From an uncultured Alphaproteobacteria bacterium (lineage in GTDB: Bacteria; Electryoneota; RPQS01): a stretch of 64,000 nt of DNA. Below the pieces are notes generated by a model that saw nothing but the letters and a program-made list of their open reading frames with translations, made no database searches and was not told the DNA's origin. Every line of letters starts with the position of its first letter. Positions within the stretch are counted from its first letter, which is position 1. This document shows, piece after piece, positions 1-64,000 of the stretch. The stretch spans positions 28,309-92,308 of the forward strand of contig CAZPKG010000011.1 in NCBI GenBank assembly GCA_964587105.1, in the 5' to 3' direction. Made by a program: the position numbers and the translations under genes.

Positions 1-112
1 TCCGCTCATCCTGCGTGAGCGCGTAAAGCTCTTCCAAAGCCGCGCGTGAAGGTTCAACACCAAACGCAGCCAGATAGAGATCCGCAAAACTATATTGACA
101 ATGTGATGACAT
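1..112 (-). CDS. 5' end of an unknown gene (partial, continues beyond window start)
   Basis: ATG at 112-110 on the minus strand opens a frame (MSSHCQYSFADLYLAAFGVEPSRAALEELYALTQDER...) that runs off the window. No recognisable family. Confidence 0.25.
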   Translation of the reverse strand, partial: MSSHCQYSFADLYLAAFGVEPSRAALEELYALTQDER

Positions 113-130
113 AGTTTTCAGGCTTCCGAT

Positions 131-163
131 TCCCCCCTGCTCGCGGGGGGGGGGTTAGGGGGG
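131..163. repeat. REP-like hairpin, family 1 (C6-loop-G6-N-TTAG-G6/7)
   Basis: cccccctgctcgcggggggggggttaggggggg. Member of a family with at least 12 copies in the window. Confidence 0.8.
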
Positions 164-187
164 GTCTGTTGACGCTGGTTACATGTG

Positions 188-233
188 TCGCCGAGCCGGG
201 TTAAGGCTGCCGCAACCCGGCCGGAATCTCCTT
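188..233. repeat. Hairpin repeat, family CCGGGTTAAGGCTGCCGCAACCCGG (copy 1)
   Basis: cgccgagccgggttaaggctgccgcaacccggccggaatct. Near-identical copy at 1536-1576. Confidence 0.75.
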
Positions 234-240
234 CTGTCTC

Positions 241-280
241 CCTTCCTCCGTTCACGGGGGAAGGGCCGGGGATGGGGGTC
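241..280. repeat. Repeat family CTTCCTCCGTTCACGGGGG... (copy 1)
   Basis: ccttcctccgttcacgggggaagggccggggatgggggtc. Related copy at 2605-2660. Confidence 0.6.
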
Positions 281-292
281 TGACTAAGCCGT

Positions 293-1513
293 TTACATAT
301 TCGGATGCACCGTCGTGCTCCATACCGCATTCAAACTTGCGTCGTATTTCGACACCAACGCAGAGTAGCTCCCATTCCCGCGATCAAACGCGCCGCATAC
401 GAATAGGCTGCCATCATCTGAAACATGGACCTCTTTGACGACCACGTTTGTTTCGCCGCCGAAGCTCTCTTGAGCAATTGTGGTTAGGTCGCGGTTGAGC
501 AAAAGTAATCTCTGTGCTCCCGGCCTGCCACAACCCTCACCAGCTTTGCAAATCAGCAAGATGTCGTTGTTGATTGCTTGGACGGCGACCGAATCAAGAC
601 AATTAAGATAGGAAACAGTCGCTTCGTCCAGCAAAGTGAAGTCAGCAGAATACGTCCAAACATACGGATCGTTACCTTCTCTGCTCACACCTGCAATGAC
701 ATAATCCGAGTCAGGCATCTGTGTAATCGAGTAAGCGATATTGGGATTGTTCGCACCAATTTCGACGCTGTGAACGAATATTCCTCCATTGTCGAACCAA
801 CTTACTGCGTTTTCGCTCTGATCCACAATTGCATATCCGCCGTATTGCATCGCAGATATCGCTGATGCGTCAATACCTTCTTGACGAATCTGCGACCACA
901 CTGCTTGACCATATTCTGTCACGCACGTCAATCGTGCTGGTCCACCAATAGCTGACAATCCCCAATACAGCAAATCACCATTAGCCAGCGCGACAACTTG
1001 CATCGGGGAAATGCGCGTTTCATCCCACTCATCGCCGAGTGCATATCCGTACTCACACGTCGTCTGTGCCCAACGAATCGTTTGATAATTTTCATCTCGA
1101 ACAGCTACGGAGGGCAAGGCTCGTGGAGTGTAATGATCACCGCAATAGCTAAAATTTATTCCCGCCACAAGATACCCGTCCGTCACACGGTCGTAGTAGT
1201 GAACCATTCCATATTCATATTCACCACCGCCAATGCTCTGAAACCGCTGTCCGTTTGCACTGTGCAACTTCACTGTCATACTTCGGAAATAATACGCCGG
1301 TTCAGGCGGAGCGGGAGAATCATCCAACTCAACCGGCTCAACATCTTCCAACCGATCCACTTCCTGCGTCAACACCCAAATTTCCCCATCATCCGCTTCA
1401 ACAACTCCAACCCCAATCAAATCCTTCGTCCGCGGTTTCGGATCGGGTCCCGGCGGCTCTTCGTCACATCCCCAAACCAATAAACTCAACCCTAAGATTA
1501 CTAAGTATCGCAT
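293..1513 (-). CDS. Lipoprotein with beta-propeller-type repeats
   Basis: 406-aa ORF. N-terminus MRYLVILGLSLLVWGC is a signal peptide with a lipobox-like Cys. Repeated ~45-aa units (DGYLVAG, YALGDEW, DYVIAGVSREGNDPYVW) resemble the SBBP-like repeats of the 26038-27489 protein. Confidence 0.55.
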   Translation of the reverse strand: MRYLVILGLSLLVWGCDEEPPGPDPKPRTKDLIGVGVVEADDGEIWVLTQEVDRLEDVEPVELDDSPAPPEPAYYFRSMTVKLHSANGQRFQSIGGGEYEYGMVHYYDRVTDGYLVAGINFSYCGDHYTPRALPSVAVRDENYQTIRWAQTTCEYGYALGDEWDETRISPMQVVALANGDLLYWGLSAIGGPARLTCVTEYGQAVWSQIRQEGIDASAISAMQYGGYAIVDQSENAVSWFDNGGIFVHSVEIGANNPNIAYSITQMPDSDYVIAGVSREGNDPYVWTYSADFTLLDEATVSYLNCLDSVAVQAINNDILLICKAGEGCGRPGAQRLLLLNRDLTTIAQESFGGETNVVVKEVHVSDDGSLFVCGAFDRGNGSYSALVSKYDASLNAVWSTTVHPNM

Positions 1514-1535
1514 AAACCCTCCAAAAAATTTTTCC

Positions 1536-1576
1536 GCCGAGCTGGGTTAAGGCTGCCGCAACCCGGCCGGAATCTT
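1536..1576. repeat. Hairpin repeat, family CCGGGTTAAGGCTGCCGCAACCCGG (copy 2)
   Basis: gccgagctgggttaaggctgccgcaacccggccggaatct. Confidence 0.75.
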
Positions 1577-2135
1577 TTTTGAATATAGGCACACTACCCC
1601 AATTATACAGAACCTGAAAAAATACGCATTTTCACGCCCAAAATCAAACGAACCCGCCTCCTAAACTCCAATACAGAGAGGAGTTACATCATCTTCACTC
1701 CTGAACAGCTTCCTACCGTTTCAAGCGCGTTGTCATCCCGTAGGGATCTAACCAAGCGGCACGAAAATCAATTGTGGATACCTTTCTCGCGGCGGCTCCC
1801 GCCACGTCCTTTGGAAGGATTCGGTGCCCCTCTCCAAGAGAATTTTGACGATAATTGCCATGTTGTAAAAATACAACAGAACATCCATCTCCAGCCAAAT
1901 CAACCATTTTTCATCTTACGCATAAAAAACAATAGTTAATGCATAACCTCGTGTTTTTCAGATCGCAACAAGAGGAGGCCGATTTCCTCCCTTTCGCCTC
2001 TAAAATCGTAAATTCAATAAATTGTAAATATATATTATTAAATAAAATAAACATGTCATAATTGTCAAAATTTGAACAAATGGGCAGACTAACTATTGAC
2101 AAATCAACAACTTGTGTAATTTATACGGAAATCAC

Positions 2136-2170
2136 TTGACAAACGGACTCTTTTATTATACATTGTACCT
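2136..2170 (+). promoter_or_regulatory. Sigma70-like promoter candidate in AT-rich patch (TTGACA ~16 nt ATACAT), plus a second TTGACA 40 nt upstream
   Basis: cacttgacaaacggactcttttattatacattg, 30 nt upstream of the 2197 ORF. The surrounding 1960-2170 region is far more AT-rich than the rest of the window. Promoter rules are uncertain if the host is Bacteroidota-like. Confidence 0.35.
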
Positions 2171-2196
2171 GTCCGCAACAAACAACCCCACCACTC

Positions 2197-2592
2197 ATGA
2201 ACAACACATCTCAACACCCCCTCCTCAAAGCCCAAGCCCTGCTGGCCGACCCGGAAAACCTCGACCTTGATACCCTGTCTCAGCAGTTGGCAGTCGCCGC
2301 CGTCGAAGCTGACGCGCAATCCGCACTCATTTCTCTCTATGAAGATGAACTCCGCCGCGAGCTCCGCGCAAAAGTCGATCTCGCAGGAGCAATCCCCGCA
2401 TGCCCCGATCCCGCACTTGCCTTCACCCTTAGCGGCGAACAACTTCTTTCCGCCCGCCGCCAAGCATCTCTCCACTTCAACCGCGTCTTTCAACTTGCCC
2501 CCATCTCCCGGAGCGCTATTCCCGCAAACTCAGCTCACGTAACCAAAGACCTGCTGCTCCGGTCAGGCCTTGGTACAAACTCCGCTTCGTAA
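2197..2592 (+). CDS. Hypothetical protein (Ala/Leu-rich helical; possible phage scaffold-like)
   Basis: 131-aa ORF directly downstream of an AT-rich promoter-like patch, and first gene of the plus-strand phage head block. No recognisable motif. Confidence 0.45.
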   Translation: MNNTSQHPLLKAQALLADPENLDLDTLSQQLAVAAVEADAQSALISLYEDELRRELRAKVDLAGAIPACPDPALAFTLSGEQLLSARRQASLHFNRVFQLAPISRSAIPANSAHVTKDLLLRSGLGTNSAS

Positions 2593-2604
2593 CTCTCTTC
2601 CGGC

Positions 2605-2660
2605 CTTCCTCCGTTCACGGGGGGATCAGAAGGGGGTCGCCTTCCGCACTCCCCCCTCGA
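2605..2660. repeat. Repeat family CTTCCTCCGTTCACGGGGG... (copy 2)
   Basis: ccttcctccgttcacggggggatcagaagggggtcgccttccgcactcccccctcga. Confidence 0.6.
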
Positions 2661-2777
2661 CGGCACTCGCTCAAAACCCAATCATCTGGTCTTCTCCCGC
2701 AGTTCATTTGTGATGATCGCTCATCACTCGCTCGCGCACGACCAATACTCCAATCGGAGCGATACTCCTTCAAGTCT

Positions 2778-2905
2778 CCCCCAAAAGTTCGCCGCGAACT
2801 TTGGGGGAACTAAGGGGGGCTGCCTTCAAAAAATCAACCTCTAACAAAGAAAGGAAGCACCAAAGCAAAGGCGCATGCGCCAGAGCGAGAGGTGCTTGAC
2901 AAGCA
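2778..2905. repeat. Composite REP element (family-1 hairpin plus ~85-bp tail ending GCGAGAGGTGCTTGACAAGCAC), copy A
   Basis: ccccc-aaaagttcgccgcgaacttt-ggggg-aactaagggggg, then ctgccttcaaaaaatcaacc...gcgccagagcgagaggtgcttgacaagcac. Ends 3 nt before the ATG of the DUF2190-like gene. Sister copy at 7169-7262. Confidence 0.75.
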
Positions 2906-2908
2906 CAC

Positions 2909-3352
2909 ATGGCATCAACCTACAAAGTCAACAACGATGGCGCAGGAGCAAATCTCCTGCTCACCTTCGAAGTAGATACAACTTCAAACAAAGACTTCAC
3001 GTGGACCGACATTGACAATAATCTCGTCGCCGCGACAATGTCTGACAACAACAAGGTCGGCATGGGCTCGGCAGGTTCGCGTCTCATCGGCAAAGTCATC
3101 TCCGTTTCCGACGAACTTGCAGTCGGTACAGCCGTACCCGCACTATGCACCGTGCAAGTCACTGGTGTCGCACGTTTCCTCTACTCAGGAACCGCACCCA
3201 GCGTCGGCAACAAAGTCGAATGTGACGGCACCGGCAAAGTCCGCAAAGCCGTCACTCTCACCGATGTCCCCGCCGGCGGCACCGCTCAACGCGGCTTAGT
3301 CATCGCCGTCGATACCTCCGCCACAACCTGCGATGTCTTACTCGATGCGTAA
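2909..3352 (+). CDS. Phage head-associated protein, DUF2190-like
   Basis: 147 aa, Gly/Val/Thr-rich beta pattern (LIGKVISVSD...VTGVARF...GNKVECDGTGKV...GLVIAV) typical of DUF2190 proteins that precede major capsid genes. Sits immediately upstream of the capsid gene. Confidence 0.4.
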   Translation: MASTYKVNNDGAGANLLLTFEVDTTSNKDFTWTDIDNNLVAATMSDNNKVGMGSAGSRLIGKVISVSDELAVGTAVPALCTVQVTGVARFLYSGTAPSVGNKVECDGTGKVRKAVTLTDVPAGGTAQRGLVIAVDTSATTCDVLLDA

Positions 3353-3369
3353 CTCCGATTTCCCCCCAG

Positions 3370-3400
3370 TCCTCTGGGGGGATTAAGGGGGGTAAAATAC
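3370..3400. repeat. REP-like hairpin, family 1
   Basis: ccccccagtcctctggggggattaagggggg. Confidence 0.8.
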
Positions 3401-3460
3401 CAAATCGCGGCCAACCATTTCAAACAACTGCGTTAGCGCAATCAGTCCAGCGACACGCTG

Positions 3461-3577
3461 GTTGTCATCCTGAAGGCCGCTGCGGCTGAAGGATCTCGTG
3501 GCGGGGTAACGCGCGTCATGCGCTTATCGAATATGAAGCCGCTTGACAAGATCCTTCACTTCGTTCAGGATGACAAC
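3461..3577. mobile_element. 117-bp MITE-like element with terminal inverted repeats GTTGTCATCCTGAAG / CTTCAGGATGACAAC (copy 1)
   Basis: gttgtcatcctgaagg...ttcaggatgacaac. No ORF. Second copy in the same orientation at 4756-4871. The two copies bracket the capsid gene. Confidence 0.7.
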
Positions 3578-3580
3578 ACG

Positions 3581-3620
3581 AATTTCCTATTTCCAATTTC
3601 ACATTTCCAATTTCAAAAAC
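3581..3620 (+). promoter_or_regulatory. ATTTC-repeat leader element abutting the start codon (capsid gene)
   Basis: aatttcctatttccaatttcacatttccaatttcaaaaacATG. Confidence 0.5.
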
Positions 3621-4691
3621 ATGACTCTCGACTTTTCCCAAGCCTACACTCTGCGCGACAAAATCCAAGAACACTCGCGCTCCACTAATCTCGCGCTCTA
3701 TTCCGAAGCGCAAGAGCGCGGCATGACCTTCACTGAGTTGCTCGAAGAACTCGACCCGTCACCGCGTAAGCCCGACGGCCAGCTCGATGCGCCGCTTGAT
3801 GCCTTCGAGCGCCAGCTCTTTCTCGCCGATATCTCTTTTGCCGGCCGCAACGCCACCACGCTCGAACAATTCTTGAGCGGCCCCGGATTGATTCTCGCGC
3901 CTGAATATGTTTCGCGCGAAATCCGCAAAGGCTACAAGATGGTGCAAGACCCCGAAGAACTCGTGGCCGCCATCGTTCCCGAACGCGGACCCACGGTCAC
4001 GCCGCTCTATATCAAAACTGATTTCGCCAAGAAGTCTCAGCGGCGCAACGATAGCGCCGCCTATCCCGTGGTCAAGCTCGCCTATCGTCAAAAAGAGGCG
4101 GGCATGATTGATCGCGGGCGTCAATTTGATTTCAGCTATCGCATCCTGAAAAATCAAAAGCTCGCTGAGTTCCGCGTTTTCCTCTGGTGGATCGGCGCGC
4201 AATTGGCCAACGATGAAATTTCTGAAATCTACAACATCGTCATTAACGGAGACGGCACCAGCCCCGCTCCTTCAAATTCCTTCAACGGAACCGGCGGCAC
4301 GTTTGCCTATACCGACTTGGTTCATCTCGCAATGGCCTTTGATGGTCCCGCTCGTATGACGCATTTGCTCGGCGCCAAATCCGACATCGAAGCCGTCTTG
4401 AAAATCAACGAACTGCAAGATGCGCAAGCCTTTCAAGGTGGAGCATTCAACAACACCGGGGACTACCGCACATTCCTGCCGCTGAATACAAGATTGGTTG
4501 CAGTCGAAGGAGCCACGGCCACCAAGTTCGCCGCGCTCGATCATCGTTTCGCCATTCGTGAATCTGTCGCTCAACCTCTGCTCATCGAAGCCGAAAAAAT
4601 CATCTCGCACAAACTCGAATCAGCCGTCATCTCCAAAGAATCTGTTTACACCATCATGGTTGATGAAGGTATCGCCATGTCAGATTACTAA
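3621..4691 (+). CDS. Phage major capsid protein (HK97-fold family, putative)
   Basis: 356 aa, counting from the internal ATG at 3621 (the upstream part of the listed ORF lies inside a MITE copy). Length, composition and context (DUF2190-like gene upstream, terminase downstream) fit a major capsid protein. Family assignment is by resemblance, not a motif proof. Confidence 0.55.
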   Translation: MTLDFSQAYTLRDKIQEHSRSTNLALYSEAQERGMTFTELLEELDPSPRKPDGQLDAPLDAFERQLFLADISFAGRNATTLEQFLSGPGLILAPEYVSREIRKGYKMVQDPEELVAAIVPERGPTVTPLYIKTDFAKKSQRRNDSAAYPVVKLAYRQKEAGMIDRGRQFDFSYRILKNQKLAEFRVFLWWIGAQLANDEISEIYNIVINGDGTSPAPSNSFNGTGGTFAYTDLVHLAMAFDGPARMTHLLGAKSDIEAVLKINELQDAQAFQGGAFNNTGDYRTFLPLNTRLVAVEGATATKFAALDHRFAIRESVAQPLLIEAEKIISHKLESAVISKESVYTIMVDEGIAMSDY

Positions 4692-4699
4692 GCCAATCT

Positions 4700-4746
4700 G
4701 CTCGCCGAGCGGGGATTAAGCGCGAAGCGCGGTTCCCCGCCGGAAT
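4700..4746. repeat. Repeat family GATTCCGGCGGGGAACCGCTGCGCTTAATCCCCGCTCGGC (reverse orientation)
   Basis: gccgagcggggattaagcgcgaagcgcggttccccgccggaat. Forward copies at 29100-29156 and 60628-60667. Confidence 0.7.
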
Positions 4747-4755
4747 GTACAACGT

Positions 4756-4871
4756 TTTGTCATCCTGAAGCCGCTGCGGCTGAAGGATCTCGTTGCGGGG
4801 TTACGCACGCTATGCGATTACCAAATACGATGCCGCCAAACAAGATCCTTCACTGCGTTCAGGATGACAAC
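4756..4871. mobile_element. MITE-like element with GTTGTCATCCTGAAG TIRs (copy 2)
   Basis: ttgtcatcctgaagccgctgcggctgaaggatctcgttgcgggg...ttcaggatgacaac. About 85% identical to copy 1. Confidence 0.7.
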
Positions 4872-4888
4872 CATTGCCCCTCCGATCT

Positions 4889-4930
4889 CCCCCCAAAGTT
4901 CGCCGCGAACTTTGGGGGGATTAAGGGGGG
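4889..4930. repeat. REP-like hairpin, family 1
   Basis: ccccccaaagttcgccgcgaactttggggggattaagggggg. Same loop as the 2778 copy. Confidence 0.8.
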
Positions 4931-4935
4931 TGGCT

Positions 4936-4966
4936 ATCCTTTCCTATTTCTCATTTCTCATTTCCC
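4936..4966 (+). promoter_or_regulatory. ATTTC-repeat leader element abutting the start codon
   Basis: atcctttcctatttctcatttctcatttcccATG, immediately after a family-1 REP. Confidence 0.5.
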
Positions 4967-5332
4967 ATGAAACCCTCTCTTGCATACGCTCTCGCCAGTC
5001 AACCGTTGGTCTTTCTGACTTTCAGCGGAACACTTGGCACATCATCCGTCTATCTACCCGGCCCCGGCGGAATTGCCGCCGACGGAATTCCCATTCCGTT
5101 CGCGGGCACGCTCTCACAACTGACCGTATTCGACGGTTCAACAACTTTTGCCGATACCGACAACATCACATTTTCCGCTAACAACCGCATCAGCGTATAT
5201 TGCCAAAACATCGGTGGATCGTTCACTGTGAAAGTCCGTTTGAACGGAGTCTCCACAACACTCCAAACGGCGTCTGTCCCGCTTAGTTCGACTCTCCAAG
5301 TCACCGTCGGTTTTGCCATTAACCGCGTATAA
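4967..5332 (+). CDS. Hypothetical protein in phage head module (beta-rich)
   Basis: 121-aa ORF immediately preceded by a REP plus ATTTC-repeat leader. No recognisable family. Confidence 0.4.
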   Translation: MKPSLAYALASQPLVFLTFSGTLGTSSVYLPGPGGIAADGIPIPFAGTLSQLTVFDGSTTFADTDNITFSANNRISVYCQNIGGSFTVKVRLNGVSTTLQTASVPLSSTLQVTVGFAINRV

Positions 5333-5341
5333 GGAGCGCAC

Positions 5342-6166
5342 ATGTCTTTCACATCTCTTGCTATCGTCCGCAAACATCTTGTTGCGGGCAACTTGCCTTC
5401 TCAACGAATTGAAGACGTCCGCGTTACGCTAAACGGGATTGCCGACGTATCTCTGCCGCACTTCAATTTGCTCCAAGACTTCGCGGTCGTGAAGCGGCTC
5501 GCTTCTGACAAAGCGACATATGAAACCGGTGTGCTGCTGACCAATGAAGATGAAATCAGTCTTTCCAACAAGAATCTCGAAAGAGGCAGCGTCGTCGTCG
5601 CAAATGACCTCGCCTTAAGCGAAATCTTCGACGAGGAGTTTGATTACCGCGTAAACCACGAATCCGGTTCGGTCAAACGGCTCGCTACTGGTGCGATACC
5701 AAATTCATTTCCCGCTGTGGTTTGGTATAACTACTATGAGGTTTTTGAACCCTCCATTGACTACGAATTGGACTACGTTGCCGGAGCAATCCGCCGAGTT
5801 TCCGGAAGTAACATTCCCGACGGAGCGAACATCCTTGTGGACTACACCGTCGCGCAAGGCGCCGCCGAAAACGATCTGATCGAGCAATCGATCATTGAAG
5901 CTGAAGACATAATCGTGCGGGCACTCCGCGAAGGTTACAACTCAGCTTCGACCGATCAAGGACTAAAATCCGGTGCGACATACCTGACTCTCGCGATTGT
6001 CGCGCGCGGAATGGCGGCCTTGATGCTTACTCGCAATGTGGGCAGCGACGCAAATTCCCGCGCCCGCGAATGGCAGCAGCTTTCCGACAAATGGAGTGGC
6101 GCCGCTTGGAGCGTGCTTGCGTCCTTTGTCACTCCGCATTTCATGCACTCTAACACTATCGAATAA
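5342..6166 (+). CDS. Hypothetical phage structural/assembly protein
   Basis: 274-aa ORF tightly packed between the capsid-side genes and the terminase. Its stop at 6164-6166 is followed 1 nt later by the ATG of the next ORF. Confidence 0.45.
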   Translation: MSFTSLAIVRKHLVAGNLPSQRIEDVRVTLNGIADVSLPHFNLLQDFAVVKRLASDKATYETGVLLTNEDEISLSNKNLERGSVVVANDLALSEIFDEEFDYRVNHESGSVKRLATGAIPNSFPAVVWYNYYEVFEPSIDYELDYVAGAIRRVSGSNIPDGANILVDYTVAQGAAENDLIEQSIIEAEDIIVRALREGYNSASTDQGLKSGATYLTLAIVARGMAALMLTRNVGSDANSRAREWQQLSDKWSGAAWSVLASFVTPHFMHSNTIE

Positions 6167-6167
6167 A

Positions 6168-6371
6168 ATGGACGTCTTCTCCGAAGAGAGCAAACAGCAA
6201 GTTCTCGAAACTCTGTTCAAAATTGCAACGGACAACAAAAGCGCAAGCGTCCCGGCAATCAAACTCTATCTCGAACTCGCAAATGAACGTCCTTCCGCCG
6301 AAACACTTACCACTGAACAGGCTCTGGAAATCCTAAGAGAAGCACAATCAGAAAATGAGTCGTCGTCCTGA
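6168..6371 (+). CDS. Small helical protein, candidate terminase small subunit
   Basis: 67 aa (MDVFSEESKQQVLETLFKIATDNK...) directly upstream of the large terminase. Assignment by position only. Confidence 0.3.
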   Translation: MDVFSEESKQQVLETLFKIATDNKSASVPAIKLYLELANERPSAETLTTEQALEILREAQSENESSS

Positions 6372-6396
6372 ACAAAGTGAAAGTCCTCTCTGGTTT

Positions 6397-6424
6397 CCCC
6401 CCGCGAGCGGAGGGATTAAGGGGG
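6397..6424. repeat. REP-like hairpin, family 1 (degenerate)
   Basis: ccccccgcgagcggagggattaaggggg, followed by cttccgaaaaatttt as in the composite tail. Confidence 0.7.
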
Positions 6425-6506
6425 CTTCCGAAAAATTTTCCACTCCACCACTACAAAACATCCGCGTCAGCGCAATCAGTCCAGCGGCACGCTGGTTCTT
6501 CGCGGC

Positions 6507-6525
6507 GGCACCCGCTGCGGGTGCC
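6507..6525. repeat. Perfect palindrome GGCACCCGCTGCGGGTGCC (family 3)
   Basis: 9-bp stem with a 1-nt loop. Copies at 21267, 36849 and 59701. Confidence 0.8.
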
Positions 6526-6570
6526 CCATGCGCAACAATCGATTCTCCCTTCAGGTCTCCACCAAGCACA

Positions 6571-8007
6571 ATGACAAAAGACCAATTCCAAGAACTCCTC
6601 CGCTGTACTCGAAATCCGTGGTATTTTCTCACGAACTATGTCAAAACCCAAGACCCTGTCAAAGGAACCTCGGCCTATCCTGATTTCGATTACTTATGTG
6701 AGTTGACATATCTTGCTCTCACTCAACGCTATCTGCTTGTTCCCAAATCAAGACAGATGATGGTCACATGGAGTATGGTTAGCCTGTTCGTATGGCGGGC
6801 GCTATTCAAACAGCCCGGTGTCTATCTTTTCCTTTCGCGCAACGAGCGTTGTGCCGAAGAGCTTTTGGACAGAGCGCGTTTTATCATAACGCATTTGCCC
6901 GAGTTCATGCGGCCTCAACTAACAACAAACAACAAATCCGAAATTGAATTCGGTGGCTTGCACTCGCGCCTGCTTTCGCTTCCGGCAACTCCCGACGGCC
7001 CGCGAATGTACTCACCCACTGCCGTCTTTTGGGATGAGATGGCCTTCACTCCGTTTGATTCGCAAATTTGGACTGCCCTGAAACCGGCTATCAGCAGCGG
7101 CGGATCGTTCGTAGGCGTATCATCTTCCGGCGGTGCACAAAATCTTTTCGCAAAGTTCTGCTCTGATTCCCCCCTGCTTGCGGGGGGGCAAGGGGGGGTG
7201 CTTCCGAAAAAAGCCAACCAACAATCCAAAGAATCAGCGCCAGCGCGAGAGGTGCTTAACAAGCACTTTCACATCCATAAAATCCACTACACCAATCACC
7301 CCGACCGCAACAACGAAGAATGGCGACTCAGCGAATCGCGCGGCCTGTCACAAAGCCAATGGGATAGAGAACAGGAAATCTCGTTTGAGTCCTTTGATGA
7401 TCTGGTCTATTCCGAGTTCGATCCGGTTGTGCATCTGCTCAAAGAGGAATTTCATCCGCGCAAAGAGTGGCCGCTCTATCGCGCAATTGATTTCGGCTTT
7501 CGCAAGCCGTTTGCATTGTGGATTCAGAAACTCCCTTCCGGTGAATATGTCGTGTTTGACGAATGGGAAGGGAGAGATTGCACAACCGAAGCCATGTATG
7601 CTTCTATCACTCGCACGGACATCCTCTTCGGTCTCAAGGAGTCTGATTACCTATGGTCCGCCTGTGACCCTGCCGGAGCCGCCGCGCAAGACAGCGGGAT
7701 TTCACCGGTGGATTACCTTGCTCGCAACGGCATGAAATTACGTTATCGTCCGTCCCGCATTTTGCCCGGCGTCGAATGCGTGAAAGCTTCGTTGCGTGAC
7801 GCCGCCGGAAGAGTTTCGCTCTTTTTCTCCCCACGCTGCCAAAAACTCATCCAAGACATGCGAAGTTATAAATGGAACGCCGCCAATGACGAACCCATCA
7901 AAGACGGCGTCAGCGATCACTCTCTCGATGCGCTCCGCTATTTCTTCGTCAACCTTGAAGGCTCCGAAGATCGAGCTCCCGCCGCGCCGCGCATTGCACG
8001 GCTATAA
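6571..8007 (+). CDS. terL: Phage terminase large subunit (Terminase_6-like), with an in-frame repeat-element insertion
   Basis: Deviant Walker A KSRQMMVT and Walker B VFWDEMAF. SSSGG ATPase motif III. RNaseH-like nuclease acidic residues (AIDFGF, CDPAG, DHSLDALRY). True start is the ATG at 6571, because the upstream part of the listed ORF is translated repeat DNA. A ~38-aa insert at 7166-7262 is encoded by a REP composite element. Confidence 0.8.
   Translation: MTKDQFQELLRCTRNPWYFLTNYVKTQDPVKGTSAYPDFDYLCELTYLALTQRYLLVPKSRQMMVTWSMVSLFVWRALFKQPGVYLFLSRNERCAEELLDRARFIITHLPEFMRPQLTTNNKSEIEFGGLHSRLLSLPATPDGPRMYSPTAVFWDEMAFTPFDSQIWTALKPAISSGGSFVGVSSSGGAQNLFAKFCSDSPLLAGGQGGVLPKKANQQSKESAPAREVLNKHFHIHKIHYTNHPDRNNEEWRLSESRGLSQSQWDREQEISFESFDDLVYSEFDPVVHLLKEEFHPRKEWPLYRAIDFGFRKPFALWIQKLPSGEYVVFDEWEGRDCTTEAMYASITRTDILFGLKESDYLWSACDPAGAAAQDSGISPVDYLARNGMKLRYRPSRILPGVECVKASLRDAAGRVSLFFSPRCQKLIQDMRSYKWNAANDEPIKDGVSDHSLDALRYFFVNLEGSEDRAPAAPRIARL
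7169..7262. repeat. Composite REP element, copy B, inserted in-frame inside the large terminase ORF
   Basis: cccccctgcttgcggggggg-caaggggggg, then tgcttccgaaaaaagccaacc...gcgccagcgcgagaggtgcttaacaagcac. Colinear with the 2778-2905 copy. Translated as ...CSDSPLLAGGQGGVLPKKANQQSKESAPAREVLNK... without stops. Confidence 0.8.
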
Positions 8008-8011
8008 AAAA

Positions 8012-8038
8012 GAGCGACCCGATTACTCGGGCCGCTCT
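8012..8038 (-). terminator. Rho-independent terminator (hairpin plus T-run on minus strand) after paralog A1, also at 3' end of terL
   Basis: aaaaa-gagcgacccg-attact-cgggccgctc. Reads as hairpin plus UUUUU on the minus transcript. Confidence 0.6.
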
Positions 8039-8057
8039 AAACGAATATGAATGTAAA

Positions 8058-10577
8058 CTATTTACTCTCGTCGCGATTGATCAATACGGGATTCTGATTA
8101 GTTAGACCGGGCGTCGGCGGAGTACAATCCAGAGTCAGAACGAAGATTACTTCGTTTGATGGATTGGGTGCGAAAAACGTGTTGGCGAACGAACCCGCCG
8201 GGGTATAAAGCGACCAATCCGCCGAGTACGATGTCGGGAAAACTGCGCTCGGATTCGTTGACCACCAAAGTGTGATGACACCCGCCTCCTGTTGATGCCA
8301 TCTTACAGTGTAGGCATCCGCAGGGGTGGCAAGCATATTAATCGTCACGCTGTCCGGAGCCGGACACGGCGGAGTAAGACAGAAGGCAAAATCATACGGC
8401 GGCTGCGATGAAGTCCCGTCTCCAAACGGCGAGGTTACCCATGTCCACGGACAGTCCGTATCACCTACCTTTGCCACGCTCATTAAGCCGCTCGGAATGC
8501 CGCAGGGCGGATGAATTTCCACGTCGTATTGGGATAAATACCTCGAGTTGAAATATAGATCCGGCAGCAGCGTTCCAGTTGCCGTAACGGTGTACTCGCA
8601 CGTGTTTCCGCCGTCTGTAAAGTAAAGACGAAATGTCTCAAACTCGCTGCAAGTACCCGTAAAACCCCAAAACCGCACGGCGCCGACTGGCTCCGGCGTG
8701 ACGTAATTGTCATACTGAATCTGACTGAAATCGATATGTGACGTGAATGCTTGCGGAGACTCCGAGTTCATCGCTGGCAGTTGACCGACCACACTACGGT
8801 TGCCGCATTCTGCGCGGATCGGGCACGGCGTATCGCAAGTAACACCCTCCGTGAACAAGCCGCCCATTGTTTGGCACATAGACAGACTCGTGATCTCGCA
8901 GCCGGGCGACTGAGGATCGCCATAACAGCAGCGGCCGTAACAAGAACTTACCGTGAGTTCAAATTGACCACAGTCAGTGTGATAGGCTTCGACAGTTAGA
9001 TAGTAGCTACCCGAGCTTAAATAAGCACAGTTAATCGCGGATAATCCTGCGAAACCACAACCGTCGTCATCCTCATAAAAAGGAGAGCCGTCGCATGTGG
9101 GCGTCAAGTATATATAACTGTCCCAAAAGTCGTTGCCATTGCAAAGTGAAAATCTCCACTCCCCATTAGACGGAATGTTCACGAAGAATGTGTAATCTTC
9201 ACTCGGCCGAAGGGGATTGTTGTTGCCTGCGCCGCACGTATTCGCCACAGCCGTGCCCGGTGCCTGCAGGAAACCGTCTATCCGGCAACCGCTGCAAGGA
9301 ATGGCGTTAACCCGCACACGGTATTCGCGGAAATCAGGGGCAATATTCAGCGCATCCGTTGCCAGAAATAGAGTGTAATCGCCCGGCTGCACACATGGAA
9401 CTCTGTAGGTTAAAGTCGAACAAGGAATGGCCTGAAACTGGTTCAAGTACGTTGTGTAGTTGCAATCGAAAGAAGGAAAACTGTTGAGTTGCAACCGAAT
9501 AGGAACTTCGGTTCTGAGCGTGATGTCCAGTGAACATGGCTCCAGAATTTGGAAATAGTACCAATCCTGATCATGTTGGCCATTCGTGGCCCACGTACGG
9601 CCGCAAACAGTCTGAAAAAGACTGATCCCCTGAATGGAATTATATCCGTTACAGAAGTAATTGCAATCGAAAACAGGATCACCACCTATTTCCTCAAACG
9701 CGCATTCAGGAACGTCATTCGGCTGACACTCAATGCTGCAATTGCCTGTGATGTTCAAAACATAACTGCCCGCACTGCTGTTGTATCCATCCACGATGAT
9801 GTAATAAACCTGTCCGGCAGTAAGGTACAACGACAGATAAGATTGAAGACTGGGACTATTGTCGTCGTTACAGCCAACTGAAAAGATACCCGGGCATGAG
9901 CCCAATGTGTGCACATACAGATAGGTGTCATACGATGAACCCATCAGTGAAATAGCGTAAAAGTCGGTTATCGTCGGAGTAAACTCATAGACTACGTCAG
10001 GTGCAAAGGTCGAGTTACACGCGGAAATAGGATTGAAATCGTTTGCGCGTCCCACAGTTGTTCCCGTATCGGTGTAAGGAATTCCGGTGATGACCGTGGC
10101 CGGACAATTGTCACTTCCTTGATCAAGCGGATTGCGTTCGCGATTCTCCGGCCGTTGCTGATACAGTGCATTCAATTGTTCTTTCAAACTTGCAAAGGTC
10201 ACTTCGTCAACCGACTGAGACTGCGCGCCGCCACGAGCCTGAAGCTCGAGTTCTCGAATCTGCTCTTCAAGCGGGGTCAATTCAGTTGGGCGAATTAACG
10301 CACCGGCTTCAAAGCCTCCGTCAACCCGACCGGACTGGAGATCGTGCACCACATTACCGGAGTGTCTCTTGACTGGTGGAAGCAGCTCCTCAATTCGTGT
10401 CATCCAAGCCGGATCAGGCGTCTCCCCTGTAGCTTTTGCGTTAGCAATCAACTCTTTAAGCTCAGAAATTTCAGCCTTTGCGTCGCGAAATGCGTCCGGC
10501 TGTGTAGCGCTCAAATCGGCTGCAACAACGAAACTATTACAGCAAAGAACAACAATCGTGAACAGCAGTTTCTTCAT
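8058..10577 (-). CDS. Giant secreted Cys-rich multidomain protein, paralog A1 (PPC-type domains, C-terminal Fn3-like domain)
   Basis: Signal peptide MKKLLFTIVVLCCNSFVVAA. Conserved module ...RPENRERNPLDQGSDNCPATVI. PPC-like domain (DVVYEF...YDTYLYV...CNDD...AGQVYYIIVDGY). C-terminus WWSTNPSAVFP...VLTLDC is Fn3-like. RBS GGAGAcgatATG. Confidence 0.8.
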   Translation of the reverse strand: MKKLLFTIVVLCCNSFVVAADLSATQPDAFRDAKAEISELKELIANAKATGETPDPAWMTRIEELLPPVKRHSGNVVHDLQSGRVDGGFEAGALIRPTELTPLEEQIRELELQARGGAQSQSVDEVTFASLKEQLNALYQQRPENRERNPLDQGSDNCPATVITGIPYTDTGTTVGRANDFNPISACNSTFAPDVVYEFTPTITDFYAISLMGSSYDTYLYVHTLGSCPGIFSVGCNDDNSPSLQSYLSLYLTAGQVYYIIVDGYNSSAGSYVLNITGNCSIECQPNDVPECAFEEIGGDPVFDCNYFCNGYNSIQGISLFQTVCGRTWATNGQHDQDWYYFQILEPCSLDITLRTEVPIRLQLNSFPSFDCNYTTYLNQFQAIPCSTLTYRVPCVQPGDYTLFLATDALNIAPDFREYRVRVNAIPCSGCRIDGFLQAPGTAVANTCGAGNNNPLRPSEDYTFFVNIPSNGEWRFSLCNGNDFWDSYIYLTPTCDGSPFYEDDDGCGFAGLSAINCAYLSSGSYYLTVEAYHTDCGQFELTVSSCYGRCCYGDPQSPGCEITSLSMCQTMGGLFTEGVTCDTPCPIRAECGNRSVVGQLPAMNSESPQAFTSHIDFSQIQYDNYVTPEPVGAVRFWGFTGTCSEFETFRLYFTDGGNTCEYTVTATGTLLPDLYFNSRYLSQYDVEIHPPCGIPSGLMSVAKVGDTDCPWTWVTSPFGDGTSSQPPYDFAFCLTPPCPAPDSVTINMLATPADAYTVRWHQQEAGVITLWWSTNPSAVFPTSYSADWSLYTPAGSFANTFFAPNPSNEVIFVLTLDCTPPTPGLTNQNPVLINRDESK

Positions 10578-10668
10578 ATCGTCTCCATTGGTTAAGTATC
10601 ATCAAGATAACATAACACGACTATATTAGTCAAGAATTAACAAGTGTGAGCAAAATAAATCAAAAAAA

Positions 10669-10690
10669 GCGGCCCGATTGCTCGGGCCGC
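10669..10690 (-). terminator. Rho-independent terminator after paralog A2
   Basis: caaaaaaa-gcggcccg-attgct-cgggccgc. Confidence 0.65.
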
Positions 10691-10723
10691 CCTTCATGAG
10701 GTAATTTCCTCGGATCAATTCGC

Positions 10724-13336
10724 TTAACGCGTCACCGGATTATTCAGCGGGACAGGGGGCTGATTAATCTGAAGCATCGGAACGTCGCCACCCGGATTCT
10801 GAATTGCGATATTACTGCAATCCACGGTCAGGACATAGACGATTTCATTCGACGGATCCGGCGCATAGAACGAGTAGTTCATCAATCCACCCGGAACATA
10901 GCCACTGACCATCTGCGTGTATGTGGCAGGGAAAACCGCATTCGGATTTGCTGACCACCACAAATGCACAACGCCTTCCGGCTGCCACCATCTCAGTGTG
11001 TAAGCATCGGCGATGTTAGGATACAATTCAATGGTCACGCTGTCCGGCGAAAGGCACTGTCCGCCCAAGCAGAACGCGAGATTAGTTCCTGTGTCAAAGG
11101 GAGGTTGGCCGACCCAGTAACCGTTTGCGGTTGAGCCGTAGCCGGTGATCGCATATGACCAATAAAAGTTGCAGCCACTGCCTTGTTCAGCAATTTGCAC
11201 GTCACCGTTCAGAATCGTGCACGGCGGATTGAGTTCCGTCGAGTACTCGAGAATCCGGTAAGTGTTCCATTGCAGATACTTCGGAGTTCCTGTCAAAGTG
11301 ACGTTGTAAACCTGCGAAGTGTTGTTCACACTGTCAAAGAACGTGATTTGGAAGTTGTGCGGATCCGTGTTGCAGGCGCCCTGCTCAGCAAACACACCCC
11401 AGAACCTGATCGTACCAATCGGCCCTCCGACCAAGTAATCTTCGGCATTGAAGAAACCTTGATCCCCATCGGAGAGATTTGCATTCCACGGTTCATCGGG
11501 AAGCATCGGCAACTGACTGAGATAAGCGCCCGCCGTCGCGCAGGTCGGACGAGTGAAGCACGCGCCGCTTGAGCACGGTTCCATGTACGTCCACACTCCT
11601 CCGAGGCTGTCGCAGATTCCTTGTGACAATTGATTACAGCCGGGATCATCCGGATTGCCGTAGCAGCACGAGCCGATACATTCGAAAACATTCAACACAA
11701 ACGGACCACAGCCGGATGACCAGGCTTCCACCGTCAAGTAGTAGATGCCCGGATTTAGATGGACACAGTTGATCGTGGAAAGTCCGACGCCGCCGCAGCC
11801 GTCGTCGTCCTGTGCGATGACGCCGCCGTTACACGAACCTGACAAATAGATGTAGCTGTCCCAAATGCTGTCGTCGTTGCAAGTCGAAAATGTCCATTCA
11901 CCGGCATAAGGAATGTTCACGGCGTAAGTGTAGTCTTCGCTCGGACGCAAGGTGTTGTCGTCACCCGCGCCGCAAGTGTTCCAAGCTGCCGAACCCGGAG
12001 CTTGGAAATATGAATCAACTTGGCAACCGCTACACGGAACCAGATCAACACGAGCGCGATAGTCACGCGGAGTGTTTAGGCCGGTTTGGCTGGCGGGAAG
12101 AACGATGAGTGAGTATGTGCCAGGCTGGAGACACTGTGTTAAAAACGTGGCGGTCGAGCACGAGTATTGCCAGTCGTATGGACCGGAAACAATGGAGTAA
12201 GGACAGGAACCGGGAAAAACGTACATCTGTGATGCGAACTCCGCGTTGATCGTCAGCGCGAGCGAACACGGTTCAAAAATCGTAAAACGATAGGAGTCCA
12301 CGTCCCGGAAGGGCGAGTTAAAACTGGTGAGATACGTAAATCCGCGGCCGCATACAGTCTGGAACGGCAAAATGTCTTGCCACGATTCCGTGCCGCCGTA
12401 AAAGCCATCCTGACAAGAGCCGTTGCAATCTACCACCTCAAAACCGGGGCCGGGAACTTCAGCACACTCGAGAACATCGCTGGGCTGGCAAACAACATCA
12501 CAGTTGTCCGTGATATTGAGCACGTAGTTGCCACTGGCAACGTCAAAACCGTCTACGATGATGTAGTACGTCTGCCCGCCATTCAAGATGACCGAAACAA
12601 ACGACTGCAAACTAAAGTAATCGTCATTGCAGGCCACTTGAGTCGTACCGGGGCAACCGCCATTGGTATTGACATGAAGATAGGTGTCGTAGGACGAGCC
12701 TAACAACGAGATATTGTACGTCTGAGTCACTTGCGGAGTAAACTCATAAACAACATCGCTTGCATCACTAAAAGCGCAGTCCGAAATGGGGTTGTAGTTA
12801 TTGGCGAAGCCAACTGTCGTGCCGCCGTCCGAGTAAGGAACTCCACCGATAACCGTTCCCGGGCAAACATCATTGCCTTGATCGAGCGGATTGCGCTCAC
12901 GGTTCACGGGACGCTGTGCGTAAAGTTCATTCAACTGCTCTTTCAGATTCGCGAAGGTGACTTCGTCAACTCCCTGAAGGGACATTCCGCCGGACAGATG
13001 AAACTCCAACTCTTTGATCTGAGCTTCAAGCGGGGTCAATTCCGTTGGGCGAATCACCGCGCCGGGAGCAAAGCCTCCCTCGCTCTGAAACGCCTGCAAG
13101 TCCGCCGGGACTTTGCTCGCATGACCTTTAACGGACGGAATCAGCTCGCGAATCCGAGCCGTCCAGGCCGGATCGGGCGTCTGGCCTGTAGCCTTTGCCT
13201 TAGCAATCAGGTCTTCAAGCTTAGCAATTTCAGCCTTCGGGTCGCTCAATGTGAGCGGCACCGTCTGGCTTGGTCCAGCAGCAATAGCGTAGAATGCACA
13301 ACATAGGACAACAATCACAACTGACATTCTCTTCAT
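10724..13336 (-). CDS. Giant secreted Cys-rich multidomain protein, paralog A2
   Basis: Start moved to MKRMSVV (13336), which has the same RBS context (ccaatGGAGAtgatATG) as A1. Very similar to A1 and A3 at the N-terminal module and the C-terminal Fn3-like end. Confidence 0.8.
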   Translation of the reverse strand: MKRMSVVIVVLCCAFYAIAAGPSQTVPLTLSDPKAEIAKLEDLIAKAKATGQTPDPAWTARIRELIPSVKGHASKVPADLQAFQSEGGFAPGAVIRPTELTPLEAQIKELEFHLSGGMSLQGVDEVTFANLKEQLNELYAQRPVNRERNPLDQGNDVCPGTVIGGVPYSDGGTTVGFANNYNPISDCAFSDASDVVYEFTPQVTQTYNISLLGSSYDTYLHVNTNGGCPGTTQVACNDDYFSLQSFVSVILNGGQTYYIIVDGFDVASGNYVLNITDNCDVVCQPSDVLECAEVPGPGFEVVDCNGSCQDGFYGGTESWQDILPFQTVCGRGFTYLTSFNSPFRDVDSYRFTIFEPCSLALTINAEFASQMYVFPGSCPYSIVSGPYDWQYSCSTATFLTQCLQPGTYSLIVLPASQTGLNTPRDYRARVDLVPCSGCQVDSYFQAPGSAAWNTCGAGDDNTLRPSEDYTYAVNIPYAGEWTFSTCNDDSIWDSYIYLSGSCNGGVIAQDDDGCGGVGLSTINCVHLNPGIYYLTVEAWSSGCGPFVLNVFECIGSCCYGNPDDPGCNQLSQGICDSLGGVWTYMEPCSSGACFTRPTCATAGAYLSQLPMLPDEPWNANLSDGDQGFFNAEDYLVGGPIGTIRFWGVFAEQGACNTDPHNFQITFFDSVNNTSQVYNVTLTGTPKYLQWNTYRILEYSTELNPPCTILNGDVQIAEQGSGCNFYWSYAITGYGSTANGYWVGQPPFDTGTNLAFCLGGQCLSPDSVTIELYPNIADAYTLRWWQPEGVVHLWWSANPNAVFPATYTQMVSGYVPGGLMNYSFYAPDPSNEIVYVLTVDCSNIAIQNPGGDVPMLQINQPPVPLNNPVTR

Positions 13337-13442
13337 ATCATCTCCATTGGTTAGGGTATCAGATAAGATAACATAATATGATGTCATTTGTCAACAATTA
13401 GAGCATTCACACATATAGAGCATTCACACATAATAAAACAAA

Positions 13443-13464
13443 AGCGGCCCGTTGCCGGGCCGCT
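13443..13464 (-). terminator. Rho-independent terminator after paralog A3
   Basis: aaaa-gcggcccg-ttgc-cgggccgc-tttc. Confidence 0.65.
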
Positions 13465-13485
13465 TTCACTGACGTTCAAAAAAGG

Positions 13486-16092
13486 TTACTTGACTTCGTT
13501 CTGCGGTATGAACATGGGATTCAATGGAAGTCCTGTTGCAGGCGATGGGGCACCGCAATCCAAAGTCAAGACGTAAATAACCTCTGGTGACGGATCCGGT
13601 GCAAAGAACGCGTTGCTGTACGAACCTGCCGGAAGATTTAAGCTGAACAACTCCGTGTAGGTTGCCGGAAACACTGCGCTCGGATCTGTTGACCACCACG
13701 CGCGCACTAATCCTGCTGGCTGCCACCATCTTATGCTGTAAGCATCAGTGAAGTCGGGCAACATTCTGATCGTCAAACTATCGGGCGCAACGCACCCGGC
13801 ACTCAGACAGAATGCGAGTTCATGGTTCGACTCGAATGGCCCTTCTCCGTTATAGCTTACATGCGCAAACTGTCCATTGCCCAAAACGGTCCACGACCAG
13901 TAGAATTCACAGGATGGGGACGTCGACTCCACAACGCGAACCCAGCCGTTCGTGATTGTGCACGGCGGATTGATTTCGGCCGTGTACTCCAATAGCGTGT
14001 AGTCGTTGAAGTAGACAAGCGGAAGCACTGTGGCCGACAGCGTGACGTTGTAGGTCTGTGTCAAATTGTTCACACTGTCAAAAAACGTGATTTCGAAATT
14101 CTGCGGATTGGTGTTGCAAGTTCCGCCTTCGCTGAAGATACCCCAGAACCGAATGGAGCCGATGGCTGACGAGACTGAATAGTCCTCGTAAAACGCGTAG
14201 CCCGAATTCAAGTCCGACACGTTTGCATCCCACGGCTCGCCCGGAACAAAAGGCAACTGGCTGAAAATCACCTCGCCATCGCCGCAGTCAGGCCGCGTGT
14301 AGCACGCGGCGGCCGAACACGGCTCTTGATATGTCCATGCTCCGCCTAAAGCATTACAATCGCTTAGTGAGACATAATCGCAAGCAGGATATAGAGGATC
14401 GCCGTAACAACACGAACCCAAACACTCAAACACGTTCAGCACGAACGGGCCGCAGACATCTCCGGGCCCAGCTTCCACTGTTAAGTAGTAGTTGCCGGCC
14501 GAAAGATGCAGGCAGCTAATTGTTGAAAGTCCGGCATCGCCGCAACCGTTGTCATTCTCGGCAAAAACTCCGCCGCTGCACTCAGATGTCAAATACATGT
14601 AGCTGTCCCAAATGCTGTCGTCGTTGCACGTCGAAAACGTCCAATCCGATTCGTGGGGAATATTCACGACATATGTGTACTCTTGGCTGATGCGCAAACT
14701 GTTGTCATTACCCTCGCCGCAAGTGTTCTCCGCCGTGCTTCCCGGAGCTTGCAGGAAGTTGTCAATCCGGCAATTGTTGCAGGGAATCAAATCAACGCGC
14801 GCACGATACTGCTGCATCGAGTTAATCCCCGACCAAGTCGGCGGCAGAATCAAAACTGCGTAAGTGCCGGGCTGCACACACGGTGTCACAAACGTCACCG
14901 TCGAACAGGCATAAGACCAAGTTGGTGAGTTGTACAGCGAGCTCCACGGACATGTTGTGGTTAAGACCGCGACCTGGCTGCCGACCTCTGAATTCACTGT
15001 CACAGCAATCGAGCAGGCCTCAGTGATCGTCAAACGGTACGCGTCCACATCCGGAAGGATGAACGATCCATCTGCCGTGGGATGGGTGAAGGTGTTGCCG
15101 CACACCGTCTGAACGGGTAAGATGTCCTGAAAGGAAGCGACGCCTCCGAACATAGTATTGTTGCAACCTCCGTTGCAATCCGTTGTCTCATGACCCGGTG
15201 CAACCACTTCACCTGTGCACTCCAGAACGTCGCCGGGTTGGCAAGCGACTTCGCAGTTGCTCGTGACATTCAGAGTGTATGCGCCGGAATTGATGTCATA
15301 TCCGTCCACGATGATATAGTAAACCTGCCCGGCAGTCAGAGACAATGAAAGATAGGATGCGAGATTTGCGCCGTTGTCGTCGTTGCAGCCGACTGAGAAT
15401 ATTCCCGGGCATGAACCCAACGTGTGTACATAAAGATATGTGTCATACGATGAGCCCATCAGCGAAATGTTGTACACCTGACTTATAGCCGGAGTAAACT
15501 CATAGACTACATCAGGCGCGTTCGTGTTATTGCACGGACTGATTGGACTGAAGTCATTCGCACGCCCGTCGGTCGAGCCGGTGTCAGAGAAGGGAACTCC
15601 TGTGATTAGCGTGGCAGGACAAAAATCATTGCCCTGATCAAGCGGATTGCGCTCACGGTTTTCCGGACGCTGTGCATAGAGCGCGTTCAACTGCTCTTTC
15701 AAACTCGCAAAGGTGACCGGATCAACGCCTTGAAATGACAGGCCTCCGGAAAGCTCAAACTCGAGCGCGCGAATCTGCTGCTCGAGCGGGGTCAAATCTG
15801 TTGGGCGAATCACCGCACCCGGAGCAAAGCCTCCATCCAATTGAAAGGCCTCGAGATTAGCAGGCACTTTACTCGCGTGACCTTTGACCATCGGAATCAA
15901 CTCGCGAATACGAGTTGTCCATGCAGGGTCAGGGGTTTGGCCTGTGGCCTTTGCTTTAGCAATCAGGTCTTCAAGCTCTGTAATTTCAGACGCAGGTGAT
16001 TTCAATCCCTGCAACAATGACGAGTTCTGTCCAGAAGCAATTGCACATAATGAGCAACATAAAACAACAATCGCAAGCAACAATCTTTTCAT
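13486..16092 (-). CDS. Giant secreted Cys-rich multidomain protein, paralog A3
   Basis: Signal peptide MKRLLLAIVVLCCSLCAIASG. High identity to A1 over the first ~270 aa (ERNPLDQGNDFCPATLI..., SYDTYLYVHTLGSCPGIFSVGCNDDN). Fn3-like C-terminus. Confidence 0.8.
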   Translation of the reverse strand: MKRLLLAIVVLCCSLCAIASGQNSSLLQGLKSPASEITELEDLIAKAKATGQTPDPAWTTRIRELIPMVKGHASKVPANLEAFQLDGGFAPGAVIRPTDLTPLEQQIRALEFELSGGLSFQGVDPVTFASLKEQLNALYAQRPENRERNPLDQGNDFCPATLITGVPFSDTGSTDGRANDFSPISPCNNTNAPDVVYEFTPAISQVYNISLMGSSYDTYLYVHTLGSCPGIFSVGCNDDNGANLASYLSLSLTAGQVYYIIVDGYDINSGAYTLNVTSNCEVACQPGDVLECTGEVVAPGHETTDCNGGCNNTMFGGVASFQDILPVQTVCGNTFTHPTADGSFILPDVDAYRLTITEACSIAVTVNSEVGSQVAVLTTTCPWSSLYNSPTWSYACSTVTFVTPCVQPGTYAVLILPPTWSGINSMQQYRARVDLIPCNNCRIDNFLQAPGSTAENTCGEGNDNSLRISQEYTYVVNIPHESDWTFSTCNDDSIWDSYMYLTSECSGGVFAENDNGCGDAGLSTISCLHLSAGNYYLTVEAGPGDVCGPFVLNVFECLGSCCYGDPLYPACDYVSLSDCNALGGAWTYQEPCSAAACYTRPDCGDGEVIFSQLPFVPGEPWDANVSDLNSGYAFYEDYSVSSAIGSIRFWGIFSEGGTCNTNPQNFEITFFDSVNNLTQTYNVTLSATVLPLVYFNDYTLLEYTAEINPPCTITNGWVRVVESTSPSCEFYWSWTVLGNGQFAHVSYNGEGPFESNHELAFCLSAGCVAPDSLTIRMLPDFTDAYSIRWWQPAGLVRAWWSTDPSAVFPATYTELFSLNLPAGSYSNAFFAPDPSPEVIYVLTLDCGAPSPATGLPLNPMFIPQNEVK

Positions 16093-16184
16093 TTCATCTC
16101 CAATAGTTTTGAGCAGATTGAATCTACCTAAATATTACCAGTAATGTCAACAAATACGAACGATTTGTTCCAAATAAAAAGTAA

Positions 16185-16204
16185 GCGGCCCGTTGCCGGG
16201 CCGC
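16185..16204 (-). terminator. Rho-independent terminator after paralog A4
   Basis: aaaaagtaa-gcggcccg-ttgc-cgggccgc. Confidence 0.6.
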
Positions 16205-16231
16205 GTGTGTGCGATCATGCTTATTTGCATG

Positions 16232-18667
16232 TCATTCAATCTTGATAAACTGTCCTGGCGACTCCTCACCTGCTATCGGTGGTGGGCCGCATTGTGCCGT
16301 GATAATGTAACGACGATTCGGGACTGCGGTGTTGTCAGTACCGAACCAATCTCCTGCCGGTAACGATCCAGCCAAGAGCACGGTGTAAGTGGCGGGATAG
16401 ACCGCGTCTATGTTGTCACTGTAGTACAGTCGCACATAAGACGCTTCGGGCAAATGGAACATGATGTCGTATGTATCTGCCGCCGCACGGCGAATCACGA
16501 CGCTATCCGGCTTGGGACAGCCGCGGCCTAAACAGATACTCACGTCATACGGCAAGTCTACCGGATCGCCCGGATGATGCAGCACAACCGATCCGTTGCC
16601 TTGCGGAGAAGTCACCCACGCAAACACGCATGCATCATTCGATGTGCCGCGCACCCGCACGCGACCCGAAAGAATATTGCAATTCGTCGGCAGATCAAAA
16701 TCATACTGATAGACAGGAAATTGCGCACCGTAATTCTGCGGCACCTGATACCCGTTAATGGTGCCGGTGTATGTCTGCACGGCGGGGCCGTTCGCACTGT
16801 CCACAAAGGTAATCTCAAACGACTCTGGCTGTGTGAAACAGGGCAGACCGTTATTGTAATCGGTGTACAAACCCCAGAATCGGACAGAAGAGATAGGCCC
16901 AGTAACGGTATAGTCTTCCCACAAACTGTAATTGATGTACACGTCCGATGCCACCGCCGTCCATGTTTCCGTCGGCAAATGCGGCAGCTGGCTGAATTGT
17001 GACCCATCTTCACATTGCGGCCTCACTCCGCAAACTTCCGGCGAGCACTCTTGCCCCAATGTGAATTCTCCTCCCAAACTATTGCACGCCGAGAGTGTGC
17101 CATACGAGCATTGTTGATTGTAGTAATCGTTGCCGTAACAGCACGAGCCGAGGCACTCAGAAGCTTCAAGCGCCCATGCGCCACAGTCTGCGGCACCCGC
17201 GCCTTCCACAGTGAGATAGTAATTACCCGGCATGAGAGTGACACAATCTATGCTTGATAAGGGGCCACACGCGTCGTCGCTTTGCGCGATAATCTGACTG
17301 TTGCATGCGCTTGTTAAATAGAGATAGCTGTTCCACTCCGCAGACGAACCGCACAACGAGAATGTCCAATCAGAGGCGTACGGTACAATGATGCACATCG
17401 TGAAATCTGCACTTGGCCGCAGACTATTGTCATTGCCTTGGCCGCACGTCGTGAAGAGCGTAACCGAGGCAGGTAACGTGATCTGCCCTTGATCAACCTT
17501 ACAACCGGAACAGGGGAACTCTTCAATCATGAAGAGATAGGGAAGCTGAGACGGAGCGCCTGAATAGAAATTCGGCGCGATGTTGATGGTATATGTACCA
17601 GCAGGCAAACACTGTGTGACCGGAGCTAAGACAGAACAGGCAGGCAAGTTGGCATAATAGAAAATCCCAGTCGGCACACATCCGTCGTAATTGGACAGCC
17701 AGAAATCGAAGGTAAACGACGTGATGACATCAAGTTTCAAACTGCACGGTTCGGTCAGAGTGAAGTAGTAGCTGTCAATGTCACGTGCCGGAAAATTGTT
17801 CTGATCCGTGTAGGTGAACACGTTGCCGCGCATAAATTGACAGTGATTCGCGGGCTGATACTGTTCAAATCCGCCGTTCCAAATGTTGTTGCAGCCGCCG
17901 TTGCAATCCCACGCGGCGTGCATCGGATCGTTCAGACTCTCTCCGCACTCCTGCTGAAAGCTGCTCGATTGCGCGAGCAAACAGCCGTTGTTAATGGTCA
18001 GAACAAAGTTGCCGGAGTGGTTGTTGGCGCCGTCAATGATGATGAAATACTCTTGTCCGGCATTCAACATCACGATGACTTCGGAATACGACCCAAACAT
18101 ATCATCGTTGCAGGAAACTTGGGTATTTCCCGGACACGCGCCGCCCGTGTTGACATAGAGCTGCGTATCATAGTTGGAGCCGTAGAGCGAGATGCGAAAA
18201 GTTTGCGATGTGGCCGGAACATAGCGATAGATTTTGTCCGGCGCGAAAGTCGTCCCGCACGGCGTTATCGGGTTGAAGTTGTTTACTGCGCCGACAGTCG
18301 TACCGTAATCAACGAACGGAATAATCCCCGACGGAATTGTTGTGGCAGGACACGCATCCGATCCGTCATCAAGCGGACTTCGCTCGCGCGGTTGTTGACC
18401 GAGAAGTGCGGCCAGTTCGAGTTCGAGTTGTTGATAGGTCGCACTGTCGAGTGCCGTTGAACGACCGTAGTTTTGCATGTGCCATTCGAGGTCTGCAATC
18501 TGCTGTTCCAGCGGCGAGCGATTCTGCGGATGCAGAATCAACGCACTTTCAAGATCAAACGGTAACTCTTCACCATTTGGACAAGATGCGCTGGCAATAT
18601 TTGCGCTGAACGCAAATAGCAGAACCAGAAACCCGGACAGAAGCACTGTGATCCTCTTCATGATCAT
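16232..18667 (-). CDS. Giant secreted Cys-rich multidomain protein, paralog A4 (subfamily 2)
   Basis: Signal peptide. Module LEQQIADLEWHMQNYGRS...RERSPLDDGSDACPATTI. PPC-like domain. Shared central blocks with A5 (HAAWDCNGGCNN, IEEFPCSGCKVD, YYLTVEG). C-terminus YPATY...C. Confidence 0.75.
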   Translation of the reverse strand: MIMKRITVLLSGFLVLLFAFSANIASASCPNGEELPFDLESALILHPQNRSPLEQQIADLEWHMQNYGRSTALDSATYQQLELELAALLGQQPRERSPLDDGSDACPATTIPSGIIPFVDYGTTVGAVNNFNPITPCGTTFAPDKIYRYVPATSQTFRISLYGSNYDTQLYVNTGGACPGNTQVSCNDDMFGSYSEVIVMLNAGQEYFIIIDGANNHSGNFVLTINNGCLLAQSSSFQQECGESLNDPMHAAWDCNGGCNNIWNGGFEQYQPANHCQFMRGNVFTYTDQNNFPARDIDSYYFTLTEPCSLKLDVITSFTFDFWLSNYDGCVPTGIFYYANLPACSVLAPVTQCLPAGTYTINIAPNFYSGAPSQLPYLFMIEEFPCSGCKVDQGQITLPASVTLFTTCGQGNDNSLRPSADFTMCIIVPYASDWTFSLCGSSAEWNSYLYLTSACNSQIIAQSDDACGPLSSIDCVTLMPGNYYLTVEGAGAADCGAWALEASECLGSCCYGNDYYNQQCSYGTLSACNSLGGEFTLGQECSPEVCGVRPQCEDGSQFSQLPHLPTETWTAVASDVYINYSLWEDYTVTGPISSVRFWGLYTDYNNGLPCFTQPESFEITFVDSANGPAVQTYTGTINGYQVPQNYGAQFPVYQYDFDLPTNCNILSGRVRVRGTSNDACVFAWVTSPQGNGSVVLHHPGDPVDLPYDVSICLGRGCPKPDSVVIRRAAADTYDIMFHLPEASYVRLYYSDNIDAVYPATYTVLLAGSLPAGDWFGTDNTAVPNRRYIITAQCGPPPIAGEESPGQFIKIE

Positions 18668-18676
18668 TCTGCCTTG

Positions 18677-21157
18677 CTATTTGCTTTTCTGAGGGAGATC
18701 CAAATTAATCGGGAAAACTTGACTCGGTCCATACTCAGAACCCGCCGATTCCAACGCCGGTTCGCTGCAATCGGCAATAGCTATGAAGCGGCGGTTGGGT
18801 GAAATCATCGGCTCGACAAATCCGTAGTTACCGGCCGACAACCAACCAGAGTAGATTGGCAAATAGGTCGCCGGATACACCGCGTTGATGCTGTCGGAAT
18901 ACGAGAGCGTCACAAACGAACCAAATGAAACGTGAAAACCGAGATAGTAGAATCCGTCAGGAACATTGAATGTCGTGATGATGAGACTGTCAGGCTTTGG
19001 GCAGCCTTCCACCAAACAGACTGCGACGTCCGACGGAAGATTGACCGGACCGCCCGAATTGATCAACACGACCGAACCGTTTCCGAACGGTGAAGTAGCC
19101 CAGTAGAACAGGCAATTATCGGCATCGGTTCCGCGAATACTCAATCGTCCGTTTTGAATTGTGGCCATCGACGGCAAATCAACAAAATATTCGGTCATGA
19201 CGAAATTTGCACCGTAGTTTTGCAAAAGCGGAAGACCTGCGACGCTCACATTAAAGCTTTGCACAAGCGGACCAGCAGAACTGTCCACAAATGTGATGTC
19301 GAAATTCTGCGGTTGCTCCGTGCAAGCAAGACCAGTATTGATGTCAAGATTCAAACCCCAGAAGCGAACGGATTTGATCGCGCCGCTGACGGAGTAATCC
19401 TCCCACACACGGAATTGGTAGCCGTTATCCGAAGAGAGCGCGCTCCAAGGTTCATCGGGAACATGCGGTCTTTGCGAAAACATCGAGCCCGCTTCGCATC
19501 CCGGTCGCGGATAGCAAAGTCCCGGTGTGCATTGCTGGCCAAGCGTGAACTGTCCGCCCAGCGCGTCACACGCCGTACGCGAACCAAACGAGCACGACGG
19601 ATTCCACATGTCGCCGTAACAACAGGATCCTTCGCACGCGGTTGCCGTCAAATAAAACTGACCGCAGTCATTGGCGTTGAAGCCTTCTATGGTCAGATAG
19701 TAGTTTCCCGGCATCAGCGAAACACACTCAATCTTTGACAAGCCGTTCGCCGCACAACCGTCGTTGTCCTGTGCGATGATGCCGCCGTTACATTCGGAGG
19801 TTAAATACAAATAGCTGTTCCACGCGGGCGAGCCGCACAACGAGAACGTCCAATCAGAAGCATAGGGAATCACCACACAATACGTCGCGTCGTTGCTTGG
19901 CCTGAGCGAATTATGCGAGATGTTATCACAACCATTGGCCGTGAACGACGACGGCGCGATGAAGCTCGCATCCACGCGACAACCTGAACAGGGAATCGGA
20001 TCCACTTTAAGCAGATACGGCAGCGGATCCGGCATGTTGGAATAGAAATTTGGCGAAATTTCCAGTGAATATGTTCCAGCCGGCAGGCATTGTGTGATGT
20101 AGGTTCCGCCGTTGCACGGCCCGATATTGAGCAGTGAAACATAATTCTGCGGCACGCAGAAGCCGTAATCGTTGATCAGCACATTGTACGAGAACGTCGA
20201 GAACATGGACACGGCTAAACTGCACGGCTCAGTGATTGTGAAGTAATAACTATCTATGTCGCGCGCGGTGATATTATTCTGATCGAGATAAGTGAAACAG
20301 CTTCCGCGCATGAACTGGCACATGTTCATTTGCTGCCACGTCGGAAAGCCACCGTTCCACTGATTGTTGCAGCCGCCGTTGCAATCCCAGGCCGCGTGCA
20401 TCGGATCGCCGACCGACTCCGCGCACTCTTGCTGCCACGAATTGTCAAAACCAATCGCGCAATCGCCGCTGATGTGTAAAACGAAATTCCCGGAGTAGTT
20501 GCTGAAACCGTCCACGATGACGTAATAGGTTTGCCCCGGGTGCATCCACAAGGTGACCTTTGACTGCGAACCGCCGAAATCGTCGTTACACGCGACCGCT
20601 GTGTTGCCCGGACAGGAGCCGCCGGTTCTAACGTAAAGTTGCGTATCGAAATTCGAGCCGAACGTGTCCCAAGAATAGTAGGCGCCGGTGGCCGGAGTGT
20701 AACTGTAAATTTTGTCGGGCGCGCTGTTCCCTCCGCACGGTGCGAATGAATTGAAATTGTTCGCCGCGCCAACCGTTGTGCCGTAATCGACATTGGGCAC
20801 CATACCCGCCGGAAACACCGTCGCGGGACATGTGTCTGATCCGTCGTCAAGCGGATTGCGATCACGCGGAAGTTGTTCATAGAGCGCATTCAACTCGCCT
20901 TTCAACTGCATGTAGGTCGCGTCATCGAGCGGAGTGGAATGGCCGACATTGCTTAACCGCCGTTCCAAATCCTGTATCTGCTGTTCAAGCGGTGAGAGCG
21001 GCTGCAGGCGCACCGTCTGAACTTCGTCTTCAGTCACAGGCAACCCTGATCCCTCCCACAATCCGGCCCACGCACAGTTCTGACCCATATTGCAGAGCAA
21101 AGCAATACAGCCCAAGACCAACAATACTGTCCCATTCTTTCGCATCTGGCACCTCAC
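18677..21157 (-). CDS. Giant secreted Cys-rich multidomain protein, paralog A5 (subfamily 2)
   Basis: Close paralog of A4. Only a 9-nt gap to A4 with no terminator between them, so probably cotranscribed. The alternative start MRKNGTVLLVLGC (21145) gives a cleaner signal peptide. Confidence 0.75.
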   Translation of the reverse strand: MRCQMRKNGTVLLVLGCIALLCNMGQNCAWAGLWEGSGLPVTEDEVQTVRLQPLSPLEQQIQDLERRLSNVGHSTPLDDATYMQLKGELNALYEQLPRDRNPLDDGSDTCPATVFPAGMVPNVDYGTTVGAANNFNSFAPCGGNSAPDKIYSYTPATGAYYSWDTFGSNFDTQLYVRTGGSCPGNTAVACNDDFGGSQSKVTLWMHPGQTYYVIVDGFSNYSGNFVLHISGDCAIGFDNSWQQECAESVGDPMHAAWDCNGGCNNQWNGGFPTWQQMNMCQFMRGSCFTYLDQNNITARDIDSYYFTITEPCSLAVSMFSTFSYNVLINDYGFCVPQNYVSLLNIGPCNGGTYITQCLPAGTYSLEISPNFYSNMPDPLPYLLKVDPIPCSGCRVDASFIAPSSFTANGCDNISHNSLRPSNDATYCVVIPYASDWTFSLCGSPAWNSYLYLTSECNGGIIAQDNDGCAANGLSKIECVSLMPGNYYLTIEGFNANDCGQFYLTATACEGSCCYGDMWNPSCSFGSRTACDALGGQFTLGQQCTPGLCYPRPGCEAGSMFSQRPHVPDEPWSALSSDNGYQFRVWEDYSVSGAIKSVRFWGLNLDINTGLACTEQPQNFDITFVDSSAGPLVQSFNVSVAGLPLLQNYGANFVMTEYFVDLPSMATIQNGRLSIRGTDADNCLFYWATSPFGNGSVVLINSGGPVNLPSDVAVCLVEGCPKPDSLIITTFNVPDGFYYLGFHVSFGSFVTLSYSDSINAVYPATYLPIYSGWLSAGNYGFVEPMISPNRRFIAIADCSEPALESAGSEYGPSQVFPINLDLPQKSK

Positions 21158-21227
21158 GAGTTATTGTTGACAAGGTAAGTCAAATTTAACCGCATGTCAA
21201 CAATTTGCAAACACACCAAAAAGAAAA

Positions 21228-21248
21228 GCGGCCCGGTTGGGGCCGCTT
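21228..21248 (-). terminator. Rho-independent terminator after LVIVD pseudogene
   Basis: aaaaagaaaa-gcggccc-ggttg-gggccgc. Confidence 0.6.
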
Positions 21249-21266
21249 GGGAAACAATATCGTGGC

Positions 21267-21285
21267 GGCACCCGCTGCGGGTGCC
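21267..21285. repeat. Palindrome GGCACCCGCTGCGGGTGCC (family 3)
   Basis: Identical to the 6507 copy. Confidence 0.8.
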
Positions 21286-21297
21286 CCAGAGGAGTGC

Positions 21298-23388
21298 CTA
21301 CTTCAGTAAGACAGCCTTTTGCACGGCGTTAAAGGCAGGAGTTTCGAGCTTCACAAAATAGGTGCCGCTGGACAAATTTTCGCCGTTGAATTGCATTGAG
21401 TGTGTTCCGCTTGCGAAACGACCGTTGTACAAAACATTTGCTTCGCGGCCCAACACATCGTAAACCACCAACCGCCCTGTGACTTCGCGCGGTAAATCGA
21501 ACGAGATGTTCGCCGTGTTGTTGAACGGGTTGGGGTAGATGGGGTGTAACGCGAAAGATGTTGGGAGCTCGTGATTATCTTCAGGATGGAATGCGTCCGA
21601 CACATCATAAATTGTGAAATAATTCCGTTCAGCTACAAAAGCAAATCCGTTTTGAATATTGCACCCGTCAGCAGCGCGAGCTCCAACGTAGTGACCCACT
21701 ACTTGAGGCGCCACGGGATTCGAAATATCGACAATGCTAATGCCGTTGTTTCGCGAAACAAATGCGAAGTTTCCCGCTACAGTGACTGAATTTGCGTATG
21801 CAAGCGAGTCTATCGCGCTAACCTCGACCGGATTATGAACATCAGTTACGTCAATAATGAAAAACCCAGCCGACCAATTGGCAATGTATGCGTAGTTTCC
21901 TTGAACATCAAGCGCCGCCGGGTAATAGGCTGCATCGTACTCGCTTATTAACTCCGGAACCGACGGATTTGAAACATCAATAATGAATAACTTTTGGTCA
22001 CCAATCACAAACGCGTAATTGCCTTCTATGTCAATATCATCAACAGCGGTCAATTGAAACCGTGTAATCAGATCAGGATTTTCAGGGTTACTGATATCTA
22101 AAATACTGAGCGATGAGAAGTTACCTCCCGCATAAAGATAGTTACCGCTCACAGCAACAGTGTAGACGTTTGAACTGAGTTACACGGATTGCAATTCAAC
22201 AAGCCCACGAGGATTGGTAATATCTATGACACGCAGCGCCGAATAGTCTGCGACATATGCCGTATTGCCCGCAATACAAATGTCCCAAGATTGGCTGTAT
22301 GATCCTACCGAACTCAGTTCTACGGGTGCAACTGGATTTGAGATGTCAACTGATCGAATTCCTTTGGTATTTTCTGCTAAAAAGGCGAAAGAATCCTTAA
22401 TGGCTACGGCATGGACAAATCTTCTGGGAGTGTAGGTGTCCGCTCGAAAAAATGAACCGATGCTATCCGATATAAACGTGTTAAAGCCCTCAAAATTCAC
22501 AAAATAAAACGTTGAACCGTCGACGAAAAGGTTCCGTGCAGTACCGACCGTGAAGTCTTGTACCTGTACCGGCAAGGCTGGATTGCTTAAATCGAGAATA
22601 GCGAGGCCATTACCTGCGAGAATAGCTTTTGTGCCTGTAACGTCTATCTGGCGAGCGAGGTCAAATTGATAGGACGCGACATTCACTGGTGCAAAGGGAT
22701 CGCTGACATCAACAACCAAAAGACCGCTGTCTTCGGCAGCAATCAAAGCGTAGTTCTGCCAGAGTTTTACGTCGTTCAGCGGACCGGCCAGCGGCCACTG
22801 CATATACATTGTCGGCGATGCAGAATTCGCAGCATTGAAAATGAAAAGGCCGTCGGTTTCGCTTACAACAAACACAAGCGAGTCACGCACATCTAAGTTC
22901 TGTGCGCGATCTATTTCGATGGCATTTTCTATCACGACCGGCGTTTCAGGATTTGAAACATCTATGATCGATATACCGTGATTTGTGCACGCGAATGCCT
23001 TGTCACCGGAAATAGTCAGATCACGTCCTCCAATTTCTGTAGCGACTGGGGTTCCTACTTCTACCGGTCTGAACGGATTAAGGATGTCGAGTACATGCAG
23101 TAATGCGTGGTTATCCACGATGAATGCATAGTGTCCAACGAGGGCAACTTCAATGACAGCATTATGGGGGTCATACTGGCTGATGTCAATAGGGTGATGT
23201 GAATCAGCAATATTGAAGATATGAAGCCCCGTCCAACCAGTGGCCGCAAAAAGCAACGTGTCTTTGATTTCAAAATCCACAATCTCGTCACAATAGTCTG
23301 TTAACCCTCCAATCCTTCGCACATTCAAACTATCCTGCCCCCAAACAAGGGCGGGAATAAAGGACAAAAATATGTAGAATTTGCGCAT
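21298..23388 (-). pseudogene. LVIVD-repeat beta-propeller T9SS cargo gene interrupted by a single in-frame TAA
   Basis: The upstream ORF 22180-23388 has a signal peptide and LVIVD repeats but no CTD. The downstream ORF 21298-22152 has LVIVD repeats plus a T9SS CTD but no signal peptide. Both are in the same frame and separated only by TAA at 22180-22182 (...VELQSV*LSSNVYTVAVSGNY...). Confidence 0.6.
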
Positions 23389-23500
23389 GGACAGACTCCT
23401 GCAAAGGACGATTTCTCTAAGATACTCCCGAAATTCCTGATAGTCAACCTACCCGCACTTAATTCAGAAAACTCCACCATGCAAGCCTCAAGCAAAGAAA

Positions 23501-23522
23501 AGCGGCCCGGTGAGGGGCCGCT
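23501..23522 (-). terminator. Rho-independent terminator after paralog A6
   Basis: aaagaaaa-gcggccc-ggtgag-gggccgc. Confidence 0.6.
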
Positions 23523-23563
23523 TCAATCGGGCAGATTGCTGTCCGCCCTGACATGATCACGGA

Positions 23564-25891
23564 TCATTCGTTGAATTTAACGTGTGGTTCACTCGGCGGT
23601 GCGGCGATTGCTTGCGGGCAGTTCACGACCAAAACGACGTTCATGTAACTCAGTGAGGAAAACAAAGCCTGTGAATGATGTCCTACACCAAAGTTACTTG
23701 AGCCATAAGAAACATATCCTGCGGGATATACTGCGTTCGGATCGGTTGTGTAATACACCGTAGTTGTACCGGCTTCGGGTTGCCACCACTCAATTGTGAA
23801 CGTGGAACCTCCTTCAAACCTGATGGTCAAACTGTCTGCTTGTTCGCAAATAATCGGTTCACTTAGACAGAACGCGTAATCCACTCCGTTGCACGGCCCG
23901 TAATTGTCGCCGAACTCAGACGTCGCCCAGGCGAAGATGCAATTCGGATCGTTCACTTTAACCACACTGACTGTTCCCGACTGAATGGTGCACGGTGGAT
24001 TGAGCGCGACGGTGTATTCGTGCATGTTCATCATCGAATAATAGACCGGAGGTAAAACCGTTCCGACCGTGGTGACGTTGTAGGTTTGTGTCGCGGCTCC
24101 GTCTGTAAACGTGATGACAAATTGCTCCGGCACCGCGTCGCAGAAGCGCGAAAATCCCCAGTAACGAATGGAACCAATCGGGCCGGTCACCGAATAATTG
24201 TCGCAGCGAGTGGCAAAGTCTTCATGCGAAGCATAATCGTTGCCGTTTTCATCGGGAAGCCACGGGTATTGACCGAACATCGAAAGATTTGCACAGCCCG
24301 GACGTGAGGCACACGCGCCTGTCGAGCAAGGTTCTCCGACAGTAAAATGTCCGTTCAAAACTTCACACTCGGAAATGGTCGTTGTCTGACAGCTTGGTGA
24401 AGTTGGATTGCCGTAACAGCACGAACCTGTACACTCTGTGATATTGAGCGTATAATCTCCGCAATCGTAAATGAATCCATTTGTTACAGTCAGGTAGTAA
24501 ACACCGGGCGGAAAACCGACACACCCAAGCGATGACAGCCCAAGCTGCTGTCCGCAACCGTCGTTATCCGACACAATAGTATTTGAGCAGCAAGAGTACT
24601 CAATCTGAAGGTAGCTGTCCCAATTGACGGGTCCACCGCATAGCGAAATATTCCAATAGGCTGTCTGCGGCACAACCAAAGCCCATGTATCCTTGTAAGA
24701 GTCCCATCCTCCGCAATCGACAAATGGCCCGCAATTATTGCCCGTATAAACACCGGGACCTGTAATCACGCCGCCGTCAACTGTACAGCCGCTCTCAGGA
24801 AGCGGTTCAGCCTTAAATCTGTATTCCCGGTAGTCGTTTATCCCCGTGAATCCCGGCGGTGCAATCCAGAGATTGTATGTGCCCGGTTGGATCAGCGGCG
24901 AAATATAGGTTGTCGTCGAACAAGGATTCTGAAGTAGCGGCGCTTGCCAGATAATTGACCACGGGCAGTTATCCGTTACGAGGATGGCGTACAGACGGAC
25001 CTCGCTCGTCAAAGTTAATTTTACTGAGCACGCTTCCGAAAAAGTTATCCGGTATGCGTCAACATCGCGTTGCGATTCTCCGTTGCCGTCCAGATAATTG
25101 AATGTGCGGCCGCAAACCGTTTGAAACGGCAAAATTGTCTGAACCGCCTGCGACGGCACACTGCATCCGCCGTTGCAATCGTTGATCTCATGTCCCGGAG
25201 CGCGCGTCTCGGCACATTCGATGACGTCGTTCGGCTGACATAAAATTTCGCAATTGTCGTGAATGGTCAGCACATAGTCTCCCGAACTGCTGCTATAGCC
25301 GTCCACGTAAATATAATACGGAGTTCCGCCGGTCAGAGTCAGCGTAATCAGCGATGTCGTTCCCGGCCCGCTATCATCATCGCCGCCGACCTGTGCGTTG
25401 CCCGGACAGGGGCCGCCGCCGATGATATACAGATAGGTGTCGTAACTGCTGCCTTCTGTGGTAATCGTATAGCTCAACGTGTGCGACGGCACGAACGAAT
25501 AGACTACGTCCGGCGCTGAGGTAAGGCCGCACGGCGAATAGGGCGCGTGATTGTCCGCGTAACCTGTCGTTGTGCCCGTCACCACAATCGGCATTCCGGA
25601 AAGCGGCGCTCCCGGACAGGTGTCCGTACCCTGGTCAAGAGGATTGCGATCTCCGCGAACCTCGCGCTGTGCGTAGAGCGCGCTGAGTTGTTCTTTCAGA
25701 TTGGCATAGACTACAGGGTCAGGAGCGCTGGCGCTCAAACCGCCGTCAATTTGAAATTCCAATTCTCGAATCTGCTGTTCAACCGGCATTAACTCTTGAG
25801 GATTCAATGCCGTGTTTTGTGCAAACACCTCCGAGTGGGTCACGAAAAAAAGTCCCAACAATGTCAAAATAGTCGCGGCGAACCTCATCAT
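23564..25891 (-). CDS. Giant secreted Cys-rich multidomain protein, paralog A6
   Basis: Signal peptide MMRFAATILTLLGLFFVTHS. NPLDQGTDTCPGAPL followed by a PPC-like domain. C-terminal Fn3-like domain (TIEWWQPEAGTTTVYYTTDPNAVYPAGY...NC). Confidence 0.8.
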   Translation of the reverse strand: MMRFAATILTLLGLFFVTHSEVFAQNTALNPQELMPVEQQIRELEFQIDGGLSASAPDPVVYANLKEQLSALYAQREVRGDRNPLDQGTDTCPGAPLSGMPIVVTGTTTGYADNHAPYSPCGLTSAPDVVYSFVPSHTLSYTITTEGSSYDTYLYIIGGGPCPGNAQVGGDDDSGPGTTSLITLTLTGGTPYYIYVDGYSSSSGDYVLTIHDNCEILCQPNDVIECAETRAPGHEINDCNGGCSVPSQAVQTILPFQTVCGRTFNYLDGNGESQRDVDAYRITFSEACSVKLTLTSEVRLYAILVTDNCPWSIIWQAPLLQNPCSTTTYISPLIQPGTYNLWIAPPGFTGINDYREYRFKAEPLPESGCTVDGGVITGPGVYTGNNCGPFVDCGGWDSYKDTWALVVPQTAYWNISLCGGPVNWDSYLQIEYSCCSNTIVSDNDGCGQQLGLSSLGCVGFPPGVYYLTVTNGFIYDCGDYTLNITECTGSCCYGNPTSPSCQTTTISECEVLNGHFTVGEPCSTGACASRPGCANLSMFGQYPWLPDENGNDYASHEDFATRCDNYSVTGPIGSIRYWGFSRFCDAVPEQFVITFTDGAATQTYNVTTVGTVLPPVYYSMMNMHEYTVALNPPCTIQSGTVSVVKVNDPNCIFAWATSEFGDNYGPCNGVDYAFCLSEPIICEQADSLTIRFEGGSTFTIEWWQPEAGTTTVYYTTDPNAVYPAGYVSYGSSNFGVGHHSQALFSSLSYMNVVLVVNCPQAIAAPPSEPHVKFNE

Positions 25892-25973
25892 ATCTCCTTT
25901 TAATGTTGTTCACAAATTTACATCAATATGACACCCCGAGTCAACTCTTCGAAGCCATTCCGAGAAAAAAAAG

Positions 25974-25997
25974 AGCGGCCCGGTTAGGGGCCGCTCA
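25974..25997 (-). terminator. Rho-independent terminator after SBBP-like T9SS gene
   Basis: aaaaaaaa-gagcggccc-ggttag-gggccgctc. Confidence 0.65.
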
Positions 25998-26037
25998 TGA
26001 GCGGGCGGCACGCCTGCCGCCCCTACATTTCTTCATG

Positions 26038-27489
26038 TTACTTCAGAAAAACCGCTCTTTGCACGGCATTGAAGGCCGGAGATTCGAGTTTTACGAAATA
26101 CGTTCCGCTGGACAAATTCTCGCCGCTGAATTGCATCGAGTGTGCTCCGCTTGCGAAATGACCGTCGTACAAAACACTTGCTTCGCGGCCCAGCACATCA
26201 TAGACCACCAACCGTCCCGTGACTTCGCGCGGCAAATCAAATGCGATGTTCGCCGTGTTGTTGAACGGGTTGGGGTAGATGGGATGGAGGGAGAATTCTG
26301 ATGGAATAGGGGAAGGGTCTTCCACGGAAAGTGCGGGATCCGTGCCGGTTCTGACTAACCATATGTCCCAATCAATCGCACCGAATGACAATGTCTGACC
26401 GCCCAATACGAATCCGCCGTTCGATGTGACAGCAACAGACTCGCAATATTCCGTGTTGCCACCGCCAAACGTACGACTCCACAGAATTGTGCCTGTAGAA
26501 GATAGCCGAACCAGCCAAACATCGTCGTTTCCTGCGCCGAATGAATAGGTTGAACCTGCGAGAATGTACCCACCGTCTGAAGTTTGCTGAAGCGAGTAGC
26601 AGAACTCATCAAATGCTCCGCCGTATGTGTGAACCCACTCGAGAGTGCCATTACCGTCGGTTTTTACAAGATAAAAATCGCGCTCACCCGAACCACCAGA
26701 CTGAGTGTGGCCAGCCAACGCGAAGCCACCATCAGAAGTCTTTATCATGTCGTAGGCGACATCATTTGTGCCCCAGCCGAATGTCCGACTCCAGAGCATC
26801 TGGCCAGTGGAACTCGTTCGGACTAACCATGCATCTGCCTCGCCTGCGCCAAAGGATGTAGTATAACCAGCCAGCGCATAGCCGCCGTCGGCAAGCTGCT
26901 GGACCGAATAGCAAACTTCTGCCGCGTATCCGCCGAACGTCTGTGTCCACTGGTCTTCGCCTGCGGCATCTGTTTTAATCAACCAGAAATCTGATTCACC
27001 AGCGCCAAACGAGCGGGTTTCGCCGCCGATCGCGAATCCACCGTCGGTAGTCTCTACAAGCGCATTAGCCATATCCCAGGATGCGCCGCCCCAGTAGCTG
27101 ATGGCTTGTGGATCACCAACCGCTGAGTAAGTCGCGAAGTAAACATCTTCTTGCCCTGCACCATATGAAGTTGTCAGTCCGGCCATGGCGTATCCGCCGC
27201 CCGAACGGATGACGACATCGTTCGCGGCTTCTGTCAAAGTGCCTCCAAGCATCCGCGTCCATTCTGCATTTCCATTGACATCCGTCTTGACCAACCACGC
27301 GTCAACATCCGATGGACTGAAATTCGTTCTTCCCCCCAAAATGAATCCACCGTCAGCGGACTCATGGACAGACTTGCAAAGATCAACTTCTGTCCCGCCG
27401 TACATGCGGCTCCACAGGCTGTCAACGGGTTGTGCAATAACATTGCACCCAAACCCGACCAACAACAGAATATGTATTGTACTCTTCAT
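26038..27489 (-). CDS. SBBP-like beta-propeller repeat protein with T9SS C-terminal sorting domain
   Basis: Signal peptide. About nine ~45-aa repeats of the form DGG(F/Y)..AG.T.SFGAG..D.WL(V/I)KTD..G...W. C-terminus YPNPFNNTANIAFDL...VYDVLGRE...GTYFVKLE...VFLK is a canonical T9SS type-A CTD. Confidence 0.8.
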   Translation of the reverse strand: MKSTIHILLLVGFGCNVIAQPVDSLWSRMYGGTEVDLCKSVHESADGGFILGGRTNFSPSDVDAWLVKTDVNGNAEWTRMLGGTLTEAANDVVIRSGGGYAMAGLTTSYGAGQEDVYFATYSAVGDPQAISYWGGASWDMANALVETTDGGFAIGGETRSFGAGESDFWLIKTDAAGEDQWTQTFGGYAAEVCYSVQQLADGGYALAGYTTSFGAGEADAWLVRTSSTGQMLWSRTFGWGTNDVAYDMIKTSDGGFALAGHTQSGGSGERDFYLVKTDGNGTLEWVHTYGGAFDEFCYSLQQTSDGGYILAGSTYSFGAGNDDVWLVRLSSTGTILWSRTFGGGNTEYCESVAVTSNGGFVLGGQTLSFGAIDWDIWLVRTGTDPALSVEDPSPIPSEFSLHPIYPNPFNNTANIAFDLPREVTGRLVVYDVLGREASVLYDGHFASGAHSMQFSGENLSSGTYFVKLESPAFNAVQRAVFLK

Positions 27490-27618
27490 TTCTTGACCTC
27501 ACTGTCCATTTTTGGATAAAAAACTCCATTATTAATATCGGTAATGCGATAGCTAATGTCAAGCAGATTCTAATTGTACCCAAGAAATTGTTCGAAACGG
27601 AGACGTTTTACGAAAAGA

Positions 27619-27637
27619 GCGGCCTTGTCGGGCCGCC
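27619..27637 (-). terminator. Rho-independent terminator after LVIVD T9SS gene
   Basis: cgaaaa-gagcggcc-ttgtc-gggccgc. Confidence 0.55.
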
Positions 27638-27660
27638 CTTGCGAGAGAACGATTAAGCTG

Positions 27661-28914
27661 CTACTTCAGCAAAACGACTTTCTGTGTTGCGTTAAAGGTT
27701 GGTGTTTCGAGTTTAATAAAATATGTTCCGGACGACAGACCGTTGCCATTAAATTGCATCTGATGACTTCCTGCCGCGAGTTTGCCGTCGTACAATGTAT
27801 TTGTCATTCTCCCCAGCACATCATAGACCACCAACCGTCCCGTGACTTCGCGCGGCAAATCGAAACTGATGTTCGCCGTGTTGTTGAACGGGTTGGGGTA
27901 GATGGGATGGAGAGAGAATTGGGAGACGACGGTGTTGGGAGTCTCAATAATCGGTAAGGCGGTCGAAATATCAAAGATCTCGACTCCGAATAAATCGTTG
28001 ACATAGACAATATTGTCATCGAGAATCAATTGGTGGCTGTACCAGCTCAAGCGATGCCAGCCGACGTTTTGAAAATTCGCAGGATCAGCAACGCTGTAAA
28101 TTTGCAGACCCGGCAACCCTTTTGCCGTCGCAGCCACAACATCGCCGACAGCCTGAATATCCGTGAACATCACATCGGTTTGATGGAAGTCGCCAATGAG
28201 CAAAGGTGTTGTCGGCTCAGAGATGTCAATAACCTCAATTCGACCCCAATAGGTTGTGGTGAACGCGCGATTACCGGAAACCGAGATGTCATAGGCCCCA
28301 TACGAAGTCCGATAGACACCGACTTCAGTTGGGATTGTGATGTCACTGATGTCAAGGATTCGCACGCCACTGTCAGCACAAGCGACGTAAGCGTAGTTGC
28401 CGACGACGTCAACATCTACCGGATAGCTACTCCAGAAATCTCCCGGCGGATCATACGTACCAACAAGTTCCGGCGCGGTTGGAATGCTAAGGTCGAGAAT
28501 GGACAGAGTCGTGGTGCCAGCCAAAAAAGCATGTGTGCCGAAAACTTTGACTTTCCAACTTGAAACATCCGAGACTCCGACTTCAACCGGTGCCGCAGGA
28601 TTCACGATGCTGATGATGTGAAGGCCATCTGATGCGCCGGAGACATAGGCGTAGTCACCCAATAGCGCTACGTCAAATAACGATTCGTCCGATTCCAGAA
28701 AGGAAATCTCTGTCCATTCCGCCGGTTCGCGGGCATCCAAGACGTGCAAACCCTGACCGCCTTCCGCCGCGTAAATGAATCCGTCGCGAACGGCAATTTG
28801 CCCCAACTCCGGCCCGCTCGCAATGCTAATCCGTGACAGCAGGCTCGTATTCAAACTATCCTGACCAAAGACGAAGAGTGGCAGACAAAGCAAAGCAAAA
28901 ATGAAGCTGCGCAT
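27661..28914 (-). CDS. LVIVD-repeat beta-propeller protein with T9SS CTD
   Basis: Signal peptide MRSFIFALLCLPLFVFGQ. LVIVD-type repeats (YAYVA..GL.I.DIS.P..P). Its CTD is near-identical to those of 21298-22152 and 26038-27489. Confidence 0.8.
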   Translation of the reverse strand: MRSFIFALLCLPLFVFGQDSLNTSLLSRISIASGPELGQIAVRDGFIYAAEGGQGLHVLDAREPAEWTEISFLESDESLFDVALLGDYAYVSGASDGLHIISIVNPAAPVEVGVSDVSSWKVKVFGTHAFLAGTTTLSILDLSIPTAPELVGTYDPPGDFWSSYPVDVDVVGNYAYVACADSGVRILDISDITIPTEVGVYRTSYGAYDISVSGNRAFTTTYWGRIEVIDISEPTTPLLIGDFHQTDVMFTDIQAVGDVVAATAKGLPGLQIYSVADPANFQNVGWHRLSWYSHQLILDDNIVYVNDLFGVEIFDISTALPIIETPNTVVSQFSLHPIYPNPFNNTANISFDLPREVTGRLVVYDVLGRMTNTLYDGKLAAGSHQMQFNGNGLSSGTYFIKLETPTFNATQKVVLLK

Positions 28915-29039
28915 AGCCGAATCCTCCGTTTAGTGTTAAAACTATCCAACTGCAAGATAAGGCCCAATTTCCCCAGAGTCAATGTTTCACTAACCGAAAT
29001 TTTTCAGATTCCGGTCGGGTTGCGGCAGACCTTAACCCG

Positions 29040-29260
29040 ACTCGGCGAATCAGCGGTCGTCATTCTGAAGGTTTCAGCAGAAACCTGAAGAATCTCTCTG
29101 ATTCCGGCGGGGAATCCCCACCGGGACAGGCCGCTGCGCTAAATCCCCGCTCGGCGATCACGCCCGCAATCAGCAGAGGGGTTCTTCACTACGCCGAGCC
29201 TACGTTCAGAATGACGACGGAAGGAATGCCGAGCCTTCATTCAGAATGACGACGATCTTA
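29040..29260. repeat. Nested composite of MITE-like repeats upstream of portal gene
   Basis: Inverted ends cgtcattctgaag / ttcagaatgacgacg (the latter tandemly duplicated). Internal GATTCCGGCGGGGAATCCCC...CCGCTGCGCTAAATCCCCGCTCGGC element (29100-29156). No ORF. Confidence 0.65.
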
Positions 29261-29302
29261 AAATATCAACTGCAACCCCAATAACCCCAAAAAAAACCCA
29301 CC

Positions 29303-30595
29303 ATGATCTCCTTTTTCAAGAAAAACAACCTCCAAGAACTTCCAGCGCGGGTTTCAACACAGCGCGCAACCAACTACAAACCCGTTCCCGTGCCCAATGA
29401 GGCCATTTCGCCACCGAGAAGTGTGACCGGCAATCTGTTCACGGCCACGCTCGATGGCAACGAATTCATCTGGACCGGAACGAACCGTGCCGAGTTCTAT
29501 CGCTACTTGCGCGATCATGTGCCGATAATTTCATCGGCGGTGTGGGCGTGGGTGCATCTGTGCGCGACGCCGCAAAGCTATACACTGACCGGAAGCGAAG
29601 ACGAAAAGCGTAAGGCTGATGCAATATTGTCGGCGCTCGACAAACGGATGCTTGAAAATCCGCTCGTGCGGCGCGGTGGTATCGCGCATGTGACCGAGCA
29701 ATTCTTTCTCGAACTCTTCACAACCGGAAGATTCTGCGGCGAAATCATTCCACTTCCCGACGGCAAAGGAATTGATTACTTCCACACGATTGACGCCGAC
29801 TTGATTCAATGGGAGCGCGACGGAAAATGGAAAGCCTATCTCGAAGATGACAAAGGCAAGCGCACATATTTGAATCCGGCGCGGTTTTTCTACGCGTCGC
29901 TCGGCAGTGACATTCACAATCCGCGCGGGATTGAGCCGCTGGCGTCGATTCCGTTTGTGGCGCAAATTCAGGAGGCGATGCTCTCGGACATGGCCCGCAG
30001 CGCACGGATGGCCGGAACGCCGCGCTTGCAAATCAAAGTCACTCCGCCCAAAGCCTACCAGCATGAAACGGACAAAGAGTATCAGGCACGCGCGAACAGA
30101 TATTTCGACGATACAGTGTCGCAATTCCGCAAGCTTGACCCTGATGACAACATCTTCACATGGGACGACGTGGAAATCACGCTAATCGGCGGCGACACGA
30201 ACCGCAATTTTACGTGGCGATTAAACCGCGAGCAGGTGATTGAAGACGTGATTACAGGATTGCGATTGTATCCGTGGGTGCTGGGTCGTTCGCATGGCAC
30301 CACGAAAAACTGGGTTGAAGCGCAGTTCAATCTGCTGATGCAAATTGTCGATTCGGTGCAAAATCTCGGCAAGAGTCTCGGTAATTTTCTGCGCAATACG
30401 GAGCTTTCCATGCAGGGCAATCTGTGCAAATCCGAACATGTCTTTGAACCAAACCAAGACCCGTTTCAGCTTTCGAGAATGCAGGCCCGCAACATCGAGT
30501 TTGACACAATTGACAAAAAGGTCAAGCGCGGTTACATCTCCAAAGACGACGGCGCGCGAGAGTTGGGTTATCAGAAGGCGTTTAGCTCGGAATAG
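29303..30595 (+). CDS. Phage portal protein (HK97-family-like)
   Basis: 430 aa. Portal signature region PIISSAVWAWVHLCATPQSY matches the conserved SAV(Y/W)AC(V)RLI block of HK97-type portals. Plus strand, like the other phage head genes. Confidence 0.6.
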   Translation: MISFFKKNNLQELPARVSTQRATNYKPVPVPNEAISPPRSVTGNLFTATLDGNEFIWTGTNRAEFYRYLRDHVPIISSAVWAWVHLCATPQSYTLTGSEDEKRKADAILSALDKRMLENPLVRRGGIAHVTEQFFLELFTTGRFCGEIIPLPDGKGIDYFHTIDADLIQWERDGKWKAYLEDDKGKRTYLNPARFFYASLGSDIHNPRGIEPLASIPFVAQIQEAMLSDMARSARMAGTPRLQIKVTPPKAYQHETDKEYQARANRYFDDTVSQFRKLDPDDNIFTWDDVEITLIGGDTNRNFTWRLNREQVIEDVITGLRLYPWVLGRSHGTTKNWVEAQFNLLMQIVDSVQNLGKSLGNFLRNTELSMQGNLCKSEHVFEPNQDPFQLSRMQARNIEFDTIDKKVKRGYISKDDGARELGYQKAFSSE

Positions 30596-30598
30596 AAA

Positions 30599-30650
30599 CA
30601 GGGCACCACACCTGTGATGCCCTGAAAAAACTACCGGCGGCCTCCGGCCG
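30599..30650. terminator. Bidirectional terminator region (two GC hairpins around an A/T run) between portal gene and minus-strand PPC-protein gene
   Basis: cagggcaccacacctgtgatgccctg-aaaaaa-ctaccggcggcctccggccg. The first hairpin recurs almost verbatim at 36883-36908. Confidence 0.55.
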
Positions 30651-30664
30651 TCCTCAAGAATCGC

Positions 30665-32659
30665 TTACTGCTGACAGCCGTTCAGCGTCACGACAAAGCG
30701 GCCGGACTGGTCGGGAGCGGCGATTTCATAATTTTCATAACGTCCTGCGACATTGGCCTGAAATTGCTCGAGCGGAACAAAGCCCGCCGGAAATTCGGTC
30801 GCGGGATTGGTCGAATAGTGAATCGTTACTGTTCCCGGCGTCGGGACATAGAAATTCAGGAACACGCTGAAGTCTTCAAACGGCTCGATAGTCAGGCTGT
30901 CAATCGGCGGACATTGGCACGGTTCTACCGATAATGTGAAATCGTTTGTGCAGAACGGCGGCCCTTCGTTGCCGTCATTTTCCACCAGCACAAAAACCTT
31001 CCCCGAGTCCAGCTCAATACAATCAAGCTGTGCCAAACCGTTCACACAGCCGCCGTTGCTTTGCGCGATGATGAAAGGATTGTTGTCACAGCAGGAAGAC
31101 ATCACGGTCATCATGCTGGTCCACGGTTCCGTGCTTGAGCAGAGCGACAACGTGTAGCTTCCGTGTTCGGGAATATCTACGCGCACGAGTCGGTCATCTG
31201 TGTCCACCTGCTGTTGAATATCAAGCGTGCAATCATCGCCTTCGCCGCAGGTGTTGCTCGAATAGCTGCCGGGCAATACCGTGATGGCTCCGTCTTCACC
31301 GCAGACGGGAAATGCATCCACGCGCAGACGATAATTCAACGGATCGGGCATCGCCGTGTCTTGTTGCGACTCAATCCACATTTCATAGTTCCCAGCAGGC
31401 AGAATATAAAATGGTGAACCTCTGTCAACATCGGTGGTCGTTGAACAGGCAGGGCCGGTGTAGTAATAGTAATAGGTCGGTTGACACAAAGCCGGTTTGA
31501 GATGAATTTGCCACGGAAACTCCGCCGACACCGTGGCGGCTAAACTGCACGTCTGTGCGAGATTGAAGCGGAACCAATCCCCATCCGAGAGCGCTTGCGT
31601 TCCGCGATAGGTGAAGATTCGCCCATAGATAGTCTGACCGATGGTGTAGGTTTGAAAAGTCGGTGTGCCGCCCCAGATGGCGTTGTAGCAACCGCCGTTG
31701 CAATCTGTGGATTGATGCGGTGTTCCCGGTGTTTCAGGTGCGCAGTCAAGCAAATCACCGGGTTGCTGAACGACTTCACAAACGGGAAAAACCTCTAACG
31801 TATAAGCACCGGAACGAGTACTCTGATCATCCACAACCAAGTAATAAGTGACATTGGCAATCGCCTTAAAAGCGAGCGACGCTCCGTATCCGTTGGATCC
31901 AAGATTACACTCGACGTAAGTCCCCGGACAAGTCGGCCCTGAGCGCAAAACCAATTCGCGGAGGTGCGGCCCTTCTTCGTTGATCAATTTGGCCACGATA
32001 TTCTGAGTGGTGGGAAGCGTCAGTCTGTAAATGACATCCGGCGCGTTTTGTCCGCCGCAGTCATTGGACGAAAAGTTGTTCGCGCGTCCGACGGTCGTGC
32101 CGTAGTCGGTGTAGGGCAATGACGGAATAAGTGTCGCCGGACAGCTATCCGCTTCGCATGTGTCACAGGCTTGCGAAATGTTGAGCGTGTAATTTCCGGC
32201 CAGACCATCCTGACCGTCCACGATGATAAAGTAGGTTGAGGAGGCCGTTAACTGTACGTCAATCACTCCCTGCGAATTACTCGGATTGAAGTGACAATAC
32301 ACTTGGGTATTGCCCGGACACGCGCCGCCAGTATTGACGGCAAGAACTCCGAGATAGTTGGTGGTAATCAGTATCGTGTAAATTGCCGTCGTCGTCGGCG
32401 TGTACTGATAGACGACATCACCGGAAAACAGACCTGAGCAGAAGCTGAAGTTATTTGCCCGGCCCGCCGTTGTTCCACTGTCCGTATAGGGCAAGGCCGC
32501 AATCACCGTCGCCGGACAATTGTCCGCACCTTGGTCAAGCGGATTGGCGCCTTGCCTATCGCGCTGCTCGTCCGCCGCGAACAATGCTACGCTCGCGCAC
32601 AAAATTACGATGCAAGTCAGAAATCTGAACACGTTGTTCTCCCCGGTTACTTTTTCCAC
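30665..32659 (-). CDS. Secreted protein with three PPC-like domains and a C-terminal Fn3-like domain
   Basis: Signal peptide. ANPLDQGADNCPATVIAALPYTDSGTTAGRANNF domain repeated three times. C-terminus IHYSTNPATEFPAGF...VVTLNGC. Confidence 0.7.
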   Translation of the reverse strand: MEKVTGENNVFRFLTCIVILCASVALFAADEQRDRQGANPLDQGADNCPATVIAALPYTDSGTTAGRANNFSFCSGLFSGDVVYQYTPTTTAIYTILITTNYLGVLAVNTGGACPGNTQVYCHFNPSNSQGVIDVQLTASSTYFIIVDGQDGLAGNYTLNISQACDTCEADSCPATLIPSLPYTDYGTTVGRANNFSSNDCGGQNAPDVIYRLTLPTTQNIVAKLINEEGPHLRELVLRSGPTCPGTYVECNLGSNGYGASLAFKAIANVTYYLVVDDQSTRSGAYTLEVFPVCEVVQQPGDLLDCAPETPGTPHQSTDCNGGCYNAIWGGTPTFQTYTIGQTIYGRIFTYRGTQALSDGDWFRFNLAQTCSLAATVSAEFPWQIHLKPALCQPTYYYYYTGPACSTTTDVDRGSPFYILPAGNYEMWIESQQDTAMPDPLNYRLRVDAFPVCGEDGAITVLPGSYSSNTCGEGDDCTLDIQQQVDTDDRLVRVDIPEHGSYTLSLCSSTEPWTSMMTVMSSCCDNNPFIIAQSNGGCVNGLAQLDCIELDSGKVFVLVENDGNEGPPFCTNDFTLSVEPCQCPPIDSLTIEPFEDFSVFLNFYVPTPGTVTIHYSTNPATEFPAGFVPLEQFQANVAGRYENYEIAAPDQSGRFVVTLNGCQQ

Positions 32660-32700
32660 ACATTACTGCATATTCATCCACACGGCAAATTCAGTTTTTC

Positions 32701-35196
32701 TTACGGACAAACTTTCACGATAACGTAATTGCGATACGCGCTTGTGACATCCAAGTCAGTCCAAAGCGTCAAACCGGCCGGACCAAACAAAGTCGCGCGC
32801 TGTCCCCATTGGGGATCGCCGCCGCGCGGGTCGCCGTCGTTGTTGGGTATGTTCGTGCTGAAAATGTCGTAGGTTCCGCCGTCGGAGATGTAACGAATTT
32901 CAGCTTGGCCAGCGGTGTTCCAACGAATTGTCACGCTGTCCGGCGGCAGGCAAGGAGTTGCAGCGCACGATACAAGCACATTGATGTCGCCGCACGCGCC
33001 CCAAGCCTGTGAGACATGCAGGTAATAGGTCCCCGGAGTGAGTTCAACCGTGCCATGCTCTTCCCAACGGTTGCCCGTCGGATGCTGTGACGTGTTGTTT
33101 TGATCCTGTGCAAACACACAACTCGTTCGGGGCAAAACACAATCCGTAAACAACGAGAATTGCACGTCGCCGTTAGTATCTACGGACGCTATATCAAAAG
33201 TATATTCCGCAGTGGTGGGAACGTCAATCCGGAAGAACTTCTGCGGACCTGTGCCTGCGCGGTCTCCGTCGCCGCAGCCATTACGATACGTCTGACAAAT
33301 CGGCGAGGAACAGCCGTCGCAGGTATTCACGAGCGTCGGTACGTTGCACTCAATCGCTGGAGCCGTCACACAGGCAACTGGATCGCATTCGTCGTATGGA
33401 ACTGCAATGGAGTCCACAAGAACTTTGTAAGGACCTGTGTAGCAGTCGCCCAATCCGGCAACTACCACTGCCACAGTTTCCGGTCCGCAGCCGGATATCC
33501 AACTGCATGTGTTGCAAGGATCGGTGACGTAGCAACCGTTTACATTGACAAAAGAAATTCCCATGTCGGCGCCGCCGATGTCACAATTAGGTCCGGCTTG
33601 CACGCCGATAATATTCCAGCGGTCTTCTGGTGTGACTACCCAATAGAAGTCACGGTCGCCCGGTTCACATATGGTACCGGCCACAGCATCACCGAAGACA
33701 AGGGTATCAGGATCAAACTGCAGCGGATTACATGAATTGTTCGGTTCTGTCTCCGTATCCGGCAACGGACAAAGCTCTCCGATGTTGCAGGCTTCAACAG
33801 CCGTTTCATACATATCGAAAACGAACGGCCCGAACGAGCTTGCGCTGGTGCCGTCCACAACGATACAGTAGTCATGTCCCTGCTCAAATTCAAAACAGTA
33901 AATCGCGGCATTCTGCCAGAAGCCGCCGAAGAACGTGTAACATGAGCGCGGACCGCACTGGTAAAACGGAGAGTTGGTGTCGCCGTCGCGGAAAATGTAG
34001 AGACTCGACCCAAACAGCGTGTTGCCGCAAGTCAGAATGTCGGCAAGGTGAGTCGTTGACGGAGTGTAGCTAAACACGATATCCGGTGCGCCGTCTTCGT
34101 AAGAACAGAAATTGTAGTCGTTGGTCATGCCCATCGTCGTGCCGCTGTAACTGAAGGGCAGTGAATTGATGGCGATGGCGTCATTACATGTTTCGCCGCT
34201 GCCGTTAGAGCAAGGCGTGTAATCGCATCCACCACCTTCGTAGATTTTGAGCGTATAGTCGCCACCGTCACCCGATCTGCCGTCCACATAAATGTAGTAT
34301 TGGAATCCGACATAGACATCCACTCCCGTGATGCAGCTGTTGTTACCTTCATAGACTGTCGGACAGCCGAGCAGATAAGAATCGTAGCATCCCGTTGTGG
34401 ACTCATGAATTTCTACATAGGTTTCAAAGGTGGCGCTGGAAAGTGAAATGCCGAGAAATTGATCTTGTGTGGGGATGTATTCATAGACTACGTCCGGTCC
34501 GCCAAAATCTGAATCGCAGGATGGTGAGAAGTCATTCTGATAAAGCGAAGAATTGCGCGCGTCGCAGTAGGGGAGAGTGCTCAAAGAAATGGGATTATCG
34601 CAATTGACACCCGTCTCGTTACACGGAGTGCTCGGGCAGTTGAATCCTTCCACAACATGCAAAACGTAGTCTCCGGATTCTCCCCAATCGCCGTCGGCTA
34701 CGATGTAGTAGGTATAGCCTGAATAAACGGTGATGCCTTCTATACAACTCGTTGGGACATTGTTGTTGCAGTCGTAGAACCACATGTCGTTGCAATCCGT
34801 ATCGGTTTCATAGACCTGTAAGTAAGTGCTGTACGTTCCGGAAGCCAAGGAAATGGAAACGACCATGTCCGACGGCGGAGAATAGACATAGACAACATCC
34901 GGCGCTCCGGTAACCCCAAGGCACTCTTCATAATAATCGTCGTTGTAACCGGCCGTTGTTCCCTGATCACAATACGGCAGAGACGAAATTACTGTCGCGT
35001 TACCGCAATCGTCGCCACCTTGATCAAGCGGAGTGCGAGGACGTTCGGAGCGTGGTGAATTGGAGATTTTCTGTTGCGTCGGTGTTACGAGCATCTGTGC
35101 GCTGCCATGAACCGTGACGACACGAGAAACAGATTTGTTCGTGTCTGCCCAAGCACTGGATGCAAGCACGAGAATGATAAGAATAGTTGAGCGCAT
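32701..35196 (-). CDS. Secreted protein with at least four PPC-like domains and a C-terminal Fn3-like domain
   Basis: Signal peptide MRSTILIILVLASSAWA. Repeated D(D/G)C..A..I..LPY.D.GTT.G..DDY / Y.TYL.V.E....C... / YYIVADG....G.Y.L units. C-terminal Fn3-like end. Confidence 0.75.
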   Translation of the reverse strand: MRSTILIILVLASSAWADTNKSVSRVVTVHGSAQMLVTPTQQKISNSPRSERPRTPLDQGGDDCGNATVISSLPYCDQGTTAGYNDDYYEECLGVTGAPDVVYVYSPPSDMVVSISLASGTYSTYLQVYETDTDCNDMWFYDCNNNVPTSCIEGITVYSGYTYYIVADGDWGESGDYVLHVVEGFNCPSTPCNETGVNCDNPISLSTLPYCDARNSSLYQNDFSPSCDSDFGGPDVVYEYIPTQDQFLGISLSSATFETYVEIHESTTGCYDSYLLGCPTVYEGNNSCITGVDVYVGFQYYIYVDGRSGDGGDYTLKIYEGGGCDYTPCSNGSGETCNDAIAINSLPFSYSGTTMGMTNDYNFCSYEDGAPDIVFSYTPSTTHLADILTCGNTLFGSSLYIFRDGDTNSPFYQCGPRSCYTFFGGFWQNAAIYCFEFEQGHDYCIVVDGTSASSFGPFVFDMYETAVEACNIGELCPLPDTETEPNNSCNPLQFDPDTLVFGDAVAGTICEPGDRDFYWVVTPEDRWNIIGVQAGPNCDIGGADMGISFVNVNGCYVTDPCNTCSWISGCGPETVAVVVAGLGDCYTGPYKVLVDSIAVPYDECDPVACVTAPAIECNVPTLVNTCDGCSSPICQTYRNGCGDGDRAGTGPQKFFRIDVPTTAEYTFDIASVDTNGDVQFSLFTDCVLPRTSCVFAQDQNNTSQHPTGNRWEEHGTVELTPGTYYLHVSQAWGACGDINVLVSCAATPCLPPDSVTIRWNTAGQAEIRYISDGGTYDIFSTNIPNNDGDPRGGDPQWGQRATLFGPAGLTLWTDLDVTSAYRNYVIVKVCP

Positions 35197-35460
35197 GTTT
35201 TCTATCCCCAGCTATCATGAATGAACTTTATTGCAAACGAAAACCGCGCGCCGTGAAGGGCGTGCGGTACTGACAAATATTACGAACCCAGCAATCTACG
35301 CTGTATAATGTAATATAGTGAAGAAATGTTAGCGGTCAAGAGTAATGTTACTGTTTAAGAACCTTTTGTTAAAAATGCAGCTTGTTGTTAAATAGACCCT
35401 TAAAACAAAACGGCCCGACCAAATGGCCGAGCCGAGGATCGCCGGAATGGAAATCAAATG

Positions 35461-36768
35461 TCATTTCCCGATTGCGCGATTGCAGAACTCTAATATCTTC
35501 GGAAAGAAATCGGGATGGAGTTCTGTGAAAGGAGTTCCGATGAATGCAATCGCCTGCGTGCCGGGATTGGTGAAACCATGATCCATGCCTTCAATTGCAA
35601 CGAACTGAGCTCTACCCGGATGATAGAAATTCACGATATCGCGCGCGTATTCATGTTCTTCCTGTGCCACCACAAAATCCGCCGTGCCACAAACGAACAA
35701 AACCGGCGCATCGACTTTCTTCCAGTAGTCGGCTAAACTCAAATCCGCAACTTCCTGCATGAATGTGTAGTGCGCCGGATATTGCAAATCTCCGGCAAGC
35801 GCTGAATCCTCGGCAAGAATCTGATCGGGTGTCTGATGTTCCACAAACAGCTTCTGCATGGCGGTGTATTTCGTGTCGAGCATGATTTCAATCGAGTCGT
35901 AAGGTGTTCCGGCAAGAACAAGTTGACGGCGGTTGTTTTTCATCTCGTATTCTTTCCAATCAATTCCCGAAGTCGCCACCGCCACGATTGCCGCGCACGG
36001 AATGTCTTGATAGACCACGGGTGAGGTCAAGCCGCCCATCGAGTGACCGAAATAGATCAGCTTTGATCTGTCAATCCACTTGAAACGGTCAAGCGATTTG
36101 ACGCCTTCGGTTAGGCCGTGTGTTTCATCAAAGAAGCTCTGCTGTGCGCACGGTTCGCCCTGCGAATCTCCCATGCCGGTTTTTTCGATGCGCACGGTTG
36201 CAAAACCATTGCGAGTGAATTTGTAGAGAATATCGCGATAGGCAAACGGCTGCTGCGGAGCAACATCCACACTGTAGCAACCAAGTCCGCCCATCAACAC
36301 AACCGTCGGAAACGGGCCATCCCCTTTAGGTTTGGTCAAAATAATTCTGCGCAAAAATCCGTCGATATTCGCGGCATCGTAGATAATTTCAAATTCATCT
36401 GAAGTTTCGCGCGGCGCTTCTTTCAAGCTGACAATTTTCGAGAGCACTTTGTCGGCGCGCAACACTTCAAACACGATGTCGGCTCCCGCGCCTTCGTTTT
36501 TCAAGAGCGGGCCGACGTCTTGCGGGCCGCGCAACGGCAAACCGTTGGCTGTGAGCAAAATGTCGCCGGACATAATTCCGGCATCTGCGGCGCTGGAACC
36601 GGGAAACACGTTGGGCAGCAAGACACCCGTTGTGAACTTACTGCTTGTGGCCGCAAGCTGTTCGGCGGTGGCGGGAGCAAGCTGTGCTCCGAACCATGCC
36701 CGGCGCGGAAGCGGGTCTTTGGCGAAGGCGCTGACGGCGAAGATTAGAATGAGAATAAGGTGCAGCAT
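35461..36768 (-). CDS. Secreted PDZ-domain alpha/beta-hydrolase (serine peptidase/esterase)
   Basis: Signal peptide. PDZ-like segment (GIMSGDILLTANGLPL). GHSMGG nucleophile elbow (GxSxG). Later Asp/His region (GTADFVV...GMDHGF). Confidence 0.8.
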   Translation of the reverse strand: MLHLILILIFAVSAFAKDPLPRRAWFGAQLAPATAEQLAATSSKFTTGVLLPNVFPGSSAADAGIMSGDILLTANGLPLRGPQDVGPLLKNEGAGADIVFEVLRADKVLSKIVSLKEAPRETSDEFEIIYDAANIDGFLRRIILTKPKGDGPFPTVVLMGGLGCYSVDVAPQQPFAYRDILYKFTRNGFATVRIEKTGMGDSQGEPCAQQSFFDETHGLTEGVKSLDRFKWIDRSKLIYFGHSMGGLTSPVVYQDIPCAAIVAVATSGIDWKEYEMKNNRRQLVLAGTPYDSIEIMLDTKYTAMQKLFVEHQTPDQILAEDSALAGDLQYPAHYTFMQEVADLSLADYWKKVDAPVLFVCGTADFVVAQEEHEYARDIVNFYHPGRAQFVAIEGMDHGFTNPGTQAIAFIGTPFTELHPDFFPKILEFCNRAIGK

Positions 36769-36848
36769 GGGGACTCCGATGTGGGACTGGTGGGGAATTA
36801 CTCAGTTGGAGTGGAAGAGAGATGAGAGGGTTGCACTATGATGTTAGG

Positions 36849-36867
36849 GGCACCCGCAGCGGGTGCC
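36849..36867. repeat. Palindrome GGCACCCGCAGCGGGTGCC (family 3)
   Basis: Perfect palindrome in the intergenic region. Confidence 0.8.
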
Positions 36868-36882
36868 GCCGCGAAAACAAAA

Positions 36883-36908
36883 AACAGGGCACCACTTGCG
36901 TGATGCCC
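36883..36908 (-). terminator. Rho-independent terminator after 36935-38422 gene
   Basis: aaaacaaaaaa-cagggcaccacttgcgtgatgccctg. Confidence 0.6.
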
Positions 36909-36934
36909 TGTTGAAACGAACGAGTGAAGATTGT

Positions 36935-38422
36935 TTACTTCATCAACAACATTTTGTGCGTTGAGCTGAAGCTGCCGGAACGGAGGACGTAGAAATACAA
37001 ACCGGTCGGCAATTGCGCGGCGTCGAACTGCACATTGTGCGAACCGGCTTCGACGCGGCCATTGACGAGACGAGCGACTTCGATACCGAGTGCATTGGTG
37101 ACGGTCAAAGTCACGTCAGATGCTTCGGGAACATCAAAGCTGATGGTCGTGCTCGGGTTGAACGGATTCGGATAGTTCTGATGCAACGCATACTCGGTGA
37201 TGATCGCGTTGTTGAACGTACCGGCTTCAACCGTGCGCGTGCCGTGGCTGCGGCGGATACCATTCACGTCTTGCGTGAAGAGTTCGTAGGTGTAAACTTG
37301 TCCGGCGACGACATTGCGATCCGTCCAGCTATATTCCGTGCGAGCGGAACTCAGACCAACACCGCGAACTTCGGCAACCTTTTCATTGTCGCGGAAGACG
37401 TCAAAATGATCGTTGCCGTTTTCTGAAGCGGTGGCCCAATCGAGATCAATCGCACCGTTGGAAGCAATGGCCGTGAAGCCCGCCATTTCAACAGCAAGCT
37501 GACGCTCGAAGAAGACGCAGAAGCAACCGTCGGTGTTCGCTTCAAAGATCGCGTGCCAGTAGCCGCCCGGAGCTTGGCATTCGATGCCCGTCGAATCATA
37601 AGAAGCAACCCAAGTCAAGCCGGTCGGAATGACCGTGCCGGGGCAAGCTTCAATCACGAACACAGGCTGACCGTCGTAGGGGCAGCACCAGTACACTTCG
37701 ATCGGGGTACCACAATACTCCAAGCAGAACGTGCTGCCGACTTCCACCCATTGCGGCGGCATCGGCGGGCAAGGCTGCTCAGTGAAGCAATCCGGCGGAA
37801 CAATCAAGACGCCGTGGTTGACGGTGCAGTTATCGAAGTTCTGATTGATCGCATCCACAATAGCGTTCAAGTCAGAAACATCAGTACCTGAAGGAAGACC
37901 ACTCAAGTCACCGCCGAGAACTGCGTTGGCCAAAGCGAGAATCTGATCCACCGAATAGCCTTCGAAATCGCCGTTGTCCACCAAGAGCATTCCGAAGTCA
38001 TTGAATCCAGCCACACCCGCATCGCCAAACGCGACGTTAATCGCAAGCGCGGTCACTTGACCCGCGAACACACCGGCGGTCGTGTTGCCGACGGGATCCA
38101 CATAGTTCTGGGTGAGCACATCGGGAGTTGAACCGGCGGGAAGAAAATCACGAACTGCATTTGAGCTCGTGTAGTGTATCGTGAAACCACCACCGACCGT
38201 CAAGCCGGCTGGGAATACGGTCGCGAAGTTGTCTTGCAGAATACATCCGGCGTTGCCGCCGTTGCACGCAGCGCCCCAACCGCCTTGCGTGCGGGTGCAG
38301 AAGTCACCCACGTCAATTACGCAATCATCGGGCTGGGCCAACGCCAGTCCGGACAGCAGCAAAATGCCACAAATTGTACCAATCAGTTTTTTCACGAACA
38401 TAGGCCTCTCCATAACGCTCAA
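36935..38422 (-). CDS. Secreted protein of unknown function with Fn3-like domain and T9SS CTD
   Basis: Signal peptide, with MFVKKLIGTICGILLLSGLALAQ the likely start (38401). C-terminus YALHQNYPNPFNPSTTISFDV...KMLLMK is a canonical T9SS CTD. Confidence 0.7.
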   Translation of the reverse strand: MSVMERPMFVKKLIGTICGILLLSGLALAQPDDCVIDVGDFCTRTQGGWGAACNGGNAGCILQDNFATVFPAGLTVGGGFTIHYTSSNAVRDFLPAGSTPDVLTQNYVDPVGNTTAGVFAGQVTALAINVAFGDAGVAGFNDFGMLLVDNGDFEGYSVDQILALANAVLGGDLSGLPSGTDVSDLNAIVDAINQNFDNCTVNHGVLIVPPDCFTEQPCPPMPPQWVEVGSTFCLEYCGTPIEVYWCCPYDGQPVFVIEACPGTVIPTGLTWVASYDSTGIECQAPGGYWHAIFEANTDGCFCVFFERQLAVEMAGFTAIASNGAIDLDWATASENGNDHFDVFRDNEKVAEVRGVGLSSARTEYSWTDRNVVAGQVYTYELFTQDVNGIRRSHGTRTVEAGTFNNAIITEYALHQNYPNPFNPSTTISFDVPEASDVTLTVTNALGIEVARLVNGRVEAGSHNVQFDAAQLPTGLYFYVLRSGSFSSTHKMLLMK

Positions 38423-38639
38423 ACTACCTAATTGCTGACAAAACCAGTCATATTAATCTCTTCGTAAAGTAATAAGGAGAGTTAAAGGAGTCAAGTAGGT
38501 TTATCACCTATGTTATTAGTGACTTAGGGGGTCAATTTCCGTTTAAGCATATTGCCCACAGAAAGTTACGTTGCGAGACTGCAACACTGACCCGAGGCGG
38601 TTCTAAAAGTAACTCCTCCTTTCTCCCCAAGAAAAGAAA

Positions 38640-38665
38640 CAGGGTGCCCCAACTGGGGCACCCTG
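38640..38665 (-). terminator. Rho-independent terminator after S1 protease/T9SS gene
   Basis: gaaaagaaa-cagggtgcccc-aact-ggggcaccctg. Confidence 0.6.
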
Positions 38666-38714
38666 TGAATCCTACCATTGCTGAGCCGAAACCCGCAAGG
38701 GCGGGTTAGTTCAG

Positions 38715-41186
38715 TTATTTCATCAAGAGCATCTTCTTGGATTCGACGAATCCATTGGCTTCGAGGCGGTACACGTAGACGCCGCTGGCCATTGAGGATG
38801 CGTCGAATTTAACCGTGAACCGGCCGGCTTCGTGATGGCCCGTGGCGAGTGTGGCAACTTCGCGGCCCAGAACATCAAAGACCTTCAAGCTAACGTCGCC
38901 TGCATTCAGCAAGTCGTAGGCAATCGTGGTCGAAGGATTGAACGGATTCGGATAGTTTTGATGCAGCGCGTACTCTTCCGGTAACATACCCTTGTTGGGG
39001 TCGGCCATCTCAATTGCAATCACACCATTGTCGTCATTCGGGCCGTTCGGATTCGGGCAAGCTGTTCCGGTGACGCTCAGAGTATAGGCTCCGCGACGAG
39101 TCGAATAGCCGTGCACCATCAGCCAGTAGGTTTGATTGGCATTGGCGGTGAAGGTAATTTGGCTTGAGGTGCCGCAGAAGTCGTCGTTACAGGCAACCAA
39201 AGTCGTACCGGGGCAGGCGCCGCTGGTGCGAATGCCAAGGCCTGTGTCGTAGCCTGATCCGCACAGTGAAACGGTGACAACTCGACAGGTCGGCAGCGTC
39301 AGTGCATAGACGTGTTCCCGCGAACTTGCGCCCACGCAATCGGCGTAATTATTGACCGCATTGGTAGTGTTGCCGGTTGTGGAATAGGGAACTGCCGTAA
39401 TTGCGACACCGGGGCAGACGTCGGGATTGCCGCCACCGCCGCTGCAAGCGACACCGGTGACGTTCATCGTGAAGTTGCCGCTGTTGGTCGAATAGCCGTG
39501 CACACGAATCCAATAAGTCGTGTTGGCGTTGGCGGTAAAGGACACAACCGAGGACGTGGAGCCGCTGCCGCACGCCGTTGCATCATCGTTGCAGGCAACT
39601 TGCGTTGTGCCGGGACAACTGCCGCCGCTATAGATTCCGAGGCCGGTATCATAGCTTGATCCGCACAGTGAAACAGTTACCGTTTGACAGGTCGCGAGAT
39701 TCAAGCTATAGATAACTTCTTTTGAAGTTGCGCCGACGCAATTGGTGTAGTTGTTGTTTGCGGTTGCCGTTGTGCCGGAGGTTGAATACGGCAGAGATGC
39801 AATGGCCGTACCGGGGCAAAGGTCGTTGACTGGTGCGCCGCCACCACCGCCGCCCGTACCGTTCAAACCATCGAGCGTATTGGGAGCGGTACCGTTCGGA
39901 TCGAGCCAGTTGCTCAAACGAGTTGAACTCGTTCCGCCGCCGGCCCAACTGTAGGCGAACTTTCCAAAGTAGTCGTTGACATTATTTGTGCACGTCGCGT
40001 CGCCGCCGTGCAATTGGCCGATGATGCGCGAGTTCTGATCAAATAGCGGCGAGCCCGAGGAGCCCGGTTCGGTGGTGCCGTCATCCCATGCGCCGATGTT
40101 CCAATGGTTGTCACCTGTGGTGTACCAGCCGCTCGAAGTGGGTGCATTGTTGTCAAATGAGATCTTCTTAATATCGCCGCTTGGATGATGAATGCAAATC
40201 GAATTCGTCGAGGGTGAGTTCACACGGTTCCAGCCGTTGTAATACGGGTTGTAGGTCGAAGGCGGTGTGCTTGACAATTGCAGCAATGCGAAGTCGGATG
40301 TGCTCCAGCTTGCGCGCAAGGTTGCGTTGGCAACGGTTTGATTGGTCGGGCCATCAACATTTGAGCAACTGGAACTCTCGTAATTGAACATGAACACCCA
40401 ACTGGCTTCGCCGCCCAAGCAGTGATAGGCAGTCAAAAAGTAGGGAGTTTGATTGGCGGCGGTGTTATTGACCAGCGAGCCGGTGCAAATGCGCGAGCCG
40501 CCGGAAAGAATCATGCAAACGCCGCGCTTTTCATCCTGCCAATTCGCACCTTCGGGGCAGTTGATGTTGTTGTTGCATGAGCCGGAGGAACCAAAGGCGT
40601 CAAGCGCACGGTCACGCGGACGGCTGAACACGTCGCGATAGCCGTGGTTGACGGTCATGATGGACAGCACACTTTGATTACGCACATTGGCGGGTTCGAG
40701 ATACTCCAAAGTAATCGCCGAACCTTTCACGGGCTGTGTGATGTTCGTGCCATTATCCCAATTGTTGAAACTTGTGAAGGCACCGATGACTTGCGAACGG
40801 TCGTCGTTATAGATGAACAGTTGTCCGCCTTTGGGAATAAACCATTGATCGTAAACCAAACCGATCGTATTGGCATTCTGTGACGCAATGCGCAAGCGCC
40901 ACAGACGGTCTCCGCTCGGAAGATTCTCCCACATTCCGCTGTTCGTGAGGTTCAGATTGACGGGAAGTTCGGCCGCAAACCTGAGCGGAACGTCCTTTCC
41001 TTCGGCTTCATCTTCAGCCATCAGCGCAAGATGATCTTGATAGACCATCGTTACGGTTGGCACGTTGGCGGACACGGCCCATTCTTCACTTGGCGGAGTG
41101 CCACCCGCCGAAATCTGCGCATACCCCATCTGACTTGCGGCCAAACATACAGCCGCCACAAAGACCCACCGATACAGCTTACACAT
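38715..41186 (-). CDS. Secreted S1-family (trypsin/lysyl-endopeptidase-like) serine protease with two PPC-like domains and T9SS CTD
   Basis: Catalytic triad context TAYHC ... DFALLQL ... GSSGSPLF. Two GAPVNDLCPGTAIASLPYS...YWIRVHGYST..G.FT.NVTG domains. Canonical CTD. Start set to MCKLYRWVFVAAVCLAASQ (41186), which has RBS GGGAG. The long upstream extension is probably 5' UTR. Confidence 0.8.
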   Translation of the reverse strand: MCKLYRWVFVAAVCLAASQMGYAQISAGGTPPSEEWAVSANVPTVTMVYQDHLALMAEDEAEGKDVPLRFAAELPVNLNLTNSGMWENLPSGDRLWRLRIASQNANTIGLVYDQWFIPKGGQLFIYNDDRSQVIGAFTSFNNWDNGTNITQPVKGSAITLEYLEPANVRNQSVLSIMTVNHGYRDVFSRPRDRALDAFGSSGSCNNNINCPEGANWQDEKRGVCMILSGGSRICTGSLVNNTAANQTPYFLTAYHCLGGEASWVFMFNYESSSCSNVDGPTNQTVANATLRASWSTSDFALLQLSSTPPSTYNPYYNGWNRVNSPSTNSICIHHPSGDIKKISFDNNAPTSSGWYTTGDNHWNIGAWDDGTTEPGSSGSPLFDQNSRIIGQLHGGDATCTNNVNDYFGKFAYSWAGGGTSSTRLSNWLDPNGTAPNTLDGLNGTGGGGGGAPVNDLCPGTAIASLPYSTSGTTATANNNYTNCVGATSKEVIYSLNLATCQTVTVSLCGSSYDTGLGIYSGGSCPGTTQVACNDDATACGSGSTSSVVSFTANANTTYWIRVHGYSTNSGNFTMNVTGVACSGGGGNPDVCPGVAITAVPYSTTGNTTNAVNNYADCVGASSREHVYALTLPTCRVVTVSLCGSGYDTGLGIRTSGACPGTTLVACNDDFCGTSSQITFTANANQTYWLMVHGYSTRRGAYTLSVTGTACPNPNGPNDDNGVIAIEMADPNKGMLPEEYALHQNYPNPFNPSTTIAYDLLNAGDVSLKVFDVLGREVATLATGHHEAGRFTVKFDASSMASGVYVYRLEANGFVESKKMLLMK

Positions 41187-41436
41187 ACTCTTGCTCCCGT
41201 TTACTAAGTTTTTTGCCAGGTGATGCCGCCGACAGATTGACGACACTCCTGTAATTGCGCTAAACTGCTCCTTCTTCCCAAGGAGGATAAGTAGCTTAGC
41301 GGAAATGTCCCGAATTGTCAAGACCCTCACCACTTGCCCACAAAATAAACGGTGTTCACCAATAGCAAAATCAAAAGAAGGTTGCCAAAACGAAACAGAC
41401 GGCCCGAAGGCCGCCTGCGACAGAAAAGCCGGTGCC

Positions 41437-43602
41437 TTAGTCAATCACACTTGACGTGACCACGTAGAAGTGGCTGTCAAAGGGTGAAGCGAGGACATTG
41501 AGATCGGTGTAGGATGTGGCCAGAGTTGTGGCGATAAGATTTGTTGGAATGATCTCAACGTCCGGGGTGGTTGAGCGGTAGATGTGATACTCGATGGGTT
41601 CACAGGGAAACCCTGTCCAGTTCAACACAACGCTCTCGTTTGAACGGATAATTGTTAGGGAGTCGGGAGTCAAGTCGCCGGGAGGAAGTTGAAACGGAGA
41701 TAACTCGATGGTCAGGAAGTATGGATTCGTGGCAAACGGATCCGTGCGCATCACGTAAACGTCGAGTATCGAGTTAGACGGAGAGGAAGCTGGGATCACA
41801 ATCATGCCGCACGAACACACGTCGCAATAGAGCGTCAAGTTGCCACCAAAGAACATACTCGCAGCCAACGCATACCCCGGAGAATTGCATAGTGTAACTA
41901 AGTACGTGCACGAGGGGCAATTGGGGCGGGAGTATCGGAACACGTGCTCTGCACTGGAAGCTTGGCCGCAACGATCCGGGCCCCAATCGCAGATCGGAAA
42001 GCCTGAGGCATAAAATGGCAAGCCCAGTAAGGTGAAGAGATTTTCAGACCGAAACAAATGCAACGTGAAGTTGCCCGATGCACCCGTTGAGTCGTCAATC
42101 CGCAGGTAGTACTCACTGGCCGGTACCAGAGTGCGCCGTCCGCCCGCGCCGCAACTGTCCCCAAACACGAATGCCGGTGTCAGATTTCCGCACGTTCCGG
42201 TGTAGGCGTCCACGTAGGGCGAAAACCCTATGCCTTCTGTTAAGACGTCCATGCAAGTGCTGCTTGTATTGGTCACCCGATAAAACACGTCCGGGCCGAT
42301 GCCGACACCACAGCCAAGCGAGCTATTGCTTGCGGCGATTGTGCTGCCATTGACCGCGACGTGTGTTCCGCTAAAGAGCAGGGGAATCGCAGTCGCGCAC
42401 TCGTCGCCCGGAGGGGTCACGCTTAACTCGTAATACCCGCTTTCAGACCCCGCTCCATCCACAACGATCAAATATGTAACCCCGGCCACGAATTGATAGC
42501 GAAGTTGGCTTTGCAGGCCGCACGCATTGTCATTGCAGGCCACCGGATTCAGATTGTTGCAACTGCCGAAGGGGCTTTCATAGATCTGCAATACGGTGTT
42601 AAAGCTACTGCCGCAGGTGGAAACGTCAAGAAGTGCCGTTGATGCCGGAGTGAAACGATAAACGTCGTCGCGGTTCCCGCCCAAATTGCAACTTCCCAAA
42701 TCGTCGGCAGAGAAATTCGTGTTGCCTGTTATGTAGAATGGAATATTCTCGATTACCCGTCCGAGGCAGCTGTCGCGCTCCTCTTCGACCAGCAGATTCA
42801 TGAAGTTCGCCGCAGGTGTCCGGTGATCGAGAACGATGTAGTAAACCGTGTTGGCCAGAAACGTGTACGTGAGCCGGGCTTCCGTACCACATGCGTTGTC
42901 ATTGCAGGCGACGCTGAAGGAATTAAAGCAGGTGCCGTCCACGCTTTGGACGATTTCGATAATTGTGTCTTCGGAACCGAACAGACATGAGCTGACCAGA
43001 CAGCGCCGAGTCTCCGCGAACTCCACGCGAAAGAATTGGTCCGGTCCGGATTGGGTTGTTCCACACAGGTTCACTTCATTCTGAATTCCAGCGGCAGGTT
43101 GGAAGTGCGAAAATGGAAGCTCGGTAACCTCGACTCCGGGGCAAATATCCGCATAATCCGGCAGGCGAAAAATCTGAAATGTGTAAGCTATGTCGCGGAC
43201 TTGCTCAAGCCCGATCACGCCGATTTCAATCACAACGGTTTGCCCCTGCGTCAAGGCCAAGGGATGCCCGGGAGTTTGGTCAATCGAACCCAGTTCTATT
43301 AGAATAGAATTGCCGGAACAGCAGGTACCGTCGGTCCACAAACGCATCCGGTAGTTGTCGCTGTTTGTGCTTCCTGTCATGGTAAACCTATACGTGTCCG
43401 CTGCCGGTGCGGTAAAAGTGTAGAACACGTCGTTAACGGGGTCACCTATACAAGACGGACCGTTGCTTACGTCCAGGACACCTTCGTCTCTAAACGGAAC
43501 CGAGGTCACTACTGTTGCGGATTCGCATGACGGGCCTCCGGCGGCTAAGGCGAATTGAACCGCAAACACTACAGGCAAGAGTCTAATTACAAACGACTTC
43601 AT
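41437..43602 (-). CDS. Secreted Cys-rich multidomain protein (PPC-like domains, C-terminal Fn3-like domain)
   Basis: Start at MKSFVIRLLPVVFAVQFALAAG (RBS AAGGAG). DVFYTF...YRFTM domain type. Fn3-like C-terminus (EYHIYRSTTP...FYVVTS). Confidence 0.75.
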   Translation of the reverse strand: MKSFVIRLLPVVFAVQFALAAGGPSCESATVVTSVPFRDEGVLDVSNGPSCIGDPVNDVFYTFTAPAADTYRFTMTGSTNSDNYRMRLWTDGTCCSGNSILIELGSIDQTPGHPLALTQGQTVVIEIGVIGLEQVRDIAYTFQIFRLPDYADICPGVEVTELPFSHFQPAAGIQNEVNLCGTTQSGPDQFFRVEFAETRRCLVSSCLFGSEDTIIEIVQSVDGTCFNSFSVACNDNACGTEARLTYTFLANTVYYIVLDHRTPAANFMNLLVEEERDSCLGRVIENIPFYITGNTNFSADDLGSCNLGGNRDDVYRFTPASTALLDVSTCGSSFNTVLQIYESPFGSCNNLNPVACNDNACGLQSQLRYQFVAGVTYLIVVDGAGSESGYYELSVTPPGDECATAIPLLFSGTHVAVNGSTIAASNSSLGCGVGIGPDVFYRVTNTSSTCMDVLTEGIGFSPYVDAYTGTCGNLTPAFVFGDSCGAGGRRTLVPASEYYLRIDDSTGASGNFTLHLFRSENLFTLLGLPFYASGFPICDWGPDRCGQASSAEHVFRYSRPNCPSCTYLVTLCNSPGYALAASMFFGGNLTLYCDVCSCGMIVIPASSPSNSILDVYVMRTDPFATNPYFLTIELSPFQLPPGDLTPDSLTIIRSNESVVLNWTGFPCEPIEYHIYRSTTPDVEIIPTNLIATTLATSYTDLNVLASPFDSHFYVVTSSVID

Positions 43603-43691
43603 CCGAGTCTCCTTAGTATTTGCTGCAATATAACAACGGAATATGACCAAAACAAGAATATTTGTGATTCAACAAGAATTTCCAAGAAAAA

Positions 43692-43716
43692 CGGGCGGCT
43701 TCAGTGAAGCCGCCCG
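43692..43716 (-). terminator. Rho-independent terminator after giant S1 protease gene
   Basis: agaaaaa-cgggcggcttc-agt-gaagccgcccg. Confidence 0.65.
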
Positions 43717-43741
43717 CACAAGAGAAAAGGTATTGTGCAAG

Positions 43742-46700
43742 TTATTTGCCGACGGACTTTTCTTCGACTTCGTTGTTGTCTTGGATGTGCGGATTTGAAA
43801 TCTCGACTGAGTTCACCGCCTGATCTTTAGGAAGCTGATCACCAATGGCCATAAGTCCCGGACCGTCCGCGCCGACGGCTACGACTTGGAAGAAGCCCAT
43901 CATATCGGGTGTGCTCAGGCCGCCGCTGACAGTGGCCTGAGGTGAGGTTGTGGTTAAGATCAGATTGCCCGGTGCGACAATAGCGGCTTGATTTGTCGAG
44001 TAGTAAACCTGATAAGACAGGGCATTGGCGGTCGCTCCCCAATAAAGGAAGATGTCGTCGCTGCCGTCATTGGCCAGAATGACCAGATCGTCAACAGGGT
44101 CAGGCGTCGGCGCAACGCACGGAGTTCCGCTTACGTTGATGACGTAGTTACCGCAATTCGTGCTGAAGCCGTGCACGAGGAATTGATAGTTGGTGTTGGC
44201 TTGCGCTTGGAAGGTGGCGGTGCTTTGAAGAACGTAATTCCCGCCGCAATAATTGTCGTCATTGCAGACAATCAGCGGAGCGATATTCGGGCAAACGCCG
44301 CCGTAGATTCCCAGACCGGTGTCGTAGTTTGAACCACAGAGCGAAACCGTGACGTCCTGACAGGTATTCGAGTAGTAGTTGTAAACCATCTCGCGCGAAT
44401 CTACGCCGACGCATGGCGTGTAGTTGTCAGCCATGCAGCAAGTGTTGCCGTAATCGGTGAACGGGAGCGAGGGCACATTGATGCCTGGGCAAACGTCGCC
44501 GTAGGGCATGCCCTGCGGTGCGCCGCCGGAAACATAAAGCATGAACTGTCCGGCAGCGTCGTTGTATCCGCTTACGATGATGTAGTAAGTGCGGTTGGCT
44601 TCCGCGTTGAACAAGACAGAACTTTTGAGACCGTTATTGCCGCAGGCATCATCGTTCCACGCAACGACCGTTGAGCCCGGGCACGGTCCTCCCGTGCGGA
44701 CTTCGAGGCCTGTGTCGAACAGTGTTAGTGCATCGTCACAGGTGTGAACCTGAAGCACTTGACAAACAGGTGAGGTGTATTGGAAAAATACCTCTTTCGA
44801 GCTGGGGCCTACGATAGTTGCAAAATCATCCGACGCAGGCCGCGTATCGCCGAAATCGTTAAACGGCAGACCGGTGATTACATACGGTGTTTCGCAGTCA
44901 TCGTTGTACACTTCGAGTTCGAGTGACGACATTCCTTCCGCGCCGTTAAATCCGTCCATGTGAATGTAGTATGTCGCACCGGCGCCGGCATCAAATACGA
45001 CGGTACTCGCAAGAGGATCTCCACCGCAAGTGTAATCGTCGTTACAGCCCGCGCTCCACGTTCCCGGACAGGCGCCGCCATAGCGCACGTCGAGAATCGT
45101 GTCAAAGTTTGTGAAGCAGGTTTTCGCGCGCATGGTTTGGTTATACGGTGAAACCCAATACCAATGCACATCCTGACCGTCCTGAGTCGGGCGGCATTCG
45201 GGGTTCACGTCGTCGTTGCCGCACCACGTCGCGCCATAAGTGAAATAGGGAATCTCGGTGATTTGATAGCCGGGACACTGTGCGTTGCCTTGCGCACCGG
45301 CGGCAACACCGGTTACATTCAGCGTAAAGTTACCCCAAGACGAGGCATAACCTTCTAAAACGATGAGATAAGGCACGCCGCCCTGCGCAGTGAAGGTCAC
45401 TTGACTTTGCGCGCCACAGAAGTCGTCATTACAGCCCGCGCTCGTAAACCACTGCATACATGCGCCGATCTGGAAAATGAAAAGCTGAGTGTCAAAGTTC
45501 GAGCCGCAAGTTGAGACGGTGACCGTATGATCACACGGCAACTGAAGCTGGTACATTACTTCGGGAGAAGTGTTTGTGTTGCAGCCACTCACGGTGTTGA
45601 AATTATTGGCGGCAAATTGCGTGCTGCCGGAAACGGAGAAGGGAAGCGTTGTGATTGTGGTGAAGCCGGGTTGTCCGCACGAATCGTTGGGCGGGCCAAA
45701 CGGCTGCCAGTAGTTACCTGTTTGCGAGCCGCTGTTGTTGGGATCAAGCCAATCACGCACGCGGCTTGAGGAATTTCCGCCGCCATCCCAACTTGAAGAG
45801 AGTTTGCCATAACGATCCAGCTGACTGGGCATTCCACAGCCGGAGAGACCGCCGTGCAGCTGACCAATAACGCGGCCACTGCTGGCGATCAACGGAGAAC
45901 CTGAAGAGCCGCCTTCGGTGACGCCGTTATCCCAATCCACGCGCCAATGTGTGTTAGGAAAGCTGCCGTTCCAATCGGCGCTCACGGGTGCTGAATAATC
46001 TTCACTGCCTTTCTTCACATCGCCGGAAGGATGGTGAATACCATAGGTTGAGCCCGGAGCAGTGCCACCACGATCCCAGCCCATGAATGCGGGAATATAG
46101 CCCGTGTTCGGACGCGGACGCGACAGACGCAAAAGTGCGAAATCCGAGTTTACCCAGTTGGCCAACAAGCTCGCGTTGGCGATGACGCTGTTGGTCGGGC
46201 CGTCGGTGTTGGGTGAGCACGCTGCGCTTTCATAATTAAAGACAAACTGCCAATTGGTGTGATTACCGTTCAAGCAATGATCGGCAGTCAGAAATAGCGG
46301 ATCACCGTTTTGAAGGGTGTTGTTTAGCATCGTGCCGCTGCACCAACGACCGACAGACGGATCAAAGATCATCGCAACGGCACGCTTTTCTTCCTGCATG
46401 TAGCCGAAGCAGTTGATGTTGACGTTACAGGCGCCTGAGCTGCCAAAAACGTCGAGCGGATCGCGCTCACGGACATCGTCTCGGTTAAACATGTGTCGGT
46501 AGCCGTGCAACACGGTTTGGATTGACAGCTCGTTTGTGCCTTCTGTCCCTTCAGGGATGACGAGTTCAATCGTCATGGCGCTGCCGATGATGAACGGCGA
46601 GATGTTCGTGCCGTCCCAATTGTCAATGTAAGTGAACGGCCCTTCGACTTGGGTGTGGGAATCGTTGTAGTAATAGATTTCGCACGGCTTGACCAGCTGC

Positions 46701-47071
46701 CAGCCGTCGAAGTGAAGACAGAGATCGGTTGCGTCGGGAGATTCAATCCGCAATCTCCAAACACGTGCGCCGTTAGGGAGAGTTTCCCAACTGCCGGAAT
46801 TGCTGAGATTCAGATGAACGGGCAGCGGAATTGACGAGCGAAACGGAATAGACTCGCCCGACAAACGCGCGGCCTCAATTTCTGATTCGTCTTCAGCCTT
46901 GAAGACACTGTTGTCCTGCAACGGCATCACAACTGAGCTTGGCGCGGGCACGGAAAATTGCATGCTGGGCGCTTGAACCGGCAGATTGACGGCTTGGTAC
47001 TGTGCCATTGCAAGTGAACTGCCCAGACACAGAAGCACAAGCAAATACATCGATAATCTTAACTTCTTCAT
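43742..47071 (-). CDS. Giant secreted S1-family serine protease with five PPC-like domains and a C-terminal Fn3-like domain
   Basis: Signal peptide MKKLRLSMYLLVLLCLGSSLAMA. LTADHCLNG ... DFALLRL ... GGSSGSPLI protease domain, a paralog of the 38715 protein. Repeated C.G..IT.IPY...G.T domains. C-terminus LSYQVYYSTN...FFQVVAVGADG is Fn3-like, with no T9SS CTD. Confidence 0.8.
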   Translation of the reverse strand: MKKLRLSMYLLVLLCLGSSLAMAQYQAVNLPVQAPSMQFSVPAPSSVVMPLQDNSVFKAEDESEIEAARLSGESIPFRSSIPLPVHLNLSNSGSWETLPNGARVWRLRIESPDATDLCLHFDGWQLVKPCEIYYYNDSHTQVEGPFTYIDNWDGTNISPFIIGSAMTIELVIPEGTEGTNELSIQTVLHGYRHMFNRDDVRERDPLDVFGSSGACNVNINCFGYMQEEKRAVAMIFDPSVGRWCSGTMLNNTLQNGDPLFLTADHCLNGNHTNWQFVFNYESAACSPNTDGPTNSVIANASLLANWVNSDFALLRLSRPRPNTGYIPAFMGWDRGGTAPGSTYGIHHPSGDVKKGSEDYSAPVSADWNGSFPNTHWRVDWDNGVTEGGSSGSPLIASSGRVIGQLHGGLSGCGMPSQLDRYGKLSSSWDGGGNSSSRVRDWLDPNNSGSQTGNYWQPFGPPNDSCGQPGFTTITTLPFSVSGSTQFAANNFNTVSGCNTNTSPEVMYQLQLPCDHTVTVSTCGSNFDTQLFIFQIGACMQWFTSAGCNDDFCGAQSQVTFTAQGGVPYLIVLEGYASSWGNFTLNVTGVAAGAQGNAQCPGYQITEIPYFTYGATWCGNDDVNPECRPTQDGQDVHWYWVSPYNQTMRAKTCFTNFDTILDVRYGGACPGTWSAGCNDDYTCGGDPLASTVVFDAGAGATYYIHMDGFNGAEGMSSLELEVYNDDCETPYVITGLPFNDFGDTRPASDDFATIVGPSSKEVFFQYTSPVCQVLQVHTCDDALTLFDTGLEVRTGGPCPGSTVVAWNDDACGNNGLKSSVLFNAEANRTYYIIVSGYNDAAGQFMLYVSGGAPQGMPYGDVCPGINVPSLPFTDYGNTCCMADNYTPCVGVDSREMVYNYYSNTCQDVTVSLCGSNYDTGLGIYGGVCPNIAPLIVCNDDNYCGGNYVLQSTATFQAQANTNYQFLVHGFSTNCGNYVINVSGTPCVAPTPDPVDDLVILANDGSDDIFLYWGATANALSYQVYYSTNQAAIVAPGNLILTTTSPQATVSGGLSTPDMMGFFQVVAVGADGPGLMAIGDQLPKDQAVNSVEISNPHIQDNNEVEEKSVGK

Positions 47072-47271
47072 AACTGCTCCCTTGTGGTTTGAAACGAGTG
47101 AACGCGTCGCCCAAACGGACGACGCGTTGCCCGATCACAAATTATCTAACTTAATGATTCAATTTAACGCATATTGGCGAATAGGTCAATGCTTGTCAAG
47201 TTTATTCCGCCAGAAACACAATTCTTACCTGTTTTCTAACCCTTTGTTAACTCTAACTGGAGTTCCACCTT

Positions 47272-47943
47272 ATGATTCTGCAGACCCGTTCCCACCCCAT
47301 CTCCCTCCTCAACTCACCTGAGCCGAACAGTCAGCTTGAAGCAATCAACCGTTTGCCGAATCCGCCGCTGATTCCGCTGGCGGCTGAAGATATTCATGTG
47401 CGCCGCTGCCGTTTGGCTGGTGATGCGATTGACGGTCATCTGGGCTGTTTTCGCACGAGCGATTTGGAAGACATTCTGAAGCTTGCGCACGGCGCGCCCG
47501 CATTGATCGGGCACAACCGTTATGCAATTGCCGTCGCGAGATTTTTTGGCGGCACCGTTGAAACACATCAGAACCACAAATACATCGTGCCGAATTTCTA
47601 TTGGCCGAAAGCGCACAGCGGCGCGGAAGACTTTCGCATTTTGCTTGACAGCGGCATCATCACCGAGGCCTCGATTGCGTTCACGTTCAACAAACCGAGT
47701 TGTTCTATTTGCGGCCACGATATTCGTGAATGCGAACACGATCCGGGCGTCATGTACGGGCAGCAACTCTGCCACTACTGGTATGACGGTGTAGATAGAG
47801 TGCTTGAAGGCAGCTTTGTCTATCGCGGCAGCGAGCCGGGAACAGGCGTGCTGGCAGAAATGAAAAATGTTCGCAGCGAACTAAAAAACCGCAGAATGAA
47901 ACTGCGGTTGGGGGGACGTGTGTACGAGGTTCTTCCTGCATAA
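47272..47943 (+). CDS. Phage prohead protease-like protein (HK97 gp4 / S78-like, putative) with C-terminal Cys/His cluster
   Basis: LIGHNRYAIAVARFFGG resembles the His block of prohead proteases (LLWGHD..PIGR). ITEASIAFTF resembles the GASIGF Ser block. CSICGHDIRECEHD is a possible metal site. RBS GGAG. The only plus-strand gene in this part of the window. Confidence 0.45.
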   Translation: MILQTRSHPISLLNSPEPNSQLEAINRLPNPPLIPLAAEDIHVRRCRLAGDAIDGHLGCFRTSDLEDILKLAHGAPALIGHNRYAIAVARFFGGTVETHQNHKYIVPNFYWPKAHSGAEDFRILLDSGIITEASIAFTFNKPSCSICGHDIRECEHDPGVMYGQQLCHYWYDGVDRVLEGSFVYRGSEPGTGVLAEMKNVRSELKNRRMKLRLGGRVYEVLPA

Positions 47944-47950
47944 CAACAAA

Positions 47951-47976
47951 GTGGGCCGGTCATCGAACCGGCCCAC
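47951..47976. terminator. Bidirectional terminator hairpin between prohead-protease-like gene (+) and LTD protein gene (-)
   Basis: caaa-gtgggccggt-tcatcga-accggcccac-ttg. Perfect 10-bp stem with an A-run on the left. Confidence 0.6.
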
Positions 47977-47999
47977 TTGAAGTCATTGTGAATTAGAAA

Positions 48000-50795
48000 T
48001 CAATTTGTCGCAAGCGCTGGGCAAACTGCGGGTGTTGCTTCGTTTTGAAGTGTCGGCGCCGTTGTGGTGATGATGGTGCAATCGGAGCAGAATGTCACAT
48101 CGGCGACGTGATCCCAGCCCTTGCAACAGAATTCACCCTCGCAATCGGGATCGGCACGCGCGATAAACGAGTCGTTGATGGTGACGTGAGTGCCCAAGCC
48201 CGCTGTGGCCGGTACGGAGCCGCTCGATGACGGCTCATCCCACCAGCGCACACGTCCGTGCAGTAATCGTTTTGTATCCAGATAGCCGCCGTTTCTGTCG
48301 GGGCGGTAATCATCGTTGCCGTAGTCGTCGCCGCCGTGCGGATAATCCGTGCCGCCGTAGTTCTTGTGACGTGTGCGGCTCACGGGTGGATCGAGCGGAG
48401 TAAAACCTGTCGGCGGAGGACCGCCGGTGCATGTTACCGTTTCGCGTGTGCGATCGCCTTTTGCATCTTGTCCCCAATAACACATCTCCCACGCTTCGGC
48501 AATTTCAAATCTGATAAAAACGACCATCTCGAAACTGAACCCAACTTCGAAATTGCCGTCTTTGCAAGTCAGCACGGGCCCAAGCGGAATGTCCTTTTCA
48601 TCACCGTATGTACCATTGGAAACACCTGAGGTGCGGAGTAACATTCCGTCACAACAGCAGCGGATCGTAATCCACGGAATATCGAAATCGCCGGGTATCA
48701 GGGCAATGGTCGTAACACCGCCGTTTAGTAACGGATCTTCCGGAATAGTTGACGATTCGGTGATTACTCGCTCAATTGAGATCGGAATGGGGTTGACCAG
48801 AATCAAGGAATCCATGCCGGGATACCACGGAAAGGTCGCTTGGCCGCCATGGAATGTTCCGGCCTGTGAAGTTTCCCAAATAATATCGATCAGCGGAGAC
48901 CAGGTTCCACCAACTCCCGTTGTGTCAACCGTGAACAAACCGGTCCCGGAATCATGAGTCGCCGTGAAGTTCGAAAACGGGAGCGGAACGATTTCAATGG
49001 CCTGCGTGACGTCGGCAAAAGTCCCATCAATGAAATTGACATGAGCTGTGATGGTATGCGGCCCGGGAGACGTGTGAGAGAAATCAACCGGAATGCCGTT
49101 GATACCCGCGAGGTTCCAGGGGTTTATGTGGTCTGTGCCGAGCAAGACGGGACTGCTCGACATGTCGAGCCAAATTTCATAGTCTTGCCAGAGCGAGAGG
49201 TGCAGAAAGTCGTTCAGGACGATTGTGTTCTGGCCCGCCAGTCTCGCGCTGTTTGGTGGCCATGCAATTATCGGTTGCGGTGTGTTCAAGACATTATCAG
49301 CAATTGCTTGCACTGCATAGAAACCGATGCTGGGCAGCCCCGAGACGTCTATGTCGAAAATTCCGTCTGTGGTCATTGTGAGGATTTGATCAATCGTGGC
49401 CTCGGTCGGGCCATACAGCACAACCCATTGCGCTCCCTGCAAATCGCGCCCATTATCGGCGGTAATCGTTGGATCCCACTGCAAACGAATCATGTCATTA
49501 CCGAGCGGACGTATCGTCAAATCAATGGGCGACATGGATTGCAGTGAGAGCATTTCGAGAGTTGTCTCGATTGTAATCGGACTCAAAGCCATGACTCCCA
49601 TACAATCGCGGGCGACAAGACGCACTTCGTAAGTTGTCGATGGGGAAAGTCCGGAGATGATATGGGCGCTGTTCTTGCCCCACCACGGCGCCGTTTTGAA
49701 TACCGGATAGATGCTTGATCCGAACGGGAAGTCAACATACATGGACGTTACAAAACCGTCTGATGAATATTGAATCGCATAGTCGGTATCTGCACCGTTC
49801 AAGGGATCCCACGGCAAATTGAATTGCAGAGAATGAGACGCCGTCGCGGGATAGAGAATCGGTGCGGGCGGTGCAGTGACCGGCAGGCAGCCGTGGCCTT
49901 CCAACTCAATGCGTAGCGGTGCGCTGCCGTCACTCTGCTTGATGAACACGACACCGAAGAAATCACCGACGGCCGGAGGTGTGAAGCCGACTTGCAGCAG
50001 CGCAACATCATTGGGTTGAATCACTGATGGCGGAGGAACTGCAACAAAGAAGATGTCGCTGTAGGTTCCGACAAATTCGATACATGTTGCGTTTGGCCCT
50101 GTGTTGCGAACGGCAATCTCTCCAAATACCGTTTGGTGTACATACGTATCTGGCAGCGTGTTGTTGGATTCAGGGGTTACTTCAAGAACGCCGCATTGCA
50201 ACGGCGGATCGAGGCTATTGGGCTGATTGGGAGTACAGTGGCGGAATCGGCCGGTTGGAGAAAAGACCTGCGTGCACTCTTTCCATGCAAGGGGATCATC
50301 TGTCCACTGCTGGTTCTGAATGCGCTTCTCGACGCTGTTGCCTGCATTTGCTGCTGCTAAATCAGGAAAGGTCGTGGCCAGAGATCCGTCAATCAATTGC
50401 GCGGTCGGGCCGTTGCCGTCAAACAAAGCGAGGTTGTCTCCGGCGTTGTTCAAAGTCCACGACGGATCAACCTCGTTACAGACTACAGTGGGAAACTCAG
50501 CAATCGGCTGCTTGCTGATGACCAAATATCCGTTAGGTGGAATGACTGTTCCCGGTGGAATTAGCAGAGCGCCTTCTGTCGAAGGCGGCGGCCAAACGTT
50601 GCCGTCCGTCAAAACCCAATTCGACAATGTGCGCGGGAAGGGTTGCGTATTATACAACTCAACCCATTCAATGTCTGTCGTGGCCGTGTCATCGTACATA
50701 ATCTCATTGATCAGTACGCTGCCGGGCTGTGCGAACAGCGGCACACCAACGCATAACAACAGAATCGTCAACCAAATTTGTCTATATCGCTGCAT
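48000..50795 (-). CDS. Large secreted protein with N-terminal lamin-tail domain (LTD) and Fn3-like repeats
   Basis: Signal peptide. LINEIMYDD...DIEWVELYN is the LTD signature. Multiple beta-sandwich repeats. No T9SS CTD. Confidence 0.75.
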   Translation of the reverse strand: MQRYRQIWLTILLLCVGVPLFAQPGSVLINEIMYDDTATTDIEWVELYNTQPFPRTLSNWVLTDGNVWPPPSTEGALLIPPGTVIPPNGYLVISKQPIAEFPTVVCNEVDPSWTLNNAGDNLALFDGNGPTAQLIDGSLATTFPDLAAANAGNSVEKRIQNQQWTDDPLAWKECTQVFSPTGRFRHCTPNQPNSLDPPLQCGVLEVTPESNNTLPDTYVHQTVFGEIAVRNTGPNATCIEFVGTYSDIFFVAVPPPSVIQPNDVALLQVGFTPPAVGDFFGVVFIKQSDGSAPLRIELEGHGCLPVTAPPAPILYPATASHSLQFNLPWDPLNGADTDYAIQYSSDGFVTSMYVDFPFGSSIYPVFKTAPWWGKNSAHIISGLSPSTTYEVRLVARDCMGVMALSPITIETTLEMLSLQSMSPIDLTIRPLGNDMIRLQWDPTITADNGRDLQGAQWVVLYGPTEATIDQILTMTTDGIFDIDVSGLPSIGFYAVQAIADNVLNTPQPIIAWPPNSARLAGQNTIVLNDFLHLSLWQDYEIWLDMSSSPVLLGTDHINPWNLAGINGIPVDFSHTSPGPHTITAHVNFIDGTFADVTQAIEIVPLPFSNFTATHDSGTGLFTVDTTGVGGTWSPLIDIIWETSQAGTFHGGQATFPWYPGMDSLILVNPIPISIERVITESSTIPEDPLLNGGVTTIALIPGDFDIPWITIRCCCDGMLLRTSGVSNGTYGDEKDIPLGPVLTCKDGNFEVGFSFEMVVFIRFEIAEAWEMCYWGQDAKGDRTRETVTCTGGPPPTGFTPLDPPVSRTRHKNYGGTDYPHGGDDYGNDDYRPDRNGGYLDTKRLLHGRVRWWDEPSSSGSVPATAGLGTHVTINDSFIARADPDCEGEFCCKGWDHVADVTFCSDCTIITTTAPTLQNEATPAVCPALATN

Positions 50796-51025
50796 GGTAC
50801 TCTCCCCAATCGTGAGTGATTCTCCAACGCCAAGCGAGGTGCAAATCAGACGGTGCTTTTCCCCTATATAAAAATCTACATGTGAGGTTTGTGATTGTCA
50901 ATGAATATTGAACATGCTTGTTGAATATCTCTTAAAGTATTTTAGGGCTAAACTATTGAGAACGTTGCAGAGGGACAAAATTGGAGCACTCTCAGACTCA
51001 AAGGAGAGGCGGGGAGAAAAAAAGA

Positions 51026-51048
51026 CAGGCAGGTCTAAAACCTGCCTG
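51026..51048 (-). terminator. Rho-independent terminator after ATL gene
   Basis: gagaaaaaaaga-caggcaggt-ctaaa-acctgcctg. Confidence 0.6.
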
Positions 51049-51086
51049 ATAAACGAATACCTAAAGATAAATCAGCGAGCCTGAAA

Positions 51087-51464
51087 CTACTTCTTCCACC
51101 CGAACTTTTTAAAATCCACTTTGTCTTTGTCGTTGAACTCGACGCCTTCTTGCTCTAAGATTTTGCGTTGAATATTGGCGGCCATTGGATTACTGCGAAT
51201 GGAAATGTGGCCTTGCGCATTGATGACTCGCTGCCATGGCACATTCTCGATATCGCTTTCGCTCAAAGCATGTAAGGCATAACCGACCATGCGGGCGTGT
51301 CGTTCAAGGCCGGCTACTCGTGCGACTTGGCCGTAACTTGCCACTTTGCCGCGCGGGATCTTTTTCACCGTGGCGTAGATGCGTTTGTAAAGAGATTCGG
51401 GGCCGCTCTTGACCCCCCCTAACCCCCCCGCGCGACGCGGAGGGGGACCAGATTTAGACGTCAT
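51087..51464 (-). CDS. Alkyltransferase-like protein (ATL; MGMT-family DNA-binding domain lacking the catalytic Cys)
   Basis: VPWQRVINAQG corresponds to the Ogt PCHRV motif with Trp replacing Cys, as in ATL proteins. IPRGKVASYGQVA helix-turn-helix region. The first ~17 codons are the translation of a REP element. Confidence 0.7.
   Translation of the reverse strand: MTSKSGPPPRRAGGLGGVKSGPESLYKRIYATVKKIPRGKVASYGQVARVAGLERHARMVGYALHALSESDIENVPWQRVINAQGHISIRSNPMAANIQRKILEQEGVEFNDKDKVDFKKFGWKK
51413..51446. repeat. REP-like hairpin, family 1 (reverse orientation), lies within ATL coding sequence
   Basis: ccccccctaacccccccgcgcgacgcggaggggg. Confidence 0.75.
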
Positions 51465-52350
51465 AGTTCAAGAGTTTGTAGATCATTAGAGCGCGGACGG
51501 TCAGTTCGCGGTCTTGAGCATTTTCTTCGAGCGGGTAGTACCACGAGAGATGCGCGGGAGTTTCTTCGAGGTCGAAGTGCCACATGCCGTCGGCGTCCTG
51601 CTGGACTTCCAGTTCTTCATAAAGCCATTGCAGATGCGGAACACCGGCCACGACTCCGGCGCGCGCACCGTGCTCCAAATCGAATAACATGCGCACGGGT
51701 GCGGCAAGGTATTTGTCTTTATCGGGAATCGTGAAGCGGGTGTTTTCCGGAAGCAGAACTTCGGGTTGCGTCTCGACTTCATTCAAGAGTTTGGTGAGTA
51801 GGGCGCGCTTGTTCAGAACTTCATTGACGTTCGGCTGCCACCAGACCATCGCATTATAGGCCGGAACGGTCGGAGCGGGAGATTTCTTGTCGGAAAACCA
51901 ATGCTGCCATTCGAGTTTTACAATTTCCAAATAGGATTCGAGCAGAGGGTGCGTGCCGCGCGTGGCGCGAGCAAGCATGTGCAAACAGACGTCCCGCACA
52001 AGCAAGCGTTGATTGGATTGCAACTCCCAAGTTACGTTTTCTTGCGCGAGTGTGGGAAGCACAACAAAATCCAAAGCGCGTTTGACACAACCGTGATCTT
52101 CGGCTCCGGCCTCGCACAGCCACAACACTGAGGCCGCTGTGTGCGAAAGTCTATCATTGAAGGAACCGTTTGCCAATTGCTCAGTGGCGAGTTTCACGAC
52201 GCGCGGATGTTTCAAAACGGCGGCTTGGGCTGACGAAGTTTCAATCCAACTCTCATCACGGCCTAACACGTCGCGCAAAATTCGGTAACGAAGTAAGGGG
52301 CCGCTCTCTTTGAAGAGCTGTTGGAATGATGGTGGGAGATCGGGGATCAC
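51454..52350 (-). CDS. Hypothetical protein (GTG start), overlaps ATL gene start by 11 nt
   Basis: 298-aa ORF preceded by an ATTTC-repeat leader and a REP element. No recognised domain. Confidence 0.5.
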   Translation of the reverse strand: MIPDLPPSFQQLFKESGPLLRYRILRDVLGRDESWIETSSAQAAVLKHPRVVKLATEQLANGSFNDRLSHTAASVLWLCEAGAEDHGCVKRALDFVVLPTLAQENVTWELQSNQRLLVRDVCLHMLARATRGTHPLLESYLEIVKLEWQHWFSDKKSPAPTVPAYNAMVWWQPNVNEVLNKRALLTKLLNEVETQPEVLLPENTRFTIPDKDKYLAAPVRMLFDLEHGARAGVVAGVPHLQWLYEELEVQQDADGMWHFDLEETPAHLSWYYPLEENAQDRELTVRALMIYKLLNYDV

Positions 52351-52353
52351 TTG

Positions 52354-52390
52354 AGGAAAATAGGAAATGAGAAATTAGAAATAGGAAAGC
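52354..52390 (-). promoter_or_regulatory. ATTTC-repeat leader element abutting a GTG start (minus strand)
   Basis: Minus-strand reading: ctttcctatttctaatttctcatttcctattttcctcaaGTG. A REP lies directly upstream. Confidence 0.5.
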
Positions 52391-52395
52391 GGAAG

Positions 52396-52436
52396 CCCCC
52401 CTTAATCCCCCCAAATACGCAGACGAATTTGGGGGG
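52396..52436. repeat. REP-like hairpin, family 1 (reverse orientation)
   Basis: ccccccttaatccccccaaatacgcagacgaatttgggggg. Confidence 0.8.
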
Positions 52437-52476
52437 AGACCTGAAGCAATATGCGAAGTACTTGTTGAAAATGCAA

Positions 52477-52500
52477 ACGGGGCCGCAGATGCGGCCCCGT
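52477..52500 (-). terminator. Rho-independent terminator after six-PPC-domain giant gene
   Basis: gaaaatgcaa-acggggccgc-agat-gcggccccgt. Confidence 0.6.
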
Positions 52501-52523
52501 TCATGGACAAGTTGTTGAGAATG

Positions 52524-55511
52524 TTATTCTCGCGGTGTGACGATGTTAGGATGTTGCGGCATGACGACCGTGGGTACTACATCGCAGGGTGGGTGATTCG
52601 CCTCGCAATAAGCAACAACTTGATAGATCCAGATTTCGTTGATCCCATTGTTGATGATGACGCCTTCATGGAGGAATTGCGTCGCGGTGGTTGAAGCAAC
52701 ATAGTTTGCAGGTTGAACGATGTTCAAGCTGTTGTTGTTGCTCGTGCGGTAGATTCGGTACTCTGTGGCACCCAAAACCGGAGTCCAATAGAGCGCAACG
52801 TTTTGAAGCGAATCGGAGACACCCATTGAATCCGGATAGTGAATTACCAAACTATCTGGAGCTTGGCAAACGGTCGGTTCGCATGGTGAACAGACGGCGG
52901 CAAGTGCATAGTCCCAGCAATTCACAAATTCGAGTCCGGTCGGGCGGAACTCAACGAGATAAACACCTTGCGGCAGACAAAGCGAGATGCACTGAATGCC
53001 CTGACAGCCGACGACGTAAATGCAATCGAGCAAATCACGATGGGCACATGGATCGAGCGATGGGCCCGGTCGGTAGATGCTCAAATAGCCATTGAATTCG
53101 CTGGTTACACAGAGTCTGACCTGACTTGGATCGCCAACACGCAAGCCGTACCAATCGGTGTCAGTGTAGTTCGGATCAGAATAGCCTGTTCCGCAGTAGG
53201 TATCGCCACAACCTATCGGGAGGAAGCGATGCGGCGTTGTATTGCATCCGCCGTCAGTTGTGTCAATAAACGATGGACATGGTTCGTTTTCGAGAATAGC
53301 CTGCGGCGGGCAGGTGATTTCACACGGTGGGCGGCAATCGCAGAATGTACAGCCGACCGCCAAAATGTACGGCCCTTGTGTCGCTAACTCACCGTACACG
53401 TGAATGAAATAGAATCCGGGCTCCAGACACGCTGTTATTAAGCGGGAATCTTCGCCTATGCCGCCGTCAGAGTCCTGTCCAATCAACGTCTGGCAATCGC
53501 TATCCCATACTTCGACGGCTGGGTCAAGCCCCTGTCCGAACGGGTATTGATTGTCTGTATCGTTGCCGAGAACATCGATGATGAGTTGAGTGCAGAATTC
53601 GAGCTGTATCAGATACCAATCGTGATCCGGCGCTGCGGCTCCTTGAATTGCTCCACAGTAGGATTGACCACACTCGACACGCGGATCGAATGTGCCGCAC
53701 TGATTGTTGATCGGCTCAATGTCGTTGTTGGGCCAGGGACATGTGTCGCACGGCGCACACGAAGTTGCAAGGATATATGGGCCGCTGGTGAAGTCTTCCT
53801 GCTGGACTTGGATGTTATAAGACCCTTGCGGCAGGCAAACTTCAAGGCGAGCATCTTCGCCGATACCGCTTGCCGTGTCAACGCCAAACACCCATGTGCA
53901 GCCGACTCCGACGATTCTGACCATCGGATCAAGTCCCTGACCAAAGGGATACCAGCCCGGAGTATCGTCACCGAAGACGTCAATTGTCACGCGTTGGAGA
54001 CCTGCGCCGACAACGGTAAGCAAGTACCAATCCACATCATTCGGTGTGGTTATGTCTCCGCACAATGTATCTCCGCAGACCATCGGCGGATTGAAGGTGC
54101 CGCATTGGTTGTTCAGGGCCTCGTTGTCGCGATTGGGATAGTCACAGGTGTTAGGACATTCGCACGGAGTGCAACTGACTGCAACGACATACGGACCGAA
54201 CGATTGATTCTGCGGTTGACCTTGGACGTACAACCGGTAGATTCCGGGTCTGAGACAAAGCGAGTCAATGCGTGCATCGTTTCCGGCGCCGCTGTTTCCG
54301 TCAAATGCGATGGTCGAATCACATGAGACGTTGATGATGAAGACTTGCGGGTTCAGACCTTGTCCAAACGGGAAATAACCGGGTGTGTCGTTGCCAAAGA
54401 CGTCAACGGTGACATTTTGACAGCCGGGGCCTTGGATATCGAGATAGTAATAATCTTGCCCATCCTGTCCGGGTGTGATGTTACCGCAAATCGTATCGCC
54501 GCAGGTCAATACAGAGCCACCGGCGAGGCAGGCATTATTGGGTTCAAGATCGCCGTCAGGGTAGAGACAGCTCGGACAATCACATCCGGTGCACGTCACC
54601 GCAAGTTCGTATGGCCCAATACTTCCGACGCCTTCCACGAGTATGTAGTAGGAACCGGCGCGGGTACAAAGCGAATCAATAACCGCATCCAAACCAATAC
54701 CGCCATCATCGTCTTGGGCAACCATCGTCAAGCAGTCACCTGTCCAAAGCGAAACTTTGGGGTTCAAGCCCTGTCCTTCCGGCCAATGGCCAGGCGTATC
54801 ATCGCCGAAGACATTTATGCGGACGTCGGAGCAGGGGAATTGTGTGAAACTGAAATGATACCAATCGCGGTCGGCTGTAGTGGAAATTTCACCGCATAGA
54901 CGATCGCCGCATGCGACATTCGGGATATTCGGTCCGCAAGCGTCGTTGATAGGCTCGAAGTCGCGCGATGGGAACGGGCAAGTGTCTTGTGCGCAAGGTG
55001 TTTCAGGGCAAGCTTGGCCTTGCACGACGTTGAAAACGTAGTTGCCGGAATTGGGAGCCGTTGAGCCGCCATCTACAACTACAAAATACTGGGTATTGGC
55101 AAGCAAAGTCACGCCACTGCAGCAGGCATCGTCGCCGCAGACGTTGTCACTGCAGCAGACCAACACGCCACCGGACGTCGGACAGCCGCGCCAGATAGTA
55201 AGGGCCGTGTTGTAGGGCGAGCCACAAAGCGAGAAAGAGAGTATGCTCGTTACCGGGGGTGTCAACGTGTAAACTACGTCGGGAGCGGCACTGCCGGTGT
55301 TACACGTTACCGGGTAATCGTTGACGTGCCCCGAAGTTGTTCCAGTGTCGCAAAACGGGATGGTTGTGATGGCTACGGCGGTGGCGCAGGTTTCCCCGCC
55401 TTGGTCAAGGGGGTCATTTGGATTGCGGTTTGCCTCGTCGTTGGCGGCCCAGAGGGGTAGTGAAAGGAGCAGGAGCAGGAGGGCTGAGCACAGGGTTTTA
55501 CATCGGTACAT
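52524..55511 (-). CDS. Giant secreted protein with one N-terminal and six tandem ~110-aa PPC (pre-peptidase C-terminal) domains, C-terminal Fn3-like domain
   Basis: Start at MYRCKTLCSALLLLLLSLPLWA (RBS AGGAG). Six repeats of CP..C.YP..D.EP.N.C...CGDT.CG.I....D.DWY......C..V.IDVFG.DTPG..PFGQGL.P.V........DG..G...DA...CL..G.Y...V...GPY.LAV. Fn3-like C-terminus (EYRIYRT...IYQVVAYC). Confidence 0.8.
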   Translation of the reverse strand: MYRCKTLCSALLLLLLSLPLWAANDEANRNPNDPLDQGGETCATAVAITTIPFCDTGTTSGHVNDYPVTCNTGSAAPDVVYTLTPPVTSILSFSLCGSPYNTALTIWRGCPTSGGVLVCCSDNVCGDDACCSGVTLLANTQYFVVVDGGSTAPNSGNYVFNVVQGQACPETPCAQDTCPFPSRDFEPINDACGPNIPNVACGDRLCGEISTTADRDWYHFSFTQFPCSDVRINVFGDDTPGHWPEGQGLNPKVSLWTGDCLTMVAQDDDGGIGLDAVIDSLCTRAGSYYILVEGVGSIGPYELAVTCTGCDCPSCLYPDGDLEPNNACLAGGSVLTCGDTICGNITPGQDGQDYYYLDIQGPGCQNVTVDVFGNDTPGYFPFGQGLNPQVFIINVSCDSTIAFDGNSGAGNDARIDSLCLRPGIYRLYVQGQPQNQSFGPYVVAVSCTPCECPNTCDYPNRDNEALNNQCGTFNPPMVCGDTLCGDITTPNDVDWYLLTVVGAGLQRVTIDVFGDDTPGWYPFGQGLDPMVRIVGVGCTWVFGVDTASGIGEDARLEVCLPQGSYNIQVQQEDFTSGPYILATSCAPCDTCPWPNNDIEPINNQCGTFDPRVECGQSYCGAIQGAAAPDHDWYLIQLEFCTQLIIDVLGNDTDNQYPFGQGLDPAVEVWDSDCQTLIGQDSDGGIGEDSRLITACLEPGFYFIHVYGELATQGPYILAVGCTFCDCRPPCEITCPPQAILENEPCPSFIDTTDGGCNTTPHRFLPIGCGDTYCGTGYSDPNYTDTDWYGLRVGDPSQVRLCVTSEFNGYLSIYRPGPSLDPCAHRDLLDCIYVVGCQGIQCISLCLPQGVYLVEFRPTGLEFVNCWDYALAAVCSPCEPTVCQAPDSLVIHYPDSMGVSDSLQNVALYWTPVLGATEYRIYRTSNNNSLNIVQPANYVASTTATQFLHEGVIINNGINEIWIYQVVAYCEANHPPCDVVPTVVMPQHPNIVTPRE

Positions 55512-55757
55512 CTTGATTTCTCCTAATTTAGTCATATTCGGCCAGATATTCGCAAGGTGCTGTTCTATAACATATAATAAAACAGCTTCCACCAATTGTG
55601 CAAGTTCTTTAGCAACTTTCTAACAGGATTGCCCGGTTTAATCAGTTCTTACTAAGTTATGGTTAGAAGGGTGTATTATCGATAATAGACAGGTACGTCG
55701 GAGCAGTTCTTGCTGTAAAGTGGGATATAAGGGGATCACGCAACACAAGGCAAAGGT

Positions 55758-56153
55758 ATGAGCGGATTAGCTCCATTCAAGGTTTGCGACAAGTGCGGTT
55801 TCGAATGGAATACGATTGAGGAGTTTGTGCTTGATACGAACTTGCGAGTCAACGGTTACCAGGCGATGCTCAGCAACGCTGACGAGGGATTGTATATTCT
55901 CACGCACGAATGTCCGGCGTGTTTGACGTCATTGTCGGTTACGGTTGGTAGTCTCGCGAGTTTGTACCAAGGGGTGCGGTTCACTGAACTGAAGTTCCTT
56001 AGTCCAGAGTGCGAAGGACACTGTTTCAAGACTGATGATCTAAGTGTATGTAAAGTCGAGTGTTCAATGCGCTGGGCACGAGAAGTATTGCAATACTTGA
56101 AAGAACACAGACTACCGGAGAAAGTGCGAACTTTACTGCGCAGTTCTGGATAA
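55758..56153 (+). CDS. Small Cys-rich (zinc-ribbon-like) protein, paralog 1
   Basis: 131 aa. Cys pairs CDKCG / CPAC / CEGHC / CKVEC. Conserved C-terminus MRWAREVLQYLKEHRLP shared with the downstream paralog. Lower-GC island. Confidence 0.55.
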   Translation: MSGLAPFKVCDKCGFEWNTIEEFVLDTNLRVNGYQAMLSNADEGLYILTHECPACLTSLSVTVGSLASLYQGVRFTELKFLSPECEGHCFKTDDLSVCKVECSMRWAREVLQYLKEHRLPEKVRTLLRSSG

Positions 56154-56262
56154 GGCAATTACAGTTGCGTGTTACAGAGTGCGGTTGATTTTTGTTGACG
56201 CTGGCACTTGATAATTACGATTGTACTTAATAAATTGTTATTAGGCACAATTAGGGGTTATC

Positions 56263-56658
56263 ATGGAAAATGTTCCGTTTTTCAAAGTGTGCAACGGTTG
56301 CGGCAAAGAGTGGCTTACCGTCGAGGAATTTATTCTCGATCCGAGCCTGCTCGTGACCAAATACCAAGCAGTGTTCGGTGAAGTAGAGTATGGGTTGTAC
56401 GTTCTTCGACATGACAAACCTGATTGTCAATCATCGCTCTCGGTTCATGTCGGCATGTTCAAAGGGCTTATCCCAAGCCACCACCATGAATCGGGGTATA
56501 TGGATCCAAGCTGTGAGAACCGTTGTTTTTCACAACGTGATCTTGGCCCATGCAACGTCGCATGTTCGATGAAGTGGGCCAGAGACGTCTTGCAATATCT
56601 GAAGGAGCACAGGTTGCCGCCGGGATTTCAAAGAGGAGGCAACTACACTTTGTTCTGA
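56263..56658 (+). CDS. Small Cys-rich (zinc-ribbon-like) protein, paralog 2
   Basis: 131 aa, same Cys spacing (CNGCG / PDC / CENRC / CNVAC) and MKWARDVLQYLKEHRLP. Followed by a hairpin plus T-run terminator. Confidence 0.55.
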   Translation: MENVPFFKVCNGCGKEWLTVEEFILDPSLLVTKYQAVFGEVEYGLYVLRHDKPDCQSSLSVHVGMFKGLIPSHHHESGYMDPSCENRCFSQRDLGPCNVACSMKWARDVLQYLKEHRLPPGFQRGGNYTLF

Positions 56659-56685
56659 AAGCACCGGGACAAATCAATAACGAAA

Positions 56686-56712
56686 GCAGCCGCATGAGAT
56701 TCATGCGGCTGC
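56686..56712. terminator. Bidirectional terminator between Cys-rich paralog 2 (+) and cyclophilin gene (-)
   Basis: cgaaa-gcagccgcatga-gat-tcatgcggctgc-tttatg. Confidence 0.65.
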
Positions 56713-56769
56713 TTTATGTATCGGTATGCATTGCGGGTCTGGAGACCCATAGCGGCGAAATGCGAGCGA

Positions 56770-57459
56770 TTACAAACCGGCTTGGGCGCGGCTGACGATC
56801 TTGACGGATTTCATCTTGACCTTGGCGAGCGGAGTGGAACCTTGAACCGGAGTCTCGGCGATTTGGTTCACGATTTCCATGCCCTTGATGGTCTTGCCGA
56901 AGACGGTGTATTGATTGTCAAGGTGCGGTGTGGCAACGTGGCAGATGAAGAACTGCGAACCCGCGCTATTCGGATCGGGGGTGCGAGCCATCGAAAGCGT
57001 GCCCGGCTCGTGGTGGCGATCGTTAAACTCGGCATTCACCGTCCAACCCGGACCACCCTGGCCCGTGCCTGTGGGATCGCCGCCTTGAATCATGAAACCT
57101 TTGATCACGCGATGAAAGATCACGCCATCATAAAAATTGTGATCGGCCAACCACTTGAAATTACGCACGTGGTTGGGAGCCTTATCAGGATAGAACTCCG
57201 CGACAATCGTGCCTTTGATGGGGCCGCCTTCTTGTTCAATTTCAATCACGGCAACGCTATCACCTGTGACGGGATAGTCAGCAGGCCATTTTTCGAGTTT
57301 CGGGGTATCGGACACGGGTTTCGCTTGCTCCTGAGTGTTTTTAACTTCGGTCTTTTTCGGCTCCTGCTTGGTGGCGGCCTTTTCAGCAGGTTTCTCGGAC
57401 TTGCTGCAGCCTGCGAACGCGACGCCCGCGGCTATCAGTACGATCAAAAGTGATTTCAT
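56770..57459 (-). CDS. ppiA: Peptidyl-prolyl cis-trans isomerase, cyclophilin type (lipoprotein/periplasmic)
   Basis: FHRVIKGFMIQGGDPTGTGQGGPGW...GTLSMAR...GSQFFI...LDNQYTVFG are cyclophilin signature blocks. N-terminal signal with FAGC lipobox. Confidence 0.9.
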   Translation of the reverse strand: MKSLLIVLIAAGVAFAGCSKSEKPAEKAATKQEPKKTEVKNTQEQAKPVSDTPKLEKWPADYPVTGDSVAVIEIEQEGGPIKGTIVAEFYPDKAPNHVRNFKWLADHNFYDGVIFHRVIKGFMIQGGDPTGTGQGGPGWTVNAEFNDRHHEPGTLSMARTPDPNSAGSQFFICHVATPHLDNQYTVFGKTIKGMEIVNQIAETPVQGSTPLAKVKMKSVKIVSRAQAGL

Positions 57460-57521
57460 GCGTTTTCCTTTGTTGGGGTCTATGTGAAATGTAAATGTGT
57501 GTCAGAAGTGTCGAGTCGAGA

Positions 57522-58877
57522 CTACCGTAATAGCATGGCCTTGGCAACTTGTATTTGACCTTCGCTTTTCAACTCAATCAAATAAAGGCCCGATGAACAA
57601 GAGGTGCAATCCCATGTTACGTTGTGCGTGCCTGAACTTTGTAAACCGTTTACGAGTTGTGCAACTTGGCGGCCTTGAATGTCATATGCGGTCAACTGAA
57701 CATTCGCGGCCCGTGACAGCTCGAACTGGATTGTTGTTGAGGGATTGAAAGGATTGGGAAAGGTTTTGACAAGCTGAAAATGGCTTGGCGCGGGAATGAC
57801 TCCATCATCAACGGATGAAACTTCACAGTCGATCGGCTCTCCATCAACTTGGGTGAGTATGCCGTTCTCAACATACCAGTTTTCCCACTCACCTCCGACG
57901 CTAAGCTCCCATTCGGCCAGGTCGAATGAACTGCTCCCGAAATCTGTTCCGTAGATTTTGCAAACACGAATGGCTGTTCCGCCCAAATTCCAATTTAGCG
58001 GCTGAGCGGGTGTGCAATTCTCCGGAGAAATGTCTTCCAATTCACAATTGGTTTGCAGAAAATAGACGGCTTCTTCGGCATTAGGATAGTTCCCAAAGGC
58101 CCGCGCAAGACCGCTTTCGTCAATGCAAACGGCGGCGTTTTCGTTGCATGCTATGCCACGCGGAACGACTCCAAAGTCGGTTAAAATTCTGGCGAGAAAA
58201 ACGACGTGGCGCCCATATCTCGTGCGCGTGTCGTAGTGAGTGTCAGTAATGACGTCGTGGAGGTAATCAATCTCAAGGAATCTTGTTGAATCCACGGTGA
58301 TCAAAGGATCGTATGGATTGCTCAAGGCTTGAGGGGAGGTGACTGTGCCGTTTTGACTTGTGAAGTAGAACTTACTCAGAATTGCCATACCGGCGCTTGT
58401 GCCGCCAATGACGATATTGCGATTGTCGATTGCGTCATTGATGAGACTGTCAATTGGAGTATTTCGCCAATACTGTACATAGTTCCATTGATCCCCACCG
58501 GCAAACCAGATGGCTTCGGCCTGACGGATTTTGTTTTGCACGTACGGCGAGTTGGCGGCGTTCGCGTTGTTGAAGACGATAGTCTCGACCGAATTGACCG
58601 TTACTCCTAACTCAGAATACATGTAATTGTTGTATCCATCTTCGCCGCTCGCGCGCAGAACTAAAACATCACCACTATCAGCTTGCATCAGGAACCAACG
58701 CATCGCTTCGTCGTGCTCTGTACCTCCGCCCATCATGCAAATGCCGCCTTCAGGCGTGGTTTGCCGATTGAAAATGCTGCCGGTGAAATATGAGGTAAAA
58801 TCTTGTGCGAACAAACAATTTGACAGCGAACCGAGAATTAACATCAACAATACAAACACAAATTTCAGCATTATCAT
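57522..58877 (-). CDS. Peptidase S51 / cyanophycinase-like secreted hydrolase with T9SS CTD
   Basis: Signal peptide. GGGTEHDEAMRWF...IWFAGGDQWNY...IGGTSAGMAIL matches the S51 GGG / GGdQ / G.SAG pattern. C-terminus FPNPFNPSTTIQFEL...KAMLLR is a T9SS CTD. Confidence 0.6.
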   Translation of the reverse strand: MIMLKFVFVLLMLILGSLSNCLFAQDFTSYFTGSIFNRQTTPEGGICMMGGGTEHDEAMRWFLMQADSGDVLVLRASGEDGYNNYMYSELGVTVNSVETIVFNNANAANSPYVQNKIRQAEAIWFAGGDQWNYVQYWRNTPIDSLINDAIDNRNIVIGGTSAGMAILSKFYFTSQNGTVTSPQALSNPYDPLITVDSTRFLEIDYLHDVITDTHYDTRTRYGRHVVFLARILTDFGVVPRGIACNENAAVCIDESGLARAFGNYPNAEEAVYFLQTNCELEDISPENCTPAQPLNWNLGGTAIRVCKIYGTDFGSSSFDLAEWELSVGGEWENWYVENGILTQVDGEPIDCEVSSVDDGVIPAPSHFQLVKTFPNPFNPSTTIQFELSRAANVQLTAYDIQGRQVAQLVNGLQSSGTHNVTWDCTSCSSGLYLIELKSEGQIQVAKAMLLR

Positions 58878-58895
58878 CCTTGCAATGTTGGAGCG

Positions 58896-59663
58896 CTAAG
58901 ATAACGTCAGCACCGGCCCGACGGTGCGTTGAGCGGTTAAGTGGACGGGAATTTCGGGGTTGTTGTCGAGCGCTGTGCGGGCGCAATCGTGGGCGAGCAG
59001 CGGGTGGTTATTTTCTTCGGACATGTGTGCGAGCACGACATGTTTCATGTTCTTGTTGGTGCAGTCGCGCAATACGTTAGCGGTTTGACGATTGGAGAGG
59101 TGGCCAGTGTTTCCCGCGATACGAATCTTGAGCAATTCGGGATAGGGGCCGGTGCGGAGCATCTCTTCATCGTGATTGCTCTCGATAACGGCGATCGTAC
59201 TTTCGGTGAAGGCTTGATGTAGGTCTTCAGGAACTTCACCCAAGTCCGTGGCCACTGTAATGACCTCATCCTCCACGTGAATTTGATAGGCCACGGGCTC
59301 GGCGGCATCGTGCAAGATCGGAAACGCGCGGACATTAAACGGGCCGACGTCAACCGCATGACCGTTAATGGGAAAAGCCTTTTGCATGCGCATGAAGCCG
59401 GGCGAAAGTGCTTTCAAGGTTCCGGCGGCAGCATACACCGGGATCGAAACCTTCTTCAACAAACTATCCAAGCCGCGCGTATGATCCGTATGCTCGTGCG
59501 TGATGAAGACCGCGTTGATGTTTTGCGGTTGCTCGCCGATCTGCTGTAACGCAAATATCAATCCGCGAATGCCTAAACCCGCATCGATGAGGATGCGGGT
59601 TTCTCCTTTGCGGAGCAGAAGTGCGTTGGCTTTGGAGCCTGAAGCAAGGACGGAAAGTTGCAA
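58896..59663 (-). CDS. MBL-fold metallo-hydrolase (YycJ-like), TTG start
   Basis: HxHxDH motif in FITHEHTDHTRG. Later DAAEP and His residues typical of the metallo-beta-lactamase fold. ATTTC-repeat leader upstream. Confidence 0.75.
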   Translation of the reverse strand: MQLSVLASGSKANALLLRKGETRILIDAGLGIRGLIFALQQIGEQPQNINAVFITHEHTDHTRGLDSLLKKVSIPVYAAAGTLKALSPGFMRMQKAFPINGHAVDVGPFNVRAFPILHDAAEPVAYQIHVEDEVITVATDLGEVPEDLHQAFTESTIAVIESNHDEEMLRTGPYPELLKIRIAGNTGHLSNRQTANVLRDCTNKNMKHVVLAHMSEENNHPLLAHDCARTALDNNPEIPVHLTAQRTVGPVLTLS

Positions 59664-59697
59664 AATTAGAAATTAGAAATAGGAAATGAGAAAGCAG
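59664..59697 (-). promoter_or_regulatory. ATTTC-repeat leader element abutting a TTG start (minus strand)
   Basis: Minus-strand reading: ctttctcatttcctatttctaatttctaattttgcaacTTG. A family-3 palindrome lies directly upstream. Confidence 0.5.
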
Positions 59698-59700
59698 AGG

Positions 59701-59719
59701 GGCACCCGCAGCGGGTGCC
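59701..59719. repeat. Palindrome GGCACCCGCAGCGGGTGCC (family 3)
   Basis: Perfect palindrome adjacent to an ATTTC-repeat leader. Confidence 0.8.
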
Positions 59720-59741
59720 GCCGCGTGAAAGCTAAGAACTC

Positions 59742-60251
59742 TTATTTCTGCACGACTAATGTGTCGGCTAAGACGTCGTGAAGGGCTTGCTTCTTTTGAG
59801 TGAAGCCTGCCATCATGAAACCGATGCCGAGAATGATGGCCGAAAGGAATTTGCCAAAGAAGCGGCCCGAGGCTTGACCGAAATTGATGCGATGATAATT
59901 CTCATCGGTGACAACCAAACCAATGGCCATCTTGCCCAGTGTGGCTTGGCGGTTGGAACTCTCCATCAATGCGAAATAGAGCCACTGCACGACGATTCCG
60001 AGTCCGTAGGTGATTTTGAAATCGTCGAAATCCACCGTCCAGGTGAAACTTCCGGTGACAATCGAGAGCAAAATACCGTCAATTAACGAGGCCAACACGC
60101 GCCGCCAGAAACCGGCATATTGAACCGGCGCGACATTCAGTGAATGCGTGGTCGGTACCGCTTGCGGAGCGATGGTCGGCAATTCGCGACCGCAGTTTTG
60201 ACAATACTGCGCGTCGTCGGGATTCGGTTTGGAACAATGGGGACAGAACAT
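59742..60251 (-). CDS. Zinc-ribbon plus RDD-family membrane protein
   Basis: N-terminus CPHCSKPNPDDAQYCQNCG is a zinc ribbon. RDD-domain features (WRRVLASLIDGIL ... LGKMAIGLVV ... KQALHDVLADTLVV). Confidence 0.7.
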   Translation of the reverse strand: MFCPHCSKPNPDDAQYCQNCGRELPTIAPQAVPTTHSLNVAPVQYAGFWRRVLASLIDGILLSIVTGSFTWTVDFDDFKITYGLGIVVQWLYFALMESSNRQATLGKMAIGLVVTDENYHRINFGQASGRFFGKFLSAIILGIGFMMAGFTQKKQALHDVLADTLVVQK

Positions 60252-60263
60252 GTTCGGACTCCA

Positions 60264-60581
60264 CTATCTTTTGTACGGATTGCCTGTGTAAGCCGCGATG
60301 ATGCAGAGCAGATGCAGAATTAATCCGGGGACAATTAGTAACCAGTAGCCCACAGCAACGGCGGCCATCCAGAGCAAGCCGCGAAGTATCTTGCCGCGAT
60401 AGATTTGACCGACACCGGGAAAGAAGAAACTCAAGACAGCCGCAATGCCCGGATGCCACAAGCGTTCGCGTGGAGGTTGAACAACCACGACGGGGCGGTC
60501 GATATCACCGATACCCGAACCGCATTTGGGGCAGAAATTAGAATTTGCCGCGAGGGTGTTTCCGCAAACGGTGCAGTGCAA
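60264..60581 (-). CDS. Zinc-ribbon small membrane protein (TM2-like), TTG start
   Basis: CTVCGN...CPKCG zinc ribbon followed by two hydrophobic helices (GVGQIYRGKILRGLLWMAAVAVGYWLLIVPGLILHLLCIIAAY). ATTTC-repeat leader upstream. Confidence 0.5.
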   Translation of the reverse strand: MHCTVCGNTLAANSNFCPKCGSGIGDIDRPVVVVQPPRERLWHPGIAAVLSFFFPGVGQIYRGKILRGLLWMAAVAVGYWLLIVPGLILHLLCIIAAYTGNPYKR

Positions 60582-60625
60582 AGTTTAAATAGAAAATAGA
60601 AAATAGAAAATTGAAAATTGAAAAG
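60582..60625 (-). promoter_or_regulatory. ATTTC/TTTTC-repeat leader element abutting a TTG start (minus strand)
   Basis: Minus-strand reading: ttttcaattttcaattttctattttctattttctatttaaacTTTG. Confidence 0.45.
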
Positions 60626-60627
60626 CG

Positions 60628-60700
60628 GATTCCGGCGGGGAACCGCTGCGCTTAATCCCCGCTCGGCAGACGCAAGGAAGCGGATTCCGGCGGGGAACCA
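60628..60700. repeat. Repeat family GATTCCGGCGGGGAACCGCTGCGCTTAATCCCCGCTCGGC (1.5 tandem copies)
   Basis: gattccggcggggaaccgctgcgcttaatccccgctcggc, followed by a partial second copy gcggattccggcggggaaccagc. Confidence 0.7.
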
Positions 60701-60764
60701 GCGGGCGGATTGCCATCCGCCCCTACACAAACCTCACTCTGCGGACATATTGCATGCGGAGGAA

Positions 60765-61334
60765 TTATGCTGTTACTCTGCTGCCGCGTTTGGTTAGCGG
60801 AACACCTTTGGCGCACTGGGGGCAAGTCTCGGGAGTAAAGGTGTCCAAACTCAATTTTACGACTGCGTAAGGAGCGGGCGAGAGATGCACTTCACCGCGC
60901 TGAATCAATGTGGCGATTCCGATGATGATTCCACCTTCACGTTCGACGGCTTCCTTGACTTCACCGACGGAGAGACCTGTAGTGATGACGTCTTCGCAAA
61001 TGAGCACACGTTGTTCGGGCTCGATTGCGAAACCTCGCCGCCATTCCATGCGGCCATCAATACGTTCAGGGAAGGCGATGGGACAGCCGAGATCTTTGCC
61101 GACTTCGTGCGCAACCAATACACCGCCGGTCAAGGGGCCGACGACGAGGTCGGGGCTTGAGATGCGGAAGTGGTCGGCAATGGCGTGACCGAATTGCTCC
61201 GTCAGCTCGGGGCGTTCGAGCAGACGAAATTTCTCAATGTAAACATTACTATGCCTTCCGCTTGAGAGCAGAAAGTGACCTTCGAGAAAGGCGCCGCATT
61301 CCCGAAGCATTTCGAGTGCGTGTTCTTGATTCAT
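60765..61334 (-). CDS. pyrE: Orotate phosphoribosyltransferase
   Basis: PRPP-binding motif VLICEDVITTGLS. Overall OPRTase layout (GHFLLSSGRHSNVYIEKF ... VVGPLTGGVLVA). Confidence 0.85.
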   Translation of the reverse strand: MNQEHALEMLRECGAFLEGHFLLSSGRHSNVYIEKFRLLERPELTEQFGHAIADHFRISSPDLVVGPLTGGVLVAHEVGKDLGCPIAFPERIDGRMEWRRGFAIEPEQRVLICEDVITTGLSVGEVKEAVEREGGIIIGIATLIQRGEVHLSPAPYAVVKLSLDTFTPETCPQCAKGVPLTKRGSRVTA

Positions 61335-61380
61335 AAGAGTTTTAGTATGAGAATCTGGTTGGGGCGAGTCGTGCGAAGAC

Positions 61381-61408
61381 CCCCCTTAGTCCCCCCGCTC
61401 GCGGGGGG
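61381..61408. repeat. REP-like hairpin, family 1 (reverse orientation)
   Basis: ccccccttagtccccccgctcgcgggggg. Confidence 0.8.
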
Positions 61409-61419
61409 AGATCGGATAT

Positions 61420-62052
61420 TTATTCATAGTCAAGCGAATCACGCTGCTTGACGACGTAGGTATCGGCGAGAATATCGTGAAGAGCTTGCTTCTTCGCAGT
61501 AAATCCGGCCATGATGTAACCGACCATCAGAATCATGCCCGAGAGAAACTTGGCGAAGTAGCGGCCCGAGGCGCGAGCGAAATTAATCGTTTCACCGTTA
61601 TGTCCGATGACTTGCAGACCAAGCGCCATCTTGCCCAACGTGCCGCGCGAGGCCGAGCTTTCCAAGAATGCGTAGTAGAGCCACTGTGCAACCGCTGTGA
61701 CTACAATGAACACGAGCCAGCCGCCTATCAGACCTAAAATTACGGCGGGATCGGGGTCTTCCATGTCTGCTAAATCGGAAATTGACATGACGCTGCCGGC
61801 GGTGAACACAAGCGCAATGATGAAGAACACGAAGCCCACAACGGAGATGACAATCTGATCGATCAGATGAGCAAGAAAGCGTATCCAGAAACCGGCATAA
61901 CGATATTTCTTCTCAGCCTCGGGAGACAGAGAAGGCTGGTATTGCGTGTGCGATTGCGGAAGAGTCTGCGGAGCAAGACCCGCGGGATTTCCGCAAGTCG
62001 AGCAAAATTTCGCGTCGTCAGTAAGTTGTGCGCCGCATTTTGTGCAGAACAT
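61420..62052 (-). CDS. Zinc-ribbon plus RDD-family membrane protein (paralog of 59742-60251)
   Basis: CTKCGAQLTDDAKFCSTCG zinc ribbon. YAGFWIRFLAHLIDQIV ... LGKMALGLQV ... KQALHDILADTYVV. Confidence 0.7.
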   Translation of the reverse strand: MFCTKCGAQLTDDAKFCSTCGNPAGLAPQTLPQSHTQYQPSLSPEAEKKYRYAGFWIRFLAHLIDQIVISVVGFVFFIIALVFTAGSVMSISDLADMEDPDPAVILGLIGGWLVFIVVTAVAQWLYYAFLESSASRGTLGKMALGLQVIGHNGETINFARASGRYFAKFLSGMILMVGYIMAGFTAKKQALHDILADTYVVKQRDSLDYE

Positions 62053-62069
62053 GTGGGTACCTCATATTT

Positions 62070-62100
62070 CCCCCCGGTCTTCCGGGGGGATTAAGGGGGG
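62070..62100. repeat. REP-like hairpin, family 1
   Basis: ccccccggtcttccggggggattaagggggg. Left flank of the DUF559 gene. Confidence 0.8.
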
Positions 62101-62463
62101 TCAAGCTCTATTGAATTCGAGAATGATTGAATTAAGAACTGATTCTATCGACTTGAGAATTGCGCCGTTAGGAAATCGAACAACGCGAAATCCAAGCGCT
62201 TGAAGTGACTCGGTACGACGCGCATCATATTCCCGTTGTTCATCACTTGCATGTGTTGGTCCATCCACTTCGATCACCAACATGTGTTCAAGTGAAACGA
62301 AATCCACGATGTACTTGCCTATTGCATGTTGGCGACGAAATTTTGTGCCCAACTGCTCCGACCTAAGCTTGTACCACAAAGCCTTTTCGGCTTGTGTCAT
62401 TGCACGGCGATAATGTTTCGCACGAATTAGATTCTTAAGAGGGATCTTGTCGTAGTCTCTCAT
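62101..62463 (-). CDS. DUF559 / Vsr-like PD-(D/E)xK endonuclease-domain protein
   Basis: FRRQHAIGKYIVDF ... LVIEVDGPTHASDEQREYDARRTESLQALGFRVVRF matches the DUF559 core. Flanked on both sides by inverted REP copies. Confidence 0.7.
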   Translation of the reverse strand: MRDYDKIPLKNLIRAKHYRRAMTQAEKALWYKLRSEQLGTKFRRQHAIGKYIVDFVSLEHMLVIEVDGPTHASDEQREYDARRTESLQALGFRVVRFPNGAILKSIESVLNSIILEFNRA

Positions 62464-62487
62464 GCTAAGAATAATCTGGCCGTTTGA

Positions 62488-62519
62488 CCCCCCCTAACCC
62501 CCCCGGAGGACCGGTGGGG
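62488..62519. repeat. REP-like hairpin, family 1 (reverse orientation)
   Basis: cccccccctaacccccccggaggaccggtgggg. Right flank of the DUF559 gene, inverted relative to 62070-62100. Confidence 0.75.
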
Positions 62520-62521
62520 AA

Positions 62522-63313
62522 TCAGAGACTGTTTCTTAATGTGTCTACTTCTGATACTGCGGCCTCGATGCAATCGTTGCCTGAGGACGCGTAGAGAACA
62601 CTGCGCGAGACATTAAGTAGTGCAGTGCCGCCGGATGTTTTCACTTTGCTCATGACAGCGGTGCTGCCACCTTGCGCGCCGCTGCCGGGCAGAAGCAGCG
62701 GAAGTTCAGGAGCGAAACTCAAAATATTGTCCAGCGCTTCCGGTTTTGTCGTGCCCACGACCAAGCCCATGTTGCCGTTTAGATTGGCGGCTTTGACTTG
62801 GTGGGCGATCTCTTGATAGAGCTTGCGATCAGCGACTGTCAGCTCTTGTATGAGTGAGGCACTGGCATTCGATGTTGCACAGAGGACGAAGACGCCTTTG
62901 TCTGAGTGTCGCCAAAAGGGTTCCAATGCTGCCATTCCGAGGTAGGGTTGAACGGTCACGGCATCGGCTCCGAGGCCATCGAAGATTGCGCGAGCGTAGG
63001 CTTCGTTGGTGTGTTCGATGTCACCGCGTTTGGCGTCAACCAGCCAGATTACATCGGGCGGGCAGGCGATTCGTAGGCGTTCGAGAGCGAGCCAGCCGCC
63101 TGAGCCGTAGGCCTCAAAGAAGGCTGTGTTGGGCTTGAAGGCCGCCACTTTGGGCCAAAGCGCAATGATGATCTCTTCCAGAAACTTGGTCGCGCCCTCC
63201 GCTCCACGGCCGAATTTGGCCGGAATCTTCGCAGGGTCGGGATCGAGGCCCACGCAGAGCGGGGAACCAGATCGGTCGATTGAGGCTTTAAGGCGGGAGA
63301 GGAAAGCGGACAC
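62522..63313 (-). CDS. pyrF: Orotidine 5'-phosphate decarboxylase, type 2 (long form)
   Basis: LCVGLDPD, FKPNTAFFE and DAKRGDIEHT motifs of PyrF. Confidence 0.85.
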   Translation of the reverse strand: MSAFLSRLKASIDRSGSPLCVGLDPDPAKIPAKFGRGAEGATKFLEEIIIALWPKVAAFKPNTAFFEAYGSGGWLALERLRIACPPDVIWLVDAKRGDIEHTNEAYARAIFDGLGADAVTVQPYLGMAALEPFWRHSDKGVFVLCATSNASASLIQELTVADRKLYQEIAHQVKAANLNGNMGLVVGTTKPEALDNILSFAPELPLLLPGSGAQGGSTAVMSKVKTSGGTALLNVSRSVLYASSGNDCIEAAVSEVDTLRNSL

Positions 63314-63466
63314 AGACAGAGTTCGGCAATTAATGGATTAACCGTGAAATATAACAATTTTTGGGCTGAGGTGCAACGGCAAATGAGCCAAGCTGTTGGC
63401 AGGAGTTGTATTTACGCGCCATGTTTGGTACCTTTGAATCATGAAAAATACTTTCACTGAGATCAG

Positions 63467-63497
63467 CCCCCCCTAACCCCCCCGCTCGCGGAGGGGG
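63467..63497. repeat. REP-like hairpin, family 1 (reverse orientation)
   Basis: ccccccctaacccccccgctcgcggaggggg. Ends 4 nt before the ATG of the YraQ-like gene. Confidence 0.8.
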
Positions 63498-63501
63498 ATT
63501 A

Positions 63502-64000
63502 ACATGATTACAACATACTTTAGTGAGACTTGGGCGCTGTATTTGGAAATGGCGCCGTATCTGATGCTGGGGTTCACCTTGGCGGGGGTGCTTCACGCCT
63601 TTGTGCCGCGCAAGGCTGTGGGGCGGCATTTGGGCGGAGAGAATCTGATCTCGTCGTTCAAGGCGGCGGTATTGGGAGTGCCGATGCCGTTGTGTTCGTG
63701 CGGAGTGATTCCGACGGGAGTGGGCTTGCGAAAGCGCGGGGCTTCACGGGCGGCAACAGTGTCATTCTTAATATCGACTCCGCAGACGGGTGTCGATTCG
63801 ATTCTTGTGACTTACGGATTTTTCGGTTGGGCGATGGCAATCTTTCGCCCCATTGCCGCGTTTATCAGCGGAGTTTTAGGCGGGCTCGCGGTGATTCTGG
63901 TGAAGCCCGGTACCCGCGAAGACGAATGGATGAAACATCACATGCATTCAGAAGACGCGCTGGCCGAAGCGGACGCGAAGAAAACTCTCGGACAAAAATT
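63502..64000 (+). CDS. YraQ/UPF0718 (DUF318) family permease, 3'-truncated by window end
   Basis: ATG at 63502 directly after a REP copy. Hydrophobic helices. The PLCSCGVIP motif is characteristic of COG0701 permeases. No stop before the window end. Confidence 0.6.

Follow-up and report, generated by a model that had tools for sequence, protein, structure and literature searches.

How did six neighbouring genes for large, cysteine-rich secreted proteins come to lie side by side in the genome of an uncultured bacterium, how have they diversified, and what might their products do? These questions are raised by the 64,000-nucleotide stretch of DNA analysed here (the window). An earlier note, made from the sequence alone, had described the six genes (A1 to A6) as recently duplicated paralogs with conserved ends and divergent cores, typical of surface adhesin or antigen families diversifying by gene conversion. 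The reading that we prefer, with a probability of about 0.6, is that A1–A6 constitute a family of Sec-exported, non-catalytic and disulfide-rich proteins, putatively binders, which expanded in tandem long ago and has been diversified by divergence, copy turnover and recombination. A role as surface adhesins or antigens, and with it a cellular location, may be assigned to them putatively.

Organization of the array

We found that A1–A6 are six full-length open reading frames on the minus strand, located where the earlier note had placed them, each encoding 37–40 cysteines. The tandem arrangement thus stands, and the protein lengths, given before as 775–887 residues, become 775–870 with a revised start of A2. 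A1 (8058–10577; 839 residues and 39 cysteines, from its translated reading frame and alignment) adjoins a phage terminase gene. The reading frame of A2 (10724–13336) extends to 13387, and translation most likely begins with the ATG codon at 13336, giving 870 residues, because this codon aligns with the starts of the other copies and their GGAG ribosome-binding sites; a database entry from the same contig, P0005, also has 870 residues. A3 (13486–16092; 868 residues) was the member chosen for structure modelling. A4 (16232–18667; 811 residues) and A5 (18677–21157; 826 residues, with an uncertain GTG start) belong to sub-family 2, and A6 (23564–25891; 775 residues) stands furthest apart within sub-family 1; this division into A1/A2/A3/A6 and A4/A5, proposed earlier, was borne out by both alignment and tree. 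A4 begins 9 nt past the stop of A5, as previously noted, a spacing suggesting that the two are probably co-transcribed. The sole interruption of the array, again in agreement with the earlier description, is a minus-strand gene (21298–23388) for an LVIVD beta-propeller protein with a T9SS C-terminal domain (Pfam LVIVD, 1e-39; Por_Secre_tail, 3e-11), which forms a single frame of 697 codons with one in-frame TAA at 22180–22182, across which the frame carries on.

A hairpin terminator follows A1 (8011–8038, minus strand), and similar GCGGCCCG..CGGGCCGC hairpins are located at 10664–10695, 13437–13470, 16185–16204, 21226–21248, 23499–23524 and 25973–25996. The G+C-rich terminators already reported for A1, A2, A3 and A6 were thus recovered, and others were found after A4 and the LVIVD gene. 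A TTGACA/TATCTT promoter-like site lies upstream of A2 (13365–13394, minus strand), with equivalents at 10604–10633 (A1), 16121–16150 (A3) and 25915–25944 (A6), and a TTGTTGACA box precedes A5, all of these being consensus matches only. The signals are consistent with five predicted promoter/terminator units (A6; A5–A4; A3; A2; A1), which would allow the units to be expressed separately. No RNA genes were detected in the window with Rfam or by tRNA scanning.

Several switching devices were considered and rejected. DGR or other templated hypermutation is not indicated, as the window contains no near-identical repeat pair and no RT domain was found in the scanned set, which comprised most of the large open reading frames. 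Invertible promoters find no counterpart among the inverted repeats, of which only three were found, all intragenic, and as to slippage, just one tandem repeat, a duplication of 17 bp, lies close to a promoter.

Domain architecture of the A proteins

In the AF2 model of A3 (pLDDT 76.6; all positions on the minus strand), a signal peptide (16030–16092) is followed by a helical N-terminus (15646–16029), a first PPC domain, PPC1 (15238–15645), a middle beta-sandwich (14773–15237), a second PPC domain, PPC2 (14425–14772), a CCYG cysteine knot (14278–14424), a jelly roll (13798–14277) and an Ig/Fn3-like domain (13555–13797). A Sec signal peptide, helical N-terminus, two homologous PPC domains, CCYG knot, jelly roll and Ig/Fn3-like end are the common plan of A1–A6. 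The mature protein would accordingly start, after cleavage of the signal peptide, with a helical segment of about 125 residues and continue as a string of beta-sandwich domains in the above order, the jelly roll being possibly of a galactose-binding-like type. The family does carry the signal peptide, the EQQIRELE...NPLDQG.D.CP segment and the PPC domain that the earlier note had listed.

The PPC assignment is based on several lines of evidence. A Foldseek search with the A3 model gave matches to the s3a–s3b PPC tandem of the collagenase ColG as well as to CUB domains, and the A-family profile matched the PPC domain of 2luw (E 3.5e-6). Pfam PPC (PF04151) was matched in 26 of 43 family members (best E 8.9e-9). 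In single-sequence Pfam scans, A4 alone matched PF04151, with 24.3 bits, below the cut-off of 25.9, and A1, A2, A3, A5 and A6 gave no match at E <= 0.1. PPC1 and PPC2 are homologous to each other (hhalign probability 96.7%). About 30 cysteine columns are invariant across the family alignment. Pfam and NCBIfam scans detected no catalytic domain in A1–A6 and, in particular, no peptidase domain, peptidase fusions being confined to the relatives starting at 38715 and 43742.

The middle and C-terminal domains are tentatively assigned from the predicted model and weak fold matches. The A3 model places a sandwich of about 80 residues at 770–846 and ends in a disordered stretch of some 20 residues. 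A separate model of the C-terminal region (last 314 residues, six sequences; pLDDT 61) had an FnIII pair as its best Foldseek match (E 3.7e-3) and no PDB match at E <= 0.001, and the fn3 family of Pfam (PF00041) had no match in the A proteins; the Fn3 assignment is therefore a weak one. The earlier claim of a conserved Fn3-like C-terminus holds insofar as none of the six copies lacks the domain, and fails in that it is among their least conserved parts (29–41% mean pairwise identity).

We considered whether this domain might be a hidden T9SS sorting domain and rejected this, since hhalign with five C-terminal sorting domains of the window, which were of type A, gave a probability of 0.6%; PF18962 (Por_Secre_tail) likewise had no match in the A family. 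Given that the T9SS C-terminal domain of their neighbours is missing from the A proteins, export of the latter beyond the periplasm is left unexplained. Lipoprotein anchoring was also rejected, the signal peptides ending, as judged by eye, in AxA-type motifs without a canonical lipobox. The "unusual" PPC/Fn3 scaffold of the earlier note needs qualification, since the modules occur in about 27,000 protein clusters and the full architecture alone is rare.

Relatives in the surrounding island

The array lies in an island of about 50 kb of secreted proteases, propellers and T9SS cargo. BLASTP searches with A3 and Pfam matches (Trypsin_2, PPC, Por_Secre_tail) revealed further secreted proteins with one to four PPC-type modules on the minus strand of 30665–55595 (gene starts at 30665, 32701, 38715, 41437, 43742 and 52524), and a phage-like gene (47272–47943, plus strand; phrog_16951, 3e-17) lies amid them. 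The distant PPC relatives reported earlier were confirmed, the modules recurring in 30665–35196, 38715–47071 and 52524–55595, as were the two protease fusions, which are trypsin-like. The large share of the window ascribed to this superfamily (more than 45%) was nearly reproduced, with about 44% for the A genes plus the three distant ranges named at that time and 48% when 38715–41444 is included. In the wider superfamily, the PPC-type module is fused to the peptidase domains PF02128, PF00082 and PF13365.

One possible explanation for these data is that the A proteins are not adhesins or antigens and instead assist the nearby trypsin-like proteases with PPC domains, and other hydrolases, by capturing substrate or acting as scaffolds within an extracellular machinery for protein degradation. 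The A proteins share their cysteine-containing module with the Trypsin_2 proteins at 38715 and 43742 as well as with those at 30665, 32701, 41437 and 52524, the peptidase fusions of the superfamily point in the same direction, and the PPC domains of collagenases, to which the A3 model is matched through ColG, bind substrate. However, the A genes would not be co-transcribed with the protease genes, from which they are separated by a portal gene, their products lack the T9SS domain that the proteases bear, and the fast, mosaic evolution described below is atypical of a housekeeping digestive scaffold. We thus regard this explanation as unlikely, albeit the best of the alternatives. Each A protein has two domains homologous to PPC (PF04151), the type of the collagen-binding domains of the collagenases ColG and ColH. 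In contrast to these, it has no protease domain in the same polypeptide, and its PPC modules, found towards the N-terminus and not C-terminal to an enzyme, contain conserved cysteines. Under the reading that we prefer, the A proteins would bind extracellular or envelope ligands, such as polymers or surfaces, each copy possibly having its own specificity.

Age of the duplications

The duplications that gave rise to A1–A6 are old, because synonymous sites are saturated in all paralog pairs (pS 0.45–1.0), paralogs share 35–59% of residues and 46–64% of nucleotides, closer orthologs exist elsewhere, and four other genomes (L001–L004) contain arrays of three to five A-type copies. In a neighbour-joining tree, every A copy has as its partner an ortholog of a different genome; A4, for example, shares 77% identity with its ortholog P0044 in L001, and A5 shares 72% with that in L002. 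The view of the genes as recently duplicated is therefore abandoned. The long nucleotide-level identity on which it had drawn (A1 versus A3, about 75% over 270 residues) was also overstated, as identity reaches 73–78% inside PPC1 only and is about 68% over the first 270 or so residues, an estimate averaged over windows.

A quantitative alignment of the six paralogs did not show the supposed pattern of conserved ends and a variable core. Conservation peaks in PPC1 (50–61% mean pairwise identity) and PPC2 (about 50%), away from the C-terminal domain. The idea that ends are kept alike while cores diversify by ongoing conversion between recent paralogs within the genome, in the manner of antigenic variation, is largely refuted for the present genome, and we consider it improbable. 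The tandem same-strand copies with a common architecture, the mosaic alleles between strains and the unusual likeness of A1 and A3 in PPC1 (82–86% of residues, 75–78% of nucleotides, in contrast to the rest of the protein, where A2 and A3 are closer to each other) would fit such a process. Yet even this A1/A3 tract has a pS of 0.62–0.77, the longest exact matches between paralogs are 11–32 nt (21 nt for A1/A3), the best repeat within the window has 74% identity over 300 nt, and all six copies are full-length with promoter-like sites of their own, no silent or partial donor cassettes being found. Recent conversion between the paralogs of this genome, as implied before, is thus contradicted.

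Rate of evolution and selection

The A family is fast-evolving and yet under overall purifying selection. Between orthologs, dN amounts to 0.17–0.43, as compared with 0.05 for the neighbouring capsid gene and 0.10 for the portal gene, that is, 1.7–9 times the dN of these neighbours. Gene-wide dN/dS is about 0.1–0.2 (0.09–0.20 between species, for which dS is saturated, and 0.21–0.24 between close strains). These ratios led us to reject gene-wide positive selection, and the local maximum in the comparison of A3 with P0002, 0.72 at about residues 241–300, also remains below 1. The description of a secreted, cysteine-rich, modular, fast-evolving and non-catalytic family is supported by these data. 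We propose that rapid amino-acid divergence under overall purifying selection is one route of diversification, and that the gain, loss and rearrangement of copies is a second.

Mosaic alleles between strains

A third route was suggested by the comparison with L008, a contig near-identical to the window, with a backbone of 90–100% nucleotide identity. The core of A3 (13781–15650, minus strand; residues about 147–770) is replaced in L008, showing 50–78% nucleotide identity as compared to 90–100% on both flanks. Similarly, the PPC1 domain of A2 (12487–12880, minus strand; residues about 152–283) is replaced, with 67–77% identity as compared to 89–99% on either side. Between A3 and its L008 counterpart P0004, pS is 0.03–0.2 at the ends and 0.7–0.9 in the core, with breakpoints at residues about 147 and 770, and the recombination breakpoints between L008 and the window are located at domain borders. 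An informative-site triplet test for A3 gave a chi2 of 324 (p 1e-63; p 1.5e-32 with third codon positions alone), and the max-chi2 value was 146, as compared with a permutation maximum of 19. Along the A genes the nearest neighbour shifts segment by segment; A1, for instance, is closest to P0035 only in PPC1 and MID.

Diversification of the A family by recombination, with whole domains swapped between related strains, is supported by these results, because mosaics with conserved flanks and replaced cores separate near-identical strains. The pattern of conserved ends flanking variable cores therefore exists between strains, as in A3 of L008, and not among the six paralogs of the present genome; likewise, the proposed gene conversion survives as recombination between strains and not as paralog-to-paralog exchange in this genome. 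Mechanistically, homologous recombination anchored in conserved flanks would replace whole domains or multi-domain cores and thereby produce mosaic alleles in strains that are otherwise near-identical. The donor DNA may have come from other strains or from unsampled paralogs; when all fetched loci and the window were searched, the best matches to the swapped cassettes had only 71–80% nucleotide identity, and therefore ectopic conversion is not separable from inter-strain exchange.

Every sequence compared here comes from a metagenome assembly, and the mosaics might be artefacts of assemblers that joined reads of co-existing strains or paralogs at conserved stretches, a concern that applies to the window, L006, L007 and L008, of which L006 and L007 are short automatic Logan contigs. 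We find this doubtful at best: the exact P0004 sequence was found on two contigs, the divergent A3 core of L008 lies on a single contig together with its two flanks of 90–100% identity and is accompanied by a second, domain-sized swap in A2, similar segmental incongruence is seen when A1, A2, A4, A5 and A6 are compared with proteins of several independent assemblies, and a chimera would still need real molecules that join conserved ends to divergent cores.

The phage-like head genes around the array

The array is enclosed by phage-like genes on the plus strand. The terminase large subunit gene (6355–8007; phrog_2, 7e-24; Terminase_6N), whose true start is probably near 6560, is convergent with A1, and the portal gene (29303–30595; phrog_3753, 7e-34) follows 21.3 kb downstream. 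The remaining head module (2197–6166) comprises, by PHROG matches, p131, p147 (virion structural protein), the major head protein (3543–4691), p121 and p274 (Ig-like). These genes are under purifying selection: the major head protein is 93% identical in four genomes (dN/dS 0.05), the portal gene has a dN/dS of 0.076, and the terminase is 70–75% identical in L001–L004. The element is inherited syntenically across species, and no tail, lysis or integration genes are in view beside the head module within the window. In the window, terminase and portal are separated by a 21-kb block that includes the array and contains nine genes when the LVIVD gene is counted once, and an array is found in this position in L003 and L004 too. 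L074 and L088 have the terminase gene next to the portal gene, and the head module of L088 is contiguous and contains no A-type genes.

Phage morons are independent promoter-terminator units inserted between phage genes (PMC7067206). The A genes resemble them as opposite-strand genes with promoter-like and terminator-like sites, lying between head genes that adjoin each other in related elements. They differ in that morons are one or two small genes, as opposed to 21 kb and nine genes here, and in that the host element lacks tail, lysis and integration genes in view and is syntenic across species. The array might nonetheless serve the phage-like element, by encoding receptor-binding proteins of a particle or moron-type products that alter the host surface against superinfection. 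Its position in the three genomes, its opposite-strand units and the loose similarity to multi-sandwich tail and fibre proteins in Foldseek would agree with this, but Sec signal peptides would be out of place on proteins of virions assembled in the cytoplasm, no match to A3 was found in 50,697 phage genomes or in PHROGs, viral folds (BFVD) are matched only in a generic way, at TM-scores of about 0.1, and head genes do without such an insert in L088 and, where terminase and portal meet, in L074, so that we give this little credence. On the same database and fold results, a phage origin of the A proteins was rejected.

A further, speculative possibility, which we rate low, is that the head and packaging genes have been domesticated as a DNA-packaging machine, of the kind known from gene-transfer agents or lateral transduction, that mobilises secreted-protein genes. 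Immediately downstream of the terminase, on the side towards which a headful would be filled, are the blocks of secreted-protein genes. Such a machine would explain the position of the array inside the head module and the domain-precise mosaics of near-identical strains. If so, the secreted-protein genes would be the most often packaged and exchanged DNA of the population, served by a built-in engine that shuffles a surface or secretome gene family, and the locus would show selection placing a fast-evolving secretome family where mobilisation is greatest.

Comparison with known families and implications

Recombination diversifies several known surface families, including pilE/pilS of Neisseria, vlsE of Borrelia, tprK of Treponema and msp2 of Anaplasma. 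Like these, the A genes form an exported multigene family having mosaic alleles with conserved flanks and replaced internal segments. In contrast to cassette-based antigenic variation, the array consists of six complete genes, instead of an expression site with silent partial cassettes, the divergence among its paralogs is too great for intragenomic conversion to be going on at present, and its exchange units are whole folded domains of 0.4–1.9 kb, not short variable loops. As compared with the T9SS cargo of the island (PF18962), the A proteins share the neighbourhood, a modular beta-sandwich style and PPC modules, and differ in their unrelated C-terminal domain and its disordered tail.

Full-text literature searches returned nothing on the A family. 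It is a previously uncharacterised family from uncultured bacteria, with old duplications whose copies are kept by selection, in which strains vary by the swapping of whole folded domains at linker positions, in an array inside a conserved phage-like head gene set. If the A proteins bind substrates or surfaces, the array would amount to a natural collection of binding modules that are stabilised by disulfides and whose points of exchange have been mapped. The relatives are labelled at NCBI as "bacterium" or Calditrichaeota, and several of the related genomes presumably derive from wastewater samples, to judge from their MAG isolate names.

Organization of the A1-A6 Array

A full-length alignment was obtained across the six minus-strand ORFs encoding the Cys-rich secreted paralogs A1 (8058-10577), A2 (10724-13387), A3 (13486-16092), A4 (16232-18667), A5 (18677-21157) and A6 (23564-25891). 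The sole interruption of the array is a gene for an LVIVD beta-propeller T9SS cargo, a single reading frame of 697 codons with one in-frame TAA at 22180-22182, past which the repeat carries on; the stop either makes the gene a nonsense pseudogene or is due to a sequencing error.

We found that A1, A2, A3, A5 and A6 share an upstream layout, consisting of the GCGGCCCG..CGGGCCGC hairpin and T-run of the gene before, a TTGTTGAC(A/T) box with a -10-like hexamer, and a GGAG ribosome-binding site followed by ATG. Because of this layout, the start of A2 was placed at 13336, giving 870 aa, the same length as in the database entry for A2 from the same contig. The start of A4 lies 9 nt past the A5 stop, and A4 has its own terminator. 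Together with the upstream and terminator layout, this suggests that the array would form five transcription units, as predicted by consensus matches only. The GCGGCCCG..CGGGCCGC stem occurs in every terminator hairpin of the array (8011-8038, 10664-10695, 13437-13470, 16185-16204, 21226-21248, 23499-23524 and 25973-25996), either duplicated along with the genes or representing a REP-like type of terminator used throughout the genome. At 13399-13432, downstream of A3's terminator and ahead of the -35 box of A2, a 17-bp sequence is duplicated exactly in tandem (TAGAGCATTCACACATA x2).

Divergence among the Six Copies

The copies had been described in the earlier note as recently duplicated, which the data did not bear out. 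Paralogs share 35-59% aa and 46-64% nt identity in pairwise comparisons, the best direct repeat reaches 74% over 300 nt, synonymous differences per site (pS) are 0.45-1.0 in every 60-codon window, and the longest exact matches are 11-32 nt. The last two measures also argue against recent intragenomic conversion among the paralogs. When the 43 members were placed in an NJ tree, every copy of the window grouped with a protein of another assembly (A3 with P0002/3/4, A2 with P0006/8, A1 with P0035, A4 with P0044, A5 with P0046 and A6 with P0040). In four other genomes (L001-L004), this neighbourhood likewise contains an array of 3-5 copies; the arrays differ in copy order and content, the outcome that birth-and-death turnover would predict.

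Averaged over all pairs of the six copies, identity was 25-29% for the signal peptide, 43-61% for the coiled segment and on to the end of PPC1, 29-32% for the middle domain, about 50% for PPC2, about 40% for the jelly roll and 29-41% for the C-terminal domain and tail. Because of this profile, the two ends cannot both be called conserved. Among the paralogs of this genome, the proposed pattern of conserved ends around a variable core is half refuted. PPC1 of A1 and A3 is indeed 82-86% identical in aa and 75-78% in nt, in conflict with the closer relationship of A2 and A3 elsewhere. Since pS in this tract is 0.62-0.77 and the A1 ortholog P0035 has the same feature, the similarity reflects an old exchange or a constraint rather than a recent tract.

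As compared with L001-L004, the A-family orthologs are 51-77% identical (dN 0.17-0.43), with saturated dS and a gene-wide dN/dS of about 0.1-0.2. In the same comparison, the capsid and portal of the neighbouring phage-like gene set are 93% (in aa; dN 0.05, dN/dS 0.05) and 87% identical (dN 0.10, dN/dS 0.08), respectively. Between close alleles of the A family, dN/dS was 0.21-0.24 overall and peaked locally at 0.72. The family is fast-evolving yet selectively maintained.

Domain Architecture and Distribution of the A Proteins

Single-sequence Pfam and NCBIfam scans of A1-A6 were nearly empty, giving a slightly sub-threshold PPC match in A4, a weak FDP_fam match in A3 and no catalytic domain. 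In an alignment of 43 full-length homologs, 26 members had Pfam PPC matches, and the family profile matched the solved PPC domain 2luw (E 3.5e-6). The AlphaFold2 model of A3 (pLDDT 76.6) consists of a signal peptide, four helices to residue ~140 and a chain of beta-sandwiches, for which Foldseek retrieved the tandem collagen-binding (PPC) domains of ColG, CUB domains, and carbohydrate-binding-type domains of Cry and Vip3 toxins. Residues 150-285 are homologous to 441-556 (hhalign 96.7%, E 3e-10); no relatedness to these two PPC copies was detectable for the middle domain, CCYG knot, jelly roll or last domain. The jelly roll gave a weak PF23759 'GBD_T9SS_assoc' match in two members. The last domain, for which the label 'Fn3-like' is at best tentative, is not a T9SS sorting domain, as the hhalign probability was 0.6% against five such domains of the window. 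Each protein has 37-40 cysteines, with about 30 invariant columns. We conclude that the A proteins are exported by Sec, rich in disulfides and non-catalytic, each being a chain of binding-type modules; their fold families suggest that they bind ligands.

A profile search over 1.84 billion representative proteins matched 27,220 clusters with a cut-off of E <= 1e-3 and 2,396 with one of E <= 1e-30. Among the matched clusters are many of giant proteins, in which the Cys-containing PPC module is repeated up to 20 times. The full A architecture was found in only about a dozen clusters, and one-genome-per-species data gave full-length relatives in a handful of uncultured genomes. By record titles, the module occurs in Zixibacteria, Eisenbacteria, Krumholzibacteriota, Calditrichaeota, Phycisphaerae and others. 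The A scaffold is an uncommon combination of common parts.

Mosaic Alleles between Strains

The closest relative of each A copy differs domain by domain. When the DNA of three A3-type genes was compared, pS between A3 and P0004 was 0.03-0.2 in codons 1-120 and 780-870 and 0.7-0.9 in codons 150-510; A3 and P0002 showed the reverse pattern, with 0.08-0.2 in codons 150-450 and 0.4-0.55 elsewhere. The informative sites of the triplet switch four times. Sites uniting A3 with P0004 outnumber those uniting A3 with P0002 by 53:14 in codons 1-150, the latter are ahead by 423:27 in codons 151-550, P0002=P0004 sites lead in codons 601-800, and A3=P0004 sites lead again (52:11) in codons 801-900 (chi2 324, p 1e-63; third codon positions alone, p 1.5e-32). 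The max-chi2 was 146, against a permutation maximum of 19. A chimera as the source of the P0004-type mosaic is argued against by the exact P0004 protein being read on two contigs.

In nucleotide comparison, contig L008 matches the window at 90-100% identity over four stretches, namely the A4-A3 spacer, the A3 N-terminus, a stretch from the C-terminal domain of A3 to the N-terminus of A2, and the greater part of A2. In between, identity is only 50-78% over 15650-13781 (A3 residues ~147-770), and it is 67-77% over 12880-12487 (A2 residues ~152-283, exactly PPC1), which places the breakpoints at domain borders. No donors of the swapped cassettes were found among the fetched loci and the window (best matches 71-80% nt), and their source may be either another strain or an unsampled paralog. 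The array observation is partly confirmed and its interpretation partly supported, in that recombinational diversification holds, as mosaics between strains, but recent duplication and intragenomic conversion do not.

A Phage-Like Head Gene Set around the Array

To the left of the array, the plus strand carries phage head and packaging genes within 2197-8007, namely p131, p147 (a virion protein), the major head protein (phrog_3922, 6e-37), p121, p274 (Ig-like) and the large subunit of the terminase. The portal (29303-30595; phrog_3753, 7e-34) is a lone plus-strand gene, and a phrog_16951 match lies on the same strand at 47272-47943. In the IMG/VR contig L088, the capsid, p121, p274, terminase, portal and p223 are contiguous (31-59% aa identity), and the terminase adjoins the portal in the more distant genome L074. 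The window keeps this canonical order, split by three minus-strand blocks of secreted-protein genes, namely the array block of 21.3 kb, one of 16.7 kb and a third after p223. The terminase-array block-portal arrangement also occurs in L003 and L004, and in L074 the other junctions, too, contain interspersed genes for secreted LVIVD, PPC and LTD-type proteins. No tail, lysis or integrase genes were seen around the set, and host genes flank the region. The A genes thus resemble moron-type inserts, grown to an unusually large set, within a phage-like module that has head genes only and is under purifying selection. A reading as packaging or lateral transduction (for the concept, PMC8575950, PMC8575938) would be in keeping with the mosaics. 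Modular families of exported proteins with mosaic alleles are already known as a type of system; new within this type are the A family itself, its domain-precise swaps and its position inside a phage-like head module.

In one related genome, GCA_016703065.1 (L004/L010 12607-13976 and 15484-16559), the terminase is in three pieces and the capsid is frameshifted, whereas the other genomes have intact copies of both; decay of the phage-like module may be under way in this lineage. An intergenic hairpin, CCCCC-AAAGTTCGC/GCGAACTTT-GGGGG followed by A(T/C)TAAGGGGGG, had no Rfam match and is repeated between the phage-like genes (2775-2819, 3348-3392 and 4886-4930) and near the RDD genes (62056-62100), with two copies 93% identical.

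Other Loci in the Window

Over 266 nt, the T9SS sorting-domain ends of three different cargo genes (21299-21564, 26039-26304 and 27662-27927) are up to 85% identical in nt, more than any other repeats of the window, perhaps as a result of conversion of these ends. The adjacent PPC-family ORFs 30665-32659, which aligns to A3 residues 137-649 with 33-45% identity, and 32701-35196 are 41 nt apart in different frames, and are either one frameshifted gene or two genes. Paralogous zinc-ribbon/RDD membrane proteins are encoded at 59742-60251 and 61420-62052 (74% nt over 137 nt), with a phosphoribosyltransferase gene between them.

Follow-up and report, generated by a model that had tools for sequence, protein, structure and literature searches.

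A gene array in the analysed stretch of DNA (64,000 nucleotides, referred to here as the window) encodes eight secreted proteins that end in a rare domain family for which no annotation exists, here called class 1. All the genes of the array, including every one described below, lie on the minus strand, and their products carry Sec-type signal peptides, recognised by eye in the N-terminal sequences. These proteins consist of PPC/GBD-like modules together with a small number of uncharacterised sandwich domains, and finish in one of three ways: a type-A T9SS CTD (six genes), class 1 (eight) or a second Fn3-like module, class 2 (three). Other secreted proteins of the interval, 48000 and 35461 among them, lack all three terminal modules. 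On balance, the interval would represent a lineage-specific expansion, in a Calditrichota-like host, of modular all-beta proteins that are rich in cysteine and exported by Sec. With similar confidence, we lean towards class 1 being a structural or binding end domain, specific to this lineage, of that modular, cysteine-rich secreted family and not a secretion tag. Separately, the arrays interrupt an otherwise intact phage head module with capsid, portal and terminase genes, an observation that may matter more for how such secreted-protein families expand.

Type-A T9SS CTDs are located at the C-terminus of six genes and match PF18962 with E values of 1e-8 to 3e-11; the two tails compared with TIGR04183, those of 38715 and 26038, both matched it. 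The bearers are a secreted protein of 483 amino acids (26038..27489, CTD at 26041-26313), an LVIVD beta-propeller protein (27661..28914, CTD at 27664-27936), a further secreted protein (36935..38422, CTD at 36938-37210), an S1 protease paralog with two PPC-like modules (38715..41444, CTD at 38718-38987), which probably starts some 86 codons downstream of the TTG listed for it, a Peptidase_S51-like secreted protein (57522..58877, CTD at 57525-57794), and an LVIVD repeat gene (21298..23388) that is broken by an in-frame stop codon at 22180-22182. In the latter gene the upstream ORF (22180-23388) bears the signal peptide and is continued by the open frame 21301-22179, the downstream part (21298-22152) carrying the CTD at 21301-21573. 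The sequence-only reading had counted seven type-A CTDs; since ORF 21298 is the in-frame downstream continuation of the LVIVD ORF, the tail of this "pseudogene" had been counted twice. A six-frame HMM scan of the window returned the same six CTDs and no seventh, which was thus rejected. The type-A CTDs share 73-83% identity where their passengers are unrelated or only 34% identical; this CTD, common to unrelated passengers at high identity, is the real sorting tag. No paper linking Calditrichaeota with type IX secretion was found, and the Caldithrix genome paper is silent on T9SS.

The claim that eleven proteins devoid of a T9SS CTD end in Fn3-like modules was borne out by HMM scans, whereas the claim that all eleven share one module was not. 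A class-1 HMM matches A1 to A6, 30665 (E 4e-16) and 32701 (9e-8), and does not match 41437 (3.4), 43742 (0.15) or 52524 (0.034), which constitute class 2. In the window its matches are confined to those eight proteins, each time at the end of the ORF. A1, a protein of 839 amino acids (8058..10577), carries the module at 8088-8384 (E 8e-32), with a 21-aa tail after the Cys. Its paralogs are A2 (10724..13387; module 10766-11074, E 2e-33; 30-aa tail), A3, of 868 amino acids (13486..16092; module 13516-13812; 22-aa tail), A4 (16232..18667; module 16238-16537, E 4e-33; terminus …GQFIKIE), A5 (18677..21157; module 18737-19021, E 3e-23) and A6 (23564..25891; module 23579-23872, E 4e-31). The 30665 protein (30665..32659), composed of two PPC-like modules, mid1 and another PPC-like module, has class 1 at 30671-30916 (six-frame E 8.5e-20) and the terminus …LNGCQQ. 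The 32701 protein (32701..35196), with three PPC-like modules and an unknown region, has it at 32707-32967 (six-frame E 5e-15) and ends in …VKVCP. The two classes appear to be remote relatives of each other: their profiles align in hhalign with a probability of 89.5% and an E value of 2e-6 over strands A-C, that is, over the first half, and both HMMs match the same stretch in P0134 (nearly the whole domain), P0124 (about three-quarters) and P0135 (about half).

Class 2, judged by its sequence, appears to be a bacterial Fn3 of the ordinary kind, with a tail that varies. It is found in the 41437 protein, a PPC-like array (41437..43650; class 2 at 41446-41670, E 3e-28), which has essentially no tail and terminates in …YVVTSSVID; in an S1 (Trypsin_2) protease with four PPC-like modules (43742..47071; class 2 at 43868-44119), whose tail of about 41 aa ends in the motif NPH…NEVEE…K, conserved among orthologs; and in a protein with one PPC-like module and an unknown region (52524..55595; class 2 at 52602-52868, E 8e-26; tail of about 25 aa), the gene of which likely starts at 55511. 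PF00041 matches no class-2 tail, and a class-2 profile search for homologous proteins returned two short fragments only, a result bounded by the word-index limit. The class-2 profile does match an Fn3 of Clostridium thermocellum in the PDB (3MPC, E 3.6e-7) and an internal Fn3 of CtXyl5A (5G56), and P0195 has a class-2 module immediately before a type-A CTD. For class 2, the view that the module is something other than a generic Fn3 is thus not sustained. Relatives of the S1 protease carry varied C-terminal appendages (CTD, dockerin, PKD, TSP3 or Fn3). The two S1 paralogs of the window had been said to differ exactly in their terminal module; they do differ there, and also in the number of PPC-like modules (4 vs 2).

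Class 1 is a divergent Fn3-like beta-sandwich of about 85 aa with six predicted strands and a conserved Cys pair bracketing it. The first Cys stands just before strand A (C-x2-3-DS-[VL]-T-I) and the second right after the last strand (…[VI]-x-[VL]-x-x-x-C). Most members keep the pair, whether or not the domain is terminal, P0116 lacking both residues. The two cysteines would form an intradomain disulfide stapling both ends of the domain. A loop, DPNAV[FY]PAxY, is also conserved. The AF2 model of the module (pLDDT 80) has six strands and a disordered tail, and in Foldseek it gave weak Ig/Fn3-like matches (TM 0.3-0.45, best E 7e-3), with no T9SS CTD among the top 50. When aligned to class 2 the six strands correspond to A to F, which would leave the domain without a G strand. 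The position of the second Cys agrees in part with the earlier claim of a terminal Cys: this holds for 30665 and 32701, while A1-A6 extend 17-30 residues beyond it, and in 41437, 43742 and 52524 the Cys signature is absent.

No match to class 1 exists in Pfam or NCBIfam at E<=10, PF00041 included, and against PDB sequences its profile gives none at E<=0.1, the antibody matches at E>0.3 being at chance level. The family is rare, with 71 cluster representatives among 1.84 billion (1.84e9) proteins. As regards class 1, the proposal of a distinct entity was therefore upheld, this being a family of its own without a model in searches where the CTD controls matched TIGR04183.

A1-A6 are full-length paralogs (37-60% identity over about 800 aa), so the similarity of their tails follows from that paralogy and not from a special conservation of the tail. 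The order of parts in A3 is signal peptide, coiled coil, PPC-like module, beta-sandwiches, PPC-like module, Cys linker, 'core', class-1 module and tail. The AF2 model of full-length A3 is a string of beta-sandwich and PPC/CUB-like domains with no catalytic fold, and Foldseek related it to multi-sandwich proteins (neuropilin, Cry protoxin C-termini, CUB arrays); no enzyme fold was returned, and the possibility that the A proteins are hydrolases was dropped. The A-family profile matched in the PDB just a PPC domain and coiled-coil designs. Lipoprotein anchoring was rejected as well, because the signal peptides, on reading their sequences (…VVLCC…AIA|SG), have no lipobox.

Class 1 is C-terminal, defined as lying no more than 45 aa from the protein end, in 100 of the 108 proteins examined, and it follows at least four types of upstream junction (core, PPC-like, mid1 and unknown/beta-propeller). 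The positional bias is hence real, although intact copies with both Cys occur elsewhere: directly after the signal peptide in P0112, P0117, P0125 and P0129, and mid-protein in P0123 and P0142. Class 1 is also among the least conserved regions of the A family, its mean pairwise identity there being 36% vs 39-55% in the remaining domains, and the tail that follows it in that family is down to 17%. Across class-1 proteins these tails span 1-30 aa, are variable and disordered, and have no common C-terminal motif; one subgroup stops exactly 0-2 residues past the Cys (…YKRYVVVHxC[PEGQR]).

Position and conservation together had suggested a sorting or anchoring signal. A new C-terminal domain of this sort, whether a fourth kind of T9SS CTD or another envelope-attachment tag, served by dedicated machinery, would account for the bias across diverse architectures and for the subgroup that ends at the Cys. 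It would also fit the mutual exclusion with the type-A CTD, which was claimed earlier and stands: the two were never combined in the proteins examined, the sole exception being P0131, where a CTD is accompanied by two short, partial stretches resembling class 1, and there is an A-like passenger, P0061, that bears a CTD in place of class 1. In addition, type-A CTD genes abound in every context examined, proteins with a type-A CTD are encoded on each class-1 contig that offers enough sequence, and class 1 is absent from the homologous passengers in MAGs of Planctomycetota and Holophagae, phyla without T9SS, where they end at the 'FCL' boundary or have other modules. There is a precedent for a T9SS signal missed by the type-A and type-B models, namely the type-C CTD of ChiA (cl41395, C-terminal ~100 aa), and CTD classes can coexist (PMC10202324). 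On the other hand, the module is less conserved than its passenger, the reverse of what the type-A CTDs of the window display, intact copies are present at the N-terminus and in mid-protein, and the extreme C-termini of A1-A6 are disordered and poorly conserved, whereas type-A CTDs need a conserved one of their own (PMC11285876). None of the tests able to show sorting or anchoring did so, so such a role is only a possible one, and we regard it as unlikely. We infer that class 1 lacks a sorting function.

Comparison with the described CTD classes points in the same direction. Class 1 resembles the type-A CTD in being a beta-sandwich of about 80-100 aa at the C-terminus of proteins that an FCB-group bacterium exports by Sec, encoded in the same gene arrays. 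However, it has neither sequence nor profile similarity to it, lacks the PNPF… and C-terminal KxxLxK motifs, and is predicted by AF2 to have six strands, in contrast to the compact 3+4 seven-strand Ig-like sandwich of the type-A CTD (PMC11285876). The type-A models PF18962 and TIGR04183 recognise, at E<=10, no tail of either class, while the CTDs of the window score 1e-9 to 1e-11, and hhalign against type-A CTDs gave probabilities of 0.4% for class 1 and 0.07% for class 2, below 1% in both cases. With the type-B and type-C signals class 1 has in common its C-terminal location and its invisibility to the type-A model, but the type-B models PF13585 and TIGR04131 match no terminal module at E<=10. 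Type-B cargo is usually encoded adjacent to its cognate PorP/SprF-family gene (PMC10202324). No PorP/SprF-like gene was detected among the window ORFs scanned nor among the called genes of the six related loci (L001-L006). Thus, class 1 has no detectable relation to the type-A CTD and is not a type-B CTD, and the earlier suggestion of a non-canonical T9SS CTD finds no backing in these comparisons.

Somewhat less probable still is the view that generic Fn3 domains, devoid of special meaning, make up the terminal modules and look like a class through the paralogy of A1-A6 and the abundance of Fn3 in secreted proteins. The full-length paralogy, the ordinary PDB Fn3 domains matched by class 2 (one of them internal), the arrangement of P0195 and the assorted ends of the S1 protease relatives all agree with such an explanation. 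Class 1 itself shares with bacterial Fn3 domains a PDSLTI… start and a tyrosine-corner-like F strand, and is linked to them through class 2 over strands A-C. Nevertheless, it is recognised neither by PF00041 nor by any other model, it has its own Cys-pair signature and loop and apparently no G strand, and it is just 71 representatives strong. Moreover, its almost constant last place after several types of junction is far from random in proteins of 5-10 domains. The passengers being PPC-built, class 1 may also be likened to PPC (PF04151) and to the C-terminal extensions of proteases, accessory beta-sandwiches at the C-terminal ends of proteases and binding proteins that bacteria secrete; it differs in that it is a separate unit after the PPC-like modules and not a PPC domain.

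It is improbable that class 1 is an incomplete Ig/Fn3 domain whose absent G strand is supplied in cis by the amphipathic tail of A1-A6 or in trans by a partner, a route to attachment or oligomerisation akin to donor-strand complementation: the six predicted strands, the many members that stop 0-2 residues after the Cys closing strand F and the A-family tails that end in alternating hydrophobics and a charged residue (PFRKIE, PFVRIE, IFQKID, NPVLILRDESR) are consistent with it, but AF2 leaves the tail undocked (pLDDT 33-54 in both models), the tail is the least conserved part, the strand assignment comes from our own class-2 alignment and the partner protein is hypothetical. Taken as one proposal, that class 1 of this Calditrichota-like FCB lineage is either a sorting or surface-anchoring domain (a fourth class of T9SS signal) or a G-strand-less Fn3 docking an envelope partner, it is a doubtful one, a shade weaker than the sorting domain considered above.

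The reading we prefer, a structural or binding end domain, implies that class 1 would travel with its passenger family. The proteins ending in class 1 or class 2 would be exported by Sec and are probably not cargo of the type-A T9SS; they would remain periplasmic or envelope-bound, or would exit by another route.

Prediction of T9SS cargo in FCB-group bacteria depends on CTD models. In this lineage, a substantial fraction of the multidomain secreted proteins bears an unmodelled terminal domain instead of a CTD. Should class 1 act as a signal for sorting or anchoring, an uncultured lineage of phylum level would be shown to have a new export route; such a signal, or a docking domain, would amount to a second route of export or attachment parallel to the type-A CTDs and encoded in the same gene arrays. 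If it is merely a structural variant of Fn3, the gain would be a new domain model able to annotate proteins of about 800 aa that are otherwise blank, and the correction of an over-reading of the terminal similarity among paralogs.

According to Pfam and NCBIfam, 21298, 26038, 27661, 36935, 38715 and 57522 (ORFs named by window start) terminate in a canonical type-A T9SS C-terminal domain (CTD). PF18962 matches all six, TIGR04183 both tails tried (38715 and 26038), and an HMM trained on these CTDs detects six copies, no more, when all six frames of the window are scanned. The seven CTD proteins of the sequence-only reading are therefore six: 21298 sits in an open frame that resumes immediately behind the stop ending the LVIVD ORF (22180-23388), so that it and the "LVIVD pseudogene" have one CTD, entered twice. 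The LVIVD gene (21298-23388, minus strand) is broken by an in-frame stop at 22180-22182; at the related locus L003 two LVIVD genes stand apart, of 400 aa without and 410 aa with a CTD, so that the window gene may have arisen by fusion or truncation and not by a simple nonsense mutation.

The eleven proteins lacking this CTD, read earlier as sharing one terminal module, fall into two classes. Class 1 terminates the minus-strand paralogs A1-A6 (starts 8058, 10724, 13486, 16232, 18677 and 23564), whose common C-terminus is expected from paralogy alone, since they are related over their full length (37-60% identity across ~800 residues). An HMM of the C-terminal ~100 residues in the A family and in its database homologs picks up 30665 (4e-16) and 32701 (9e-8) as well, each time at the extreme end, and fails on 41437 (E 3.4), 43742 (0.15) and 52524 (0.034), the class-2 proteins; a six-frame scan reproduces the split of eight against three. 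Ending at a Cys is literally true only of 30665 (…GCQQ) and 32701 (…VCP), A1-A6 running 17-30 residues past it, while the class-2 tails comprise essentially no residues in 41437, ~41 in 43742 and ~25 in 52524. The tail of 43742, an S1 protease, lies at 43745-43870, behind the Fn3 module; in orthologs P0150-P0162 such tails, of roughly 40-50 aa, end in a conserved peptide (…K.DAVQ…ENPH..MTNE[IV]EEQAYKNGK), and class-2 proteins with different passengers share another motif, [IVL]P[AV]Y-x8-10-PNP[ND]K. To judge from sequence, these peptides could be propeptides or short linear signals.

Identification of either module as a type-A or type-B CTD finds no support. At E<=10 no Pfam or NCBIfam model scores class 1 or class 2, including PF00041 (Fn3), PF18962/TIGR04183 (type A) and PF13585/TIGR04131 (type B), in searches that do detect the CTDs of the window, used as positive controls, and profile-profile comparison with type-A CTDs gives no relation for either class (probability 0.4% and 0.07%). 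The Fn3-like description survives in two degrees. The class-2 profile matches bacterial Fn3 domains of known structure, namely 3mpc (E 3.6e-7) and one that lies internally in 5g56, and by this measure class 2 is ordinary Fn3. Class 1 would be a divergent branch within that superfamily, because its profile aligns with that of class 2 across strands A-C (probability 89.5%, E 2e-6) and several database proteins are matched by both HMMs in the same stretch. In the AlphaFold2 model of the A3 module (pLDDT 80) six strands precede a disordered tail; Foldseek returns weak Ig/Fn3-like matches alone for it (best E 7e-3), with no T9SS CTD among the top 50. When class 1 is aligned to class 2, its final strand (…IYVLTLDC) would correspond to strand F of an Fn3, with no G strand, and the Cys after that final strand would share one end of the sandwich with the Cys immediately preceding strand A (C-x2-3-DSVTI), the pair probably forming a disulfide that staples the domain. 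Both cysteines are retained in most members, terminal or not; P0116 lacks both.

Class 1 is rare: when 1.84 billion cluster representatives were searched exhaustively with hmmsearch, only 71 proteins matched at E<=1e-3. When these were pooled with other database homologs and window proteins (108 distinct proteins with the full domain), it lay <=45 residues from the C-terminus in 100, one subgroup ending 0-2 residues past the Cys (…YKRYVVVHxC[PEGQR]). Its C-terminal position is nevertheless not absolute: intact copies with both Cys stand immediately behind the signal peptide in four proteins (P0112 and P0117, where they precede PPC arrays, P0125 and P0129) and mid-protein in two (P0123, P0142), and P0089, from a Myxococcota-like genomic context, carries degenerate copies in tandem. 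The unit ahead of class 1 is of at least four types: the A-family 'core', 'mid1', a PPC-like module or an unrelated region, the last in one case within the beta-propeller protein P0124. Mutual exclusion with the type-A CTD stands for class 1, an intact copy and a CTD being combined in none of roughly 290 proteins examined, but not for class 2, which directly precedes a CTD in P0195. The sole overlap is the CTD-bearing P0131, with two short partial class-1-like stretches; in P0061 an A-like passenger is followed by other modules and then a CTD in place of class 1. The S1 paralogs do differ in terminal module, as proposed, but not only there, since their PPC copies differ too (4 versus 2), and relatives of these proteases terminate in CTDs, dockerins, PKD, TSP3 or Fn3 domains.

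The minus-strand run of secreted-protein genes spans 8,058-58,877, and the N-termini of its products, judged by eye from sequence, resemble Sec signal peptides. Its nearest database relatives are uncultured MAGs named "Calditrichaeota bacterium", "candidate division KSB1" or plain "bacterium" at NCBI. Nearly all array proteins share a cysteine-rich PPC/GBD-like module of ~120 aa (D.C..A…PDVVY…GS.YDT.L…C.PG…CNDD…YYIIVDGY…G.Y.L.V; 9747-10112 and about 30 more sites by six-frame scan), only weakly matched by PF04151 and PF23759 and spread over many phyla, with examples in MAGs from Planctomycetota, Zixibacteria, Eisenbacteria, Krumholzibacteriota and Myxococcota. In the full-length model of A3 (868 aa, 13486-16092, minus strand; pLDDT 76) the signal peptide is followed by a coiled coil and then by successive PPC/CUB-like sandwiches, with no enzyme fold, and on this model the passenger resembles proteins of a binding or adhesin type.

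Dispersed in the array are plus-strand genes of a phage head module (2909-8007, 29303-30595 and 47272-47943), encoding a virion protein, the major head protein (3543-4691), p121, p274, the terminase large subunit (6355-8007), the portal protein (29303-30595) and a phrog_16951 protein (47272-47943). They are contiguous and collinear within 7 kb in the IMG/VR contig L087 (1-6718), whereas in the window two blocks of minus-strand secreted-protein genes interrupt them, one of 21.3 kb separating terL from portal and one of 16.7 kb separating portal from p223. Related MAGs show such a split as well, with varying insertion states (L001, L002, L003/L009, L008, L018 and L073 compared), terL and portal still being neighbours in L073. 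Phage genes of these MAGs are far better conserved relative to the window (capsid 93%, portal 87%, terL 70-75% identity) than the secreted proteins encoded between them (A family 42-57%, LVIVD 42%), which suggests, at the sequence level, a maintained, possibly domesticated, head module. Terminase and portal homologs split over several frames in nanopore-derived MAGs (L003/L009 12613-13976; L018 16142-17417) could reflect pseudogenisation or assembly indel errors. Since the array is followed by chromosomal genes of an ordinary kind at 58896-63313 (a 255-aa ORF, 58896-59663; an RDD-family protein, 61420-62052; a phosphoribosyltransferase and the OMP decarboxylase pyrF), the window is bacterial chromosome and no free phage genome.

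That class 1 is a true sorting or anchoring domain, as first proposed, seems unlikely to us. Its terminal bias and its exclusivity with the type-A CTD fit such a role, as does its confinement to CTD-rich genomes: the first five class-1 contigs examined all encode Por_Secre_tail (type-A CTD) proteins <=10 kb away, and of the 79 GTDB loci that have A-like genes, only those of close relatives carry class 1, in every case but one (a 3.6-kb contig) alongside CTD genes. Homologous passengers from Planctomycetota, Holophagae and Zixibacteria stop at the 'FCL' boundary or continue differently beyond it. The ChiA-like type-C CTDs, moreover, are a precedent for unmodelled signals. What speaks against this role is that copies occur away from the C-terminus, that the tails vary, that no partner gene is seen and that conservation follows another pattern. 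No PorP/SprF-type partner, which type-B cargo usually has (PMC10202324), was seen near any class-1 gene. In 39 A-family sequences class 1 is among the least conserved parts, with a mean pairwise identity of 36% versus 39-55% for other domains, and 17% in the tail. The type-A CTDs of 26038 and the LVIVD proteins, by contrast, are 73-83% identical though their passengers are unrelated, and those of two window passengers themselves only 34% identical reach 75%, a pattern that fits a tag read by shared machinery. Action of class 1 through strand complementation is speculation, and the view that it has no meaning as a terminal module is contradicted by its rarity, signature and positional bias. By its conservation class 1 behaves as an ordinary, vertically inherited domain, the opposite of the type-A CTDs. 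We lean, by a modest degree of confidence, towards class 1 being an Fn3 variant of six strands, specific to this lineage and stapled by a disulfide, that forms the terminal domain in a modular family of secreted proteins, and class 2 plain Fn3; proteins that end in one or the other would then not be type-A T9SS cargo.
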